A stretch of 64,000 nucleotides of DNA from an uncultured Methanomicrobiales archaeon (lineage in GTDB: Archaea; Halobacteriota; Methanomicrobia; Methanomicrobiales; Methanospirillaceae), in assembly GCA_963758915.1 (NCBI GenBank), contig CAVWXH010000003.1, forward strand, positions 96,001 through 160,000, written 5' to 3'. The notes under the pieces are model-generated. The model saw nothing but the letters and a program-made list of their open reading frames with translations. It made no database searches and was not told the origin of the DNA. Positions 1 through 64,000 of the stretch are shown here, in pieces (the first letter of the stretch is position 1; each line of letters opens with the position of its first letter). The translations under genes and the position numbers were made by a program.

Positions 1-379
1 GCTCTTTCGCGCGGGTAACCGGGTCTCGTGTATTGATCAGGTCTGCCATCAGCCTGACACCAAATACAGAAGCTGCCTTCACGGCATCGGCAATGACCGC
101 ATCGTCAGCATCACCGAGAAGGCAGACCACGGTCGCACCTGCCTTGGCTGCCATTTCAACCTCCATCGCACCGGTATCTGCAACTTTCATATCGGCGACG
201 ATGGTACGGTCAGGGAACTGTTTTGCCAGGGCACGTACTGCTGCCATACCCTCGCTTTTAATTAGGGGGGTGCCAGCCTCGATCCAGTCTGCACCGCCAA
301 GAACGGATTCTTTAGCAATTACAAGTGCACGGTTTAGTTCTAAAAGATCGAGCGCCACCTGCAGAACGGGCTTCTTCAT
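1..379 (-). CDS. hxlA: 3-hexulose-6-phosphate synthase (orotidine decarboxylase-like barrel), runs off the window edge
   Basis: Own translation of minus strand from ATG at 379: [19 protein letters not shown]...[16 protein letters not shown]...[24 protein letters not shown]; LQVALD, EAGTPL and DxK motifs of HPS. Confidence 0.85.
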
Positions 380-660
380 CAGAAGAGAGATGTGAAGTGT
401 GTGATGTTAAGACTTACTTAACCGGGGCAGATAAGGAGACTTTTAAGCAGTCATGATTACCGGATGAGCCCCGGCATTCCGGGACTCGTTATATTCCCGG
501 AAAGTCACGAAAATCTATGAAAATGCCCCAAACCGGATTTTTTCTTTGATCCGGGTGGAACAAAAAGAATGGATCAGGTTCACGGCAATCCTGTACCGGC
601 TGATAACGGACCATTTGAAGGTGTAACCAAAACCACCTCACATCCCGATCTCCCCTGCAC

Positions 661-1167
661 TCAATCCGCACTATAGGTATCAGAGAATGTGACAGCGCCG
701 ATATCCTTCTTCTCCGGGAGGGTAATGTCAGCGGCAAACCCGGCAGGAATGAGTGAGACGAGAGTATATGCTTCCGGCACATTGAGGAGTAACCTTACCG
801 GTTCCGCGTAGACCTTTTTATCGCCTGCGACCCAGCATGAGCCGATACCATAGGACTGGAGGGCGAGGATCATATTTTCAGTCGCGGCACAGCAGTCCTC
901 AAGGTGATATTTTGCTGCTTTTTCCCCGAATATTGCAAAGCAGACCGGGGCACCGGCAATGAATTTTCCGTGATCCGTGAGATCCGCGATTTTTTCCTTC
1001 AGGTCAGGGTCTGTGATCGTACCAAAGAGCCATGGCTGGCTGTTCATAGCGGTAGGGGCAAGCCTTGCACATTCGAGTACATCCCTGATTATCCATTCAT
1101 CAATGTGGGTGTCTTTAAATTTCCGGACGCTGTGACGGCACTTGATGATCGTTGTACCAAGATTCAT
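661..1167 (-). CDS. Nitroreductase family protein
   Basis: RHSVRKF, ARLAPTAMNSQPW and GIGSCWV motifs. Confidence 0.9.
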   Translation of the reverse strand: MNLGTTIIKCRHSVRKFKDTHIDEWIIRDVLECARLAPTAMNSQPWLFGTITDPDLKEKIADLTDHGKFIAGAPVCFAIFGEKAAKYHLEDCCAATENMILALQSYGIGSCWVAGDKKVYAEPVRLLLNVPEAYTLVSLIPAGFAADITLPEKKDIGAVTFSDTYSAD

Positions 1168-1238
1168 GAAATCCCATTCGTCGTGCTTTTAAAAAAGGTT
1201 ACTGAATAAGGAAGGGTTTTCCTTATAGCGCATGCAGA

Positions 1239-2267
1239 CTACCGTGACCCCCGCCATGTCAGGCAGAGCAGTCCGGCACCGATGCAACCAATTACAAGGA
1301 TTACCCCAGGTGCAGGAACTGTTGTTGTCGGTACAGGCACCGGAGGCTGCGTAGGCGGGAAGGACGGTGGCATCGGGGGACTTGTTACAACCGGTGCCGG
1401 TTCAGTCGTCGCAACAGTTATGGCCGGCAGGGTAACAGGGGGACTTGTTGTTACGGGTACAGCCGCTGTGGTCTTTAACGGGACCACAATTGTGGGTATC
1501 GGGGAGGAGGTAATAAGCGGGTTAATACTCTGGATCAGCAGGTTGCCCGGAGGATCAACGGGGGTAATCGTCTTGCCGGGTAGGTTATAATTATCATTCA
1601 TGTCGTTTGCGTTGCATTCAGCCCAGACCGAATAGGTCCCTGATGGGTAAGCCCCGGTGTCCCAGATCGGGCCGGTGGAATAGGGGGATTTCCCGACAGG
1701 AATATCAACGAGGCTGTTGCCTGATACCGAGGAGTACTCCGCACCGTCAGGTGAACGGATCCTGATGGTAACCGGTGCGCCCGCTACACCCGGCCGGTTT
1801 GTCATCTGGTAGAGGTTCGAGACAATACGGAATCCAATCTGGTCTCCTTTTGGCACCCAGCGGGTAGTCCCCACCACCTGGAAGTCCAGGGTCTCATCGT
1901 ATATCTGGAGGGTCAGGGATGGTTCTTCAACGTAAAATGCAAGTTTTCGCCCGGGAAAGGTAAACCATGGCCCGGTTTTCCCGATAAATGCTGACGGGGC
2001 GATATAGTAGTTCCCGGCATCATCAACCAGGTAGGTCGTTGTCGGTGCCCCGGTCTGCACATTGGCATTTCCGAACCACGCAATTGTCGAGCCGGTTGTT
2101 ACACCGGTGGCCCGGATATCGAGCCCTTGTTCACCAATAAATGCGGTCCCGCCAGGGGGGACGGTATTAATTGCCGCTGTAACCGGCATTGCCAGGAAAA
2201 ACACCGCAATAATACACGCGATGTAACAGGTTATATACAGGTCTTTCATGTTCTCACATCCAGGCAT
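1239..2267 (-). CDS. DUF3821-type cell-surface protein with Pro/Thr-rich linker and C-terminal PG-TM-basic sorting-like tail
   Basis: Signal peptide; AINTVPPGGTAFIGEQGLDI start typical of Methanomicrobiales DUF3821 proteins; P/T-rich stalk; PAPG+TM+RGSR tail. True start may be MKDL a few codons downstream. Confidence 0.75.
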   Translation of the reverse strand: MPGCENMKDLYITCYIACIIAVFFLAMPVTAAINTVPPGGTAFIGEQGLDIRATGVTTGSTIAWFGNANVQTGAPTTTYLVDDAGNYYIAPSAFIGKTGPWFTFPGRKLAFYVEEPSLTLQIYDETLDFQVVGTTRWVPKGDQIGFRIVSNLYQMTNRPGVAGAPVTIRIRSPDGAEYSSVSGNSLVDIPVGKSPYSTGPIWDTGAYPSGTYSVWAECNANDMNDNYNLPGKTITPVDPPGNLLIQSINPLITSSPIPTIVVPLKTTAAVPVTTSPPVTLPAITVATTEPAPVVTSPPMPPSFPPTQPPVPVPTTTVPAPGVILVIGCIGAGLLCLTWRGSR

Positions 2268-2498
2268 TGATTATCCGCCACTACACCTGGTACTGACTGG
2301 ATAGGTCAGCATTGAGATAAACATTCTTCTACCTGATCGGTGACGGGACATAGGTCGATAAAATATAGTATCTGTTTACGGCCTTATGAGACCATCATTT
2401 CAAAAAATACAGGTTAATTGGTAGTTTTTACCGGAAATATAGCTATATTTATCCCGGACTTGGGGTGTCATGGAAAATGAGGGGAGATCTCCAGGTCC

Positions 2499-3701
2499 TT
2501 ACTGCCCGAAAAGAGAGGTAAGGGAGGCCCACATATTGCTAAAGCCCTGGGTAATAATAACCCCGGGGTCAACATGGAGGATTGGGATAATGAAAAATAT
2601 GTACGCGAAGGTACCTATTGTACTTCCCACATTTGCCATCGCCGCAACGATAACCACCCGGAACAACGGGATGCGCCACATTTCAGTGAAATTCTCTGCC
2701 TCGAAGATCCGCTTGAAATCCGAAGGGGCTGGTTTCCGGATCTTTGCTTCAACTATTGCACAGAACCAGCCTGCTGCGATAAGGGGATTTAATGCAGTAA
2801 ACCAGGACACCGCAAACCCTGTCAGCGCAGAAAGCGGGTGCCCTTTCGCCGCAAGACAGAAAATTGCGGTGAGCGCCCCATGGATAACAACCCAGTAAAT
2901 CAGGGCCATAATGAGGACTTCCCACCCGACCCCTGAGAATGCGATCGCCACAATAAACAGGGCAAATACCAGGGTGACCCCGATACCGAATATTGTTCCC
3001 CACGGGACGGGCTTGATATCCTTAACGAGTTCCTCCATGGGCGGAAGCGTTTCAGGCGCATCAAGGTACTTCTTTACCCCGTCAACATGACCTGCCCCAA
3101 TCACGACGAGCACACGCTCGTTATTCATCCGGAGGCGGTTGACCTGGTCTGCAAGATAGGCATCACGCTCATCAATAAGGGCTTTTGCACCGTTCGGAGA
3201 GAATTTCCGAAACTCCGCCATGGCCATCTCCATGACGTCCTGTTTTTTCAGCTCCTCGACGTCAATTTTCTCCTCGCTGGTACTCAGTACGGAAACGGCC
3301 AGGATATAGACCATCCTGATCTTCTCAAGGAATGACAGTGCATGCCAGAAACGGTGGAGCGTGATTCGCAGGTCCCGGTCGATCAGCCCGATACCAATCC
3401 CCCTCGACTCTGCCTCATTAATCGCTGCTTTCATCTCTGCGCCAGGCTCAACGCCGACATCCAGCCCGACCTTGCGCTGGAGGTAGGATAATATCCACTG
3501 TACCAGGAGCTGGTTGAAGTTGCCGGACTCAATGACCTCTGATACATTCGGTGCCGCGGCCTGCTTTTTCAGAGCTGCGTACCGGGGGGCATCAAGTTCT
3601 ACGGCGATTACGTCCGGGTTAAATTCCTGGACTGCCTCCCTGACCTCTTCGACACTTTTCTGCGAGACGTGTGCGGTCCCGACAATTCTTACTTCACTCA
3701 T
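2499..3701 (-). CDS. TraB/PrgY (pheromone shutdown) family protein
   Basis: GTAHVS, VELDxxR, EPGAEM, LIDERDAYL and GAGH motifs plus C-terminal TM segments. Confidence 0.9.
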   Translation of the reverse strand: MSEVRIVGTAHVSQKSVEEVREAVQEFNPDVIAVELDAPRYAALKKQAAAPNVSEVIESGNFNQLLVQWILSYLQRKVGLDVGVEPGAEMKAAINEAESRGIGIGLIDRDLRITLHRFWHALSFLEKIRMVYILAVSVLSTSEEKIDVEELKKQDVMEMAMAEFRKFSPNGAKALIDERDAYLADQVNRLRMNNERVLVVIGAGHVDGVKKYLDAPETLPPMEELVKDIKPVPWGTIFGIGVTLVFALFIVAIAFSGVGWEVLIMALIYWVVIHGALTAIFCLAAKGHPLSALTGFAVSWFTALNPLIAAGWFCAIVEAKIRKPAPSDFKRIFEAENFTEMWRIPLFRVVIVAAMANVGSTIGTFAYIFFIIPILHVDPGVIITQGFSNMWASLTSLFGQ

Positions 3702-3954
3702 GGATGACCCCTGATTTCCTGAACATCGATATCTCCCGGGCCCGCCGGATGGCAGCGGGTGTGCCGCAAGTAATTCATTGGTAATATTTTCCCTGACTAT
3801 TTCGGTATCCGGCCTTTCAGGCAGATTTGTTGTAATTGTGCAGGCCTCATCATCACCGATCTTTGCCCTGATACCCGGGCAGGGAGATTGTATCCGGGCT
3901 ATCGGAATTGAGACAGAACGGCCAGGTCCTGATTCAACGTGGCCGGTGGGATTT

Positions 3955-4518
3955 TTACCCGGACTGTCCGTGGGTTATCCGGTTGAAATTTTCATATACC
4001 AGCCGCCCGTTTTCACTATGGCTCACTTCAGGGTGCCACTGGAGCCCGTATATGTGCTTTTCCGGGAGCGCCACGGCCTCGTTGCCACAGACAGCCGACT
4101 TCGCGAGCCTTGTGAACCCCGGCGGGACCGTGACAACTTCATCGGCATGGGATGCCCAGACCCGGATTTTTTCAGGGTACCCTGAAAGGATCCCATCATT
4201 CTCTATGATCTCGATATCTATAGCACCGTAACCACCGGACGTACCAGGTTCAACCTTACCGCCAAATGCCGTGGCGATCACATGGAGGCCCAGGCAGATA
4301 CCCAGGACTGGAAGGCCGAGTTTGCAGTATTCGCCGCAGTTACCCGCCCTCTCAATTGCCGGGCCTCCACCAAGGACAATTCCCCTGCAGGAAGCAGCCA
4401 CCTCATCCGGGGGTGTGGTGTTGCTGATCATCACCGAGTCAATATCGAGATCACGAAGCATCCGCTGGATCAGGTGGTTAAACTGCCCGAAATTATTGAC
4501 AACATAGATAGGGAGCAT
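3955..4518 (-). CDS. guaAA: GMP synthase glutamine amidotransferase subunit A
   Basis: NFGQFNHLI, PVLGICLG, WASHADEV and QWHPEV; start chosen at MLPIYVV (ATG 4518). Confidence 0.9.
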   Translation of the reverse strand: MLPIYVVNNFGQFNHLIQRMLRDLDIDSVMISNTTPPDEVAASCRGIVLGGGPAIERAGNCGEYCKLGLPVLGICLGLHVIATAFGGKVEPGTSGGYGAIDIEIIENDGILSGYPEKIRVWASHADEVVTVPPGFTRLAKSAVCGNEAVALPEKHIYGLQWHPEVSHSENGRLVYENFNRITHGQSG

Positions 4519-4558
4519 TCGCGGGAGAAGTTTTGACGCCGGGGATGATAAGTCCTGT

Positions 4559-5569
4559 TCAATAGTACCTGCTGACGGTCGAAAATATCTGGTGCCTGAT
4601 TCGTTCAGGTGTGAACCCCTGCAGGCTGGCAAGGAACATTGCACCCCCCGCACCCATGCCCTCCTTCACCTCGCCAATGCAGTACCGTGCGAGGCCCGGG
4701 TGCCCGATTTCCCCAAAGCCCGGGTCAACCGAGAAAATTTTCGCGCCAATTGCCTGTCCTGTACCGGTAATATCCGCAACCGGGTCATTCCTGACATAGC
4801 AGGTCATTGCAATACCCGGTAATTTTTTACCCATTGCCTTTAACAGCGCTGCTACGGCAAGCATCTGGGTCCCTCCCGCAAGGAGCACGTTCCCGTTGCA
4901 GCCACTGACTATGCCCGCCGCAGCTGCCATCATGGGGTCCCCGGTGACCCTGACGATCTCAAGGGGATATCCGGGTTTAAAACTCCCTGCCCGTGCCTGT
5001 ACAGTGTCCCAGATCTCCTCTTTGATACCAACAGGGTTCATAACATAACTGCTACTAACCCGGGCCGGGTAGCCGAGCGCCCGTAATACACAGAGCGCGG
5101 TCGTAGTTCCACCCGGGACACACTCACCAAGGACGAGGAGATCAGAATACCGTGACAGCAGCCTGCCAACCGACTCGCCTTTCAAAAAAATATCATTGGC
5201 AGTGGGCACAGCATCAGCATACCGGGGGTCCTCACCCGGTGAGCTGTAGAGGTCAAGGCAGGCCACCGTGGGGGTATGTACAAGCCCTGCGTTGATAAAA
5301 AGAGGGGTAATGTTAAGGAGCTCCATCATCGCCCTTGTAATGGTCGCAGGCGTCGGGCAGCCGGTCGGAGTGTTTGGCCTGACAGGCATGCTGGTGATGG
5401 CCCCGTTTGTGATCAGCTCTGCATCGAGTACCGGGGTGAGAAGGGTTTTCTCAGCGGTTGGACCGGCCCCGGAAACACCCGGGACGGTGGAAAGCATGGT
5501 GTTTGCAAGGATACCGACAAAAAGCGGGTTATCCGCCTTCTGCAAACCGTGAGGGGTAACAAATTCCAT
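4559..5569 (-). CDS. cobT: Nicotinate-nucleotide--dimethylbenzimidazole phosphoribosyltransferase (archaeal CobT)
   Basis: GVSGAG, PTPATIT, GECVPGGTTTA, LAGGTQM and VKEGMGAGG; next to cobZ/cobS. Start uncertain (5569 or 5593). Confidence 0.88.
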   Translation of the reverse strand: MEFVTPHGLQKADNPLFVGILANTMLSTVPGVSGAGPTAEKTLLTPVLDAELITNGAITSMPVRPNTPTGCPTPATITRAMMELLNITPLFINAGLVHTPTVACLDLYSSPGEDPRYADAVPTANDIFLKGESVGRLLSRYSDLLVLGECVPGGTTTALCVLRALGYPARVSSSYVMNPVGIKEEIWDTVQARAGSFKPGYPLEIVRVTGDPMMAAAAGIVSGCNGNVLLAGGTQMLAVAALLKAMGKKLPGIAMTCYVRNDPVADITGTGQAIGAKIFSVDPGFGEIGHPGLARYCIGEVKEGMGAGGAMFLASLQGFTPERIRHQIFSTVSRYY

Positions 5570-5742
5570 TATCCTTATCACCACCGGGACCATTTTGAGC
5601 CCCTTCCGTGTATACTTACATATTATGGGTTTTTTTAATCATCAAGGTATCCCGGGGGAATTGTTGTTCTCGCAGGTCCATGAGGACGTGATGTCCACCT
5701 GACAGGTAATCGCACTCTATAATTACAGGCGGGAGAACTATT

Positions 5743-6204
5743 ATGATAATGTTTGAGATTGAGCAACGCCTGCTGGAGAAAGGAGTGAGCACCGGGGCGA
5801 TTGTTGACAGTGCGATGGAGTTGTACGTAGGACACGGGATGGAGGCCGCAGAGGCACGGGGTGTGCTGCACACCAAGATAATCAAGAGTTTCGATGACCC
5901 GAATGTCTCTTCCCTGTTACTTGGTGCAATTCTTCTCGAGGACGAACTCTTCTGGAAACGGAAGGACTCAGAAATCAAAGACGACCCCGTATTTCTCCTC
6001 TCGGATGAGATTATAGGTATGGCAATCGCCGAGTGTATCGGTGGTACCTATGCCAGGTTCGAATTCACCCGATACGACCAGAAAAAGCCAGGTATCCTCA
6101 GGACCCTCGGGCCGTTCCTTGATGATGCCGTGGCAGGACTGATTGCCGGATGTACTTCGCGCCTCTACACAGAATGTTTTGAATGTGCCCAAAATCGATC
6201 ATAG
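5743..6204 (+). CDS. cobZ: Alpha-ribazole phosphatase CobZ (PgpA-like)
   Basis: DPNV, DDPVFLLSDEIIG and YDQKKPGIL..LGPFLDDAVAGLIAG; overlaps cobS. Confidence 0.8.
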   Translation: MIMFEIEQRLLEKGVSTGAIVDSAMELYVGHGMEAAEARGVLHTKIIKSFDDPNVSSLLLGAILLEDELFWKRKDSEIKDDPVFLLSDEIIGMAIAECIGGTYARFEFTRYDQKKPGILRTLGPFLDDAVAGLIAGCTSRLYTECFECAQNRS

Positions 6205-6899
6205 CCCTGTTGCAGTTCTGCACGGTCTTACCCCTCGGTAAACCCCAGGAATTTGAGCAGTTTGCAAAAAAGACCTGGCTGTACCCTCTTGCAGGTTACG
6301 TAACGGGAGGGTTCGCAGCGCTCGTATCCTTCTGGATAGCCGACCCTGCCATTGCAGCTGCGTTTGCTATTGCAGGCCTGCTCCTGATTACTGGTTGCAA
6401 CCATTTTGACGGGCTCCTCGACCTTGGTGACGGGCTGATGGCCCATGGCGGGAGAGAGAAGCGTATCAGCGCTCTCACTGATCGACAGATTGGGACAGGG
6501 GCATTTGCCCTCGCAATTTCAATTGTCCTGATCACCTGGGCCGGTCTGCAGGCGGCCTATCCGATCATCTGGGTGTTACTCCTGTCTGAGGTGTGCGCCA
6601 AATTTTCGATGGCCTTCCTCACGGTATATGGAAAACCGTTCCGGCAGGGGATCCACGCGTTCCTCCATGAAAAAAGCCATCCCCGATTTGTACTCTACGC
6701 CGCCATTCTATGCCTTCCCCTTGCATTGTTACCGGTTTCTCCCCTGAAACTGGTTGCAGCGGCCGTACTCATGGTAATTGTGCCCCTGGTTCTGCTTGTT
6801 ATTTCAGGCAGGGCATTTGGTGGTGTGAATGGGGACGTCGTTGGTGCCTCAAATGAGATCACAAGGGCTTTCATCATTATTGCGGTTGTAGTGGTCTGA
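6183..6899 (+). CDS. cobS: Adenosylcobinamide-GDP ribazoletransferase (cobalamin synthase)
   Basis: Multi-TM protein with HFDGLLDLGDG and FGGVNGDVVGA motifs. Confidence 0.92.
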   Translation: MCPKSIIALLQFCTVLPLGKPQEFEQFAKKTWLYPLAGYVTGGFAALVSFWIADPAIAAAFAIAGLLLITGCNHFDGLLDLGDGLMAHGGREKRISALTDRQIGTGAFALAISIVLITWAGLQAAYPIIWVLLLSEVCAKFSMAFLTVYGKPFRQGIHAFLHEKSHPRFVLYAAILCLPLALLPVSPLKLVAAAVLMVIVPLVLLVISGRAFGGVNGDVVGASNEITRAFIIIAVVVV

Positions 6900-6955
6900 T
6901 GACCTGAAAAATGACCTGAACTATCATAGAGTTTAAGAACGAAACTAGGGTAAGA

Positions 6956-7840
6956 GTGATCCAGATGAAACGTGATACCGAGATACATATGAAGGGCGGT
7001 GTGATTACCGAGCGGGATGCCGACTTCTGCACAGTCAGGACAAGAATTCCAGCCGGAATTGTTACGCTGGAGCAGGTCCGGGGTATTGCTAAAATTATGA
7101 AACGATATGGTAAGGACATGATCCACCTAACCACACGCCAGACGATCGAGATCCCACATATAGACCCGAAGTTTCTCCCAAAACTGGCAGCAGACCTTGA
7201 AAAAAACGGTACACCGATAGGATCGGAGCGGGACGAAGTGGTAAATATTGTTGCCTGCCCTGGTCTCGAACGATGTGTTTTTGCAAATATTGATTCAGGG
7301 ATGATAGCAAAAATGATCGACAAGCGCCTGTTCGGAAAGGAAATGCCGGTGAAGGTCCGTATTTCGATCTCAGGGTGCCCGAACGGCTGTACAAGCCCGA
7401 TGCTGAATGAAATCGGCATCAGCGGCAGAGTTGACCCCCTGAGGACACCGGGGCTTTGTACCGGATGCGGGAGTTGTGTGAGTTATTGCCGTGAAGATGC
7501 CATCAGTATTAAAAATGGGATATCCGTGCTCAATGAAGACCTTTGCGTCAGTTGCGGCACCTGCGTGCGGTCCTGCCCGTTTGATCTCTTAAAATCCAGG
7601 GGGGTCCGCTACCTGATAACCGTAGGGGGACGCAGAGGGCGGCACCCGCATATAGGTCGTGAACTTATCTCACTCTCTGATCCCGAAGAGGTCGCAATAA
7701 CGGTTGAAAAAGTGGTGGACTGGATTTACAGGAGGGCATGGAGTGGGAGGCACCTCTACGAACAGATGGACGAACTACAGTTTGAGCAGTTTAAAACCGA
7801 GATCACATCAAAGGCTACGGTAACGAAAGAGACGACCTGA
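6956..7840 (+). CDS. Nitrite/sulfite reductase-like siroheme-[4Fe-4S] protein with ferredoxin domain (Dsr-LP type)
   Basis: HLTTRQ, CPGLERC...SGCPNGC and two CxxCxxCxxxC ferredoxin motifs. Confidence 0.85.
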   Translation: MIQMKRDTEIHMKGGVITERDADFCTVRTRIPAGIVTLEQVRGIAKIMKRYGKDMIHLTTRQTIEIPHIDPKFLPKLAADLEKNGTPIGSERDEVVNIVACPGLERCVFANIDSGMIAKMIDKRLFGKEMPVKVRISISGCPNGCTSPMLNEIGISGRVDPLRTPGLCTGCGSCVSYCREDAISIKNGISVLNEDLCVSCGTCVRSCPFDLLKSRGVRYLITVGGRRGRHPHIGRELISLSDPEEVAITVEKVVDWIYRRAWSGRHLYEQMDELQFEQFKTEITSKATVTKETT

Positions 7841-7859
7841 TGCATCACCCTCCGGAAAT

Positions 7860-8159
7860 TCACCGGTAACGGCTCTGGTACCCGGCACCTGCATCATCAC
7901 CACATTCAATCGCATCGCCATCGCGGACGAGCAGGTTAAACTGGAGTGCGGCATTCATTAGTCCTTCGTCATCCGGGGCACCACGCTGGATTTTGTTCCA
8001 CACCTGTTCCTGGGGTGAAGGGTACACGCGAGATCCCATACGGACACCCCGGCAGTGTTTGCAGTATGCGCAGTAGCGGTACACGGACAATATTCCCGTG
8101 CTGCATTCAACAGTGACGTCACTTTTTTTTTCTTCACGGTGCATCGGTAATGTCTTCAT
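7860..8159 (-). CDS. Small Cys-rich hypothetical protein
   Basis: 99 aa ORF filling the gap between the reductase and tuf; C...CAYCKHC...C pattern. Confidence 0.6.
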   Translation of the reverse strand: MKTLPMHREEKKSDVTVECSTGILSVYRYCAYCKHCRGVRMGSRVYPSPQEQVWNKIQRGAPDDEGLMNAALQFNLLVRDGDAIECGDDAGAGYQSRYR

Positions 8160-8333
8160 ATCTACCCGGAAGATACATCATTTCGTGATATCACTCTACC
8201 GGTTTACTTGGAAATCCGGGGAATTGCCGCGATTCGGGCGTATCGAAATGATTAATATAGATGCGTTTCCAATAAGTAATACTCGCATAAATAGGCTGTA
8301 GAGAGACAGTCCCATATTTATCGGAGGATGGTT

Positions 8334-9617
8334 ATGGCAGCTGAGAAGCCTCACATGAATCTGGCAGTTATCGGACACATTGACCACGGGAAGTCTACTA
8401 CCGTTGGTCGTATGATGTTCGAGACTGGAGCTGTACCCGCGCATATCATCGAGGGGTACCGTAAAGAAGCCGAATCGAAAGGAAAGGCAACATTCGAGTT
8501 TGCCTGGGTTATGGATAACCTGAAGGAAGAAAGAGAACGAGGTATAACAATTGATATCGCTCACAAGCGGTTCGATACTGCCAAGTTCTACTTTACCGTC
8601 GTGGACTGCCCGGGACACAGGGACTTCGTCAAGAACATGATCACCGGTGCATCACAGGCTGATGCGGCAATTCTTGTCGTCGCAGCAGCTGATGGTGTAA
8701 TGGACCAGACAAAGGAGCATGTTTTCCTTTCAAGGACCCTCGGTATCACCCAGCTCATTATCGCTATCAACAAGATGGACGCCGTTAAACCGCCGTACGA
8801 CCAGAAACGGTTTGAAGAAGTCAAGAAAGACCTCTCGGCACTACTCTCGATGGTTGGATACAAGCCGGCTGATATTCTCTTCATCCCCATCAGCGCCCTT
8901 GGTGGTGCAAACCTCAAGGTAAAGAGCCCTGATACCCCATGGTATACAGGTCCGACGCTCCTTGAAGCACTCGACACATTAAAAGAGCCGGAAAAACCCA
9001 CCGATAAGCCATTCCGTCTTCCAATCCAGGATGTCTACAGCATCTCCGGTATCGGGACGGTCCCGGTCGGCCGTGTTGAGACGGGTATAATGAAGAAAGG
9101 TATGAAGGTCTCCTTCCAGCCCGCCAACAAGGACGGGGAAATCAAGTCTATCGAGATGCACCACGAAGAAATCCCACAGGCATTACCAGGGGATAACGTC
9201 GGGTTCAACGTCCGTGGTCTTGGTAAAGGGGATATCCGCCGCGGTGATGTTTGTGGCCCGGCCGAAGCACCACCGACAGTCGCAGACGAATTTACCGCAC
9301 AGATCGTCATTCTCCAGCACCCAAGTGCGATCACCATAGGGTATACCCCGGTGTTCCACTGTCACACCACACAGACCGCGTGCACATTTGTCGAGCTGAA
9401 GAAGAAACTTGACCCACGATCCGGCCAGACCAAGGAGGAGAACCCGACATTCCTGAAATCGGGGGATGCTGCAATTGTCCAGGTCAAGCCCACCAAGCCC
9501 ATGGTTATTGAGAACGTGAAGGACCTCCCGCAGCTCGGAAGGTTCGCCATCCGTGATATGGGGCAGACGATCGCAGCAGGTATGTGTATCGCGGTCCAGC
9601 CCAAGCAGATGAGATAA
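8334..9617 (+). CDS. tuf: Translation elongation factor EF-1 alpha
   Basis: [26 protein letters not shown] and NKMD; GGAGG RBS at 8323-8327 favours ATG 8334. Confidence 0.98.
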
Positions 9618-9644
9618 TATCAATACATTTTTTGGTGAACCGTT

Positions 9645-9953
9645 ATGCAAAAAGCCAGAATACGCCTTACAGGCACGGATTTCAAGAAAGTAGAGATGGT
9701 ATGTAACCGTATCAAGGAGATTGCGGAACGCACCGGCGTGAATCTGGCTGGTCCAATTCCCCTCCCGACAAAGAAACTGGTAGTCCCTATCAGAAAAAGC
9801 CCGGATGGAGAAGGGACTGCAACATGGGACCGCTGGCAGATGCGAGTCCATAAGAGACTGATCGATATGGACGCGGACGAACGTGCACTCCGCCAGTTGA
9901 TGCGCACCCAGGTCCCGAAAGATATCGGCATTGAGATCGTTCTTGAGAGCTGA
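9645..9953 (+). CDS. rpsJ: 30S ribosomal protein S10 (uS10)
   Basis: [32 protein letters not shown]; directly after tuf. Confidence 0.97.
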
Positions 9954-9961
9954 GGGACGGC

Positions 9962-11749
9962 GTGTCAGCCGCCAACTTTTTTTCGGGAATTACAAAAAGG
10001 CTCTCATTTGAGAGATGTTTTCTTTTAGTAATCATCCTCGCAATCATACTTCGGTTCGCATTCCTGGACCTGAAGCTGTTACACCATGACGAGGCAATTC
10101 ACGCATGGTTTGCGTACGAACTCGTGACAAAAGGGGTGTATAGCTATGACCCGATGTATCATGGCCCGTTGCTCTATTACCTGACCGCCGGCATGTACTG
10201 GCTGTTTGGCCAGTCGGACCTTATCGCCCGGTTCCTTCCCGCCCTGTTCGGTACGCTCCTCGTACCGCTTATTTATTTTATTTACCGGCTCGGGTACCTT
10301 GACAAGAGGCAGGCACTTGTCGCCGCGTTATTCGTTGCAATTTCTCCTGACCTGGTCTATTTCTCCAGGTTTCTCAGGCATGACATATTTCAGCTCTTCT
10401 TTACTCTCCTGATCCTTGTTGCCCTGCTCTATTACCTGAATTCAGGCAAGCTACGGTACGCGCTTCTGGCGGGGATAGGGGTCGCCGGGGGGATGGGCCT
10501 TAAGGAAGATATGCCGCTCTTCCTCCTGGTCTTCCTGGTATTCGGGCTTTACCTTCTTGCCAGTAAAAAAATTGTGCTGCCCAAAAACTGGAAACGGGAC
10601 GCTATCCTCGGTATCCTTCTTGCGGTGGCAATTCTCACGCTCCTGTATTCATCATTCGGGATGCATTACGAGATTCTTGAAACGGGACTGATGAAGGCAT
10701 GGAACCACTGGACTGCGATGCATGGGCAGTGCCGGATATGCGGGCCCTGGTTCTTCTATATCCTCCTGTTCCTGCTTTACGAGGTCCCCATCATTATCTT
10801 TGCGATCGTTGGTATCGTCCAGTTTGCAGGGAAAGGGGGCAGGCTGAAAAACTCATTTAAAAGATTAACCGGGTATTTCAACCGGTTTAAGAAACAGCCA
10901 GAGCCGGAATCATCCACTCATTACCTCGCAGGGGTGAGTATCAGGCAGCTGGAAAGCAGGAGGGCCACGCCGGTCCTTAAAGACAAGAGGGATGATTTTT
11001 TCGTATTCTGCCTGTTCTGGCTGGTTATTTCACTTGCAGCCTATGCGTATATAGGGGAGAAAGTGCCCTGGCTGATCATCCACCAGTTGTTACCGATGAT
11101 CTTTATCGCCGTCTACATGATGACGAAGAAGAAGATGGTCATCGCGCTTATTACGTGTATATTCCTCATTGTCATGACATGGCATGTCGCATTTGTTCCC
11201 GCAGATGTAAACGAGCCGATCGTACAGGTGCAGAACTCAGAGGATGTACGGACTATCTTAAAAATTATTGATGCTTCAGATATCGTTATGATCGCATCGA
11301 AAGATTACTGGCCGCTCCCATGGTACAATCGCGGGCATGGCTGGGATAAGATACGGTTCTACGGTGAGATCCTCAATACCGATGAGATCTACCGGCAATT
11401 GCCTGACATGGTCATCACCCATGACCTTGAGAGCTATCCGGAACTGGAGGGATATCATAAAAGGACGTACAAGCTCTCATACTGGTTCTCAATCGTTGAT
11501 AACCAGAACCGTATACCGGAGTATTACTTCAAACGTGATGGCCAGATGGGAAGTATAAACCTTGATATTTTCACCCGGATCGGGACAACAGCAGATGATG
11601 TAATGATGAATGGACCAGTAAGCGGGGGCAGCAGCTGGGACTTCGCATTATCAAGCGGCACCGGGATCCAGAAAGGAACCCCGGTTCCACTGGTATTTCC
11701 AAATCCCTTTTCCAATCTGACCAAGGTATCGAACAGTTCGCGTGGTTAG
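9962..11749 (+). CDS. GT-C superfamily polytopic glycosyltransferase (PMT-like, Agl23/TIGR03663-type)
   Basis: LHHDEAIH, YDPMYHGP, YFSRFLRHD, KED, EKVPWL and WPLPWY motifs; many TM helices. Confidence 0.8.
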   Translation: MSAANFFSGITKRLSFERCFLLVIILAIILRFAFLDLKLLHHDEAIHAWFAYELVTKGVYSYDPMYHGPLLYYLTAGMYWLFGQSDLIARFLPALFGTLLVPLIYFIYRLGYLDKRQALVAALFVAISPDLVYFSRFLRHDIFQLFFTLLILVALLYYLNSGKLRYALLAGIGVAGGMGLKEDMPLFLLVFLVFGLYLLASKKIVLPKNWKRDAILGILLAVAILTLLYSSFGMHYEILETGLMKAWNHWTAMHGQCRICGPWFFYILLFLLYEVPIIIFAIVGIVQFAGKGGRLKNSFKRLTGYFNRFKKQPEPESSTHYLAGVSIRQLESRRATPVLKDKRDDFFVFCLFWLVISLAAYAYIGEKVPWLIIHQLLPMIFIAVYMMTKKKMVIALITCIFLIVMTWHVAFVPADVNEPIVQVQNSEDVRTILKIIDASDIVMIASKDYWPLPWYNRGHGWDKIRFYGEILNTDEIYRQLPDMVITHDLESYPELEGYHKRTYKLSYWFSIVDNQNRIPEYYFKRDGQMGSINLDIFTRIGTTADDVMMNGPVSGGSSWDFALSSGTGIQKGTPVPLVFPNPFSNLTKVSNSSRG

Positions 11750-11865
11750 TCTTTTTTTCCTTACAGGGCGGTCCGGATATTGCCGGGTTCCTTTTTCCGA
11801 GTATTGCAACGAGTTGGAATTCAGGCATATATAAAACCCTCTCAATCTATTTTGACCAGTAATTG

Positions 11866-11917
11866 GCTCTGTAAGAAACACACATGAACTTTCTGTTCAG
11901 TTGTGTTTCAACAGAGC
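11866..11917. mobile_element. Short (52 bp) TIR-bounded MITE-like element, copy M1
   Basis: GCTCTGTAAGAAAC...GTTTCAACAGAGC inverted ends; core GAAACACACATGAAC matches the reverse complement of copy M3 (34310-34360). Confidence 0.65.
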
Positions 11918-12001
11918 GTGCAATTGAGCATCTTAGCTCAAAGATGAGCATTAAAATAGGTGGCCTTTCAGATCGTTTTGCCGGAGTTTTTCATACCAGC
12001 C
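11918..12001 (+). repeat. Dispersed ~80-bp hairpin module 'A', copy 1
   Basis: GTGCAATTGAGC-TCTTA-like loop-GCTCAAAGATGAGCAT...GCCGGAGTTTTTCATACCAGC; similar to 25012, 34361 and 62652. Confidence 0.75.
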
Positions 12002-12073
12002 TAATCTTTCAATAGTTTCTGCAAGGCCAGTTATTCAGAAAAATAGATGTAAAGTGTTTCCCGGGGCCGGTAT

Positions 12074-13249
12074 CTACGCAAGCTCATCCCAATCAGACTG
12101 CCTGCGGCGATAGAGAATGATTCCAATTACAACGACAACCGCAATAACTGCAATTATAGCGATATAGATGAGGATGCTCCCAAGTCCGCTGGCCGCACCT
12201 CCAAAAATTCCGCCGATCCCTTTTGATACAGAATCCAGCGGGTTTGCCTCACCAACGTCCTTTCTTAATGCAAGGGCCGCATTATAACTTTGTGTTGCCA
12301 TATCTGAAGACTGTAACGCCTTATCCTTTGCACCTGAAAAATCGTTTTTCGGCAGGAGGTCGTTTGCTTCCGATAACAGGTCTGCTGCCCTGTCGCGCTT
12401 CTGGATGATCGGGGCAAGTCGCGGATCATTTCCCATGCTCCGGTTCACTTTGAAGTAAGTAATGAGGTCATCTGTCTGGTCAATTGGCGTTTGTGCCTCG
12501 TTAATAACCTGCTGTGCCATTGCCCTGTCAAGTGCCTTCTGACCGTCTTTAAGCAGTGCCTGCGCATTATTCATGTAGGTCTGGGCTGCTGCAAATGAGG
12601 TGGATTTCTCGGCATTCTGAATTGCAGCATTTGCAGCAGAATATTTCTCCATCGCTGCTGTTGTTTCAATTCCCTTCTCTGCCTCTTCGTCAATTGATGC
12701 CCGGAATGCAGCGAGTGCGGTTTTTACATCAGATATTGCCTTGGTTTTATCAGCAGGATTTATGACATAACGTTCCCTGACCACTTCACTGGCTGCTATC
12801 GATTCAGACTTGCCACTCAGTTCAGCGACCTTGATAATGGTTTTGTTACCTGATGCCGTCACCTTGGGTACTTCCCCATTCAGGGTAACACGCATAGACA
12901 AGTCCCTTTTTGAAGGATACGAGAGAACCCACCCGTTGATATTTAAATTTCGCCCGTTGGCAGTAACAGCTGGATTCGGATTGCCATCGAGGGAGGTGAT
13001 ATATGACCATTGCCCGTTTTCAAGGTCAGTTGACATCGTGAGAGTCTCCTCACTCGGGAACGTTTCGCCTCCTGTAGGATTAAAATCTATAACAAAAGTT
13101 ACCGTAACAGGATTTGGCGGGGTCTGGCCCGAAACAAGGTCCCCGGTCGGGGTAATTGCAATGTTTTTTACACTTATCGACGCAGATGCAACAGCAATTC
13201 CTGCAATAAGAATTATCAGGACAATAAGGATTGTCTTCAATGTACTCAT
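12074..13249 (-). CDS. Secreted, C-terminally membrane-anchored hypothetical protein (beta domain plus long helical region)
   Basis: N-terminal signal peptide, Ala-rich helical segment, C-terminal TM and short tail RRRQSDWDELA; 12 bp downstream of cetZ. Confidence 0.75.
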   Translation of the reverse strand: MSTLKTILIVLIILIAGIAVASASISVKNIAITPTGDLVSGQTPPNPVTVTFVIDFNPTGGETFPSEETLTMSTDLENGQWSYITSLDGNPNPAVTANGRNLNINGWVLSYPSKRDLSMRVTLNGEVPKVTASGNKTIIKVAELSGKSESIAASEVVRERYVINPADKTKAISDVKTALAAFRASIDEEAEKGIETTAAMEKYSAANAAIQNAEKSTSFAAAQTYMNNAQALLKDGQKALDRAMAQQVINEAQTPIDQTDDLITYFKVNRSMGNDPRLAPIIQKRDRAADLLSEANDLLPKNDFSGAKDKALQSSDMATQSYNAALALRKDVGEANPLDSVSKGIGGIFGGAASGLGSILIYIAIIAVIAVVVVIGIILYRRRQSDWDELA

Positions 13250-13261
13250 ATAATGCGGCCC

Positions 13262-14446
13262 TCACTCAAACAGCGGTTCAATTGACTCCTGCTCGAACAT
13301 TGTTGATTTTTGACCCCTGTCAGGTTTATATACATCATCTTTCGTCTCTTTGGCAATTTCAAGGAGTTCCCTGATGCGTGGTGCGTTCCCAATACTGGCA
13401 AGCACAACCACAACAGCAACATATTCACTGTTTACCGGGTAGTCTCCACCACGGACTTCGACCCCGGCAATGTTCTCTTCCACCCAGCTCTTCGCCTTCT
13501 CGATCCCTTTCCTGTCGAGCTCATTCGGGGGCCCGGCTACGAGGACAAGGGCCCTTTCAGCGGTTGAGAAATCACAGGGAAGCGTAAGCCTGCCGAGCAT
13601 CGCCCGTCTCACAAGCGATATGACCTTCGCTGTCCTGTCCTCACCCAGAAGACCTTCTTCTACATTGTCCTTCCGAATAATTGTGTCTCTGATAGTGGTG
13701 ATAAATGCTCCGACATTATTCTGTTTCTTTTTCGAAGATACACTGCTGATTGCGTACCCGACAGAGGTGATACCCCCGCCCCGCAGTGTATTAATAATCT
13801 CGCTGGAATCGACAACCATCTCACCGACACCAAATTTCCCGGGTTCGCCTGCACGGAAGAGAATCCCGAAACGGCGTACAATTTCATCGTTTAACCGTTG
13901 AAATGCACTTTTAACGCTTTCACCCTCGTTTTTCCAGGCCGAATTATCAAAGAGGAAGGTATTGTCAGCTTCGTTGATGATCGTCTTTAAGCTCCTTGCA
14001 GCATTGTATGAATAGAGCCTCCCTTCTTCGGGGGCCGGCAGGATGCCGAGGACATATACCGGTTCCTGGTAAATTTTTTTCAGCTCTCGCGCAAGAACGG
14101 GGGTGCCGCCCGATCCGGTACCACCACCAAGCCCTGCAACGATCATGAAGGCGTCCACATCATGTGTGCCCACACGGTCGATGGCGCTCATGATACCGTC
14201 AACCTCATCAAGGGTAATCTTCGCGCCTGCGGCATTATCCGTCCCGACACCATGGCCTTTCACGACGGTCTGGCCGATCAGTATACGGTCACGCATGGGG
14301 ATTGTCTTTAACCCCATCAGGTCAGTCCGTGCGGTATTGACAACAATTCCCCTGAAACTTTTCGTGCCGAGCCGGTTGTCCTGGGAGAGGAACATATCCA
14401 CGATCTTTCCTCCCGCCTGTCCAAACCCGATGAAAAATATCTTCAT
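13262..14446 (-). CDS. cetZ: Tubulin/FtsZ family protein CetZ
   Basis: GFGQAGGKIVD, VNTARTDL, GHGVG, GGGTGSGG tubulin signature, MVVDSSEIINTL, GRLTLPC and EVRGGDYP, all CetZ-like. Confidence 0.9.
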   Translation of the reverse strand: MKIFFIGFGQAGGKIVDMFLSQDNRLGTKSFRGIVVNTARTDLMGLKTIPMRDRILIGQTVVKGHGVGTDNAAGAKITLDEVDGIMSAIDRVGTHDVDAFMIVAGLGGGTGSGGTPVLARELKKIYQEPVYVLGILPAPEEGRLYSYNAARSLKTIINEADNTFLFDNSAWKNEGESVKSAFQRLNDEIVRRFGILFRAGEPGKFGVGEMVVDSSEIINTLRGGGITSVGYAISSVSSKKKQNNVGAFITTIRDTIIRKDNVEEGLLGEDRTAKVISLVRRAMLGRLTLPCDFSTAERALVLVAGPPNELDRKGIEKAKSWVEENIAGVEVRGGDYPVNSEYVAVVVVLASIGNAPRIRELLEIAKETKDDVYKPDRGQKSTMFEQESIEPLFE

Positions 14447-14665
14447 GAAATGACTCCCGGCAGCCTGATTATGACTTATATTATCAGTTTTATCTCCTAA
14501 GAACTTATCTGTCCGGAGTTCAAATACTTTCTTATAACCCCGAACTGCCGGGGCCGCTATTTTGTCGATAGTCAGGGGCGGAGCCTTTTTTATCCTGCGT
14601 TTTGTTAATACTATAGGGAGAATGATCAGTCAGGAACCAGCTGTTCCTGGCATATCAGCAATACC

Positions 14666-15895
14666 ATGAAGATCTGTATCATTGGTGGAGGACTGACCGG
14701 CCTTACAGCGGCGTACGCGCTCTCCGGCCGGCACGATATCGATCTTTTTGAAAAGACCTCCACACCAGGCGGCTGCCTCTCCTCGTACCAGGTCGGGAAT
14801 TACTGGATCGAGAAATATTACCACCACTGCTTTTCAGGAGACCGGGCACTTATCTCATTGTTTGGCAAGCTGGGCCTGGCAGACAACCTTGAATGGAGAA
14901 GCGGGACAACAGGATATTATGCCAGCGGGAAGATTTACCCCCTGACGACCCCGTCCGAGATCCTCCGTTACCCGGAGCTGGGCCTGGCAGACAAGGTTCG
15001 GCTTGCATTGCTTACCATGAAGGCAAAAAATATGGATACGCTGCCTCTCGACTCGGTGACCGCAGAAGATTTCATCCTTATGCATGTCGGGAAACGGGTG
15101 TATACTTCATTTTTCGAACCATTGCTCCGCAGCAAGTTTGGGGAACGCCGGTCGGAAGTTTCTGCCGCCTGGCTGATCAGCCGGATCAAAATCAGGTCTG
15201 ACCGGGGCGTCTCCGGTGAACGGCTTGGATACCTGAACGGGGGCTTCCACCTCCTTGTTGATTCGCTTGTGTCTACTATTTCCGCACGGGGAACCCGGGT
15301 TATGTATAACGTACCTGCGACAACGCTGGTAAAAAACGGGGACACCTGGAGTGTTAATGGTACGAAGTACGATGCAGTTATCTCGACAATACCGCCAGGC
15401 CAGCTCCAGCAGATGGGAGGGCCGGATTTGCCGGAAATTCCCTACCAGGGTGCAGCCTGCATGACGATCGGGCTCGACCGTGATGTTGCTGAAAATATTT
15501 ACTGGCTCAATATGAAAGACGATGCCCCATATGGGGCCGTTGTTTCCCATACAAATTTTATCCCTCTGAAACGATACGGGGAACATGTAGTGTACCTCGC
15601 ATCATATTTTTCAGGAACAATCAGGCCTGGCCTGGACAAGGTAATGATCGGGGACTTCTGCAGGAGATTTTCCATTCCGAAAGAGGCAGTCTACTGGCAT
15701 AAACTTGCCGTTGACCCATTTGCCGGACCTGTCTATACAACAGGGTTCCGCCGTTTAATCCCATCATACGGTGAAATGGGGCTTTACATGGCAGGAATGT
15801 TTTCGGCCGCAAATTATCCTGAGCGGAGTATGGAAGGGTCAGTCCAGGCCGGGTTCGGCGTTGCAGGCGTGGTTGACCCCGAGGTCCGGGAATGA
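14666..15895 (+). CDS. FAD-dependent oxidoreductase (amine oxidase/protoporphyrinogen oxidase-like)
   Basis: GGGLTGL Rossmann motif, EKYYHH and YPERSMEGSV; first gene of an overlapping operon. Confidence 0.85.
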   Translation: MKICIIGGGLTGLTAAYALSGRHDIDLFEKTSTPGGCLSSYQVGNYWIEKYYHHCFSGDRALISLFGKLGLADNLEWRSGTTGYYASGKIYPLTTPSEILRYPELGLADKVRLALLTMKAKNMDTLPLDSVTAEDFILMHVGKRVYTSFFEPLLRSKFGERRSEVSAAWLISRIKIRSDRGVSGERLGYLNGGFHLLVDSLVSTISARGTRVMYNVPATTLVKNGDTWSVNGTKYDAVISTIPPGQLQQMGGPDLPEIPYQGAACMTIGLDRDVAENIYWLNMKDDAPYGAVVSHTNFIPLKRYGEHVVYLASYFSGTIRPGLDKVMIGDFCRRFSIPKEAVYWHKLAVDPFAGPVYTTGFRRLIPSYGEMGLYMAGMFSAANYPERSMEGSVQAGFGVAGVVDPEVRE

Positions 15896-16608
15896 CTGCC
15901 CCTGCCATTGCTGCCGTGATACCGGTATATAATGACCGGAAGGCACTGGAAAGTGCAATCCCGGTTTCCCTTCAATACCTTGGAGAGATTACACCGGATT
16001 TTGAACTGATCATCGCCGAGGATGGCAGCACGGACGGTAGTGCAGAGCTGGTAATGGAAGCCGGCAGCAGGGACCCACGGGTCCGCCTCCTTCATAGTGA
16101 TGAGCGTCTTGGACGGGGGAGAGCATTGAACCGTGCGTTTCGTGAGACTTCTGCACCGATTGTCCTTTATTATGATGTAGACCTGGCCACCAGTATGGAG
16201 CACCTGCGTGAACTGGTAAGTTCAATACAGGAGGGTTATGATATCGCAACAGGGTCAAGACTACTCCCGGACAGCCGGATCAGGCGGACAGGCGGGAGGG
16301 AATTTGCCAGCAGGGGATATAATTTCCTGGTCAGAACAATCCTTTGGAGCAGGATTCACGACCACCAGTGCGGGTTCAAGTCATTCCGCCGTGAACGGGT
16401 TCTTCTGCTAGCAGAAAATGTCAGGGAACGTCACTGGTTCTGGGATACCGAGATCCTGGTCAGGGCCCAGCAGAAAGGCTACCGGATAAAAGAGTTCCCG
16501 GTGCACTGGGAGCAGGGGCCTGGCACAACGGTCCGCAAAAGTGATGTGACAGGTATGGGACTCTCGGTAGTGCGGTTGTGGTGGCGGCTCCATGTTCAGA
16601 AAAATTAG
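15892..16608 (+). CDS. GT2 dolichyl-phosphate glycosyltransferase
   Basis: VIPVYN, EDGSTDGS, YYDVDL, GSR, DHQCGFK and WFWDTEIL. Confidence 0.9.
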   Translation: MTAPAIAAVIPVYNDRKALESAIPVSLQYLGEITPDFELIIAEDGSTDGSAELVMEAGSRDPRVRLLHSDERLGRGRALNRAFRETSAPIVLYYDVDLATSMEHLRELVSSIQEGYDIATGSRLLPDSRIRRTGGREFASRGYNFLVRTILWSRIHDHQCGFKSFRRERVLLLAENVRERHWFWDTEILVRAQQKGYRIKEFPVHWEQGPGTTVRKSDVTGMGLSVVRLWWRLHVQKN

Positions 16609-17569
16609 TGCGATTGTTATTCCCACGCTTATTGCCGCCGGGATTATTATCTACATGCTACTTTCGGTATGGGATGAGTTGCTGGTGGCTCTCCGGCACG
16701 TGGTTCCGCTTTACATTGTTCCGGCAGTGCTCGTCTGCCTGCTGGCATGGATATTACGTGGTGCCCGGTACATGGGCATCCTCAGGAGCCTGCAGGTGAA
16801 GGCAGGGATGCTTGTTTCCACGGCCTGCATATTTGTTTCCCAGACTGCAAACCTCGTGGTCCCGGCCCGGCTCGGTGACCTTGTCAGGATTTTCATCCTG
16901 AAGCATGAGTATGACACATCAGTATCTACGGGAATCTCTTCCCTCGTAGTAGAGAGGCTTTTTGATATCATCATGGTCGCACTCCTTGGGGTTCTCATGC
17001 TCCCCTTTGTCCTGAATGTGCCACAATGGTTTTACATTGTAATTGTAGCCCCGCTCATTATCGGGGCAGTATTCATGGTCGTCCTGGTCGCCCTGGGAAG
17101 GGTTAAATCAGAAAATAAATATATCCGGCTTGTCCTGAACATGCTGGAGGAGGTACGGAAAGCCTCGCTCAGTGCAAGGTCACTCCTCCAGTTCTCCATA
17201 TTATCGGTCGTTATCTGGCTCCTGGATATTGGCGTATGTATTTTTGTGGCGTACATGTTTGGACAGAACATCGGGTTGCCGGTTGTAATACTTGCGATTG
17301 TCATCGGTAACCTCGTGAAAGCCGTTCCGCTGACACCTGGTGGTGTAGGTACCTATGAACTTGCCGTGGCTCTTGTCCTGCAACTGTCGGGAGTGGAGCC
17401 GGCCCTGGCATTCCTCATTGCCGTTACAGATCACCTGATTAAGAACCTGGTCACAATAATCGGCGGGGTTATTTCAATCTATTATCTTGGAGACTGGGTA
17501 CTCTCAACAATCAAATCTGCTTTCAACAAGGAACTTGGAGAAGGGGTGGATGGAAATTCCAGGCGCTGA
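16592..17569 (+). CDS. UPF0104 / lysylphosphatidylglycerol-synthase-TM (flippase-like) membrane protein
   Basis: ANLVVPARLGDLVR, ERLFD and PLTPGGVGTYE motifs. Confidence 0.85.
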   Translation: MFRKISAIVIPTLIAAGIIIYMLLSVWDELLVALRHVVPLYIVPAVLVCLLAWILRGARYMGILRSLQVKAGMLVSTACIFVSQTANLVVPARLGDLVRIFILKHEYDTSVSTGISSLVVERLFDIIMVALLGVLMLPFVLNVPQWFYIVIVAPLIIGAVFMVVLVALGRVKSENKYIRLVLNMLEEVRKASLSARSLLQFSILSVVIWLLDIGVCIFVAYMFGQNIGLPVVILAIVIGNLVKAVPLTPGGVGTYELAVALVLQLSGVEPALAFLIAVTDHLIKNLVTIIGGVISIYYLGDWVLSTIKSAFNKELGEGVDGNSRR

Positions 17570-19691
17570 TATACAGGTCCTGTCGGTAATCTCGTGGCTG
17601 CTCATCCTCACCGTACTCCAGCTCTCACTCTGGCCGTACCTGAAAAAAGCGATCGGGGACCTTGCTTTTCCCGTGGCATTCCCTGCATCCGTTTTACTAT
17701 TCACCTTTATTTCATGGTATTGCGGACTGGTTCAGATCCCTGTATATCTCACAATGGTCCCGTTTATCATCCTGCTTCTCGTTGCCCTGTATCGCGGGGA
17801 GTATTCCTTGAACGGACTTAAAGGGGAGTGTAAATGGGAGTTCCTGTTCCTGGTCTGTTTCCTGTTCATGCTTAATGTAAGGTTTGTGAACCCTTCGATC
17901 TCCTTTGCCGAGAAATTCATGGACCATGGGTTCATCGCCTCGGTTATGCGTGACCCGGTTGTGCCGCCACTTGATCCGTGGTTCTCCGGCGGGTACATGA
18001 ATGTTTATTATTACCTCGGTTACTGGGCGATCGGGGCCCTTGGGGTTGTAAGCGGGGCACCATCGAATATCGTGTTCAACCTTGCACTCCCGACCGTCTT
18101 CGCACTCTCCGCAGTCACCATGTATGCCCTCGGCCACCTGCTCCTTGAACGATTCAGGTGGCTCCCGCTCGCGACGTTCCTTATTGTCAACCCCTCCTTT
18201 GTATTCGAGGCCGTCCGGGGAACCGCCGCCGGATCGCTCTTCTGGAACAGTACCAGGACGATTCCGGACGCGATCAATGAGTTCCCGCTTTTTTCACTCC
18301 TCTGGGGTGATGTCCACCCCCACCTCATCGGCATGTTCAACCAGGTTTTTTTCATATTCCTCCTGGTATTTTCATTGAAGCGGTGGGGGAGTCTAACCTG
18401 CCAGGGACGCTGGTGTGTAATCGGATTGGCCGCCCTTTCACTCGGTGCCATGCCACTGATCAATACCTGGGACATCCTCCTGTATGCACCGTTCATGGTT
18501 GTTATCGGGGCGTTGATCTGGTACGTGACGATTCACCCGGGAGGTATCAGTGTCACCAATGGAATAGCAGGGGTTGTGGGAAAACTGTCCTTCTGGTTCC
18601 ATTCTACGCTGAAGTGCATAGTGGATGCAATCAGGGAATGCATTGCACAGCTCATAAAATCCCCTGGGCAGATTGCTGACAACCCCTGGGGATTCCTCTT
18701 CATCGTCCCGCCCCTCTCCGTGCTGTTATGGATCCCGTTCTACTTCCAGCTGAACACGCAGGGTATCCAGGGAATCGGATTTGTGGTATCCCCCACGGGT
18801 CTGCCAGAGTTCCTGCTGGTCCACGGTATTTTTCTCCTGATATTTATCGCCTACCTGTGGAGAGATATCATAAAGCGGCCCTGGCTCATCCTTTTTGTCC
18901 TTCCATTTGCTCTTGCCGGTTATCTTTCCGCAGCGGTCGCGCTTGTCCCACTCGTCTACCTTGTCGCACGCTGGAGACCAGAACCCGTGGAAATCCTCGC
19001 AATCGCAGGGCTCGTAATCATCATCTTCTGCGAATTTTTCTACCTTAAGGACAACATGGGGGACGTTTATTACCGTATGAATACCGTGTTCAAGTTCTAT
19101 TTTGCAGCCTGGCTCCTGCTCGGGGCATCGGGGTTTGCGATGGTTGGAATAATGCTTGCCAGGTGGGTCCGGCCATACACTATCCCCCTGCATGCCCGGT
19201 ATATCCTGGCCTTTGTTCTGGGGGTCGGATTTATCCTCCTGCCGCTGGTCATACCAGCCACCATGATCGAAGGCCCGAGGTCCCTTGACGGTCTTGCCTA
19301 CATTGATTCCAGCCATCCGGGTGATGCAGCGGCTGTGGCATGGCTTCGTTCCCTGCCGGGCAATATAACCATTGTAGAGGCTGAAAATGGCGATTATACC
19401 TACTATTCACGGATCTCTTCTTTTACCGGAATACCGACTATTATAGGCTGGCCATTCCACGAGTTTATGTGGCGCGGTGACACGTCGGGATGGTATGGTA
19501 CCCGGATGAATGATGTCAGATCGATCTATGAAAACCCGGAAGATACAGTGACACTGATGAAGAAATATAATGCCACGTTGCTATATGTCGGTGATTCAGA
19601 ACGGGCACGGTATCATGTTGACCTTGATTCCGCGGATATCGTCCCGGTATATGACCGGGATGGTGTGAAGATCTACACACCCCGTTCGTAA
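17550..19691 (+). CDS. DUF2298 (Chlor_Arch_YYY) GT-C-like membrane protein
   Basis: AEKFMD, PPLDPWFSGG..NVYYYLG, INEFPLFS..GDVHPH, RMNTVFKFY and SSFTGIPTIIGW. Confidence 0.85.
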   Translation: MEIPGADIQVLSVISWLLILTVLQLSLWPYLKKAIGDLAFPVAFPASVLLFTFISWYCGLVQIPVYLTMVPFIILLLVALYRGEYSLNGLKGECKWEFLFLVCFLFMLNVRFVNPSISFAEKFMDHGFIASVMRDPVVPPLDPWFSGGYMNVYYYLGYWAIGALGVVSGAPSNIVFNLALPTVFALSAVTMYALGHLLLERFRWLPLATFLIVNPSFVFEAVRGTAAGSLFWNSTRTIPDAINEFPLFSLLWGDVHPHLIGMFNQVFFIFLLVFSLKRWGSLTCQGRWCVIGLAALSLGAMPLINTWDILLYAPFMVVIGALIWYVTIHPGGISVTNGIAGVVGKLSFWFHSTLKCIVDAIRECIAQLIKSPGQIADNPWGFLFIVPPLSVLLWIPFYFQLNTQGIQGIGFVVSPTGLPEFLLVHGIFLLIFIAYLWRDIIKRPWLILFVLPFALAGYLSAAVALVPLVYLVARWRPEPVEILAIAGLVIIIFCEFFYLKDNMGDVYYRMNTVFKFYFAAWLLLGASGFAMVGIMLARWVRPYTIPLHARYILAFVLGVGFILLPLVIPATMIEGPRSLDGLAYIDSSHPGDAAAVAWLRSLPGNITIVEAENGDYTYYSRISSFTGIPTIIGWPFHEFMWRGDTSGWYGTRMNDVRSIYENPEDTVTLMKKYNATLLYVGDSERARYHVDLDSADIVPVYDRDGVKIYTPRS

Positions 19692-19834
19692 ATTCCCGGG
19701 CATGCTGATGAATCTTGGGGAGGAGGGAAAATGTGCAGGTCCCACGGAAAAGGAAAGCGCTGGCCCGGTGAAAATAAGTGCCCGGGCCCATGATAACAAA
19801 CCTTTATTGCCACTCCTGTTAAAATAATATGGCT

Positions 19835-19891
19835 ACATCGTCGCTGACTGATGAGTGATGAGGGAGACGCTACTCCTGAATGAGGTGAGTT
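19835..19891 (+). promoter_or_regulatory. rpl7ae 5' leader with kink-turn motif(s) (likely L7Ae autoregulation)
   Basis: CTGACTGATGAGTGATGA-GGGAG-acgcta-CTCCTGA-ATGAGGTGAG: box C/D-like UGAUGA/CUGA with tandem GA pairs next to the SD. Confidence 0.7.
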
Positions 19892-20260
19892 ATGGCAAAC
19901 GCATTTGTGAAATTCCAGGTACCTGAAGAGATTCAGAATAAGGCGCTTGAGGCGCTCGAGATCGCAAGAGACACAGGGAAGATCAAGAAGGGTTCAAACG
20001 AGGCCACGAAAGCCATCGAGAGAAGCATTGCAACCCTTGTGCTGATTGGCGCAGACGTGGAACCAGCCGAGATCGTGATGCACCTCGGACCACTCTGTGA
20101 TGAGAAAAAAATCCCCTACCTGTATATCAATAAGCAGAATGACCTCGGTGCTGCAAGCGGTCTCGATGTCGGCTCTGCTGCTGCTGCAATTGTAAAGCCC
20201 GGAAAGGCGAAGGAAATTATTGACGATATCGTTAAACAGGTCACTGACCTGAGAGCGTGA
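19892..20260 (+). CDS. rpl7ae: 50S ribosomal protein L7Ae
   Basis: [34 protein letters not shown]. Confidence 0.97.
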
Positions 20261-20267
20261 GGATATT

Positions 20268-20477
20268 ATGGCAGACGAAGGAACACCCGCGGAGGTGATC
20301 GAGGTGATCGGCTCAACCGGAATGCATGGCGAGGCGATGCAGGTAAAATGCCGGATCCTCGACGGGATCAACAAGGGTCGTATTATTACCCGCAATACAG
20401 TGGGTCCAATCCGTGAAGGCGATGTGCTGATACTCCTCGAGACCGAGCGCGAAGCAAAGAAACTATCGAGGCGGTGA
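20268..20477 (+). CDS. rps28e: 30S ribosomal protein S28e
   Basis: [36 protein letters not shown]. Confidence 0.97.
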
Positions 20478-20483
20478 GCAGAA

Positions 20484-20675
20484 ATGGTTGAGATGCGCAA
20501 CTGCTCATTCTGTGGCGGAGCAGTAGAACCCGGTACCGGGAAACTCTTTGTCAGGAAAGACGGGAGCCTGTTTTACTTCTGCAGCACAAAATGCCAGAAG
20601 AATTACAAGATAGGCCGCGTGGCCCGTAAAGTTGCATGGACTGCAGCCGGCCGCAAGGCACTGGGAAAGGAGTGA
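20484..20675 (+). CDS. rpl24e: 50S ribosomal protein L24e
   Basis: CSFCG..VEPGTG.LFVRKDG....FCSTKC. Confidence 0.96.
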
Positions 20676-20681
20676 GCTGGT

Positions 20682-21131
20682 TTGGAGCGCACCTTTGTAA
20701 TGGTCAAGCCTGACGGGGTCCATAGAGGACTTATTGGTGAGGCGGTCGGACGGCTTGAATCCAAGGGCCTGAAGCTCGTGGCTGCACGCTTCGAGCTGAT
20801 GCCTGACAAATGTGTGATTGAGCAGTACAAAGAACACCAGCAGAAACCGTTCTTTAATTCGCTTAAAAAGTATATCATGAGCGGGCCAGTGTTTCTCATG
20901 GTCTGGGAAGGAAAGAATGCCGTAAAGATCGTGCGTACCGTAATCGGCGCCACGAACCCGGCAGAGGCAGCTCCAGGAACAATCCGCGGGGATTTTGGCC
21001 TTGATATCGGAAGAAATGTTATCCACGCTTCTGACTCGGTTGAGAGTGCAAACCGCGAGACTGCTATCCACTTCACCGCAGATAATCTCGTCAGTTACAC
21101 CCGGATTGACGAAACGGTCCTCTACGAGTGA
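20682..21131 (+). CDS. ndk: Nucleoside diphosphate kinase
   Basis: [20 protein letters not shown] and NVIHASDS. Confidence 0.97.
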
Positions 21132-21144
21132 CTGGGCGGGACCC

Positions 21145-21170
21145 GGTCATTTTTTGATCCTTTTTTAAAA
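21145..21170 (+). terminator. Oligo-T archaeal terminator candidate after ndk
   Basis: CATTTTTTGATCCTTTTTT just downstream of the stop codon. Confidence 0.45.
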
Positions 21171-21298
21171 AAGCAATACTCTTATCAGATAAGCGCTAAC
21201 CAACGCGTATATCAGGGGAGATTATCAGGTCCCTTCCATTCAGGATATCATATTCGGGGCCCTAGAAATATAGAGAAAACCCTGGGAGGGATGGTATC

Positions 21299-22114
21299 AT
21301 GGTAGTAAGGATTGCCATTGCACAGGTCACACCGGTATGGGAAGACCCAGGCGCGACACTTCGCAAGGTTGAACCGTTTATTGCGAAGGCCGCGGCGGAT
21401 GGTGCATCAATTATCTGTTTCCCTGAACAGTTCGCGACAGGCTGGGACCCGGGCTCTGTATCCAATGCACAACCGGCTGATGGTGAGATTTTTCATACGC
21501 TGTCAGGGTATGCAAAAAAGCATGATATCGCAGTGCTTGGCTCACTCCGCCTGCAGGAGAAGGGCAAGTTATTCAATGCCTGTATCGTTGCAGGTAGAGA
21601 TGGGACGCTCATGACCAGTTACCGGAAAGTCCACCTGTTTTCACCCCTCATGGAAGGGGCAGGTTACCACCCGGGAGAGAACGTTGCAATGTTCCATCTC
21701 GGGGGTATGACCTTCGGGGTGGCAATCTGTTATGATCTCCGGTTCTCCCCGTTATTCCATGTCTATGCGGCGGCCGGGGCAGAATGTATGCTTGTACCGT
21801 CAGCCTGGCCGGCCTCACGGATGGACGCGTGGGAGCTCTTCATCAGGACCCGGGCCATGGAAAACCAGATATTTGTTGCCGGAATTAATACGATCGGGAT
21901 CACCCCTGTTGACCGGTATTCAGGAGAATCGATTGTTGCCGGACCGCTGGGGACCATCATCAGCCGGGCACCTGACTGTGAGGGAATTACCTTCACAGAC
22001 CTCGATCCTGACGCAATCAGACATGCCCGCCAGGCAATGCATGTAGAGGAGGACCGGCAGACCGGGCTCTATCACGACATGGCAAGGGCAGCAAAAAAGA
22101 ATGACGGTATATAA
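21299..22114 (+). CDS. Carbon-nitrogen hydrolase (nitrilase/omega-amidase family)
   Basis: FPE, YRKVHLF, ICYDLRF and RAMENQ (E-K-C triad). Confidence 0.9.
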   Translation: MVVRIAIAQVTPVWEDPGATLRKVEPFIAKAAADGASIICFPEQFATGWDPGSVSNAQPADGEIFHTLSGYAKKHDIAVLGSLRLQEKGKLFNACIVAGRDGTLMTSYRKVHLFSPLMEGAGYHPGENVAMFHLGGMTFGVAICYDLRFSPLFHVYAAAGAECMLVPSAWPASRMDAWELFIRTRAMENQIFVAGINTIGITPVDRYSGESIVAGPLGTIISRAPDCEGITFTDLDPDAIRHARQAMHVEEDRQTGLYHDMARAAKKNDGI

Positions 22115-22138
22115 GACCGCCACGAGGGGGGGCCCTGT

Positions 22139-22567
22139 GTGAAAACGGAGAGGATTAAGGTCCTTTTTATCTGTTCCCGGAACGCAGGGAGGTCCCAGAT
22201 GGCCGAAGGGTACCTTAATACACGGTATGGTGACCGCTATGATGCCAGGAGCGCAGGGTTTCGTACCAGTTCCCTAAACCCAATCACGGTCCGTGTTATG
22301 GCGGAGATCGGGGTTGACACGGGGACACACTATTCAAAGACCTATAGGGAATTCAGTGATGAAACATTCGGGTATATTGTAATCCTAACAGAATACCCCA
22401 ATGATGATCTGGAGCTTCCGGAAGCAACAACCTGTATCCACAGACCATTTGCAGACCCGGGGCCTTATTACGGAAATGAGGAAGAAATACTAGGCAGGTT
22501 CCGGGCTGTCAGGGACGATCTTATGGAATGGATTGACGGGTACTTCGGTCGAGGAGATAACCCGTAA
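22139..22567 (+). CDS. Low-molecular-weight phosphatase / arsenate reductase family protein
   Basis: VLFICSRNAGRSQMAEG P-loop and DP motif. Confidence 0.85.
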   Translation: MKTERIKVLFICSRNAGRSQMAEGYLNTRYGDRYDARSAGFRTSSLNPITVRVMAEIGVDTGTHYSKTYREFSDETFGYIVILTEYPNDDLELPEATTCIHRPFADPGPYYGNEEEILGRFRAVRDDLMEWIDGYFGRGDNP

Positions 22568-22828
22568 TCGTCGGGCAGGCAGGTCGCAGGTGCTACTCCC
22601 AGGGACGCTTGAGATCAGACAGATGGCTGGCAGACAGTGTTTCGCTGTAATCGTCCTCCTGGTTTTTATAGCAGCATTTGTCGGCTGCCTGGTACCGTCC
22701 ATGCAGGGTGAAAAACTTCGGCTTCGTAATGCAGGAGCACTATAAAAACCGCCAGATAAACGCATTCCGGCTGTTAAGGGACTGCGGAGAACCTTGCCTA
22801 TATCTACCCGGAAGACCCATTTCTGTAT

Positions 22829-24034
22829 ATGTACCGTCTCGTGTGCGTCCATTGCAAAGAGACCTATGCACCCGACGAGATCATCTATAACTGCCGGCGG
22901 TGCGGTCACCTGCTCGCAGTACAGTATGACCTTGACAATATTCCAGTTTCGAGATCAGAATGGAACAAGCGGCCGCTCTCGGTCTGGCGTTACCGTGAGA
23001 TCCTTCCGGTAACAATCGACCCGGTCACGCTGTATGAGGGTGGGACCCCGCTCTACCATTTAAAGACAATCGGCAAGGAGCTCGGGCTCCCCGAGCTCTA
23101 TGCAAAACATGAAGGCATGAACCCGTCCGGCTCGTTTAAGGACCGGGGGATGACGGTCGGTGTCTCCATGGCACTGCAGCTCAAAAAGACCCATGTTGCC
23201 TGCGCAAGCACGGGGAATACTTCGGCGAGCCTTGCCGTATACGCGGCAAAAGCCGGCATCCCGGCAGTCGTGCTCCTCCCTGCCGGGAAGGTAGCCCTTG
23301 GAAAAATTGCACAGGCCCTGATGCACGGCGCCAACGTGATCTCAGTCCGGGGGAATTTTGACAAGGCACTTGAGATGGTCCACGACCTCTGCCTGTCTCA
23401 TGGACTCTACCTGCTGAACTCTGTCAACCCGTACCGGCTGGAAGGCCAGAAAACAATCGGTTTTGAAGCGATTGACCAGCTTGGCGGCGTACCAGACCGG
23501 ATTGTACTGCCTGTCGGAAATGCAGGAAATATATCGGCAGTCCATAAAGGACTCAACGAGCTTATTGAACTTGGTTTCATCGACCGCCTCCCCATGATGA
23601 CCGGTATCCAGGCAGCGGGCTCCGCACCCGTGGTCGATGCCATACAAAACAACCTTCCTGAAGTGGTCCCTGAAAAGAACCCGGAGACCGTGGCCACTGC
23701 CATCCGTATCGGCGCACCGGTCAATGCAGAGAAAGCCCTGACAGCAATACGGAAAACTGGCGGGACTGCTATAGCTGTCACCGACGCGGAGATCCTCAAA
23801 ATGCAGCGCGACCTCGCCCGGATGGAGGGGATTGGTGTCGAACCTGCATCGGCAGCATCGGTGGCCGGGGTCCGTCGCCTTGTAGAGGACGGCGTTATTG
23901 ACCGGAACGAACGAATTGTCTGCGTGGTTACAGGTCACCTCTTAAAAGACCCGGAAACGGTGATAAAACAATGCGAGCCCCCTATCGAGATAGACGCGGA
24001 CCTTGCGTCTCTCTGCTCTGCCTTGCGATTGTAA
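22829..24034 (+). CDS. thrC: Threonine synthase
   Basis: NPSGSFKDRG, CASTGNTSAS, NSVNPYRLEGQKT and PVGNAGN. Confidence 0.95.
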   Translation: MYRLVCVHCKETYAPDEIIYNCRRCGHLLAVQYDLDNIPVSRSEWNKRPLSVWRYREILPVTIDPVTLYEGGTPLYHLKTIGKELGLPELYAKHEGMNPSGSFKDRGMTVGVSMALQLKKTHVACASTGNTSASLAVYAAKAGIPAVVLLPAGKVALGKIAQALMHGANVISVRGNFDKALEMVHDLCLSHGLYLLNSVNPYRLEGQKTIGFEAIDQLGGVPDRIVLPVGNAGNISAVHKGLNELIELGFIDRLPMMTGIQAAGSAPVVDAIQNNLPEVVPEKNPETVATAIRIGAPVNAEKALTAIRKTGGTAIAVTDAEILKMQRDLARMEGIGVEPASAASVAGVRRLVEDGVIDRNERIVCVVTGHLLKDPETVIKQCEPPIEIDADLASLCSALRL

Positions 24035-24603
24035 GCCTGCTGGCAGTGGCCATTGTGGCACCGGTACAGGGCCTTTCCATAGAGTACCGGGTCCTTCCTA
24101 ACGGGACGGCCTACAATGGGACAGTCCAGGTGGAGAAGAGCACGGGTTACCAGTTTTACGAGACCGGGGCGATGGGAGAACGCCTGCCTGTGAAGGTGAC
24201 CAACATCTCACTTAGCGGGGAATGTTCCCCCTGCACCTACAACCTCTCCGGTGATTCGGGGATTTCGTACCCGGAAGGGAATTACACGATCTCCTACCAG
24301 GGACCGGTACGGGAAAACCATATTATCACCTCGTACGAAAAGCCCTACAATGTAAGCGTAATCCTGCCATGGGGGCTTGATGTACGGAACCAGTTCCTCG
24401 GCGTTGTGAGTCCCGGCGGAGAGATTACAGCGATAAATAATACATCTGTGAATGTGAACTGGACCGGTGTAAGATCAGTGGAACTGCGATTTTATGACCA
24501 GAGCAGGGAGTCTTTACTTTACATGTTTGCAAATTTCTGGTTCATCATCGCATTCGTCCTCCTGACACCGTTCCTCATCACGATGAGAAGGAAACAGAAA
24601 TGA
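23971..24603 (+). CDS. DUF5803-like membrane-anchored secreted protein
   Basis: Signal peptide, beta-rich body with N-glycosylation sequons, LGVVSPGG, LRFY and a C-terminal TM. Confidence 0.65.
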   Translation: MRAPYRDRRGPCVSLLCLAIVSLLAVAIVAPVQGLSIEYRVLPNGTAYNGTVQVEKSTGYQFYETGAMGERLPVKVTNISLSGECSPCTYNLSGDSGISYPEGNYTISYQGPVRENHIITSYEKPYNVSVILPWGLDVRNQFLGVVSPGGEITAINNTSVNVNWTGVRSVELRFYDQSRESLLYMFANFWFIIAFVLLTPFLITMRRKQK

Positions 24604-24753
24604 TGGAACAGGCTGGATCCCGTTACCTTCGGATTCGTGCGAAAGAATGGTTAAAATCCATTAATCCGTTTTAATCTATGCTTTTTTACATCAGATGCCA
24701 GGATATCCGATATTGAACCCCCAACTAAAAAATTCATAAGATCTCAACAGCAG

Positions 24754-25011
24754 ACTCTGTTGACATCCTGCATGATGAGAGAAAAAGCGGAAGCGTAGAA
24801 ATCTTGGGGTCCCCCCTTCTCTGTTACACCCCCGTAAAGGTATCCTTTGGGCAGGGTTCACCACAAGGGTTTCTGAATAAATCAGACATTACAAATAACG
24901 GTCCCTCACCCTACCGGTGTCGCCAAAGCGGCGGGGCGAAGCCCCGGAGGCGTAATTGAATTTCAGAATAAACCAAATCAAAATCAACATATTTAAAGAT
25001 GGCAACAGAGC
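24754..25011 (-). mobile_element. Long (258 bp) TIR-bounded MITE-like element, copy M2
   Basis: ACTCTGTTGA...CAACAGAGC ends; interior is the reverse complement of the interiors of 60542-60798 and 62397-62651 (GGGGC-loop-GCCCCGCCGC, AACCCTGCCC.AAG.ATA). Confidence 0.7.
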
Positions 25012-25088
25012 GTGCAATTAGCCCCTCGGCTCATAAATGAGCATGAAACGGATGGCCTTTTTGATTGTTACCGGAGTTTTTCCCAACC
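25012..25088 (+). repeat. Dispersed module 'A', copy 2
   Basis: GTGCAATTAGCCCCTCGGCTCATAAATGAGCATGAAA...CCGGAGTTTTTC. Confidence 0.7.
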
Positions 25089-25127
25089 TGAAAAAATGAA
25101 AAAAATGAAACGTCCCTTCCCGCCAAC

Positions 25128-26039
25128 CTACGGTGCTGCAGGGTCAGGTTTATTTTTTAATTTCAGGTCGGTACCATATTTTTCTGCATTTTTATCGGCA
25201 ATCGCCTGGATTTTTGCGATCTCTTCGGTATTTACCTTTGGTTTGAACAGGTGACGGAAGCGCTTCTGCTCTTTTAAGTAGTTCTCAACGGGTTTCCGGA
25301 CCACTTTCTTGACACGTGTGACCATCCCGTCCTCCATCTCGAAATTCACCCAGAGCCCGGTCTCAATTGCAAGTTTTCCAATTGCAAGGGTTTTTTCACC
25401 CTCGAATCCCCATCCGGTACAGCAGGGTGCGTGGATCTGCACGTAACACGGGCCCGGCGTATTTATTGCCTTCTCGATTTTCTTGACTACATCGGAGGGA
25501 TACGCAATTGAAGCCGTCGCGACATACGGGGCACCGTGGGCTGCAAGGATCTGTGGGAGGTCCTTTTTCTGCCTGGCATTCCCCATCGAACACTTACCGG
25601 CAGGGCTCGTTGTTGTACTCGCATCATAGGGTGTTGCCCCTGACCGCTGGATACCGGTGTTCATGTATGCCTCGTTATCGTAGCAGATGTAGGTGAAATC
25701 ATGGCCACGTTCAAATGCTCCACTCAGGCAGAGCATCCCGATATCGAAGGTCGAACCATCGCCCCCGATTGCAACTACTTTCTCTGTTCTCCCCTGTTTC
25801 TTCAGCGATGCGCAAATCCCTGATGCGACCGCAGAATTGTTCTCAAAGAGGGAGTGGATCCATGGAACTTTCCACGCCGTTTCAGGATACGGGGTTGAAA
25901 AAACTTCCATGCAACCGGTTGCCGATACGATAATCGCATCCTTTCCGGTCGCCTTGAGGATCAGCCTCGAGACGAGCGCTGCACCACAACCGCCACATGC
26001 CCGGTGACCACAGTCGAACAGCTCACAGGTCTCGGCCAT
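25128..26039 (-). CDS. porB: Pyruvate:ferredoxin oxidoreductase beta subunit
   Basis: [12 protein letters not shown] motif GGDG..DIG...[14 protein letters not shown]. Confidence 0.93.
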
Positions 26040-27193
26040 CAGAGCACCTCCGTGCGAAGCCCGTAAAACTGGTCCCCTTTACCGGATTCAGCAAGTGAGA
26101 CAATATTTTTGACATCTGATATCCTGACATCACGTCCTCCAAGACCAAGGATATAGCCCAGTACAGGTATGGTCTTTCCATACAGTGCATCTTTTACTTC
26201 TATTGCAACGGCCCCCTTTGCACCAATGGAGATATTCTTATCAAGAACGGCAACTCTTTTGACATGGGACAGGGCGGCTCTTATCTCTTCTGCAGGAAAA
26301 GGCCTGAAGCACCTGATTTTCAGGAGGCCGACCTTTTTACCCGCTGTCCGCATCTCGTCGATAGCGTCCTTGACAGTCCCGCAGAGGGAACCCATCGCGA
26401 TGATGGCAGTGTCTGCATCTTCAAGCCGGTAGCTTTCGACCAGCGCCGAATAATCCCTGCCAAACATCTCCCCGAATTCCTTTCCTGCCTTATGAATAGC
26501 ATTTTTCGCACGCTTCATCGCCTGGTCGTGTTCGTACCTGAACTCGAGGTAATATTCCGGTGTTGCATACATGCCGAAACTGATAGGATCAGCCGCGTCA
26601 AGCTTCTGGGCGGGTTTATATGGTGGCAGGAATCTGTCTACGTCCTCCTGGGAGAGCATATCAACCGGTTCATACGTGTGGGAGAGGATAAACCCGTCAA
26701 AGCAGACAAATGCCGGTAACAGGACTTCCGGGTTTTCCGCGACCCGGTAAGCGATATAGTGGAGTTCGGTCGCCTCCTGGTTGTCCTCCGCGTAGAACTG
26801 GAGCCACCCGCAGTCACGAAGGGCAATCGAGTCCTGCTGATCGTTCCAGATAGAAAGCGGTGCGCCGAGTGCGCGGTTTGCAATGGTCATCACAACGGGA
26901 AGACGCATTCCGGATACGTTGAAACAGACCTCAAACATCAGGGCAAGGCCCTGTGAGGTAGTCGCCGAATAGGTCCTCGATCCTGCCGCACTTGCTCCAA
27001 GGCAGGCAGAGAGCGCTGAAAACTCGCTCTCGACCGTAATATATTCCGCGTCCAGTTCGCAGTCTGCAACCATATCTGCCAGTGTTTCGACAATATGAGT
27101 CTGAGGGGTAATCGGGTAGGCTGCAATCACCTGCGGGCGGGACATTTTCACCGCTTTGGCAACCGCATGTGAGCCTTCTGTGATCTCGAGCAT
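26039..27193 (-). CDS. porA: Pyruvate:ferredoxin oxidoreductase alpha subunit
   Basis: [16 protein letters not shown] and ATTSQGL. Confidence 0.93.
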
Positions 27194-27454
27194 CTACTTC
27201 TCCTCCTGTTCCATGGTGATCGCATCTGACGGGCATTCCTCTGCACAAAGGCCGCAACCTTTGCAGTAGGACTCGTTGGGGATGAAAAATTCATCCTCTG
27301 ATTCCTCGATACAGCCTTCGGGGCAGATGGTTTTGCACATCCCGCATTTTGTGCATTTATCGTGGTCGAATTTCGGCTTGAAAACACGCCATGAGCCTGT
27401 TTTATTATTCGGTGCCTTCCCCGGGCGGGAAGAACAGCCTAATCCCAGCGCCAT
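27194..27454 (-). CDS. porD: Pyruvate:ferredoxin oxidoreductase delta subunit
   Basis: NKTGSWRVFKP plus two [4Fe-4S] motifs. Confidence 0.93.
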   Translation of the reverse strand: MALGLGCSSRPGKAPNNKTGSWRVFKPKFDHDKCTKCGMCKTICPEGCIEESEDEFFIPNESYCKGCGLCAEECPSDAITMEQEEK

Positions 27455-28009
27455 TCAGGCACCCCCTTTCACGATCTCGTATGCCTTCTTTGCGGCCATG
27501 ATATTTTTGTCTGCAAGTTCACCCTTGAACCGGTGCCGGAGTGCATTTTCCAGGGCTGAAAACTTTATTTCCCCTGTCGCTGCAGCAAATGCACCCATCA
27601 GCGTTGTATTGGTAATAGGGAGGCCGAGTACCTCAAGTGCAATTGAAGTCGCGTCAATCGTGATCAGCTTTACCCCGGCGGGTACACTGGCATCGACCTT
27701 TTTCCCCGAATTAACAATCACAACGCCCCCGGGCTTAACTCCCAAAAAGACATTGACATCCCTGATCAGCGTGCTGTCCTGCACGATAATGTAATCAGGT
27801 TCATATACCTGGCTCCGCAGCCTGATCGTGTGATCATTGAACCGCACGAATGCCTGGACCGGTGCGCCACGACGTTCTACCCCGAATGCGGGGAACGCCT
27901 GGGCATACACGCCCCCTTCAAATGCAGCAACTGCAATCAGTTCGGCGGCAGTGACCGAGCCCTGTCCACCCCTGCCATGAATACGCAGCTCTCTCAAAGA
28001 AAATCCCAC
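27455..28009 (-). CDS. porG: Pyruvate:ferredoxin oxidoreductase gamma subunit
   Basis: RIHGRGGQG and FGVERRGAPV. Confidence 0.93.
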   Translation of the reverse strand: MGFSLRELRIHGRGGQGSVTAAELIAVAAFEGGVYAQAFPAFGVERRGAPVQAFVRFNDHTIRLRSQVYEPDYIIVQDSTLIRDVNVFLGVKPGGVVIVNSGKKVDASVPAGVKLITIDATSIALEVLGLPITNTTLMGAFAAATGEIKFSALENALRHRFKGELADKNIMAAKKAYEIVKGGA

Positions 28010-28038
28010 ATAATCTTACATGATTAATCAATATAAAT

Positions 28039-28911
28039 CTACAGATCTACATCGATACCGAGAATTGATCGGCTGCCGGAAAAGACGTCTTTTGCTATCT
28101 TCGCAAGTCCACGGGACGCGCACCATTCATCATACACCGTAACCGGCCGGTTCAGCAGATTGCCCACCTCAGGCCCTATAACGGGTGCAAGACTACCGGC
28201 GAGCGCTACCTTCGCGCACGGGTTGAGAAGGAGGAGTGCAGCACATTCCATTGCAGAAAACATCGCAATGGTCAGTTCACGCTCTTCAGCTGGCATGGTG
28301 AATGCAGCGCCTGCACGCAGGAAGGATTCATTCGCACCCGCCTCACCACGGTCGATCCTCCGTATCGCATCGACGTCAAGGGCCCCGTGCTGCATCCCCG
28401 GGGCGAATATACAGGCATCAAAAGCCCCGGTCAGCCGCCCGTCCTTGACGAGCAGGGTGACCGTGTTGGAGCTCACATCAGAGACAACAACATCCGGGCC
28501 CAGGACACCCACCACATAATAGGCAATTCCAATCTTTTCGGGGCTCGCCTGGTGTGAATACGCCTTGAACCTGATATCTGTCGGTGAGCCGCGGTGGAGA
28601 CCTGGTACGGCTACTGCCGGAAGACTACTGCGCCTGATCTCATCAAAGACCCGGGTCCCCCCGCCGATATGTTCACCTGCGCCCTCGCGGCTTACAACAC
28701 CCCGGTCTTTTATTTTTGACACCGGGGTGATGCTGGAAAAATTATCCCCCATTGAATAGCTTATTGCAATTCCTTCGATCTCCTCCATGGGGCAGAGATG
28801 GTCGAGATCGGTATAAACAAAACTGGTGGCATCCTTTCTTGAGATCTTAAACTCGCAGCCGTCACCGGCAAACCTCATTGCGGTCGTACCATGGTCGATC
28901 CCGATATACAT
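28039..28911 (-). CDS. Methanogenesis marker protein 12 (UPF0285, ASKHA fold)
   Basis: MYIGIDHGTTAMRF, YSMGD, GGGTRVFD, SHQASPEK and SDVSSNTV. Confidence 0.85.
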   Translation of the reverse strand: MYIGIDHGTTAMRFAGDGCEFKISRKDATSFVYTDLDHLCPMEEIEGIAISYSMGDNFSSITPVSKIKDRGVVSREGAGEHIGGGTRVFDEIRRSSLPAVAVPGLHRGSPTDIRFKAYSHQASPEKIGIAYYVVGVLGPDVVVSDVSSNTVTLLVKDGRLTGAFDACIFAPGMQHGALDVDAIRRIDRGEAGANESFLRAGAAFTMPAEERELTIAMFSAMECAALLLLNPCAKVALAGSLAPVIGPEVGNLLNRPVTVYDEWCASRGLAKIAKDVFSGSRSILGIDVDL

Positions 28912-28949
28912 AGCAGTAATCCTATAGGCATTAGGCTCCCTATTATGTT

Positions 28950-29891
28950 ATGATGTTGTGTGTCGTTACGGGCGGGGCCGGGTTCATCGGTTCACACCTC
29001 GTGGACGCCCTGGTCGCCAGGGGCGATCGCGTGGTTGTTATCGATTCGCTGGTGAACGGTGATCGCCGGAATATTGAAGGTCATATTGAGGCAGGCCAGG
29101 TAACACTTGTCCAGGCAGACCTCCTGCGTGACGGGTGGCAGGAAGCACTGGCCGGGGTGAAAAGAGTGTACCACCTCGCTGCAGACCCGGATGTACGGCA
29201 GGGATCGCTGACACCCGACAGCCAGGTACACAATAATATCCTTGCCACCTACCGTGTGCTCGAAGCGATGCGTGCCCATGGAGTGCCGGAGGTTGTATTC
29301 ACTTCTACCTCAACGGTATACGGCGATGCTGCCGTCATACCAACACCCGAGTCCTATAACCCGCTTGAACCGGTCTCTGTGTACGGGGCAAGCAAGCTCG
29401 CCTGTGAGGCCCTTATCTCCGCATACTGCCACGGGTTTGGCATGAAAGGATGGGTCTACCGGTTTGCAAATATCATTGGGGAGCGGAGCAACCACGGTGT
29501 AATCACGGATTTTATTAAAAAACTAAAGGACCGGCCCGGGGAACTCGAGATCCTTGGTGATGGCAGGCAGACCAAATCATACCTGGAAGTGAGGGCATGC
29601 ATCAGGGCGATGCTGTTTGCTGCTGAAATGTCTGACGACCGGTTCAATATTTTCAATATCGGTTCCGAGGACTGGATTGACGTTGTGACCATTGCTGACA
29701 TCATCGTGCGTGAAATGGGCCTTTCTCAGGTGCAATACCATTTTACCGGTGGTGAACGGGGATGGGTTGGCGATGTCCCCCGGATGCAGCTGGGGGTAGC
29801 AAAACTGAAAGCACTCGGCTGGCAGCCTGATGTCGGATCTCTTGAAAGTGTAGAACTTGCTGTAAGGGCAATGCTTGGGAAAAAAGTATAG
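28950..29891 (+). CDS. NAD-dependent epimerase/dehydratase (GalE-like)
   Basis: TGGAGFIGSH, FTSTSTVYG and YGASK. Confidence 0.9.
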   Translation: MMLCVVTGGAGFIGSHLVDALVARGDRVVVIDSLVNGDRRNIEGHIEAGQVTLVQADLLRDGWQEALAGVKRVYHLAADPDVRQGSLTPDSQVHNNILATYRVLEAMRAHGVPEVVFTSTSTVYGDAAVIPTPESYNPLEPVSVYGASKLACEALISAYCHGFGMKGWVYRFANIIGERSNHGVITDFIKKLKDRPGELEILGDGRQTKSYLEVRACIRAMLFAAEMSDDRFNIFNIGSEDWIDVVTIADIIVREMGLSQVQYHFTGGERGWVGDVPRMQLGVAKLKALGWQPDVGSLESVELAVRAMLGKKV

Positions 29892-29912
29892 GAAATCAGG
29901 TGTTTTAGCGAT

Positions 29913-31064
29913 ATGAAGTATTTACTCGTCCTTGGGGATGGCATGGCCGATGAACCGCTGGCCGGACTCAGCGGTATGACACCGCTCGAATATGCGGATA
30001 CACCGAATATGGACATGATTGCACGGGAGGGGGCGTCGGGCATGCTCCGTACCATACCGGAAGGCTTTGAGCCCGGCAGCGATATCGCGAACCTTTCAGT
30101 GCTGGGCTACGATCCAAGGCGGTATTATACCGGCCGTGGCCCTCTCGAAGCGATGAGCATGGGGATCCCGCTCAGGGATGATGATGTTGCGTACCGCTGC
30201 AATATCTCAACCGTGGTTGATGGACAGATGGCAGATTTTTCTGCCGGGCATATCTCAACGAGGGAGAGCCGCGATCTGCTGGAGGCACTGGGTGAAAAGG
30301 TACCGGATGTATTCCTCAAGGAGGGGATCAGCTACAGGAACCTCCTTGTGATCAGTCATGGAAAAGGGTCGGAGACCACGCCACCTCACGACATTGTCGG
30401 GCAGGATATCAGCCCCTATCTTCCGCAAGGCGGGGACGCGGATATTCTCAGGCGCTGCATTGATGAGAGCACCAGGGTTTTTAGCACCCACCCGGTAAAC
30501 AGGGTACGAATTTCCGCGGGAAAAACTCCGGCAACACAGATATGGCCATGGAGTGGGGGAAAAAGACCTGCCCTGCCATTGTTCCAGGATAAGTACGGTA
30601 AAACCGGCGGGATGATCTCGGCTGTTGACCTCCTGAACGGGATCGCCAGGTGTGCCGGGATGGAAGTAATCCGGGTGCCGGGGGCAACCGGGTACCTCGA
30701 TACAGATTACCACGCAAAAGCCAGATACGCAATTGAGGCGCTCAGACATCTTGATTTTCTCTATCTCCACGTGGAGGCACCGGACGAGGCAGGTCACCTT
30801 GGCAGTATCGAGGAGAAAGTAACGGCAATCGAACGGGTCGATGAAATGCTAGGGATAATTATGGAAGAATTTCCCGGGGTCATTGCCATATTACCCGACC
30901 ACCCGACCCCAATCAGGTTAAAGACCCATACACGCGAACCTGTACCATTTGCAGTCAGGGGACTAAAAAAGGACAATACCGGGCGATATTCCGAGCGGGA
31001 GGCCCAGTCAGGCGTTTATGGCACTATTGATGCCATTGATCTTCTATCCCTGCTCTTTTCATGA
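29913..31064 (+). CDS. apgM: Cofactor-independent phosphoglycerate mutase (archaeal type)
   Basis: DGMAD, TPLE, GSDIANL, GRGPLEA, HVEAPDEAGH and DHPTP. Confidence 0.92.
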   Translation: MKYLLVLGDGMADEPLAGLSGMTPLEYADTPNMDMIAREGASGMLRTIPEGFEPGSDIANLSVLGYDPRRYYTGRGPLEAMSMGIPLRDDDVAYRCNISTVVDGQMADFSAGHISTRESRDLLEALGEKVPDVFLKEGISYRNLLVISHGKGSETTPPHDIVGQDISPYLPQGGDADILRRCIDESTRVFSTHPVNRVRISAGKTPATQIWPWSGGKRPALPLFQDKYGKTGGMISAVDLLNGIARCAGMEVIRVPGATGYLDTDYHAKARYAIEALRHLDFLYLHVEAPDEAGHLGSIEEKVTAIERVDEMLGIIMEEFPGVIAILPDHPTPIRLKTHTREPVPFAVRGLKKDNTGRYSEREAQSGVYGTIDAIDLLSLLFS

Positions 31065-31390
31065 TTTTCTGGTTAACGTGGCATCAGGCCCCTGCATCAT
31101 CACGAATCAGTGGGGGTAACTTTCATCATTTGCCATGCATAAAATATCCCAATTATTGCCTGATTTTTGTTTTTTATGCTGCTTTTAGCATTATTATTTC
31201 AATTTGGATTGATATAATTCAACAGAGATCTATTCATGCCAATGCGTATAAGACTTTGGTGTTTTCAGGAATTCAGCAGAATAGGTAATACCTCGGAATA
31301 GTCACAGGAAGAGCGGGCAGGAGGGGATGTACCGGGTAACAGGAACCACCGTATGAAAGGTATATCCCGCGGTATGAAAAAAACAGGATC

Positions 31391-32108
31391 ATGCATATCC
31401 GGTCGCTCCATGTTCTCCATGACACATTCCCGACGGGGGATTTTTACCCGTTTAACCTTGAGATCTTCAAAAAGACCGATATATTGCAGTTCAACCGGCC
31501 CATCACGTTCTTCATCGGTGAAAACGGTACCGGCAAGTCAACGCTGCTCAGGGCAATCGCCCACAGCGCCGGCATTCATATATGGGGAGAGCATGAGGGC
31601 AGGATTGATCGTCACAACCCGTACGAAGACCTGTTGTACCAGTCTCTCCGGATCGAATGGATTGACGAAAAAGTCCCAGGCTCCTTCTTTGCCTCGGAAG
31701 AATTCCACCATTTCTCCGAGATCCTTGATGCATGGGGTGCGGCCGACCCAGGCTGCCTGAAATATTTCGGTAACAGTTCTCTTCTTGTCAAATCCCATGG
31801 CCAGTCGCACATGACGTTCTTTGAGAACCGCTTCAGGAGAAAAGGGCTCTACCTGATGGATGAACCGGAGAACGCTCTGTCGCCCAAAAAGCAGCTCGAG
31901 CCTGCTGCGGCTCCTGCGGCAGTTCATCATGCGGGGAGATGTGCAATTTATCATCGCCACCCACTCCCCAATCCTTCTCGCATTTCCGGATGCGGTGATT
32001 TACAGTTTCGATACCAGCCCAATCCAGGAGGTCCGGTATGAGGATACAGAGTATTACCTGGTCTATCGCGATTTCCTGAATGACCGGGAGAAATATTTGG
32101 GGGAATGA
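31391..32108 (+). pseudogene. ABC/AAA-type ATPase (AAA_21-like) split by a frameshift near 31900
   Basis: GENGTGKST, SHGQS and MDEPE in one frame; QFIIATHSPILL H-loop in another frame ending at 32108. Confidence 0.75.
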
Positions 32109-32192
32109 GGCAGGGGGACCGGCCTTAACGTTTCTTCATCATAATATCAGGAGAATGTTGTGCCTTTATCTTTATTTTCATTCATAACATGA

Positions 32193-33032
32193 CTACTGAT
32201 TCATTCTTGGTAGACTTGATAACGCAGGTTTTTTTACCACAGTAACAGGCATTGTTGTTTTGAACTGCCTGGCTGAAGAGACTGTTGCACCACCGGAATG
32301 TGTTGTTGGTGTTCTAACGGGTTTGACACCAATCTTGAATCCTGACGACGTAACCGCCAGAGTACCCAGGTTTACGGTAGCCTCCGGGAGGTCTCCGAAT
32401 AGCATCTTGATTGGTCCGGATTTTGTCTGGACCGTATTCGAGAGCCTGAACATTAGCTTGTAGATCCCGTCCTTCATCGGGTATGGCACGTTGATTATCA
32501 CCGTGAACCTGTAGGAGTTCCCGGGTTGTTCACACAAAGGCTTGTCAATAACGGGTAGAATTCACGGTATAACCCCAAACACCCGGAAAAAATCACCCTT
32601 AAGACGATCGATAGTACCAAACCAACCATGGCATACAAAGCCATTAAAAATGCAGCCCAGAGAATATCCCTGGAATGTCCTACAAAAACTCAGGGGTTCC
32701 GGATTAGGGGCCTCTATTATGTGCCCTATAAATGTTATCCGCAACCACCACTAGCTGATTCATCATAGGAAGCAAGCACGACCAAACGAACGGCCGGGTG
32801 CTAAATAGGTTGGACCCCGAAGATAACGGGCATTGATAATTACATCCACAGATGGCCTGCCCGACGTTATTTGTTCCTGATATACGTCCTTAGTAACCGG
32901 ATTCAAGGAGTATGACGGGTTCATGGTTGCTGCTGCAACCGGTGTTGCGAGAAGAGCCAGTGCTAGCACAAGCACTCCGATGACTACGGTCAAGAGGAGA
33001 TGACGATTCATTGTAAACATTAGTCTATTCAT
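32193..33032 (-). pseudogene. Disrupted secreted-protein gene, copy 1
   Basis: Signal peptide LVLALALLATPVAAA at the 5' end, stops/frameshifts in 32540-32770, C-terminal part in ORF 32193-32537. Confidence 0.55.
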
Positions 33033-33309
33033 ACGTTTTTATACCTTCAGGTACCGCCATGAGTCCTTATGGAACCCGCCAGCGCTGAAAGATGAGCGCG
33101 AATAAAATGGCCACGTCATTCTCAACACTTATTCGTATTTTTTTTCACTTCATGGTATTTTCGTGGTTACCGTTTGGCAGGAATAACACAGTTCACGCAT
33201 AGACCGGTAGAATTACACTACCGCAAGAGTTCCCGGTCCAGGGAATATCGTATGACTAACGTTGAAAAAGTCAGGAATAGACGTAGTAAGGATCCGGATA
33301 TTATCAAAC

Positions 33310-33597
33310 CTAAAAAGGTTTGTCGAAGACCGGGTAACCACCAGGAGGAGTGATCAAGTGGTCAGAGTAAAATGCAGAACCAGGAGATACAGAGGTGGAA
33401 AGACCAAAAGAACGGGCATTGATTATGATACCCACAGATGGCCTGCCCGACATTATTGTTCCCGGATATACGTGCTTCGTGACTGGGTTCAGGTTGTATG
33501 ACGGGGTCACAGTTGCTGCTGCAACCGGTGTAGCGAGAAGGGCCAGTGCTAGCACCAGCACTACAATAACTGCGGTGAAGCCAAGCTAACGGTTCAT
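33310..33597 (-). pseudogene. Truncated paralog of the secreted-protein gene, copy 2
   Basis: ATG AAC CGT TAG start (copy 1 reads MNRH), then LVLALALLATPVAAAT.PSY.LNPVTK..Y...SGRPSV.IIINAR shared with copy 1. Confidence 0.6.
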
Positions 33598-34138
33598 TAT
33601 GAATGCACCTTCATTCATTCCTAATTAATCTCTTCCCCGGTGGTACCAGGCTGATTCCCGATAGATCATATCCGTGCCGGGGGGGTGTTTGGGGTCATAC
33701 ACCATCAAATTATTCCCCTGTTTTTTGGTTGTACATCGGATAGGATCACGCCTGCTGTAACAGCGCACCCATACCACCCGATTATAAGGACATCGTCGCG
33801 AGATCCAGATTGGCATAACACGGGGTGGAATACCAAGATCTATAAACCAAATGACCAAGTTGGAATCTATGGGCTTACAACATATTCAATCATCCACCCA
33901 GGACTTAAATATCCGGCTTACCCTGATAACATATACGGCAATAATATCGCCAAATATCAAAATTAACACCCCAAATGCTTTGAAATAATAGCACTATTTT
34001 TTTAACAGTCAAATTCGCAGAGACCAAATCAAAATTCTTTTTAGTCATGTGAAGATATATGGAAATACTGGCCGGGTGATCAAGCCCGATGTTATAATGT
34101 GAACGGCCCTGATCGTTTGCGATTACTGGGGGGGGAAG

Positions 34139-34276
34139 ATGGAAAATTATAAGGAGACGCAGCTCCGGGAGACCCGGGATGATAATATTAGAGATGAGAC
34201 CTTTGATGAGTTTTTACTCCGTGCGTACAACCAGCTGACACCTGAAGAGCAGATAAAGATCAGGCAGAAACATTAG
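34139..34276 (+). CDS. Possible 45-aa small protein
   Basis: Own translation MENYKETQLRETRDDNIRDETFDEFLLRAYNQLTPEEQIKIRQKH*; G-rich stretch before the ATG and TTATAA about 40 bp upstream. Confidence 0.4.
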   Translation: MENYKETQLRETRDDNIRDETFDEFLLRAYNQLTPEEQIKIRQKH

Positions 34277-34309
34277 AGACCCCACTTTTTCACCCCTTTG
34301 GATAGTATG

Positions 34310-34360
34310 ACTCTGTTGAAATATCTTTGGGCGGGACGTTCATGTGTGTTTCAACAAAGC
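34310..34360. mobile_element. Short (51 bp) TIR-bounded MITE-like element, copy M3
   Basis: ACTCTGTTGAAA...TTTCAACAAAGC; inverted relative to M1. Confidence 0.65.
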
Positions 34361-34440
34361 GTGCTATGAGCCTTTGGCTCATAGATGACCATGAAAAAGT
34401 GGTTTTCCAGAATGGTCTGCCGGGAGTTTTTCATATCAGC
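34361..34440 (+). repeat. Dispersed module 'A', copy 3
   Basis: GTGCT-ATGAGCC-TTT-GGCTCAT-AGATGACCATGAAAAA...GGAGTTTTTCATATCAGC. Confidence 0.75.
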
Positions 34441-34700
34441 TGATATTTTCAATTGTTCCAGCCAGATTGCAGGGTATCGTATTTGTTGCCACCAGGTGAT
34501 TTTGGCGTCTGCAACGCTCACCGGAGAATTGATCCTTGGCAGGACATGACATTTCAGAAAAATCACACCATATTTTTGAAATTATTCAGGAACATACAAC
34601 ATCATCGTGGTTTAACCATGTCAGGACACCGTCAGGGGTATATGGTGCAGGACTCATATGCAAAAAAGGAGTTATATAACGTGCAGGAGAAGGTTGTAGG

Positions 34701-35834
34701 ATGAAAAAGGATCTGCTCATGTGGGATGAGACTCTCTTCCGGGACCCTGAGGTCTTTGAGATTGATTATGTGCCAGAGCAGTTTAGTTACCGTGATGACC
34801 AGATTACTGAACTCGCATTCCAGATCAGGCCGGCACTCCGTGGGGGCCGGCCACTTAATACCGTCTGCCGCGGGCTCCCTGGGACGGGTAAAACGACCTG
34901 CGTAAAAAAACTCTTCGAAGAGATTACAACCACAACAAAAAAAGTCCTGCCGGTCTATATCAACTGCCAGATAGATAATACAAAATTTGCAATTTTTTCA
35001 CAGATCTACCGGAAACTTACCGGTCACCTGCCACCGCCTTCCGGGACATCCTTCAAGACAATTTTTGATGCAATTGCCCGGATGATAATGAAGGACGAAA
35101 TTGTCCTTCTAATCTGCCTTGACGATGCAAACTACCTCCTGTATGAAAACGAGATTAATAACGTCCTTTACCCGTTACTCCGTTCATACGAGTCCTTCGA
35201 GGGGACACGGATCGGGGTAATCCTGATCCTGTCCGATATGGCCGTCGACCTCTCACGGTCCATAGATGCCCGTGTGTCTTCCGTGCTCTGTCCGACTGAC
35301 ATCTATTTTCCACCATATTCCGAAGAAGAAGTCCGGACCATCATCGGCGAGAGGGTACTGCAGGGGTTCTACCCGGGCGCCATCAGTGCCGAGATGGTGG
35401 ACCTCGTTGTAACCCAGACACTGAAAGGCGGGGACCTGCGGGTCGGGATAGACCTCCTGAAGCGTGCCGCACTCAGCGCCGAGCGGAAAGCGAAGCGTAC
35501 AATAGAACGCGAGGATATATGCGGGGCCTACCTGATGTCCCAGTACCTCCACCTCTCATTTTCACTCAAATCCCTGAAGGCAGAGGAGCGGGAGATCATA
35601 AAGAAACTTGCAGAACTTGCAAAAGACAAAAAAGACATGGGCGCAGGGGAGGTTTATAAAACAATAAGGGAGTCAACCGAGATCAGCTATACCAGGTTCT
35701 ACGAAATGGTGAAAAAGTTTGACCTGATGAGGCTGATTGACTTAGAGTATCGCAGCGGCACCGGGGAGAAGGGGAGGACACGCGTGATCAGTCTCCGCTA
35801 TGACCCGGTAAAAGTCATCGAATACCTCGTCTGA
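34701..35834 (+). CDS. cdc6: Orc1/Cdc6 replication initiator family protein
   Basis: DYVPE..YRD.Q, GLPGTGKTT, YINCQ, LDD Walker B, FPPYS, GDLRVGIDLL and C-terminal wHTH. Confidence 0.93.
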   Translation: MKKDLLMWDETLFRDPEVFEIDYVPEQFSYRDDQITELAFQIRPALRGGRPLNTVCRGLPGTGKTTCVKKLFEEITTTTKKVLPVYINCQIDNTKFAIFSQIYRKLTGHLPPPSGTSFKTIFDAIARMIMKDEIVLLICLDDANYLLYENEINNVLYPLLRSYESFEGTRIGVILILSDMAVDLSRSIDARVSSVLCPTDIYFPPYSEEEVRTIIGERVLQGFYPGAISAEMVDLVVTQTLKGGDLRVGIDLLKRAALSAERKAKRTIEREDICGAYLMSQYLHLSFSLKSLKAEEREIIKKLAELAKDKKDMGAGEVYKTIRESTEISYTRFYEMVKKFDLMRLIDLEYRSGTGEKGRTRVISLRYDPVKVIEYLV

Positions 35835-35899
35835 ACCAGATCATTTTAACAAATCTTATCTATTACGCAACCATTTTTTATGGTACAGGGGGACTTCAC

Positions 35900-36847
35900 G
35901 TGCTCAGTGTGAACGAATTTGCGCTCGAAATTTTTGATTATTTAGCGGATGAACCAGAACAATATAACGTTGCGTATCATGAACTCGATAATGGTGCGAG
36001 GATTGTAGACTGCGGGGTCAGCACCCGCGGCGGATACGCCGCAGGCCGTGCATTTACCGAGATCTGCATGGGTGGTCTTGGAGAGGTCAATTTCAGGATG
36101 GGAAAAGTCAATGAATTCCCGGTCCCGTTTATTGATGTTTTTACAGATTTCCCCTCGATTGCATGCCTCGGGTCTCAAAAGGCAGGGTGGACCATTAAGC
36201 ACAACAACTACTTCGCCATGGGAAGCGGTCCGGCACGGGCCCTTGCATTGAAACCCAAACACACATTTGAGGTCATTGATTACCAGGACGAATATGAATC
36301 TGCAGTTATTGCACTCGAAAGCGATCATCTTCCGAATGGGGCAGTAATGGAAAAGATAGCAGAGGAATGCGGTGTCGATGTGGCGAATGTAAGCGCGGTA
36401 GTCGCACCAACAGCATCACTCGTTGGATCAGTCCAGGTCGCGGGGCGTTGTGTTGAGACCGCAATATACAAACTGAACGAGCTTGGTTTTGACACAAGGA
36501 AGATTACAGCAGGAATGGGTTCGGCCCCCCTCCCACCAGTAAAAAAGGATGCCACACAGGCAATGGGAACCACCAACGATGCAACCATCTACCACGGACA
36601 GATCATGCTCACCATGAAGGCACCTGAAATCAAGGACTACCTGGAGAAGATCCCGTCCAACAAGTCGAAGGGTTATGGTAAGCCGTTCTATGAGACGTTC
36701 AAGGAAGCGAAGTTCGACTTCTACCAGATTGATACATCATTGTTCTCACCCGCAGAGGTTATCATTAACGAGCTTACCGACGGTATCATGTACCATGTCG
36801 GCAAGGTTAACCCTGAGGTAACCCTGAAATCCTTCGGGCTGCTCTGA
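35900..36847 (+). CDS. mch: Methenyltetrahydromethanopterin cyclohydrolase
   Basis: SVNE, ICMGGLG, ACLGSQKAGW, MGSGPARAL, FYQID.SLFSPA. Confidence 0.95.
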   Translation: MLSVNEFALEIFDYLADEPEQYNVAYHELDNGARIVDCGVSTRGGYAAGRAFTEICMGGLGEVNFRMGKVNEFPVPFIDVFTDFPSIACLGSQKAGWTIKHNNYFAMGSGPARALALKPKHTFEVIDYQDEYESAVIALESDHLPNGAVMEKIAEECGVDVANVSAVVAPTASLVGSVQVAGRCVETAIYKLNELGFDTRKITAGMGSAPLPPVKKDATQAMGTTNDATIYHGQIMLTMKAPEIKDYLEKIPSNKSKGYGKPFYETFKEAKFDFYQIDTSLFSPAEVIINELTDGIMYHVGKVNPEVTLKSFGLL

Positions 36848-36914
36848 TCTATTCTTTTCTTTTTTCACTCCCGGTTCCGGTAGTATTTATGGTACCAGGT
36901 GCAAAATTCCTCCC

Positions 36915-37553
36915 ATGATATTCCCTGACAACCGGCTCCTGGAGGTATGGGACTCTGATTATCGGACGAGGGGGCTGTTGTGGGGTGGCAACCCTGCACC
37001 GCTGCCAGCGCTTCCCGAAGGTTCAGGAGTTCTGGAGCTCGGTTGTGGGAATGGAAAAAATCTCCCGGGGATGATTGAAAAGGGCTGGGATATCACGGCA
37101 ATGGACTGTTCCATAACGGCACTTCAACTCTGCCGGCCGGTTGTCCGTGATCCCGGGCGGGTCCATTTTGTTGTCGGTAATGCCATTTCTCTTCCATTAA
37201 GGGATGCGGTTGTCGATGCAGTATTTTCACTGCATGTGGCCGGTCACCTGACAGGACCCGGACGGTCTCAGTTGGCCAGGGAAGTGTTTCGCGTGCTGAA
37301 ACCGGGTGGACAGATTGTATTCAGGGATTTCGGGGTTGATGATTTCCGTTGTGGTAAGGGGCAGATGACAGAACCGGGTACATTCCACCGGGGTACAGGC
37401 TCATTTACCCATTATTTCACCGGAGATGAGGTTTCCCGGCTATTCATCGCCTTCAAATGTAAGTTCATTGACGAACACCGATGGGTAATGCGAATTAAAG
37501 GACAGGATTACCAGAGGTGTGAAATCACGGCAATATTTGAAAAATCAGCCTGA
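36915..37553 (+). CDS. Class I SAM-dependent methyltransferase
   Basis: VLELGCGNGK and RVLKPGG. Confidence 0.85.
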   Translation: MIFPDNRLLEVWDSDYRTRGLLWGGNPAPLPALPEGSGVLELGCGNGKNLPGMIEKGWDITAMDCSITALQLCRPVVRDPGRVHFVVGNAISLPLRDAVVDAVFSLHVAGHLTGPGRSQLAREVFRVLKPGGQIVFRDFGVDDFRCGKGQMTEPGTFHRGTGSFTHYFTGDEVSRLFIAFKCKFIDEHRWVMRIKGQDYQRCEITAIFEKSA

Positions 37554-37694
37554 ATGTATGGGTCGCTGGTTGGATAGATTTGTTACATGGAAATATCCCT
37601 GGCAGACCCGGCAGAATCCGGCCGGTTTCACTTTTTTCCCAGAACTAATCAACAATCTTAATACCAGACGGGTCAAAACTAGTAAGTCAGTTCA

Positions 37695-37768
37695 GGGCCC
37701 GTGGTCTAGTCGGTTATGACGTCGCCCTTACACGGCGGAGGTCGCCGGTTCGAATCCGGCCGAGCCCA
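37695..37768 (+). tRNA. tRNA-Val(TAC), intronless, CCA not encoded
   Basis: GGGCCCG TGGTCTAGTCGGTTATGAC, anticodon arm TCGCC-CTTACAC-GGCGG, T arm GCCGG-TTCGAAT-CCGGC, CGAGCCCA. Confidence 0.95.
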
Positions 37769-38223
37769 TTCTGTTTTTCTATGAATTTTTTGATACCGAA
37801 GAGTTTTCCTTCGATATTATTCCATAACCATGTCAGACAATTATGTAATGTTATTCGAGGTATTTTTCTCCCGCTTCAACAACATCCATACCGTTACCTT
37901 CGAACAGGTTGATCTTTTAAGGCATAATTTAACCACCAAATCGACCAAATTCGGATCTATGAGAACATCATCATCAATTTTCATCATTTTTGATTGGGCA
38001 GGGAGGATCAATAGGAGAGGCGTACATGATTTCAGCGCGTTGTTCAAAAAACTCCTATAATGACTACGTTCACAGATCTACTATCAAAAACAGGGAGATT
38101 TTCAGGCCAATATCCCATGACAACCGGTGGTCGACGGTTCGTATCTGGCGTGGCAAAGATCCAGGCAAAGGCCAGTATTCATAAATATGTCAGGACCTAT
38201 CAAATTTAGGGTTGAGTTGCCAC

Positions 38224-38463
38224 TTACCGGTACCCCTTCGCAAGGCCAAGGGCTTCCTGAATGTCGATATCATTTTCCACGAGGTAGATGATATGACGTT
38301 TTGTCCGTTCGATTGCCCTGTTGGGGTTCATATGTTCCCTTATCGCATCCCTTACAAATGCACTGATATCCTCATACTCCCCGCTATCAACGAGAGCCTG
38401 GATCTTCTGCTTGAGTTCTTCACCCACCCTGACACGGATGGTATCATTCGGTGTCTCAACCAA
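38224..38463 (-). CDS. Ribbon-helix-helix (CopG/ParD-like) DNA-binding protein
   Basis: TIRVRV.EELKQKIQALVDSGEYEDISAFVRDAIREH pattern. Confidence 0.75.
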   Translation of the reverse strand: MVETPNDTIRVRVGEELKQKIQALVDSGEYEDISAFVRDAIREHMNPNRAIERTKRHIIYLVENDIDIQEALGLAKGYR

Positions 38464-38512
38464 CGCCTACAGCACTCCTACATTGTGTTCCATCTCATCC
38501 TATATATTACTA

Positions 38513-38566
38513 TGTTGTAGCACAACTTACCACAAACGATTGAGGAGCCCCATTGTTGTAGCACAA
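38513..38566. promoter_or_regulatory. Two copies of the quasi-palindrome TGTTGTAGCACAA next to the RHH gene TATA box
   Basis: Exact 13-mer at 38513-38525 and 38554-38566; TTGT-AGC-ACAA symmetry; TATATATTA at 38501. Confidence 0.55.
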
Positions 38567-38650
38567 TGTCCGGTTCGGAACAACCTTTTGATCCGCGTGA
38601 AGGGAAAAAAGATGATCGGTTGTAAGGTCCAATAATTCGATTGACAATAG

Positions 38651-39439
38651 TTACGTTAGTTCGCCCACGGGACGGATGACAAATTTACAGTGGTCATCCC
38701 CCATGGCATAACAACGGAGCTCCGTTGCCATGTGGTCTGCCTTAAAATGGCCGGAAAAAATTGCTTCAAGAATTCCGGCGTCAAATGCACATGCCGGCCG
38801 TCCCAGGTAGGGCAGGTCATCGCACTCAAAACAATCATATACGATCAGTGTCACGGGAGAGCGGTTCTCTACTACGATCTGGCCAAGGTTATGCTCTTTC
38901 CAGAACTTCACCGTTTTGTCGAGCAGGACAGAAAGGTCAGGGCTTGCAATTGCTGCATACAGTCCCTGCCCCATGCGGAACCCGGCTTCCCTGAGGATCG
39001 GGTCAATATTGATCCCTTTTGACATCAGGGAAACCCTGATCGTCCGGAACATCATTTTGTAAAAGGTGGATGGATCACTACCCTCGAGGAATGCGGCCAC
39101 CATATGCCCGGGATCATCATCCTTGCATGTAGTATCGGGGGATATCTCCCCGAGGAACCGGGACCGGATGTAAAATATCTTCCTCCTCGAGTCCGCCAGG
39201 TCTGGTTTCTCACCAATAATCCCCTCTTTCAATAATGCCCTCAGGTGTGCAGAGACCGTAGACTTGGCTTTTTGTGTAGACAGGACTATCTCCTGGAACG
39301 ACAACTCCCGCCCACCAAGGACCGCGAGGATTTTGCTCCGGACTGGTGACTCAACAGTCCGGATACCATCTTCCGTAGCGAACAGCCCGATAGTCGGGGA
39401 AGATCCCGACCGTGCAGATGTACCCGGTTCAGCCTTCAT
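38651..39439 (-). CDS. ArsR-type wHTH plus V4R domain regulator (MsvR-like)
   Basis: ESPVRSKIL, KAKSTVSAHL, V4R cysteines DCFEC..P.CAFDAG..E.RC...GDDHC. Confidence 0.85.
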   Translation of the reverse strand: MKAEPGTSARSGSSPTIGLFATEDGIRTVESPVRSKILAVLGGRELSFQEIVLSTQKAKSTVSAHLRALLKEGIIGEKPDLADSRRKIFYIRSRFLGEISPDTTCKDDDPGHMVAAFLEGSDPSTFYKMMFRTIRVSLMSKGINIDPILREAGFRMGQGLYAAIASPDLSVLLDKTVKFWKEHNLGQIVVENRSPVTLIVYDCFECDDLPYLGRPACAFDAGILEAIFSGHFKADHMATELRCYAMGDDHCKFVIRPVGELT

Positions 39440-39527
39440 TCAGAGCCTCTTATGTTAATTCTTCTTATTAAGATATCAGATGGATAGTACTAAAGCATTC
39501 GGCAGGTAACGGAACAACATATATTAT

Positions 39528-39549
39528 AGTGATAATAACAACTATCACT
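39528..39549. promoter_or_regulatory. Inverted repeat AGTGATA-N8-TATCACT immediately downstream of a TATA-like element
   Basis: Perfect 7-bp arms in the divergent intergenic region between the two regulators. Confidence 0.5.
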
Positions 39550-39596
39550 GTAAGCCGATAAAGCATTATATCAGATGATTATGCAGGTGTCATGCA

Positions 39597-40907
39597 TTGA
39601 TTCAGATGGAAAATGAAGTAGCTCGTATACGGGACCTCCTGAAGGAGCACCCGAAAGGGATGACTATCGAAGAAATATCCCGCCTTTTACCGTTAAACAG
39701 GACATCCACAGCTAAATATTTAAATACGCTCCTGATCTCCGGCCAGGCCGATATGAGGACGTATGGGCGTGCAAAAGTATTTTCACTAACCCAGAGGGTC
39801 CCGTTATCCAACCTGATGAGCCTTTCATCAGAACTAATTCTGGTCCTGGACAGGGAACATACCATCAGCTATGTAAATAGCCAGTTTTTGCAAAATTTTC
39901 ACCTTAAACGGCAGGAATTGATCGGAAAGATTATCGAACAGACCCCACTCTCCTACTACCTTCCCCCCCAGTTCCTAAACACGATTAATGGCGCATATGA
40001 TGGAAAAGAGAGTGTCGGGGAGCAACATATCAGGATCCGGGACCTTGACTATTATTTCATCTCCAAACTGGTCCCCATGGTCTTTGATAATGGGAATGCG
40101 GGCCTTGCACTTATTCTTGAAGATATTACCCAGTTAAAAGAATATCAGCTGCACCTTGAAAACCTCGTGGAAGAACGTACACATGAAATTATAAAAACAA
40201 ATGAAAATCTCGAACAGGAAATCGCCGACCATGAGATGGCCAGAAAAGCCCTGGAGGTCGTAAACAACAAGCTCAACCTCCTGGCCAGTGTAACACGGCA
40301 TGACATCCTTAACCAGATCACCGCAATATCCGGATATCTTCAGCTCCTTGATAATGAGTGTTCCAGCAATCCAAAGGTGTCCCCTTATATCCAGAGGATC
40401 GAAAACGCCATCAGCACAATCCAGCGCCAGATCACGTTTACCCGCGATTACAAAGACCTCGGTTTAAAAACCCCGGAATGGCAGCGTGTGGAGGAGGTAA
40501 TCCGGCGGGCGGTTTCATTACGTCCCATACCCCGTGTCAACCTCCTTGTTGAAACGGGTGATCTCGATATTTTCAGCGATCCGTTCCTGGAAAAAGTTTT
40601 TAGCAATATCTTCGATTACTCATTACTCCGTGGAGAGAGTGTGACTGAGATATCGGTTACATTCCAGGAACAGGGGGAGTGGGGGGCCCTCATTATCACT
40701 GATAACGGGGCCGGGGTTCCGGCATCCGGAAAAGAACATATCTTCGAATACTCAGGTAAAGAAACAGGATCCAACCTCTTCCTTTCCCGTGAGATCCTCT
40801 CGATAACCGGCCTTTCAATCAGGGAAACTGGTGAGGAGGGAACTGGTGCGAGGTTTGAGATCCTTGTACCGGGTAACGCCTGGCGTATCGGAAACAATTC
40901 CGATTAA
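39597..40907 (+). CDS. wHTH-PAS-histidine kinase-like sensor
   Basis: PKGMTIEEISRLLPLNRTSTAKYL HTH, PAS region, RHDILNQ H-box and DNGAG G1 box. Confidence 0.85.
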   Translation: MIQMENEVARIRDLLKEHPKGMTIEEISRLLPLNRTSTAKYLNTLLISGQADMRTYGRAKVFSLTQRVPLSNLMSLSSELILVLDREHTISYVNSQFLQNFHLKRQELIGKIIEQTPLSYYLPPQFLNTINGAYDGKESVGEQHIRIRDLDYYFISKLVPMVFDNGNAGLALILEDITQLKEYQLHLENLVEERTHEIIKTNENLEQEIADHEMARKALEVVNNKLNLLASVTRHDILNQITAISGYLQLLDNECSSNPKVSPYIQRIENAISTIQRQITFTRDYKDLGLKTPEWQRVEEVIRRAVSLRPIPRVNLLVETGDLDIFSDPFLEKVFSNIFDYSLLRGESVTEISVTFQEQGEWGALIITDNGAGVPASGKEHIFEYSGKETGSNLFLSREILSITGLSIRETGEEGTGARFEILVPGNAWRIGNNSD

Positions 40908-40960
40908 ATAAAAACCGGCCATTTTTCTGTAATAAAAAAAAGGTCCTGACTGATCCTACC

Positions 40961-41526
40961 TTACTTTTTCACAATATCCACCAGCTGGATATTGAATACC
41001 AGGTCCTGTCCTGCAAGAGGATGGTTCATATCAACCGTTACCGTGGTCTCATTCGAAGCAATAATCGGACACATCGCCCGACGCTTCCATCCGGCATGGG
41101 TACGGTGATATACGGTTTTGGATCAGTCTCCGGGTTTTGGCTGGTAGTCTGCAAGTGCCCCGGTTATCTCAGGTGGTGATAAGAAGGTCCTGATCTTTTA
41201 GGACCATAAGCCTGGTCCGCCGGCACCGTAACGGTCTTATTCTGTCCGACGCTCATCCCCAGTATAGCATTATCAAAGCCTTTAATGACCATTCCCGATC
41301 CTGCCACAAATTCTATAGGGGTCCCGTTAAGCGATGACTCGAACTGCTGCCCGTTTGAAGCAAGCGCTGCAGTATAATGGATCTTAACGGTATCATTTGG
41401 CACTACTACTGCCTTCTGCGAGGTACACCCTGCCGCAAGAAGGGCTGCAAGTAGAAAAATTATTGTCATTCCGAGAAAAACACGGCCAATTGGGCCTTTT
41501 CTCCCGTTCCTGCTGTTAACCGACAT
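40961..41526 (-). pseudogene. Lipoprotein FKBP-type (SlyD-like) PPIase interrupted by frameshift(s)
   Basis: Lipobox AAGC, VKIHYT, VIKGFDNAILGM, PADQAYG; other frame gives [26 protein letters not shown] ending at 40961. Confidence 0.75.
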
Positions 41527-41664
41527 AGTACTACATTGTATTGATCGGATAATAGAGCTGTGCTCCAGGGTTCACCGGGACCATTTCAGATACTACCTCT
41601 GAAACCGTGCCGTGTCATTTCTCGAATTTTATATAGCCGGAGGAAGAATATACTACTGTTTATC

Positions 41665-42561
41665 ATGGCCGAAGAAGGGTACCGGGAAACGGTAATAGAG
41701 GGAAAAAAGGTCCAGTGGGATCCTGAGCAACTCCGTAAGATTCAGGAACACCCCTGCTTTTCCGAGAAGGCATGCCACGGATTCGGGCGCTGCCATGTGG
41801 CGGTCGCTCCGAAATGTAATATCCAGTGCAACTACTGTATCAGGGACTTCGACTGTGTCAATGAAAGCCGCCCGGGAGTCACGGCAAAGGTCCTGGACTC
41901 AGGCGAAGCGATAGATCTTGTAAAACGGGTGGTTGAGAAATATAACTACATCAAGGTGGTCGGTATAGCCGGGCCTGGCGAACCGCTGGCAAACGAGGAG
42001 ACCTTTGAAACACTCCGCAAGCTCCATGAGGAATTTCCAAACGTTATCAAATGTATCTCGACAAACGGGCTCCTTCTTCCAGAAAAAATCGATCTCCTCC
42101 AGAAATATGATGTGGGAAATGTCACCGTTACCCTGAATGCAATTGACCCGGAGATTGGGGCGAAGATTTACCAGTTCATCGAATGGAAAGGCAAACGCTA
42201 CACCGGTGTAGAAGGTGCGAAAATTCTCCTCGAAAACCAGTTGAAAGGAATTGAAGAGGCCGTAAAGAGAAAAATGGTCGTAAAAATCAACACCGTCTAT
42301 ATCCCGGGTATTAATGATACCCATATTGTCGATATCGCAAAGAAAGTCGGCGAAATGGGCGTTTACACGTTCAATGTTATCCCGCTTATTGCCCAGTATA
42401 AATTTGCCGATATCGCTCCGCCGACCCCTGAAATGAAAAAGGCAATGCAGGACTCCTGCGCTCCGTATGTGCGCCAGATGAGGCATTGTCAGCGTTGCAG
42501 GGCGGATGCCATCGGAAAACTCGGGCACGATGTGAACAGCTGTCTCAGTGCAGAGAAGTAG
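41665..42561 (+). CDS. nifB: NifB-like radical SAM protein (stand-alone, no NifX domain)
   Basis: HPCF, CNIQCNYC, ESRPGVT, AGPGEPLAN and HCQRCRADA. Confidence 0.85.
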   Translation: MAEEGYRETVIEGKKVQWDPEQLRKIQEHPCFSEKACHGFGRCHVAVAPKCNIQCNYCIRDFDCVNESRPGVTAKVLDSGEAIDLVKRVVEKYNYIKVVGIAGPGEPLANEETFETLRKLHEEFPNVIKCISTNGLLLPEKIDLLQKYDVGNVTVTLNAIDPEIGAKIYQFIEWKGKRYTGVEGAKILLENQLKGIEEAVKRKMVVKINTVYIPGINDTHIVDIAKKVGEMGVYTFNVIPLIAQYKFADIAPPTPEMKKAMQDSCAPYVRQMRHCQRCRADAIGKLGHDVNSCLSAEK

Positions 42562-42833
42562 AGAGAGTTCAATTTTCCCTGCTCTTTTTTTTCCTTCGGC
42601 TCTTTTTTCACCTCCCGGAATAATTCCTGGAAGTTAATCAGGACGCTCCCGAAAGAGCCTTCCCATTTAGGCAGAATACCGGGGGATCTGAAAATCATCA
42701 GCATACCCGGTGTCCCGGATACTGACAGATAACCGTTATCAATGAGAATAAGTGTGAAAAACACCATTCGGGCGGCCCGTTGCACATGCCACCCGCACCA
42801 TCCTGCCTTACCCGCCTTGCAACAGGGCAAAAA

Positions 42834-43304
42834 TTATGAGCGTATTGAGCTGTTTCCTTTCACGGAAATTATGTCGTTGAGATTATCTATCACCGGCTGG
42901 AGAACTAATGGCACTCCGGTGTCCTCTGCCCTGACCGTGTAATTATGGTAGGTAATCGTGTAGGTGAAATAATCAGCCCCGGGCATTGGGGCAGAATATG
43001 ACGCATTCATCCGGGTGAACCCTATGGAATAAAAAGATTCCCTGATAGTGCCCAGCGTGTTCGGGTTCACGATGAATGCACCACGCCCACGCTGCCCTGA
43101 ATACACCGCTGCTCCGTTCTCGAAGATCACAAGGTGGTCATCGAATCCCCCGATACCGCCCGTTCGGGAATAATCAACCAGGATTGCGGGGCCGGGTTCC
43201 GGGGTGGTATTTTTTACCGGCTGGTCCATGCATCCTGACATCCATACAAGAGCCACAACTAAAAGGAATGCAGCTGACGTACCCAGGTGGACTGCTCTTC
43301 CCAT
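42834..43304 (-). CDS. Hypothetical lipoprotein (emfourin/protealysin-inhibitor-like motifs)
   Basis: Lipobox MSGC; YSRTGGIGG and GADYFTYTIT motifs. Confidence 0.55.
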   Translation of the reverse strand: MGRAVHLGTSAAFLLVVALVWMSGCMDQPVKNTTPEPGPAILVDYSRTGGIGGFDDHLVIFENGAAVYSGQRGRGAFIVNPNTLGTIRESFYSIGFTRMNASYSAPMPGADYFTYTITYHNYTVRAEDTGVPLVLQPVIDNLNDIISVKGNSSIRS

Positions 43305-43406
43305 ACTAACAATTATTCTCCCTCAGATTAAGATGCTTTTGTTTACGCCACAGAATTAGAGGACTCCTTCCGGCATTGCTGCCGCAGGTGTCCCGGAATT
43401 TTCACC

Positions 43407-43757
43407 CTAGATCTCCAGGATATCGCCACTGCTTTTTTTCGCACCCTTTTTTTCGGGCAGGACTTCTTCAACTGCGTTGAGCAGCTGCTCAAGTTTTTCA
43501 TTCCCGAAAACCTGCCGGAACGCCAGTAGTTCAACCCTGCTCATAACCATAATCCCCTTTTTCTTCATCGGCCGTCCATTCTCATCAACCGGGTTTATAT
43601 CCATGGCAAGTGATGCCGGCCGGCTCCTTGTTGCGGGAAGCCGGATTATCGATACACCGGGTAATGAAGTGTTCTTTCGCTCCCAGTCCTCACCGGTATC
43701 GAGGAACACGCGCAGGTTTTCAGTTATTTCCATGACATTCACTCCGGTTCCCGCCAT
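43407..43757 (-). CDS. Hypothetical protein
   Basis: 116 aa ORF with normal composition, divergent from the next gene. Confidence 0.65.
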   Translation of the reverse strand: MAGTGVNVMEITENLRVFLDTGEDWERKNTSLPGVSIIRLPATRSRPASLAMDINPVDENGRPMKKKGIMVMSRVELLAFRQVFGNEKLEQLLNAVEEVLPEKKGAKKSSGDILEI

Positions 43758-43952
43758 AAAAGTTTATGCCACGCGGGGTGAAAGAGACGGTTAATTCCAA
43801 AATGCGTTCTTCACCCAGACCTGGCCGTGAACCGGTGTTGCATTTATTACCCCAATCAGAAATCCTCCGGGATGTACAACCCGGCAGCTCACTTTCACCC
43901 CGCATGTTCCATGTCTTTATCCCCTTCGGGCCCTGAACAGATCCCGGAGAAG

Positions 43953-44495
43953 ATGGACCTCGAATTGCAGCCGGATATCCTCGTCCCGGAACGCATGATC
44001 ACCGTGATTATCGGCCCGCCGCAGGTTATGGCAGACAGTATGGACCACTGCTCCGGAATGATGCGGCGTTTCCCGTTCCTTTACGCCTGCAGCAATTATT
44101 CAATGGTCCTCCCGCTCCTCCACAGGACTACCTTTGAGTTCTCAGTCCGCCGCGGTTTCACCTCCGACCAGGTCTCAACTATTATTGGCGAATGTGATGC
44201 CACGTACCTCATCATCGAACACGACCCCTCGCTCTACGAAGATGACAGGAGGCTGATACCGTTTGTGGTGAACAAAATCAGGGGGTTCGCCCGCGATGAC
44301 GGTACGGTAATCGTGTACTCCCAAAGGGCAGACCCCTTCATACGTCATCTTGTCCGGGCAGCCCACCGGGTATACCTTTATGCCAACTGGGGAACTGCCA
44401 TCCGCCTCAACCAGTTGAAACAACAGAACAATTTGCGTGGAGCAGGTGGAAAGGTCCTTTCCTGCCAGGTGCGGTTAGATGTGTCCGGGGTCTGA
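43953..44495 (+). CDS. Inactive RecA/RadA-fold-like protein (no Walker A)
   Basis: VRRGFTSDQV resembles the RAFTxxQ motif of RadA paralogs; IIEHDPSLY; start chosen at MDLELQP. Confidence 0.55.
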   Translation: MDLELQPDILVPERMITVIIGPPQVMADSMDHCSGMMRRFPFLYACSNYSMVLPLLHRTTFEFSVRRGFTSDQVSTIIGECDATYLIIEHDPSLYEDDRRLIPFVVNKIRGFARDDGTVIVYSQRADPFIRHLVRAAHRVYLYANWGTAIRLNQLKQQNNLRGAGGKVLSCQVRLDVSGV

Positions 44496-45018
44496 ACGGG
44501 GACCCGCATGCATGTGGAATACCTCCCCTCCCGCATCGACTGTAAAAATATTCCCGGGCATCCTTTTATCAGGCCGACTGATGACTGGATCAGGTATGAA
44601 AGGGTGTCATGACCCTCATTCCGGACCTGTGCGGCTACCATCACGCCTGGTATTTTACCTTGGAAACTACACAGGAGGTGCCTTTTCTGCCCGGTGGAAC
44701 GGTAACGCCATCATCGTCGAGGAGACCAGGGGGGGAAATTTTAACGGAACTCCACGAATCATTTCACCCGGGCCGGAACACTGGGCGCAATTCTGGAAGG
44801 AGATTGACGATACAGGGGTCTGGGCGTGGGACGAGGTCTATACAAATCCGCACGGGTGTTGCGGGGTTACCTACTGGCAGCTGGTACTTGAGACAGGAAC
44901 CAGATCTGTTTCCTGTTCTGGGGAAGACCGGTTCCCAGGCGGGGAATCGCCGGAGCTGACACCTGGTTTCAGGGCACTGGTATGCGCGATAAAAACATTG
45001 TGCGGGAATGCCACCTGA
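44479..45018 (+). CDS. Hypothetical protein (true start probably about 100 nt downstream)
   Basis: Protein-like C-terminal 130 aa (W..FWKEID..GVW.W..VY..GVTYWQL). Confidence 0.55.
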   Translation: MCPGSERGPACMWNTSPPASTVKIFPGILLSGRLMTGSGMKGCHDPHSGPVRLPSRLVFYLGNYTGGAFSARWNGNAIIVEETRGGNFNGTPRIISPGPEHWAQFWKEIDDTGVWAWDEVYTNPHGCCGVTYWQLVLETGTRSVSCSGEDRFPGGESPELTPGFRALVCAIKTLCGNAT

Positions 45019-45129
45019 TCAGGGGATCACAGGAGGTTTCCTGGTTATCAGTCGATGTACCGGGGAGTCATCGGTATGCCCGTTTCCAAGCGGTTAATGC
45101 CATAACCAGCAGATAGTAAAGGTAGTAAT

Positions 45130-45972
45130 ATGCCCTCCCTCACCCTTTCAGCCGATCAACCCTTCAGCCTGGATAAAACACTCTCGTGCGGGCAGGTGTT
45201 CCGCTGGGCAGAGAGTGGTGAAGGGTGGACGGGGATAGTAGGGGACAGGGTAATCAGGATTCAGCAGGACAGGGACCGTCTCACCTGGGATGGCGCGGAC
45301 GAGTCCTTTATCCGCCATTATTTTTCGCTCGACCTTGACCTTCCCGGGATCCTGTCTGAAATTGATCGTGACCCGGTCATTCACCGGGCAATCGAAGAGT
45401 GCAGGGGGCTTAGGATTGTCAGGCAGCCACCATGGGAATGCCTGGTTTCCTATATCATCGCAACCTTCACGAACATTCCCTCGATCAAACGTCGTATCAG
45501 CTTGTTATGCAGGGAATTCGGTAATGAAATCAGTCCGGGTGGTGAAACTGGTTTCTCTTTTCCAACCCCGGAAGCCCTTGCCGGGGCAGAGGAGTGCCAG
45601 GTCAGGGCTTGCAGCCTCGGTTACCGTTCCCCGTTCCTCTGCCAGGTGGCACAGGCAATTGAAGGGAACCCCTGGTGGGCCGGTACCATCCGTAATCTGC
45701 CCTACGAGGAGGCACGGACAGAACTTATGCACTACCGCGGGGTTGGACGTAAAGTGGCAGACTGTGTCCTCCTTTTTGGCTTTGAACGGCTGGAAGCGGT
45801 GCCGGTTGATGTGTGGATAGAGAGGATCCTCAGGCAGCATTACCTGGAACCCGGTGAAAAAGCAGATTACGAATATATCAGGCGATATGCACAGGGTTAT
45901 TTCGGACCTTACGCGGGGTACGCGCAGGAATATCTCTTCTGTATGAGAGATGCTATTGCAAAAAAAGAATGA
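45130..45972 (+). CDS. ogg: 8-oxoguanine DNA glycosylase (OGG1-like, HhH-GPD)
   Basis: TLSCGQVFRW, GLRIVRQ.PWECL, LGYR, GVGRKVADC, PVDVW and YAGYAQEYLF. Confidence 0.88.
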   Translation: MPSLTLSADQPFSLDKTLSCGQVFRWAESGEGWTGIVGDRVIRIQQDRDRLTWDGADESFIRHYFSLDLDLPGILSEIDRDPVIHRAIEECRGLRIVRQPPWECLVSYIIATFTNIPSIKRRISLLCREFGNEISPGGETGFSFPTPEALAGAEECQVRACSLGYRSPFLCQVAQAIEGNPWWAGTIRNLPYEEARTELMHYRGVGRKVADCVLLFGFERLEAVPVDVWIERILRQHYLEPGEKADYEYIRRYAQGYFGPYAGYAQEYLFCMRDAIAKKE

Positions 45973-46020
45973 TATTTCAGACCTTTGGTTTCCTACTGCC
46001 CCGGGTACCGGTACACCGGA

Positions 46021-47247
46021 TTATGTACCGATATCCCAGCTGGACATGTAGGTGCGCTGGTCAGGGGTGAGCGAATCGATCTGGAATCCCAGTGCATCGA
46101 GTTTCATCCTGGCTACCTGTTCGTCAATCTCCTGTGGGACATCAAACACCCCTGCACCCATCGTTTTGCCGTGTGTTACGACATGCTTTGCACAGAGCGC
46201 CTGGAGCGCGAATGACAGGTCCATCACTTCAACCGGGTGTCCCATCCCCTTTGGCGTCGCGAGGTTGACGAGCCGGCCTTCCGCGAGGACATGGATGTTC
46301 TTTCCGCCGACACGGTACGAATCAATGCCGTCACGGCGTACAACACCATCACTATGGTGTTCGAGCCAGTCCACATCAATTTCAACGTTGAAATGACCTG
46401 CATTCGCAAGAATTGCCCCGTTTTTCATTACATTGAAGTGCCGTTCGACAATGATATGAGTGTTCCCTGACGTCGTGATAAATATCTCCCCTGTCGCAGC
46501 TGCCTGGTCCATCGGCATAATGGTGAACCCGTCCATGTATGCTTCCAGTGCCCGTCTCGGGTCAATTTCAGTAACGATTACCCGTGCACCAAGCCCGTGA
46601 AGTTTCCGTGCAAGCCCCCGCCCGCAATAACCATATCCTGCGACCACCACGTGTTTGCCTGCAATCAGCACGTTTGTCGTCACCATTATCGCGGTAAGGG
46701 CACTTTCCCCGGTCCCGTGTACATTGTCAAAATAGTGTTTCATCGGGGTATCGTTCACCGCAATAACCGGGAATTGTAATGCGCCTTCACGTGCCATGGC
46801 CCGGAGGCGGTGTATCCCTGTTGTTGTCTCCTCGCACCCACCAATGGTTGTTTCGAGGAGTTCCTGGCGCTTGGTATGGATCTGGTAGATGAGGTCCATA
46901 CCGTCATCAATGGTAATCTGGGGCTTCGCGTCGAGCACCTTGTCAATCGCTTCGTAATATTCTGTATTATCAGCACCACGGCGGGCGTAACAGTGTACAT
47001 TCCTGACCCGGTTTAGCGCAGCGGCCACATCGTCCTGTGTCGAGAGAGGATTGCAGCCGGTAATGAACACTTCTGCGCCACCCGCGGCAAGTGCCGATAC
47101 CAGGTTTGCGGTCTTTGCTTCGACGTGAAGTGCCATGCCGATCCGGATGCCACGGAACGGCTGGGACTTCACAAATTCTTCCTTAATTATTGAAAGCACC
47201 GGCATGTACTGCCGTGCCCATTCAATTTTCAACTCTCCGGAATCCAT
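46021..47247 (-). CDS. ahcY: S-adenosylhomocysteine hydrolase
   Basis: LHVEAKTA, CNPLSTQD, DDGMD, EETTTG, KHYFDNVHGTG, GHFNVEID, GRLVNL and GHP. Confidence 0.96.
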   Translation of the reverse strand: MDSGELKIEWARQYMPVLSIIKEEFVKSQPFRGIRIGMALHVEAKTANLVSALAAGGAEVFITGCNPLSTQDDVAAALNRVRNVHCYARRGADNTEYYEAIDKVLDAKPQITIDDGMDLIYQIHTKRQELLETTIGGCEETTTGIHRLRAMAREGALQFPVIAVNDTPMKHYFDNVHGTGESALTAIMVTTNVLIAGKHVVVAGYGYCGRGLARKLHGLGARVIVTEIDPRRALEAYMDGFTIMPMDQAAATGEIFITTSGNTHIIVERHFNVMKNGAILANAGHFNVEIDVDWLEHHSDGVVRRDGIDSYRVGGKNIHVLAEGRLVNLATPKGMGHPVEVMDLSFALQALCAKHVVTHGKTMGAGVFDVPQEIDEQVARMKLDALGFQIDSLTPDQRTYMSSWDIGT

Positions 47248-47375
47248 TCTTCACCAACGTTTTCCTGCAGGGTACAGGAGGCCGTCTGCCCCGTGTAGTG
47301 TACCAGGGACAACACCCGTTATAAAACGGCGCGACCCGCCGTTTTTCGAAACGGCGACCACCTGCAGGCCATCCC
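47248..47375 (-). promoter_or_regulatory. Structured 5' leader of ahcY (candidate cis-regulatory RNA)
   Basis: CCTGCAGG at 47361-68 and 47264-71 can close a multibranch structure with perfect internal hairpins; TATA-like TATTAAG near 47400. Confidence 0.45.
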
Positions 47376-47478
47376 TTACCAGATTGACCTGCAGATTACT
47401 TAATAGCACTACTAGCAGCACAGATACCGGTTCGGTGAGGCATAACCATGATATACTCTTCTCCGGGAATGGTACTCC

Positions 47479-48285
47479 ATGGTTCTGACCAGGCGGATCA
47501 TCCCTTGTCTCGATATAAAAGATGGCAGAGTGGTAAAAGGGACTAATTTTGTCGGGCTCCGGGACGCGGGTGACCCTGTGGAACTGGCCCAGCGATACAA
47601 TGACCAGGGTGCAGACGAGGTCGTTTTTCTTGATATCACGGCCTCAAAAGAGAACAGGGGGACCCTTATTGACGTGATACAGCGGGCATCAGACCGGTTA
47701 TTTCTGCCGCTCACCGTGGGCGGGGGTATCAGGAACCTTGACGATATCCATGCAATCCTCCGTGCCGGTGCAGACAAGGTGAGTATCAACACGAGTGCCG
47801 TCCATGATCCTGACCTCATCAGGCGTGGTGCAGAACGGTTTGGTACCCAGTGTATTGTGCTTGCAATGGATGTGCGGCGAAATGTTACCCCGAACCCGGA
47901 AGGGACACCGGTCCTGCTCCCTGACGGAAGTACCTGCTGGTATGAAGTGGTAATTTACGGCGGGAGCAGACCCACCGGGATCGATGCAATTACATGGGCA
48001 AACGCAGGGGAGGAAATGGGAGCAGGAGAGATCCTGCTCACCAGCATGGAAACAGACGGCACAAAAGGTGGTTTTGATATCCCCATCACGGCTGCCATCT
48101 CGGACGCTGCCGGTATCCCGGTCATCGCAAGTGGCGGTGTCGGTACCTACGAACATTTTTACGACGGCTTTACGCGGGGGAAAGCAGATGCCTGCCTTGC
48201 AGCCAGCGTGTTCCACTACGGCGAAATGACAGTACAATCGGTCAAGAACTACCTTGCATCCCGCCAGATCCCCATACGTATCTGA
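47479..48285 (+). CDS. hisF: Imidazole glycerol phosphate synthase subunit HisF
   Basis: [35 protein letters not shown] and PVIASGG. Confidence 0.96.
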
Positions 48286-49882
48286 GGTCAATCTCGAACG
48301 CGGCAACGGATTGTTCCAGATCAAACGCGTTCAGCACGTAGGGATGTATCTCGCCAAATACCCCTGCTTTTTTGCCGGCCACGATGATATCAGCCCGGCG
48401 CCCGTCAATAAATGCCTGGTCGGCTGACTCCTTCACGGTATAGTCTATAGAGAGCTCGTGGAGCACTGCATCGGCTGATGCATAGGCTTCCGAGAAATCA
48501 GCGTCCCTGTGAAGGCTGACGCCTGCGGCCTTCTGGTAGGTGAGGCATGAGTCCACCACGTCCCCAACCGTGAAAAGGCGCTGCGGGAGTTCGCGATGGC
48601 GGTTCAGGGTTAAAAATTCAAGGAGCAGGGGGAGGAGGTCGGTCCTTACCACCGTGTTCTCGATACTGATCGGGTGCATAACGCGCAGAACACCAGGGTG
48701 TCCCGGCCGCTGCATTTTCCCGTAGAGTACGTCCTCGTTCGTCAGCGTGAACGGCATAACCTCGAGGTAGCCCAGGCCACAGAAGGCCTCGCGGGCAAGG
48801 GCGGCGTTGACCTGTACCGGGTGTGGTTTTCCCACGGTGAAGGTCTTCGGAGGAAGGTCCTGGATCCTGTCGTACCCGTACGCGATTGCCACATCCTCAA
48901 AGAGGTCCCAGTCGTGCATGATATCCGCCCGGTAGCAGGGCACCTGCACCTTCACCTTGTCTGCTCCCACAGGTTCTGCACCGAACCGCATCTGCTGCAG
49001 GAGCGACGCCATCGACAACGCGGTCAGCTCAACCCCGAGAAGCCGGGAGCACTCAGTAACACTCACCGTCCGTTCCACGGGCGCGAGCGTAGGGGTCTGC
49101 ACCCCGCCGATTCCGACACTCTCGATTTTTGCACCTGCCTCAGCCATCGCCGTGCAGATGATGTTGACGGCAACGCCGACCGCCCGCCTGTCAGTGCCGG
49201 TCGTATCGAGGAGGATGTTTTTCGTATCGATAGTCACCCGTGTCCGTTCACCGTTGATGATAGGGGGGAACGAGAGGACATGGTCACCGTCGTCGACGAT
49301 CAGCGGGAAGAGCGGGAAGTCCTTCACGATCTTCGCATAGTCCCGGCCCTTCGGGTGCTTTTCGAGGATCTCGTCCATCGTCATCTCTTCGGTATAATCG
49401 AGCGGGACAAACTTCCTGCTCCTTGGTGAGGCGATGTAGCGGAACGGGGGTTTGACCGTGTCAAGGTCATGGATGCCGATCGCCACCTTGCTCCTGCCCC
49501 TGCCGACCGCCCAGTGGAGCGACTCCTGCAGGGACATTATGCTCTGGATCGACTCGTCATCGAAGTCAACACCGCGGATGACCGCTGCCCCGAGAACCGG
49601 GCGAATGCCGGCAAGCTCCGGGTCGACCGTAAACGAGATTCCCGAGGGCTTCACCGGGTACGAGGGCAGCCCTGTTTCAATCCCGAGGTAACCCCGCATG
49701 GCCCGGGCAACGCCTTCCGGCGAGAAGAGGTCGGGGCGGTCAGGGAAAAACTCCACGTCCGCATGGTCTTCTTCGATCCGCTCCACGTCAGAGCCGATGA
49801 GGGCGACCTTGTCGAGGATCGTCTTCCTGTCGGTGCGGGTGAGACGCTCGAGGTACTTGTAGGGGAGGGTTATGACCGCCAT
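48242..49882 (-). CDS. pheT: Phenylalanine--tRNA ligase beta subunit
   Basis: [50 protein letters not shown]. Confidence 0.95.
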
Positions 49883-49883
49883 T

Positions 49884-51326
49884 TCAGACACCCCCCTTCG
49901 TGTGGCGCAGCACGGGCGTTTCACGGAGGAACGCGATATCGCTCTGGTGCAGGTAGCGGAGGTCTTTCAACCCCAGCCTGAGCATCGCGATCCGGCTCAC
50001 GCCGAGCCCCCATGCAAGAACCGGGTAATTAATACCGAGCGGAGCGGTTACCTCCTCGCGGAAGACACCCGCGCCACCCATCTCGATCCAGCCGAGGCCT
50101 TCGACATAGACTTCAGCATCGAGGCTGGGCTCGGTATAGGGGTAGTACGAGGGTTTGAACCGCACGCCAAGAAAGCCCATCCGGTGGTAGAACTCGCGGA
50201 GGATCCCGAGCAGGTTTCCAAACGTTACACCCTCGTCCATCACGATCCCCTCGAGCTGCTCGAACTCGGCAAGGTGGGTGGTATCGATGGTTTCACGCCG
50301 GTAGACCCTGCCTATGCAGAACGCCTTGACGGGAGGGGCGGGGTTCTTCGCAAGGTGCTGGATCGAGACGCTTGTGGTATGGGTCCGCAGCACGCACTGC
50401 TCAGCTTTCTCCTCCTTCCAGACCCCGCCCCAGCCGGTCGAGGAGGTCTCACCACCGGACTCGTGCATCGCCTTTACTTTCTCGTATCCTTCGGGGAGCG
50501 GGAGGTTTTCACGGAGGTAGAAGGTGTCCTGCATCTCGCGGGCCGGGTGGTCCTGCGGCTGAAAGAGGGCGTCGAAATTCCAGAAAGACTGCTGGACGAT
50601 ACCCCCGTACAGCTCCTCGAACCCCATCTCAAGAAGGATCTCCCTCATCTCGGCGATGATCCGCTGGTACGGGTGGACCTTGCCGGGATACGCCTTCTTC
50701 GGGAGCTTAGTCACGTCGTACCGGCGGAGTTGTAAACTTTTCCATTCACCTGATATGATCTGCTCGGTGGTGAGAGTTCCGGTCTCCTCGCGGAGATCGA
50801 GACCTTTTTGTGCAAATGCGAGCCCTTCAGTAGTGATGGAAATTATGTAACGGACTGTCTCGGTCTCCTGAAGGAGGCCACGCTTGATAATCTCTATTGT
50901 TGCCGTGTCAGTGGCAGAGGGGTTTTTTAAGGCAAGTTCATACGCTTCGGTGGAGGCACCAGTCGCCCTGACAATGGAGTTACCTTCAACCTTCACGAGG
51001 CCTTTCTTTCTCAACTGACCGAACCCGATCTTAAATGCCTCGTGTTTCTGGAGGTCAGCTAGCGTTGTGCCCGGCAGGATGTCCTGTAATAGTTGTGTCT
51101 CCGGGAGCCCTTTCTGTAAGTAGACCTTTCCCTCGTCCGTGTATACGAACTCCTTTGCAACAATCCGCTCGACCGTAACAAGCCCCCTGTCCTGTGCGAG
51201 GTGGGCCCACTGCACCACTGCTTCGGGGGTAGCTTCCAGCAGGCCGGCAAGATGCGGGGCGTCTGCCGTCTTCTCTTTTTCGAGAGCGGTAAGCAACCGT
51301 TTCTCGTTCTGTGTCAGTTCTGCCAT
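49884..51326 (-). CDS. pheS: Phenylalanine--tRNA ligase alpha subunit
   Basis: [36 protein letters not shown] and AWGLG. Confidence 0.96.
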
Positions 51327-51327
51327 G

Positions 51328-52581
51328 TCACACCCTGATCCTGTCTGCGCATGCGTCCATCTTTTCCCTGAAATCTTTCAGAAACACTAAAACCCGCTCG
51401 GCGGTATCCTTCTTGCACTGCCCGCAGGTGACCTCGCCGGCGGTGCACTTCTGCCGTATCTCTGCAAGCTCTGCGTCGTCTGTTACCATGTGGAAGAGGT
51501 TGAGGAGGAAGATCGAACATTGTTCTGGCTCACCGCCAAGGCGTTTCTGCTCTTCCAGGGTCATCCTTCCGCCAGTGATCCCACTCATCACCTTCTTTCT
51601 CACCGTGACCTCGGGCTCGTAGAAGGAGATGATGCTCTCCGGGACGCTCGAGGACATCTTCCCACCAGTGAGGCCCGGCATGAAGATATGGTACGTGGAC
51701 GAGGGGGTGTAGAAGGCAAACCCGCCGTGTGCCCGCTCGATCTCCCGCACCCTTGCGGCAACATCGGTGCATTGCGCCCCCCTGATATCGACATGCCCTG
51801 TGTACTTCTTCGCGTGCGGGAATGCTTTCCTAACCGCCTCAAGCGCTTCTTCAGGAGCATTTTTAGAACGGACACTGATATAACCATCCCGTTCCTCAAC
51901 CGTGAACATCCGCATCTTGTGGGCGATTCCCCGGGTGAGCCGTATATGCGGGTCCTGGTCAATGCCTACTGGCACGAGGGTCGGTGCCGGCTCACGGTCG
52001 ATTTGCGGGTAGAGGATGTCGGCAACCTGCGTAATCACGCTGTCAGCGTGTGCGAGGTCGGTATCGGCTCCAAACCCATAAATTGCCGCGAGTTCCGAGA
52101 AGTTCACCTTGGTCGCCGCCTCGAAGGCAAGGTCCTTGAGCCGGTCGTTTTTGCTCTGGGAGTAGGTCTGTCCTTCAAACCCGAGTGCATAGAGGCAGGA
52201 GAGGTACTCCTTCCCGAACTCATTGCATTTCTCCCACGGGAGGCCGCGGACCGCATGGGCTTCGCGGTCAGCAATGGTGATGTAGCCGTTGCCTCCCTGC
52301 CGGACGTGCCATACGACCTCTTTCATCACCATCAGGTGACCGAGGTGCGGGTGGCCGGATGGCATGAACCCGGTCAGGATATGAAACTGGCGCCGGTTGT
52401 GTATTGCTTCAGCGATCACCTGGTAATCACGGTGACCGAGAACGATCCCCCGGCGAATAAAATACGGGACTTCGGGAAGGTTACTGATTGCATTCCCAAT
52501 CGGTGAAATGCCAAATTCAGAGAATGTTTTCTCGATCTCAAGCGACGGCTGACTCGACCATGGGTTGATCTCCGGGGACAT
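51328..52581 (-). CDS. trpS: Tryptophan--tRNA ligase
   Basis: TGFMPSG.PHLGH, VPVGIDQDPH and GKMSSS. Confidence 0.95.
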   Translation of the reverse strand: MSPEINPWSSQPSLEIEKTFSEFGISPIGNAISNLPEVPYFIRRGIVLGHRDYQVIAEAIHNRRQFHILTGFMPSGHPHLGHLMVMKEVVWHVRQGGNGYITIADREAHAVRGLPWEKCNEFGKEYLSCLYALGFEGQTYSQSKNDRLKDLAFEAATKVNFSELAAIYGFGADTDLAHADSVITQVADILYPQIDREPAPTLVPVGIDQDPHIRLTRGIAHKMRMFTVEERDGYISVRSKNAPEEALEAVRKAFPHAKKYTGHVDIRGAQCTDVAARVREIERAHGGFAFYTPSSTYHIFMPGLTGGKMSSSVPESIISFYEPEVTVRKKVMSGITGGRMTLEEQKRLGGEPEQCSIFLLNLFHMVTDDAELAEIRQKCTAGEVTCGQCKKDTAERVLVFLKDFREKMDACADRIRV

Positions 52582-52636
52582 AAGGCGGGCACGTTTCCTT
52601 TCTGTTTTATGATGCGTATCGGATCATCTGCATATA

Positions 52637-53791
52637 TCAGAGTTTTATCCGGGCAAATTCGATATAATGAATGCCTGCAGTATGTACGCAGCCAAACAAC
52701 ATCTTCTTTTTCACACTGTGCGAGAGGCGGACTGAACGGGAAATGGTGCTCATCGGCATTGCCCCGGCGGTGGCAACAGCGTGCACGAGCATCTCAGAGT
52801 GGACCTTTGTCCCGGTATACACCCTGAAATGGTGCCCGAACTTGTAACCGGTCTTCGGGGTATAGCCGTGCGCACGCAGATCACTGTAGACCAGTACCTT
52901 TTCCCCCATTTCCAGGTCTGAAATTGTTGCAATCTCAAGGTATTCGTCCATGGTAACGGGTTTTCCCTCGCAGAGAAGCACGAGGAGCCCTGCCTGCATC
53001 AGGTAAAGGGTCTCGAGCGATGACAGGACTAACCGTGTACGGTCGAACCGCATGCCGAACGAGCCGGTCAGGGAACCGGAAGATCCCGGGATCGGGGTTT
53101 CGGAAGATACGCAGGGGAGGTCGGAGGTTGTCCTCTCCTGTATACCCTGCCGGGATACTGCTGATGAGGTCCCGGATCCTTGACCCGGTGGTAAATCATC
53201 CGCCGGCGGGACACCTCTCATGTCATCAGGGGCAGGAAGAACGGCGGATCTTCCAAATAACGTACCTTTCAAAGGGCCAGGGGTCACGGGAGGTCCGATC
53301 TCAGGGAGGGACTGAACTTTGATCTCGTAGTAGGTGAGTTCATTTTCGTCATCAACCACAGCGAGAACGTGTTGTTTTCTCATATGGGCAGATGCTGAAA
53401 ACTCCCGTACCAGTACACCGAAATCGATCATATCACGTTCTGAAAGGACACGGACCATGTACTTCGACTGCCCGGTACCGGGCCGTTCTCCCCGGCGAAA
53501 AACCCTGAAATCGTGGGGCCCGGTCTGTACCGCATACCCCCTCTCACGGAGGTCCCGGTACACGAGATAACTCCGCAGAAAGTTAGGTTCTGTTGTAAAC
53601 GCAGATAATAACCGTTCAAAATCATACCCGGGGATTTCAATACGGTTCCGGTGGATGAGATAGAGTGCCTCAACCGGGGCAAGGCGGAGCAGTGAGCCAT
53701 CCTTCTCCGGCCTTCCATACCCGCTCTGCTCGTAGAGAACCCTTGCATCTTTTCCAAGCCGGACTTCCTTACCGTCGAACTGCGCTTTCAC
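52637..53791 (-). CDS. endA: tRNA-intron endonuclease (alpha2 homodimeric type)
   Basis: Two endonuclease repeats: VYRDLRERGY and VYSDLRAHGYTPKTGYKFGHHFRVY..HSE..HSVKK; GTG start at 53791 assumed. Confidence 0.92.
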   Translation of the reverse strand: MKAQFDGKEVRLGKDARVLYEQSGYGRPEKDGSLLRLAPVEALYLIHRNRIEIPGYDFERLLSAFTTEPNFLRSYLVYRDLRERGYAVQTGPHDFRVFRRGERPGTGQSKYMVRVLSERDMIDFGVLVREFSASAHMRKQHVLAVVDDENELTYYEIKVQSLPEIGPPVTPGPLKGTLFGRSAVLPAPDDMRGVPPADDLPPGQGSGTSSAVSRQGIQERTTSDLPCVSSETPIPGSSGSLTGSFGMRFDRTRLVLSSLETLYLMQAGLLVLLCEGKPVTMDEYLEIATISDLEMGEKVLVYSDLRAHGYTPKTGYKFGHHFRVYTGTKVHSEMLVHAVATAGAMPMSTISRSVRLSHSVKKKMLFGCVHTAGIHYIEFARIKL

Positions 53792-54021
53792 GTCCAGTAT
53801 GAATACGTTGTATTCCTTTATAAGTGACAACACCGCCGGACGAAGGGTTTGCCGCTGCCCGGAATGCAGGCGTCCCTGTTTTCAGGGGCTGATTACACAT
53901 TTTTTTCTTGGCTCTTTCCGGACCTCTAAATCAAAACCCTGCTGATTTACAGTCCTTCATCCATACAATATAAGTCTGGGCATCCATTCCGCGACCGGCG
54001 GGTATCCCCCTTGCGGGCGCA

Positions 54022-54642
54022 CTATGATTTCCGGGTTGCATGAAGATACCCGAGGAGCCCGAGCGGGGCCTGGCTCGGCATATAATCGATCTGGAAATGG
54101 TAATTATTGCTGATATAATCAAGGAACCGGGGATTGGGAGGGCCGCTGATGGGGGGAAGATGGAGTTCCATTTCTATCCGGCGGATACCCGCAAGCTCAT
54201 GAGGATCTATCAGCCACTCTGCCCCTTCACAATCACATTTAAGAAAATCGCACCCTCCGGTCATTCCGATAAGCGTTTTCAATGTAACGGTCTGCATGTT
54301 CCTGCTTACCCCGTCCCAGGTAATACCGGTAACATTCCCGCACCCTAATGCACAATCCAGGACTGTTACAGAAACCCCGTTCAGTCTGATGTTTTTCTTC
54401 AGGATTTCCTGGGTAAGGGGTTCGACCGCGTAGACAAAATCAGAATAATATGCCGCCCTGATACAGAAGGCACCGACATTTGCACCGATATCAACAACGA
54501 TATCATCCTTCCTGATATCGGAAAACCGGTATTCGGGAACTTCTAAAATCTGGCGGTACCCGGCGGGCACATTTATAAACTGGATATGGTCACGCGCAAC
54601 GGTAACGGGTGGTTCAGGACCTTGCTCACAAAAATCTTTCAT
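54022..54642 (-). CDS. FkbM family methyltransferase
   Basis: VVDIGANVGAF, AVEP and LKCDCEGAE. Confidence 0.85.
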   Translation of the reverse strand: MKDFCEQGPEPPVTVARDHIQFINVPAGYRQILEVPEYRFSDIRKDDIVVDIGANVGAFCIRAAYYSDFVYAVEPLTQEILKKNIRLNGVSVTVLDCALGCGNVTGITWDGVSRNMQTVTLKTLIGMTGGCDFLKCDCEGAEWLIDPHELAGIRRIEMELHLPPISGPPNPRFLDYISNNYHFQIDYMPSQAPLGLLGYLHATRKS

Positions 54643-54724
54643 ATCCCCGGCATCCGGACGGGTCGGGGTATTGTCAGCCCCGATATTCCGAACAGCAGTG
54701 TTTTCCGATCCGGGACGCACAGTT

Positions 54725-55615
54725 TTAATCTCCTGCGGGTTTAATAGCCTGTTTTTCCTTAATAAAGGTCCCGTTGCGATATTCAAAAAATGCCTGCCGG
54801 AGCTCTTCCTGCGTATTCATTACAATCGGACCGCCCCAGGCAACAGGCTCCCGGAGGGGCTTCCCGGTGAAAAGCAGGAACCTGAATGGCCCTTTATGAG
54901 AAACGGCATTCACCAGGTTACCATCTCCGAAGAGAAGCAGATCACGGTTTTCGACGGGAGTCCCGGGAATATCCCCGAAAATACCTGCCCCGCCGATCAC
55001 GTAGGCAACCACGGTATCTCCATTTCGTACCGGGCAGGTGAACTCCGCCCCGTCTTCCATGCTGATATCAAAATAGGAAGGGGAGGTGATGATATCCTGC
55101 ACCGGTCCTTTCACCCCGCCTAGTTCACCGCAGAGGACCTTTACCAAAACCCCCGGTGAAGGCGTTGCGGTTGGTACCTTTCGGTCTTTGACCTCCTGGT
55201 AACGGGGCCCCATCATTTTATGGGACTTTGGCAGGTTCACCCAGAGTTGAAACCCACCCATCCGGCCATGTACGGCCTTTGGCATTTCCTGGTGAATAAT
55301 CCCCGACCCGGCAGTCATCCACTGGATATCCCCGGCACCTACAACCCCGGAATTCCCCATGCTATCCCCGTGTTCAACTTTTCCTTCAAGCATATAGGTA
55401 ACGGTCTCGATACCGCGGTGCGGATGCCAGGGGAACCCGGGAAGGTAATCATGGGGGTCATCACCGGCACGGAAATCGTCAAGCATAAGGAACGGGTCAA
55501 AACGTGGGGCTTCGCCATAACCGAATGCCCGGTGAAGGTGTACCCCAGCCCCTTCAATGGTTGCATATGCCCGCAATACCTGTCCGACATGCCTCACCTG
55601 TACCATACAGGACAA
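54725..55615 (-). CDS. Pirin family protein
   Basis: EGAG, DPFLMLD, GFPWHPHRGIETVTY, QWMTAGSGIIHQE and GPIVMNT. Confidence 0.93.
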   Translation of the reverse strand: MSCMVQVRHVGQVLRAYATIEGAGVHLHRAFGYGEAPRFDPFLMLDDFRAGDDPHDYLPGFPWHPHRGIETVTYMLEGKVEHGDSMGNSGVVGAGDIQWMTAGSGIIHQEMPKAVHGRMGGFQLWVNLPKSHKMMGPRYQEVKDRKVPTATPSPGVLVKVLCGELGGVKGPVQDIITSPSYFDISMEDGAEFTCPVRNGDTVVAYVIGGAGIFGDIPGTPVENRDLLLFGDGNLVNAVSHKGPFRFLLFTGKPLREPVAWGGPIVMNTQEELRQAFFEYRNGTFIKEKQAIKPAGD

Positions 55616-55699
55616 GGGGATTATTATCCCATGAATTTTTGTATTGAAATTATACCCTTTTTTTGCAGGCTGACCGTTGGGAATTGGAACGGGGCCGGT

Positions 55700-56768
55700 T
55701 CATTCCCCTCTCCCATAATGCATGGTAAAAAGCGCAAGGTACTCATCGGCATAACAGGTTGAATCACACCGGATAGTAAATTCAGGGCCGAGTTGTGAAG
55801 AGAAGAGCTCATTCCACTGGCTTCGCAGCATGTGGTAATCGGTGCGTACCCCTCTCTTTTGGGTCATGATGGAGACCAGTTCGGTCATCAGGAACGAGTC
55901 CACGCAGTCAGTGACCACGTCAACGGGAGCATCGTGGGCATAGACAAAGTCAATAATTCTCCCGTAGGACTGGTACACGGATACGGCAAGATCCGGTGAA
56001 TAGAGTTCGGGAAAATCGTTGTTTGCATCGAGCTCAAAAAGCAGGAAATGGTTAATCCATGGTTTTAACTGGGAAATATTGGCCCTTTTATCACAGGCAG
56101 GCATGTGGTGATAGGCCAGCGAGTCTGAGTGCAATATCATAGCGGTGGTCGATACGGCAGGAAAAATCCTGGATCCTGCAGTTTTCGGTCCTGATAAGGG
56201 TGTCGGGAAAGGCATCGGTAACAGTATTTTTTGCAAGGTTTATCATGGCTTCTGAAGGGTCTACCAGCAGTACTTCCCGGAGTTCGTCTATCCTCCCGAT
56301 ATCCAGCAGGTGGGAGAGGAGCCGGACGGTCAGTGCACCGTCCCCGCACCCGATATCCATGAAGGAGATGGGTTTCGTAAACCTTGGCAGCGTATGACCG
56401 GCCTGCCGGATGAAGTTCGTACGTGCCTTCATCATGACAGGGACACTGGCAAAGTGAATAAATGGCCGGGGGTCTTCAAATGCAAGGGCGGGCATAATAA
56501 GTTCACCGTTGTGTCGTTCCAGGAACCCAAGAAGAAACGTGGATGAAAACAACCCGTCCTCTTCATTCAGCGCCCCGGAACGGAGCCATTCAACAGCCAG
56601 GCGGTTGTTCCCCCTGGCTGCAAGGAGTGTCCCTGCATAAAAATGAAAGGCGGACTTGAGGTTTTCCCGGACATCCCCAATGAAAGAACCGGGGGGGATA
56701 TTCTCTTTTAAAATGTCACGGGAGAATCCAGCCCATTGTTTTTTTTCGTTTTCTGATAGAAACAGCAT
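55700..56768 (-). pseudogene. Class I SAM methyltransferase with helical N-terminal extension, split by a frameshift near 56120
   Basis: MDIGCGDG and LLVDPSEAM in ORF 56091-56768; SLAYHHMP...LFELDAN continuation in ORF 55700-56236. Confidence 0.7.
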
Positions 56769-56953
56769 AGTTCACCCTTGTCCCTGGAATGGGGAGTTAC
56801 TGCACCTGATGTTTTTAAACTGATTTTTCAGGACTCATAAGCATTTGGAAGTGTCACGCTATTGTTGCTGTACCAGACGGTCCGGAAAAAGAAACCAGCA
56901 CCATTTTAAAAAACACGGGCCAAGAATTTATATAAATAATTCGGGTAACCGGT

Positions 56954-57880
56954 GTGAATGTACTAATTCTCGGGGCAGGGGCAGTGGGTCTTGGAATCGC
57001 TGCAAAACTATCAGAAGTAGTCGGGGTAACAGCATTAACCAGGGAGGGGCCTGCAGGGACCATTGCAGAACATGGCCTTACACTTGAAGGGGCATGGGGT
57101 AACGGAACATACAGGTTCCCCTGCAGCAGCAAGCCGCCGGCTGGCGTGCATTTTGATTATATCCTGATCACCACGAAGGCCTATAGTACACAGGAGTTGT
57201 GCAGGTGTTATGCGGGATTGCTCCGGAATTCCGAAGTGGTCAGTCTGCAGAACGGCCTCGGGTCCGAGGAAATAATCTCGGGTTTCACGGAAAGCGTGAT
57301 TGGGAGCGTCGTTATGACGGGTTTCATACGCCGGGATGAGCACTGTGTGCATGTTACTGCAAACGCCGGAGAGACCATTTTTGGAAGATTCCCCGTTGGA
57401 ATGGACAAATCAGTTCAACAACTGGTAGAAATTTTTTCAGAGGCGGGTATCCCTGCGAGGGGAGTCGTTGATATTAAAAGCAATTTGTGGTCTAAAAACC
57501 TTATCAGTTGCACGTTAAACCCGATTAGTGCGGTCCTGGGAGTCAGGTATGGTATGCTTACCCGGGATCCGGGCTGGCAGATCATCGAAGGCATTACACG
57601 CGAGGTTTTCCTGGTTGCTGGTGCAGAAGGAGTGCCCCTCCTGTGGGAAAACCCGGAGGACTACCTGGCGTACCTGAAAAATGAACTCATCCCGGTTATG
57701 TCCACCCATACCTCTTCGATGCTGCAGGATATCACATTCAGGAGAAGGACAGAGGTCGGTTTCATGAACGGGGCCATCAGCAGGTTTGGAGAAAAACACG
57801 GGATAGCAACCCCTTACAACGAATGCCTGACGAACCTTGTGCATTTCAGGGAGCAGGAACACATGGAACCCGGGGTTTGA
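56954..57880 (+). CDS. panE: 2-dehydropantoate 2-reductase (ketopantoate reductase)
   Basis: GAGAVG, TTKAY, LQNGLG, W.K, SSMLQD...RRTEV..MNG. Confidence 0.88.
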   Translation: MNVLILGAGAVGLGIAAKLSEVVGVTALTREGPAGTIAEHGLTLEGAWGNGTYRFPCSSKPPAGVHFDYILITTKAYSTQELCRCYAGLLRNSEVVSLQNGLGSEEIISGFTESVIGSVVMTGFIRRDEHCVHVTANAGETIFGRFPVGMDKSVQQLVEIFSEAGIPARGVVDIKSNLWSKNLISCTLNPISAVLGVRYGMLTRDPGWQIIEGITREVFLVAGAEGVPLLWENPEDYLAYLKNELIPVMSTHTSSMLQDITFRRRTEVGFMNGAISRFGEKHGIATPYNECLTNLVHFREQEHMEPGV

Positions 57881-57889
57881 AGCGGCCTG

Positions 57890-58927
57890 CTATTTTAAAA
57901 ATTTTAATACCGTCGCAGCCCACGTGAATCCGATAGCACTTCCCGCGAGCACCACGAGATTCCCCGGCAGCACCCGCCTTTCTTCACGTGCCATGGCGAG
58001 AGCAAACAGGGTATCCACAGAACCCATATGTCCGTACTCTTTCATCGTTATCATAGTCCGGACCGGGTCAAGGCTGAGACCTGCCATGATATTTGCTGTC
58101 AGGCTCCGTTTGACCTGGTTCATGAACAGGTGATCAATATCACGGGAAGAATACCCGCTTTTTCTCAGTGCTTCGTTGATGATATACAGGTAATTTTTCA
58201 GGTAGATACGGGAAAAGATCTGGTCGAGACCTGCCGGGTCATCCACACATAAAAAATAGTCATTTTCATGAAGTGGAGGTTCTGACGGGGGGTTCTTCGT
58301 CCCTCCGTGGGGGATTTTTACATGATCAACGAGCGTTCCATCTGTAATACCGGCATACGCGAGGAACCGGTTACTTTCATTGTTTTTACGAAGGACCGCT
58401 GCCGCTGCCCCGTCTGCAAATGAGAAACCGGATAGAGAACCTGGGTCCCGGTAATTGATTGTCATGGAGAGCTTCTCGCTACATACCACAAGGGCATACT
58501 CTTTCTCAGGATCGCCAAGCAGGAGCTCTTTTGCGGTATGCAACCCAAGGTTTCCGCCATTGCAACCGTTCCTGATCTCAAACGCGTATGCATTTTTTGC
58601 ACCTGTTTTGTCCTGTATTTTTGCAGCAGGCGACCAGAACCGGTAATCATAGTAGCCGAGACCGCAATATGCCACAAGGTCAAGCTCCCGTGGATCTATC
58701 CCTGCATCTTCAATCGCATTATTTGCTGCATGAACCCCCATTTCTGCAGGATGAAGGCCAGGGCCGGCGATATGTTTCCTCTCGATCCCTATCTTCTCCA
58801 GAAACACGGATTCGGGGATCCCGGAACGCCTGGACATCTCCTTGCTCGTAAGGATGCCGTCGGGAATGAAATATCCCATTCCTGAAATACCGACAGTATC
58901 CCGGTAGGAAGGCCCTTGTACAGACAT
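57890..58927 (-). CDS. FabH/KAS III-like thiolase-fold condensing enzyme
   Basis: KIGIERK, catalytic NGCNGG, FADGAAA, YGHMGS and GFTW. Confidence 0.85.
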   Translation of the reverse strand: MSVQGPSYRDTVGISGMGYFIPDGILTSKEMSRRSGIPESVFLEKIGIERKHIAGPGLHPAEMGVHAANNAIEDAGIDPRELDLVAYCGLGYYDYRFWSPAAKIQDKTGAKNAYAFEIRNGCNGGNLGLHTAKELLLGDPEKEYALVVCSEKLSMTINYRDPGSLSGFSFADGAAAAVLRKNNESNRFLAYAGITDGTLVDHVKIPHGGTKNPPSEPPLHENDYFLCVDDPAGLDQIFSRIYLKNYLYIINEALRKSGYSSRDIDHLFMNQVKRSLTANIMAGLSLDPVRTMITMKEYGHMGSVDTLFALAMAREERRVLPGNLVVLAGSAIGFTWAATVLKFLK

Positions 58928-59114
58928 GTATCACCAGTTCCGGTACAACCCATGTTGTTTTCCGGTGTTAGTATGAATATTCCCGGGATGCGTCATAAAA
59001 ACAGCGGGTTCACTCCATTTCCGGCCTTTAAATTGTCCGATCCATGTTTTTCCCCGACAACTTTATGACCTGCGGGTTTTTCTACCGGTCTCTTCAGATC
59101 GGGGAATTTTTATC

Positions 59115-60515
59115 ATGAACAATAGATCTGTGTTCATGGAAATCAACATCCTCCAAAGTCTGATCACGCTCTTCCAGATGATATGCGTGATCATCGTTTT
59201 TGCATACCTTTTCACCAGGAGCAGGTATTTTCTTGAAGTCCTCGAACACCATCCCCGGCTCTCAACCCAGCTCCTCCTTATTGTTGTATTCGGGGCCCTG
59301 TCAGTGTACGGGACCATTAGCGGGGTTGTATTATACGGTGCAGTGCTCAATGTCCGTGACCTCGGACCTATTATTGCAGGGCTTACCTGTGGGCCCGTTG
59401 TAGGGGTTGGAGCAGGGCTTATCGGGGGTATATACCGGATGGCGCAGGGCGGGCCCTACATGTACACGGGATTCGTTGCCCCGGTCCTTGCAGGGCTTCT
59501 CAGCGGGATAGTCTATGTCGTGAATAAAAAGGAGCTGATTTCCAGTAAATATGCCGTTATTTTTACCATCCTCGTTGAATCGTTAATATCCCTCATAGCG
59601 ATCGTTGTCGCTACCCCGGCATCACAGGTCGTAATGATCATCACCGTCGTGGCAATACCGATGATTGCCATTAATGCGCTTGGAGTGTTCATTTTCACGA
59701 CCATCATCCACAACCTGCTGAACGAGCGGAAGACCCGCCGGGAGAAGGAAAAGCTTGAACACGAGATCGCAAGAAAGAACGCAGAACTTGAAATTGCCGC
59801 GGACATACAGCGCAGTTTTCTCCCTGAAACAATTCCCCAGATCAAAGGGTTTGATATTGCTGCGACCAGTCTTCCTGCAAAAGAGGTGGGGGGTGACTTT
59901 TTTGATGTCGTCCCCCTTGAAGTGATCCCGCTTTCCGAAAGTCGTATGGGCATACTGATTGCGGATGTTTCCGGGAAAGGGGTCCCTGCAGCCCTGTTCA
60001 TGGCTCTTTCCCGGGTTATTGTGCGGGTATCGTCCACCTGGTTTAAAATTCCATCAGAAATAATTGCCCATGCCAATGTAATTATTTCAGCTGATGCCAA
60101 GACAGGGATGTTTGTCACCCTTTTTTACGGGGTCCTCGATGAAAAAGAGAGGAAACTGACCTATGTCAATGCCGGTCATAACCCACCGATAATTTTTCGT
60201 GGGAACAGCGGAAAGACAGAGGAGCTTGAATCAACGGGTGTCGCTATAGGTATCATGGATGATGCGGCGTATTCACAGGCTGAAGTCGGACTCTCACCGG
60301 GGGATATCGTCCTTCTTTACACGGACGGTGTAACAGAGGCAATCAACGAGAATGAGGAGATGTTTGAAGTTGAACGCCTCATGGACACAATTACAGGTGC
60401 ACCTTCTGGTCAGGCAAGTGAGATTATGGAGAATGTTATCAGGGCAGTCTTTGCATTCAGCGGAAAGACACCCCAGTATGATGATATCACCCTGATGGTT
60501 GTCAAGGTGCTCTGA
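59115..60515 (+). CDS. 5TM-5TMR_LYT membrane sensor fused to SpoIIE/PP2C phosphatase
   Basis: LNVRDLGPIIAGL..GPVVG.GAGLIGG.YR (LytS-type); EVGGDFFD, DVSGKG.PAAL, NAGHNPP, YTDGVTEA and DDITL. Confidence 0.9.
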   Translation: MNNRSVFMEINILQSLITLFQMICVIIVFAYLFTRSRYFLEVLEHHPRLSTQLLLIVVFGALSVYGTISGVVLYGAVLNVRDLGPIIAGLTCGPVVGVGAGLIGGIYRMAQGGPYMYTGFVAPVLAGLLSGIVYVVNKKELISSKYAVIFTILVESLISLIAIVVATPASQVVMIITVVAIPMIAINALGVFIFTTIIHNLLNERKTRREKEKLEHEIARKNAELEIAADIQRSFLPETIPQIKGFDIAATSLPAKEVGGDFFDVVPLEVIPLSESRMGILIADVSGKGVPAALFMALSRVIVRVSSTWFKIPSEIIAHANVIISADAKTGMFVTLFYGVLDEKERKLTYVNAGHNPPIIFRGNSGKTEELESTGVAIGIMDDAAYSQAEVGLSPGDIVLLYTDGVTEAINENEEMFEVERLMDTITGAPSGQASEIMENVIRAVFAFSGKTPQYDDITLMVVKVL

Positions 60516-60541
60516 TTAGCCTGTAAAAAGACTATTTTTTT

Positions 60542-60798
60542 GCTCTGTTGAAAAGCTATAATAGGCACCCAGAATCCTGATTTTTCTGAAATTTATCTAC
60601 GCTCTCGGGGCTCACGCCCCGCCGCTCTGGAGACCCCGGTTGAGATAGAGACTATCCCCCAATACTCTGAAATTAATGAGCCTTCGGGAAACCCTGCCCG
60701 AAGAATATCTTAATGGGGGTGGGGCAGGGAGGGGGTGAAACCCCCTCCTGTCAAGGTAGCACCACTTGCTATAACACAATGCAGGATAACAGCAGAGC
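60542..60798 (+). mobile_element. Long (257 bp) TIR-bounded MITE-like element, copy M4 (degenerate right end, no module A)
   Basis: GCTCTGTTGAAA left end; interior closely similar to 62455-62605; right end AACAGCAGAGC. Confidence 0.7.
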
Positions 60799-60944
60799 CA
60801 TTTTTCCGGCAAATAGGGGCAGGGAGGGGCCCTTATAGTGTATTCCCCGATCCGCAGTCCTTTGTTCAGGCGGCATTTTTAATGGTAGCACCGGTGAGAC
60901 TGGCAGCTTTCACAGGCCCGTTCATTATCATTGAACTCCGGAAT

Positions 60945-61787
60945 TTACCCGGCGAGTTCCCTGACTTTTGCGATATTTCCCGCATCATCCCGCCGGGCAT
61001 CAACAGGGGTCTCGCAGACAAGGGGGAGACGGGAAAATGGTTCGTGCCTGAGTATTCTCCTGAACCCTGCTTCGCCGATGCTTCCCATCCCGATATGCTC
61101 GTGCCGGTCAAGACCGCTGCCAAGCTCTCCCTTCGAATCGTTACAGTGGATCACCCGGATTTCTCCAAGCCCGATTACCTCGTCAAATCTTCCGGTTGTC
61201 CCTTCAATCGCATCATCGGTGCGGAGGTCATAACCAGCCCCGAAAGCATGGCATGTGTCAAAGCAGACCCCGGTACGGCGGCGGTCCACAACACCATCCA
61301 GCACAGCTCTGATGTCTTCGAAGGTATTACCCACCCCGTTCTTTTCACCTGCCGTATTCTCAAGGAGCAGCATCACGTCATTGGGAACTTCACCAAGAGC
61401 CTGGTTAATTGCGCTGATGACATTCTTCCTGCCTTCTTCTATGGTCATTCCAGGGTGATGGCCAAGGTGGGTGACCAGGTATGGGATCCCCAGCTGCCCA
61501 CAACGCCTGAGTTCAGCGGTAAGCGTAGCAATGGATTTTTCGTAGTGTTCCGGGTTTGGCCCGGCAAGGTTGGGGAGATAGGGCATATGGTCGACAGGTG
61601 GAAATATTGAAGTTTTCTTCAGAGCGTCCCGAAAGGCCTTTATATCTTCTTCTGCGAGGTCTTTCCACGCCCATCCCCTCGGGTTCCTCGAAAAGATCTG
61701 GAATGTGTCAGAGGAGACCACCTCCGCCCGCTCTACGGCTTTTGCAATCGACCCTGCGATTGATACATGTACACCAACCTTCACCAT
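60945..61787 (-). CDS. nfo: Endonuclease IV
   Basis: GVHVS, HMPYL.NL, H.G, LENTAG, DTCH, HCNDSK, DRHEHIG and ETP. Confidence 0.95.
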   Translation of the reverse strand: MVKVGVHVSIAGSIAKAVERAEVVSSDTFQIFSRNPRGWAWKDLAEEDIKAFRDALKKTSIFPPVDHMPYLPNLAGPNPEHYEKSIATLTAELRRCGQLGIPYLVTHLGHHPGMTIEEGRKNVISAINQALGEVPNDVMLLLENTAGEKNGVGNTFEDIRAVLDGVVDRRRTGVCFDTCHAFGAGYDLRTDDAIEGTTGRFDEVIGLGEIRVIHCNDSKGELGSGLDRHEHIGMGSIGEAGFRRILRHEPFSRLPLVCETPVDARRDDAGNIAKVRELAG

Positions 61788-61821
61788 GTTGCGACTCTCC
61801 TCAATGTGCCGGTATATTTTG

Positions 61822-62355
61822 TTACCGGTTTTCTGTTACCTTTGCTGCATTCTTTTTTTCAAATAATACTGGCAGGCTCTTTGCCCACTCCTTGATCATG
61901 TCCCAGTCCCGGAAATCCCCTGCGGGTGCTTTCATGAGGGATATCATGGTTTTCGTCATAAACGAATGTTGTGCGGGGTCCAGTTTCCCGGCAAACACCT
62001 TCGCCGCCACCAGGTTTGCGGGTCCGACCATGCCGCGGAGTTGTTCTTCAAGGGCTGCAGACGACCCGATTTTCGGGTTTACCGGCGCCAGTCCCACCGC
62101 AAATGCTGCAACGGGAATTGTTTTCAACCCGTTTTTATTCCTTTCGACAAATTTCCGGAGATGATCATCGATATGCCCCGTATATACCGGAGCCCCCATA
62201 ACCACCGCATTATAACCTTCAGGCGCGGATACGTCCTTGAAATGGGAGACCCTGACCTGGTGCCCCCCTGCTTCCAGTTCTTTCCCGATGGCCGATGCAA
62301 TTTCCTCTGTTGATCCCTTCCTTGATGCATAGGCAACCAGTATCTGCATAGACAA
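61822..62355 (-). CDS. Flavodoxin-domain protein (HemG-like)
   Basis: VAYASRKGSTEEIA, GAPVY, FAGKL and DFRDW. Confidence 0.85.
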   Translation of the reverse strand: MSMQILVAYASRKGSTEEIASAIGKELEAGGHQVRVSHFKDVSAPEGYNAVVMGAPVYTGHIDDHLRKFVERNKNGLKTIPVAAFAVGLAPVNPKIGSSAALEEQLRGMVGPANLVAAKVFAGKLDPAQHSFMTKTMISLMKAPAGDFRDWDMIKEWAKSLPVLFEKKNAAKVTENR

Positions 62356-62396
62356 TGTTGTACTCCCGCGGAAAATTAAAAGGTGTCCATATTTGC

Positions 62397-62651
62397 GCTC
62401 TGTAGAAATTCTCTCAAATCTATCTTGTAGATTGGTAATTCCAAAATTTCGTCACGCTTCCGGGGCTCATGCCCCGCCGCTCTGGCGACCCTCGGTTGGG
62501 ATAGAGACTACCCCCCATTACTCTGAATTTAATGAGCCTTCTGGAAACCCTGCCCGAAGAATATCTTAATCGGGGGCAGGGAGGGAATGAACCCCCTCCT
62601 GTCTTCGTATTTCCCTCTTATTTTTTACACACCGAAGGGTTTCAACAAAGC
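62397..62651 (+). mobile_element. Long (255 bp) TIR-bounded MITE-like element, copy M5
   Basis: GCTCTGTAGAAA...TTTCAACAAAGC ends; internal hairpins GGGGC-TCAT-GCCCC and CAGGGAGGG...CCCTCCTG. Confidence 0.72.
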
Positions 62652-62732
62652 GTGCCATGAGCCTCTGGCTCATAGATGGGCATGAAAAAATTGGCATTTC
62701 AGATTGTTTTGCCGGAGTTTTTCATACAAGCC
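62652..62732 (+). repeat. Dispersed module 'A', copy 4
   Basis: GTGCC-ATGAGCC-TCT-GGCTCAT-AGATGGGCATGAAAAAA...GCCGGAGTTTTTCATACAAGC. Confidence 0.75.
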
Positions 62733-62779
62733 CTTATTTGAAAAAAAGGCGAATGAAGGGAACTGGTTCACACGGGGAT

Positions 62780-63784
62780 TTAATATTTCCCGCCCCCCAT
62801 CCCAAGCGTCTTCAGGACCGTTGCTGTGCCGGAGGGATCTGATGGAGTGACCTGGGAACTGGTATCGCTAAAACCACCAATAATGTTCACCACGCTCTGG
62901 CCTGACGGGACGATAATCTTCGTATTCCTTTCAAGGGAGGCCTGGGTCACTTCCAGTTGCTTTAATTTTTGTGCATTTTCTATGAAATATTTATTCGCGG
63001 CCTCGTTTACAAGCCGGATTGACTCTGCTTTACCTTCCGCTTCAAGGATTGTCGCCTGCCTGATACCTTCAGCCTGCTTGATCGCGGCACGCCGCTGACC
63101 ATCGGCATTGGTCTCAGTAGCGGTGGCGAAATCGATTGCGGCAACTTTCTCATTGAGTGCTTTTACCACCTTGTTCATGGTTTCCTGCACGTCAGGTGGT
63201 GGCTGAATCTCCTTTAATTCTGCACGGACAATGTCGATACCCCATAATGACGTCTCTTTTTTAAGCGCTTCTGCAAGGTTGTTATTGATGGTATTCCGTT
63301 CACTGTTGGCTGTTTTTAAGGTCATTCCACCGATGATGTTACGGAGCGTGGTGCGTGCGAGCGATACGATCTGGTACTCGTAATTGAACACGTAGTACTG
63401 GGATGCCTTTACATGCACTTCGTCTTCCTTCACTTTGAAATAAATCTGGGCATCGACGAAGGCGTTCAGGTTATCGCTGGTGATGATCTCCTGCCGGTCT
63501 ACATTGACAAGCTTTTCAGTGATGTTCACCGAATACAGTTTCTGGATACCGGGGATAATCCAGTACAGGCCCGGCCCGCCATAACGCTGGTACTTACCGA
63601 GGAACTCGATAAGGATCCTGTGGGTCGGCCTTACGATCCTGATACCGATCAGGATATAACCTGTGATCAGGCCCGCAACTGCCGCCCACAAGAATGACGA
63701 TGTTGAGATATATACAAGGATTGCCACCGCAATTGCACCGGTGATGGCCATTACGCTGTTGCCGGTCAGAGTTTCATTTGCCAT
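62780..63784 (-). CDS. SPFH/band 7 (stomatin/prohibitin) family protein
   Basis: N-terminal TMs, GPGLYWIIPGI, QEIITSDN, TTLRNIIG, WGI.I.RAEL.EI.PP and AEG repeats. Confidence 0.9.
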   Translation of the reverse strand: MANETLTGNSVMAITGAIAVAILVYISTSSFLWAAVAGLITGYILIGIRIVRPTHRILIEFLGKYQRYGGPGLYWIIPGIQKLYSVNITEKLVNVDRQEIITSDNLNAFVDAQIYFKVKEDEVHVKASQYYVFNYEYQIVSLARTTLRNIIGGMTLKTANSERNTINNNLAEALKKETSLWGIDIVRAELKEIQPPPDVQETMNKVVKALNEKVAAIDFATATETNADGQRRAAIKQAEGIRQATILEAEGKAESIRLVNEAANKYFIENAQKLKQLEVTQASLERNTKIIVPSGQSVVNIIGGFSDTSSQVTPSDPSGTATVLKTLGMGGGKY

Positions 63785-64000
63785 GATGTATCGTTCCAGT
63801 TATCTGGCATCATACTATACTAACTTCCCTGCCACCAGGTCTCTGGTCTGGCGGGTAATAACTAAAAAATACCCCTCTTTTACAAGGACGAAATTCCATT
63901 ACAGGTTACACATGGTCCCGTGCAGAAACCCACTGCAAACCGTTTCCTCAAAGAAGATATTATACATTGCGTAACAGACAAAAAAGGAGATAATATGAGA

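Follow-up and report, generated by a model that had tools for sequence, protein, structure and literature searches.

Gene-less IS110-family derivatives probably nested in the terminal repeats of IS5-type MITEs in Methanoregula-like archaea

We analyzed the intergenic repeats of a 64,000-nt stretch of archaeal DNA (the window) and of the 2.38-Mb Methanoregula-like genome to which it belongs (G000), and conclude that they very probably comprise two unrelated mobile-element families, one nested in the other: cassettes that are MITEs of an IS5-type element and, in the tips of their terminal repeats, an 80–83-bp module (A) that is a deletion derivative of an IS110-family element. A puzzling 'two-part' repeat is thus explained as transposon-on-transposon parasitism, which would place RNA-guided IS110 recombination in methanogenic archaea. 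A second lineage, the IS110-derived 89-nt 'gamma' module, shows the same behavior at TTTC inside the repeat. The window contains the following cassettes (M) and module copies (A):

11866..11917, no strand: M1, a 52-bp miniature IS5-type element with two repeat tips around a palindrome
11918..12000, + strand: A1, an IS110-derived mini-element (nhmmer, 71.1 bits) with ends matching the full-length insertion sequence
24754..25011, no strand: M2, a 258-bp IS5-type MITE, inverted relative to M5
25012..25088 (3' end approximate), + strand: A2, an IS110-derived mini-element (nhmmer) with a degenerate right end (TTTTTCCCAACC)
34310..34360, no strand: M3, a 51-bp miniature IS5-type element (repeat tip, gamma right-end remnant, repeat tip)
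34361..34440, + strand: A3, an IS110-derived mini-element (nhmmer), missing from one otherwise collinear contig of a related population
60542..60812, no strand: M4, an IS5-type MITE in the orientation of M5, with a degenerate right repeat and no A match by nhmmer
62397..62651, no strand: M5, a 255-bp IS5-type MITE, with an empty site in the sister genome G006
62652..62731, + strand: A4, an IS110-derived mini-element (nhmmer, 78.4 bits)

An earlier note on this DNA had described module A as starting exactly after a ...CAACA(G/A)AGC terminal repeat at four loci (11918, 25012, 34361 and 62652), all of which we recovered. The exact start after AGC stands, but A does not lie outside the repeat, since the final C is found beyond it: at 12001 for A1, which runs from left end to right end on the + strand, and at 62732 for A4, where it is followed by the 8-bp target duplication CTTATTTG. 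The cassettes vary in size and orientation as described, with M5 an inverted counterpart of M2 (76% over 71 nt between opposite strands), M1 and M3 sharing an exact 15-mer in opposite orientation, M4 lacking A (88% to M5 in the same orientation) and the left flanks of the window loci unrelated to one another. The palindrome of M1, which sits within remnants of an older MITE (comparison with the genome G010), is made from the right-end hairpin of gamma. A2 has an orthologue in G006 (A-score 43/80 at C8:267801) and is also present in contigs of the metagenome runs X1 and X2, while the M5 locus in G006 is an empty site with a single copy of the 8-bp target. An Rfam search of the window returned a tRNA as its sole match.

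Genome-wide, nhmmer (E<1e-4) identified 52 copies of A in G000. The joined-versus-solo tabulation that the earlier note had proposed showed that, of the 50 copies that retain their 5' end, 42 directly abut the terminal repeat TTTCWACARAGC (upstream 12-mer with at most two mismatches). Because this motif occurs 809 times in G000 at the same threshold, only ~0.01 adjacent copies would be expected by chance. At no more than one mismatch the repeat has 220 ends, compared with ~31 in shuffled sequence, and A is present at only 38 of them; thus most repeat ends are without A, whereas A almost never occurs without the repeat. The pattern recurs in G006, where 49 of 60 copies lie directly behind the repeat. 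AGC precedes A, and of the 50 G000 copies with a 3' end present, 43 also end in AGC. A lies within the repeat, between ...AGC and the final C. Other than this shared AGC, no target duplication accompanies either A or the IS110 element, and both enter the IS5-type repeat tip in one orientation, between ...ACAGAGC and the terminal C. Genomes contain 52–72 copies with no evident cargo, and four copies identical over 75 nt are found at repeat ends of the gamma, beta and unclassified types.

The variable cassettes are MITEs, or miniature derivatives, of an IS5-family insertion sequence of ~1.0 kb with the repeat GGCTCTGTWGAAA and an 8-bp target duplication. G000 holds one IS5 transposase gene, in the one autonomous copy, which lies outside the window and itself carries A (DDE_Tnp_1; NF033579 at 203 bits, PF01609). 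Elements of ~1.0 kb with GGCTCTGTAGAAA repeats are likewise found in genomes of Methanoregula and Methanolobus, and 8-bp duplications occur in G000 and at loci from both genera. Together with the DDE_Tnp_1 transposase and the terminal inverted repeats, these duplications place the cassettes and the 1-kb element in the IS5 family. What sets the present copies apart is A itself, which was on 0 of 80 related IS5 loci from other genomes, ruling it out as part of the canonical IS5 element. The ISL3 family was ruled out for the cassettes, as PF01610 was absent. Both tips of each IS5-type element carry the target, and A is accordingly found beside any cassette type and at either end, including the autonomous IS5 copy. 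The idea of A as a landing pad next to which cassettes are inserted or flipped is not supported; the orientation of the cassettes varies because either of two identical repeat tips can receive A.

The full-length relative of A, an element of 1.55 kb, belongs to the IS110 family and codes for a DEDD/serine 'RNA-guided transposase'; A is a gene-less deletion derivative of it in which the left and right ends are retained. In G006 an IS110 gene lies directly 3' of a MITE repeat, and its element starts with positions 2–59 of the A model (L229; nhmmer E 1.7e-10). An autonomous IS110/IS1111 element with the same ends, which the earlier note had suggested seeking, was found at 13 full-length loci across the sister genome and metagenomes. 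All 13, representing 11 distinct upstream contexts and both IS5-element ends, begin right after [TAG]TT[CT][AT]ACAGAGC and open with A's hairpin, GYGCTATGAGCC..GGCTCATAGATGAGTATGAAAAA. Every right end seen (8/8) reads A's TTTTTCATACCAGC, with C next in 7 of 8. Compared with locus L261, A matches 35 of the first 38 nt by manual count and is identical over the last 15 nt. Overall, A retains the opening ~38 nt of the left end, made up of P1 and ATGAGYATGAAAAA, and the final ~16 nt of the right end (GTTTTTCATACCAGC), while its ~27-nt middle has no clear counterpart in the IS110 parent.

Assignment to the IS110 family is based on these termini shared between mini-element and autonomous element, on sequence- and orientation-specific insertion at a short shared core without a long duplication, and on the protein (L261:527-1849, 441 aa), which matches PF01548 (96 bits), PF02371 (86 bits) and NF033542 (287 bits). 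The parent has a left end of ~235–250 nt, up to the conserved protein start, and a right end of ~72 nt. In the sections of PMC11208160 drawn on here, the IS1111 subgroup has a right end that is longer than the left and contains the bridge RNA, and its subterminal inverted repeats measure 7–17 bp. The long left and short right end of the parent therefore resemble the IS110 subgroup and differ from IS1111. An apparent right-end/left-end junction at L271 proved to be neither circle nor tandem, because the sequence upstream belongs to another short palindromic element, one that ends in right-end-like sequence.

The surroundings of the window loci contain no transposase or recombinase, as previously noted, and neither an IS110 recombinase gene nor internal IS110 DNA was found in the window or in the whole G000 assembly (94% complete). 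With no IS110 gene in G000 and a frameshift in the single G006 copy, present-day activity in G000 is putative, and any enzyme would act in trans, as had been suggested.

Comparison of related genomes revealed orthologous MITE ends that differ by the exact presence or absence of A. Among 36 G000 copies with a mappable flank, 12 were common to G006, 6 corresponded to a G006 repeat without A at the same flank and 18 to neither; conversely, the 51 G006 copies comprised 15 common to G000, 13 at which G000 had the repeat without A and 23 with neither. Read by eye, junctions at orthologous sites were exact, and in three cases the A-less repeat ended in an unusual base that recurred at the outer end of A. 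In record 7 of X1, a single letter separates 34358 from 34440, so that the contig is shorter by exactly the 80 nt of A3. G010 carries an A-less MITE at locus 1. G000, G006 and G010 are nearly equidistant, so these differences may be gains or losses alike and locus 1 gives no polarity; locus 5 in G010 is likewise uninformative. The proposal that A is a second non-autonomous element inserting at terminal repeats is borne out by the ends and junction shared with the IS110 parent, by orthologues with and without A and by identical A copies on different cassettes.

The same comparison bears on the possibility that A serves composite MITEs as a substitute outer end, with the IS5 transposase moving cassette and A as a unit and A not spreading alone. 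The distal end of A (TTTC-ATAC-CAGCC) is repeat-like, mimicking TTTC-TACAGAGCC; many composites are flanked as a whole by 8-bp duplications (GGAAAAAC, CGAAAATC, GAATGAAC and GAAATAGG, among others), including an IS5+A copy flanked by TAAATAAC; and G006 has empty sites without the composite (locus 4; M5+A4). However, with A inside the repeat tip, the MITE on its own would produce a duplication that flanks the composite too, so the duplications do not discriminate. Orthologous MITEs that differ by A alone, identical A copies on different cassettes and full-length IS110 elements that share both ends and site with A all argue against composite movement as the main model, which was dropped once orthologous sites placed A inside the repeat tip. 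We regard it as improbable in that role, although composite transposition may occur in addition to A's own insertion.

The structure of A is also conserved. The P1 hairpin is kept, with 86% of cells paired among 113 unique copies (nhmmer alignment) and 13 compensatory cells compared with a shuffle mean of 5.9, and the hairpin persists across genera with double compensatory changes (G021: CCATGATCC/GGATCATGG). Together with T5 runs on both strands and the intergenic position of all four window copies, 33–260 bp from genes, the persistence across genera would suit a mainly host-selected RNA or DNA signal on MITEs, such as a bidirectional archaeal terminator or small RNA whose position reflects selection. 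Such an origin leaves the exact junction, the orientation rule, the alleles with and without A and the identity to IS110 ends unexplained; we judge it slightly less probable still than composite movement, although a host-signal role may exist as a secondary effect. Least credible is an IS200/IS605-type PATE moved as single-stranded DNA by a Y1 (HUH) transposase and inserted 3' of AGAGC, which would account for two hairpins, the retention of P1, the lack of target duplication, insertion 3' of a fixed short sequence and the resemblance of A's right end (CCAGC) to its target (AGAGC), but the Y1 transposase (PF01797) was found in none of three genomes (G000, G006 and G010), a 5-nt target cannot account for near-exclusive residence in repeat tips and the autonomous partner is of IS110 type. 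A search for the TnpB/Cas12f zinc ribbon (PF07282) gave one marginal, single-copy conserved match per genome, unrelated to the repeats.

Returning to nested insertion by an IS110-type element, we examined the parent's left end for a guide RNA. It folds with z = -4.25 and -4.58, and the consensus of 11 left ends, few and closely related sequences, contains P1 and two internal-loop stem-loops; 7 of its 54 pairs show compensatory changes. Rfam contains no family matching the IS110 left ends (E<=1). The first internal loop carries UUACAGAGC, equal to the top strand of the repeat tip, together with GGCU, the complement of AGCC, and the second carries AUACCAG, equal to the element's own right end; no segment was assignable as the right-donor guide. 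Single matches of this kind are weak alone (shuffle p = 0.03 for the 8-mer and 0.23 for the 7-mer). Across three target classes and two right-end classes, guide-like segments varied with the target: UUACAGAGC/UAACAGAGC alongside C[TA]ACAGAGC, GAACACAGC with CAACACAGC (L272) and UGAAAAAGUC with TAAAAAGTC (L236). They also varied with the right end, with AUACCAG accompanying CATACCAGC and AUAUCAG accompanying CATATCAGAC. According to the published rule, as given in the portion of PMC11208160 used here, left guides equal the top strand, and the target guides of IS621 comprise 9 nt on the left and 4 nt on the right. The left-end segments match this rule, and we infer that the parent's left end encodes a predicted bridge-RNA-like transcript.

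These observations suggest a mechanism in which an IS110 recombinase and its left-end RNA, supplied in trans, would recognize the joined ends of A as donor and the repeat tip, TTTCTACAGAGCC, as target, inserting A between AGC and C or excising it scarlessly. The joined right and left ends of an 80-bp or 1.55-kb circle would read ...CATACCAGC followed directly by GTGCTATG.... An 80-bp double-stranded circle, the putative transposition intermediate, is physically demanding. We tentatively propose that A, an 80-bp unit with scarcely more than two donor half-sites and a hairpin, could be a natural minimal donor for a bridge-RNA-guided recombinase, excised and reinserted in trans at 50–70 sites per genome, and that A and gamma could be RNA-guided 'hyperparasites' that split the tips of IS5-type repeats in methanogens. 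If so, they may disable or re-tool the ends of their host transposons.

Several features are shared with IS621 and other IS110 bridge-RNA elements as described in the cited sections of Durrant et al. 2024 (PMC11208160): a recombinase with DEDD and Transposase_20 domains, a long left end with a predicted structure of two internal loops and a putative left guide equal to the left target's top strand, a short donor/target core, site- and orientation-specific entry into repeated sequences, and scarless presence or absence. Compared with IS621 in that account, the present element is archaeal (Methanoregulaceae), its core lies within AGC rather than CT, it targets the repeat tip of another transposon, and gene-less 80-bp derivatives make up most of its copies. 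MITEPpu9 of Pseudomonas putida is, in the parts of PMC12288879 consulted, a similarly non-autonomous element with the left and right ends of the IS110-family ISPpu9, thought to use a transposase in trans, and minicircles have been reported for it. Unlike A, it bears an sRNA gene (ssr9), occurs in 8 copies and has REP-type targets (PMC12288879), whereas A measures 80–83 bp and resides in IS5-type repeats at 52–72 copies per genome. In Coxiella burnetii, IS1111 in the REP of QMITE2 likewise makes a MITE the landing site of an IS110-family element, with strains that have and lack the insertion sequence (PMC5896051). There a full-length element enters a palindrome within the MITE, whereas the element described here is mostly miniature and sits at the repeat tip. 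Our literature searches turned up a MITE-like IS110 derivative for Pseudomonas only (MITEPpu9), and nothing on Methanoregula MITEs or on archaeal miniature IS110 elements.

The earlier note had drawn an analogy to IS1111-group elements that target transposon repeats, which holds for IS110-family insertion at a terminal repeat but not for the subgroup, given the end lengths above. Partridge and Hall reportedly found in 2003 that IS4321/IS5075, of the IS1111 subgroup, target the 38-bp terminal repeats of Tn21-family transposons. These are full-length bacterial elements whose right end is long and whose inverted repeats are subterminal. Like the present element, they enter the terminal inverted repeat of an unrelated transposon at a single position and in a single orientation, but the parent described here has a long left end (~235–250 nt) and a short right end (~72 nt), and its abundant form is a miniature on MITEs.

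If trans-mobilization is true, A shows the minimum donor DNA that a bridge recombinase needs in nature, and the full-length loci provide natural guide/target/donor triplets, in three target classes, for tests of programmability. As A parts the IS5-type repeat from its last base, it may also regulate the activity of the MITE family. Genome annotation should treat A, gamma and the IS5 MITEs as distinct families when masking repeats. The IS5-type MITE family makes up a visible fraction of the intergenic DNA in these genomes.

Module A, an 80-83-bp hairpin module present in four copies (A1-A4) in the window, had been described in the earlier note as either a non-autonomous element inserting at the terminal repeats of neighbouring cassettes (M1-M5) or a landing pad beside them. 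The first of these readings is supported, both by ends shared with an IS110-family element and by orthologous sites that differ in the presence of A, and we consider the mechanism assigned to A highly probable. The four positions given for the module were correct, each copy starting one base past ...CAACA(G/A)AGC, with a mean column identity of 79% when aligned. An nhmmer profile built from these copies (E<1e-4) revealed 52 copies across the source genome G000 (2.38 Mb, 18 contigs), where the window corresponds to C3:96001-160000. One copy occurs with identical flanks on two contigs (C12:22541-22616 and C13:4221-4295), which is probably assembly redundancy, so the total may be 51. Among 50 copies that kept the 5' end, 42 were preceded by a 12-mer with at most two mismatches to TTTCWACARAGC, while chance would place about 0.01 copies beside such a repeat. 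The repeat is far commoner than A, with 220 ends in G000 at no more than one mismatch (about 31 in a shuffle), only 38 of which carry the module.

A-like modules follow the same repeat in 5 of 12 other genomes searched from the genus, and also elsewhere in the order, in further genera and families, with hairpin and ends conserved and centres variable. The A-like hairpin of the related genome G021 contains double compensatory changes. Across 113 unique A copies from G000 and its sister genome G006, the left-end hairpin P1 is paired in 86% of cells, with 13 compensatory cells (shuffle mean 5.9, maximum 12).

G006, a syntenic sister species of the same genus with about 92% nucleotide identity, was compared almost completely, revealing orthologous sites at which repeat and adjoining flank are conserved but A is present or absent, with exact boundaries. 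For example, one site reads ...caacgtttg/GCTTTGTAAAA in G000 and ...caacgtttg/ACTGATATGAAAAA...CATTGCAT/GCTTTGTGAAA in G006.

Orthologous sites of A copies with a mappable flank (automated pass; flanks were unmappable for 14 further G000 and 19 further G006 copies)
G000 copies (n = 36): 12 shared with G006; 6 facing the repeat without A; 18 neither
G006 copies (n = 51): 15 shared with G000; 13 facing the repeat without A; 23 neither

Visual inspection added a few more such cases in which the repeats are degenerate, and each difference could represent gain or loss of A. AGC (GCT on the other strand) borders A on both sides, and three A-less repeats end in an unusual base that recurs at the outer end of the corresponding A; A is thus placed within the repeat tip, one base short of its end. 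Different cassette ends adjoin four A copies that share 75 identical nt, so A itself switches partners. A 260-nt contig from a related strain in metagenome run X1 (about 93% identical by listed differences) aligns collinearly with window positions 34225-34358 and 34440-34546, two blocks that a single letter separates in the contig, so that exactly the 80 nt of A3 are missing and the M3 mini-element is retained; A2 was found in contigs of both X1 and a second run, X2. The site opposite M5+A4 is empty in G006, with one copy of the 8-bp target.

In many copies, 8-bp duplications surround cassette and A as a whole, and the IS5 transposase may additionally move the two as a composite; however, because A lies within the repeat tip, a duplication that the MITE generated by itself would flank the composite too. 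These duplications had initially suggested that the transposon could alternatively end at A's distal boundary, a reading dropped because orthologous G000 and G006 sites differ by A alone, with exact boundaries. Separately, a rare solo A (G000 C7:107362-107436) has no repeat in front, and the facing G006 site (C6:287790-287935) keeps a 52-bp mini-cassette; the cassette has been lost (or gained) precisely, with A remaining.

A search for autonomous elements with A's ends identified an IS110-family element in G006 and in metagenomes. PF01548 (IS110 DEDD transposase) was detected once in G006 and twice in the related genome G010. It is absent from the G000 assembly, which has no IS110 gene, and A in this genome may therefore be inactive or depend on an unassembled helper; none of the three genomes has a Y1 transposase. 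The G006 element, whose gene is frameshifted, begins exactly past a MITE repeat with the first ~59 nt of A. Intact parent copies from the metagenome scan measure 1551-1556 bp, and 13 of 13 full-length loci (11 distinct upstream contexts, both IS5 element ends included) start after [TAG]TT[CT][AT]ACAGAGC with GYGCTATGAGCC-loop-GGCTCATAGATGAGTATGAAAAA. Right ends read ...ATGTTTTTCATACCAGC in all eight seen, with C as the next base in seven. Domains PF01548 and PF02371 are both present in the parent's 441-aa ORF, which also matches NF033542, 'IS110 family RNA-guided transposase'. The shared ends indicate that A consists of the left end (~38 nt) and the right end (~16 nt) of this element, joined by a ~27-nt middle that does not clearly match the parent. 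Distant IS110 relatives in the order have the same end architecture with other targets.

End sequences of distant IS110 relatives
L236: hairpin + ATGCAATAGATGAAAAC ... TTTTCATATCAGAC
L235: ...TTTTTCATACTAGC
G028/G074 group: ...CATTTTCATACGAAAG

All five window loci are intergenic among ordinary genes (mannosyltransferase-like, TPP enzyme, Orc1/Cdc6, SpoIIE-type phosphatase, flavodoxin and SPFH).

Window features
11800-11865 and 12002-12060: decayed remnants of an older ~260-bp MITE in which M1+A1 is embedded (at the orthologous site, G010 retains the older MITE and G006 has a different 670-bp insertion)
11866-11917: M1
34310-34360: M3
34361-34440: A3
34701-35831 (+): Orc1/Cdc6-type AAA+ gene, starting 260 bp downstream of M3+A3; given this gene, the repeat cluster may adjoin a replication origin region
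37695-37768 (+): tRNA gene, the sole Rfam match in the window
62652-62731: A4

The cassettes comprise MITEs in two sizes (about 260 and 350 bp) and 50-bp minis, ending in GGCTYTGTWGAAA repeats with 8-bp target duplications. Their reported arrangement was borne out: M2 and M5 are mutually inverted, M4 has the orientation of M5 and lacks A, and M1 and M3 have a 15-mer in common, inverted. The sole long-frame DDE_Tnp_1 transposase in G000 (C6:46547-47053, 285 aa; NF033579, IS5 family, 203 bits) sits in a 1010-bp element bearing cassette-type repeats. Its ORF (C6:46018-47110; L001:972-2064) gives 285 aa from TTG, versus 300-310 aa in homologues; an in-frame stop closely precedes that start, and the N-terminus may therefore be damaged. 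Relatives occur widely across Methanoregula, Methanoregulaceae and Methanolobus, where loci with both repeats placed by script define a canonical element of about 1.0 kb carrying the same repeat, several showing 8-bp duplications. This distribution marks the source organism as a Methanoregula-like methanogen. A was not found in any of 80 related IS5 loci from these taxa, unlike the G000 copy, in which A lies outboard of the left repeat.

A second IS110-derived lineage, gamma, is an 89-nt module forming the end of many MITEs and inserted at TTTC inside the IS5-type repeat. G000 contains 53 hits, 28 of at least 80 nt (for example, C9:87690-87780), of which 23 are preceded and 25 followed by TTTC. 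A second IS110 element, found in G010 (L230; 447-aa ORF, PF01548 and PF02371) and itself located at TTTC in the same repeat, shares 83% identity on its right-end side with gamma positions 16-89. M1 and M3 consist of repeat tips and gamma hairpin remnants, which explains why both contain GAAACACACATGAAC in opposite orientations. Another recurring module type, CCATGAAAACRGRCATGATGMC...GGGATTTTCATATTAA, separates MITE cores from gamma ends (G000 C5:21100-21320, C13:3980-4220) and constitutes the L230 left end (L230:100-230); such modules appear nested in one another.

IS4321/IS5075 are reportedly IS110-family elements targeting another transposon's terminal repeats, a precedent for A's residence in foreign repeats. 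According to two reports, IS1111 lands in a MITE, QMITE2, in Coxiella (PMC5896051), a precedent for IS110-family landing in a MITE as here, and MITEPpu9 is a MITE-like IS110 derivative (PMC12288879), a precedent for A as a derivative of this kind. In the literature searched (including PMC13343696), we did not find A's combination of archaeal host, 80-bp derivative at 50-70 copies per genome, location at the MITE-repeat cleavage tip and two parallel lineages.

As described by Durrant et al. (PMC11208160), IS110 elements excise scarlessly to a circle and encode, in their left end, a bridge RNA that has target- and donor-binding loops; the left guides equal the top strand because they pair with the bottom one, and IS621 target guides span 9 nt (left) and 4 nt (right), the core lying within both. 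The ~240-nt left end here folds well (z = -4.25 for L229 from G006, -4.58 for the intact parent L261), and the consensus of 11 left ends comprises P1 plus a long stem enclosing two internal-loop stem-loops, with compensatory changes in 7 of 54 pairs. In the first loop, the 5' side has GGCU, the complement of AGCC, and the 3' side has UUACAGAGC, in which an 8-mer is identical to part of the repeat tip; AUACCAG in the second loop equals the right end CATACCAGC. These guide-like segments vary with the sequence they should read.

Guide-like segments and corresponding sequences
A-type parents: UUACAGAGC or UAACAGAGC; repeat tip C[TA]ACAGAGC
L272: GAACACAGC; left flank CAACACAGC
L236: UGAAAAAGUC; left flank TAAAAAGTC
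A-type parents: AUACCAG; right end CATACCAGC
L236: AUAUCAG; right end CATATCAGAC

Single guide matches are weak by shuffling (p = 0.03 and 0.23) and no Rfam model matches the left-end RNA, so an RNA-guided insertion step remains putative for A and its parent. The target would be LT (9 nt) plus C, wholly inside the repeat tip, such that any IS5-type end in either orientation would be a site, which would explain the cassettes noted in either orientation. At L271:1140-1245, a short palindromic element starting GCTGGTATGAAAAC and ending GTTTTCATACCAGC immediately precedes an IS110 relative (73% identical), which abuts right-end-like sequence rather than the guide-predicted CAACACAGC; this arrangement may represent recombination into another element's end.
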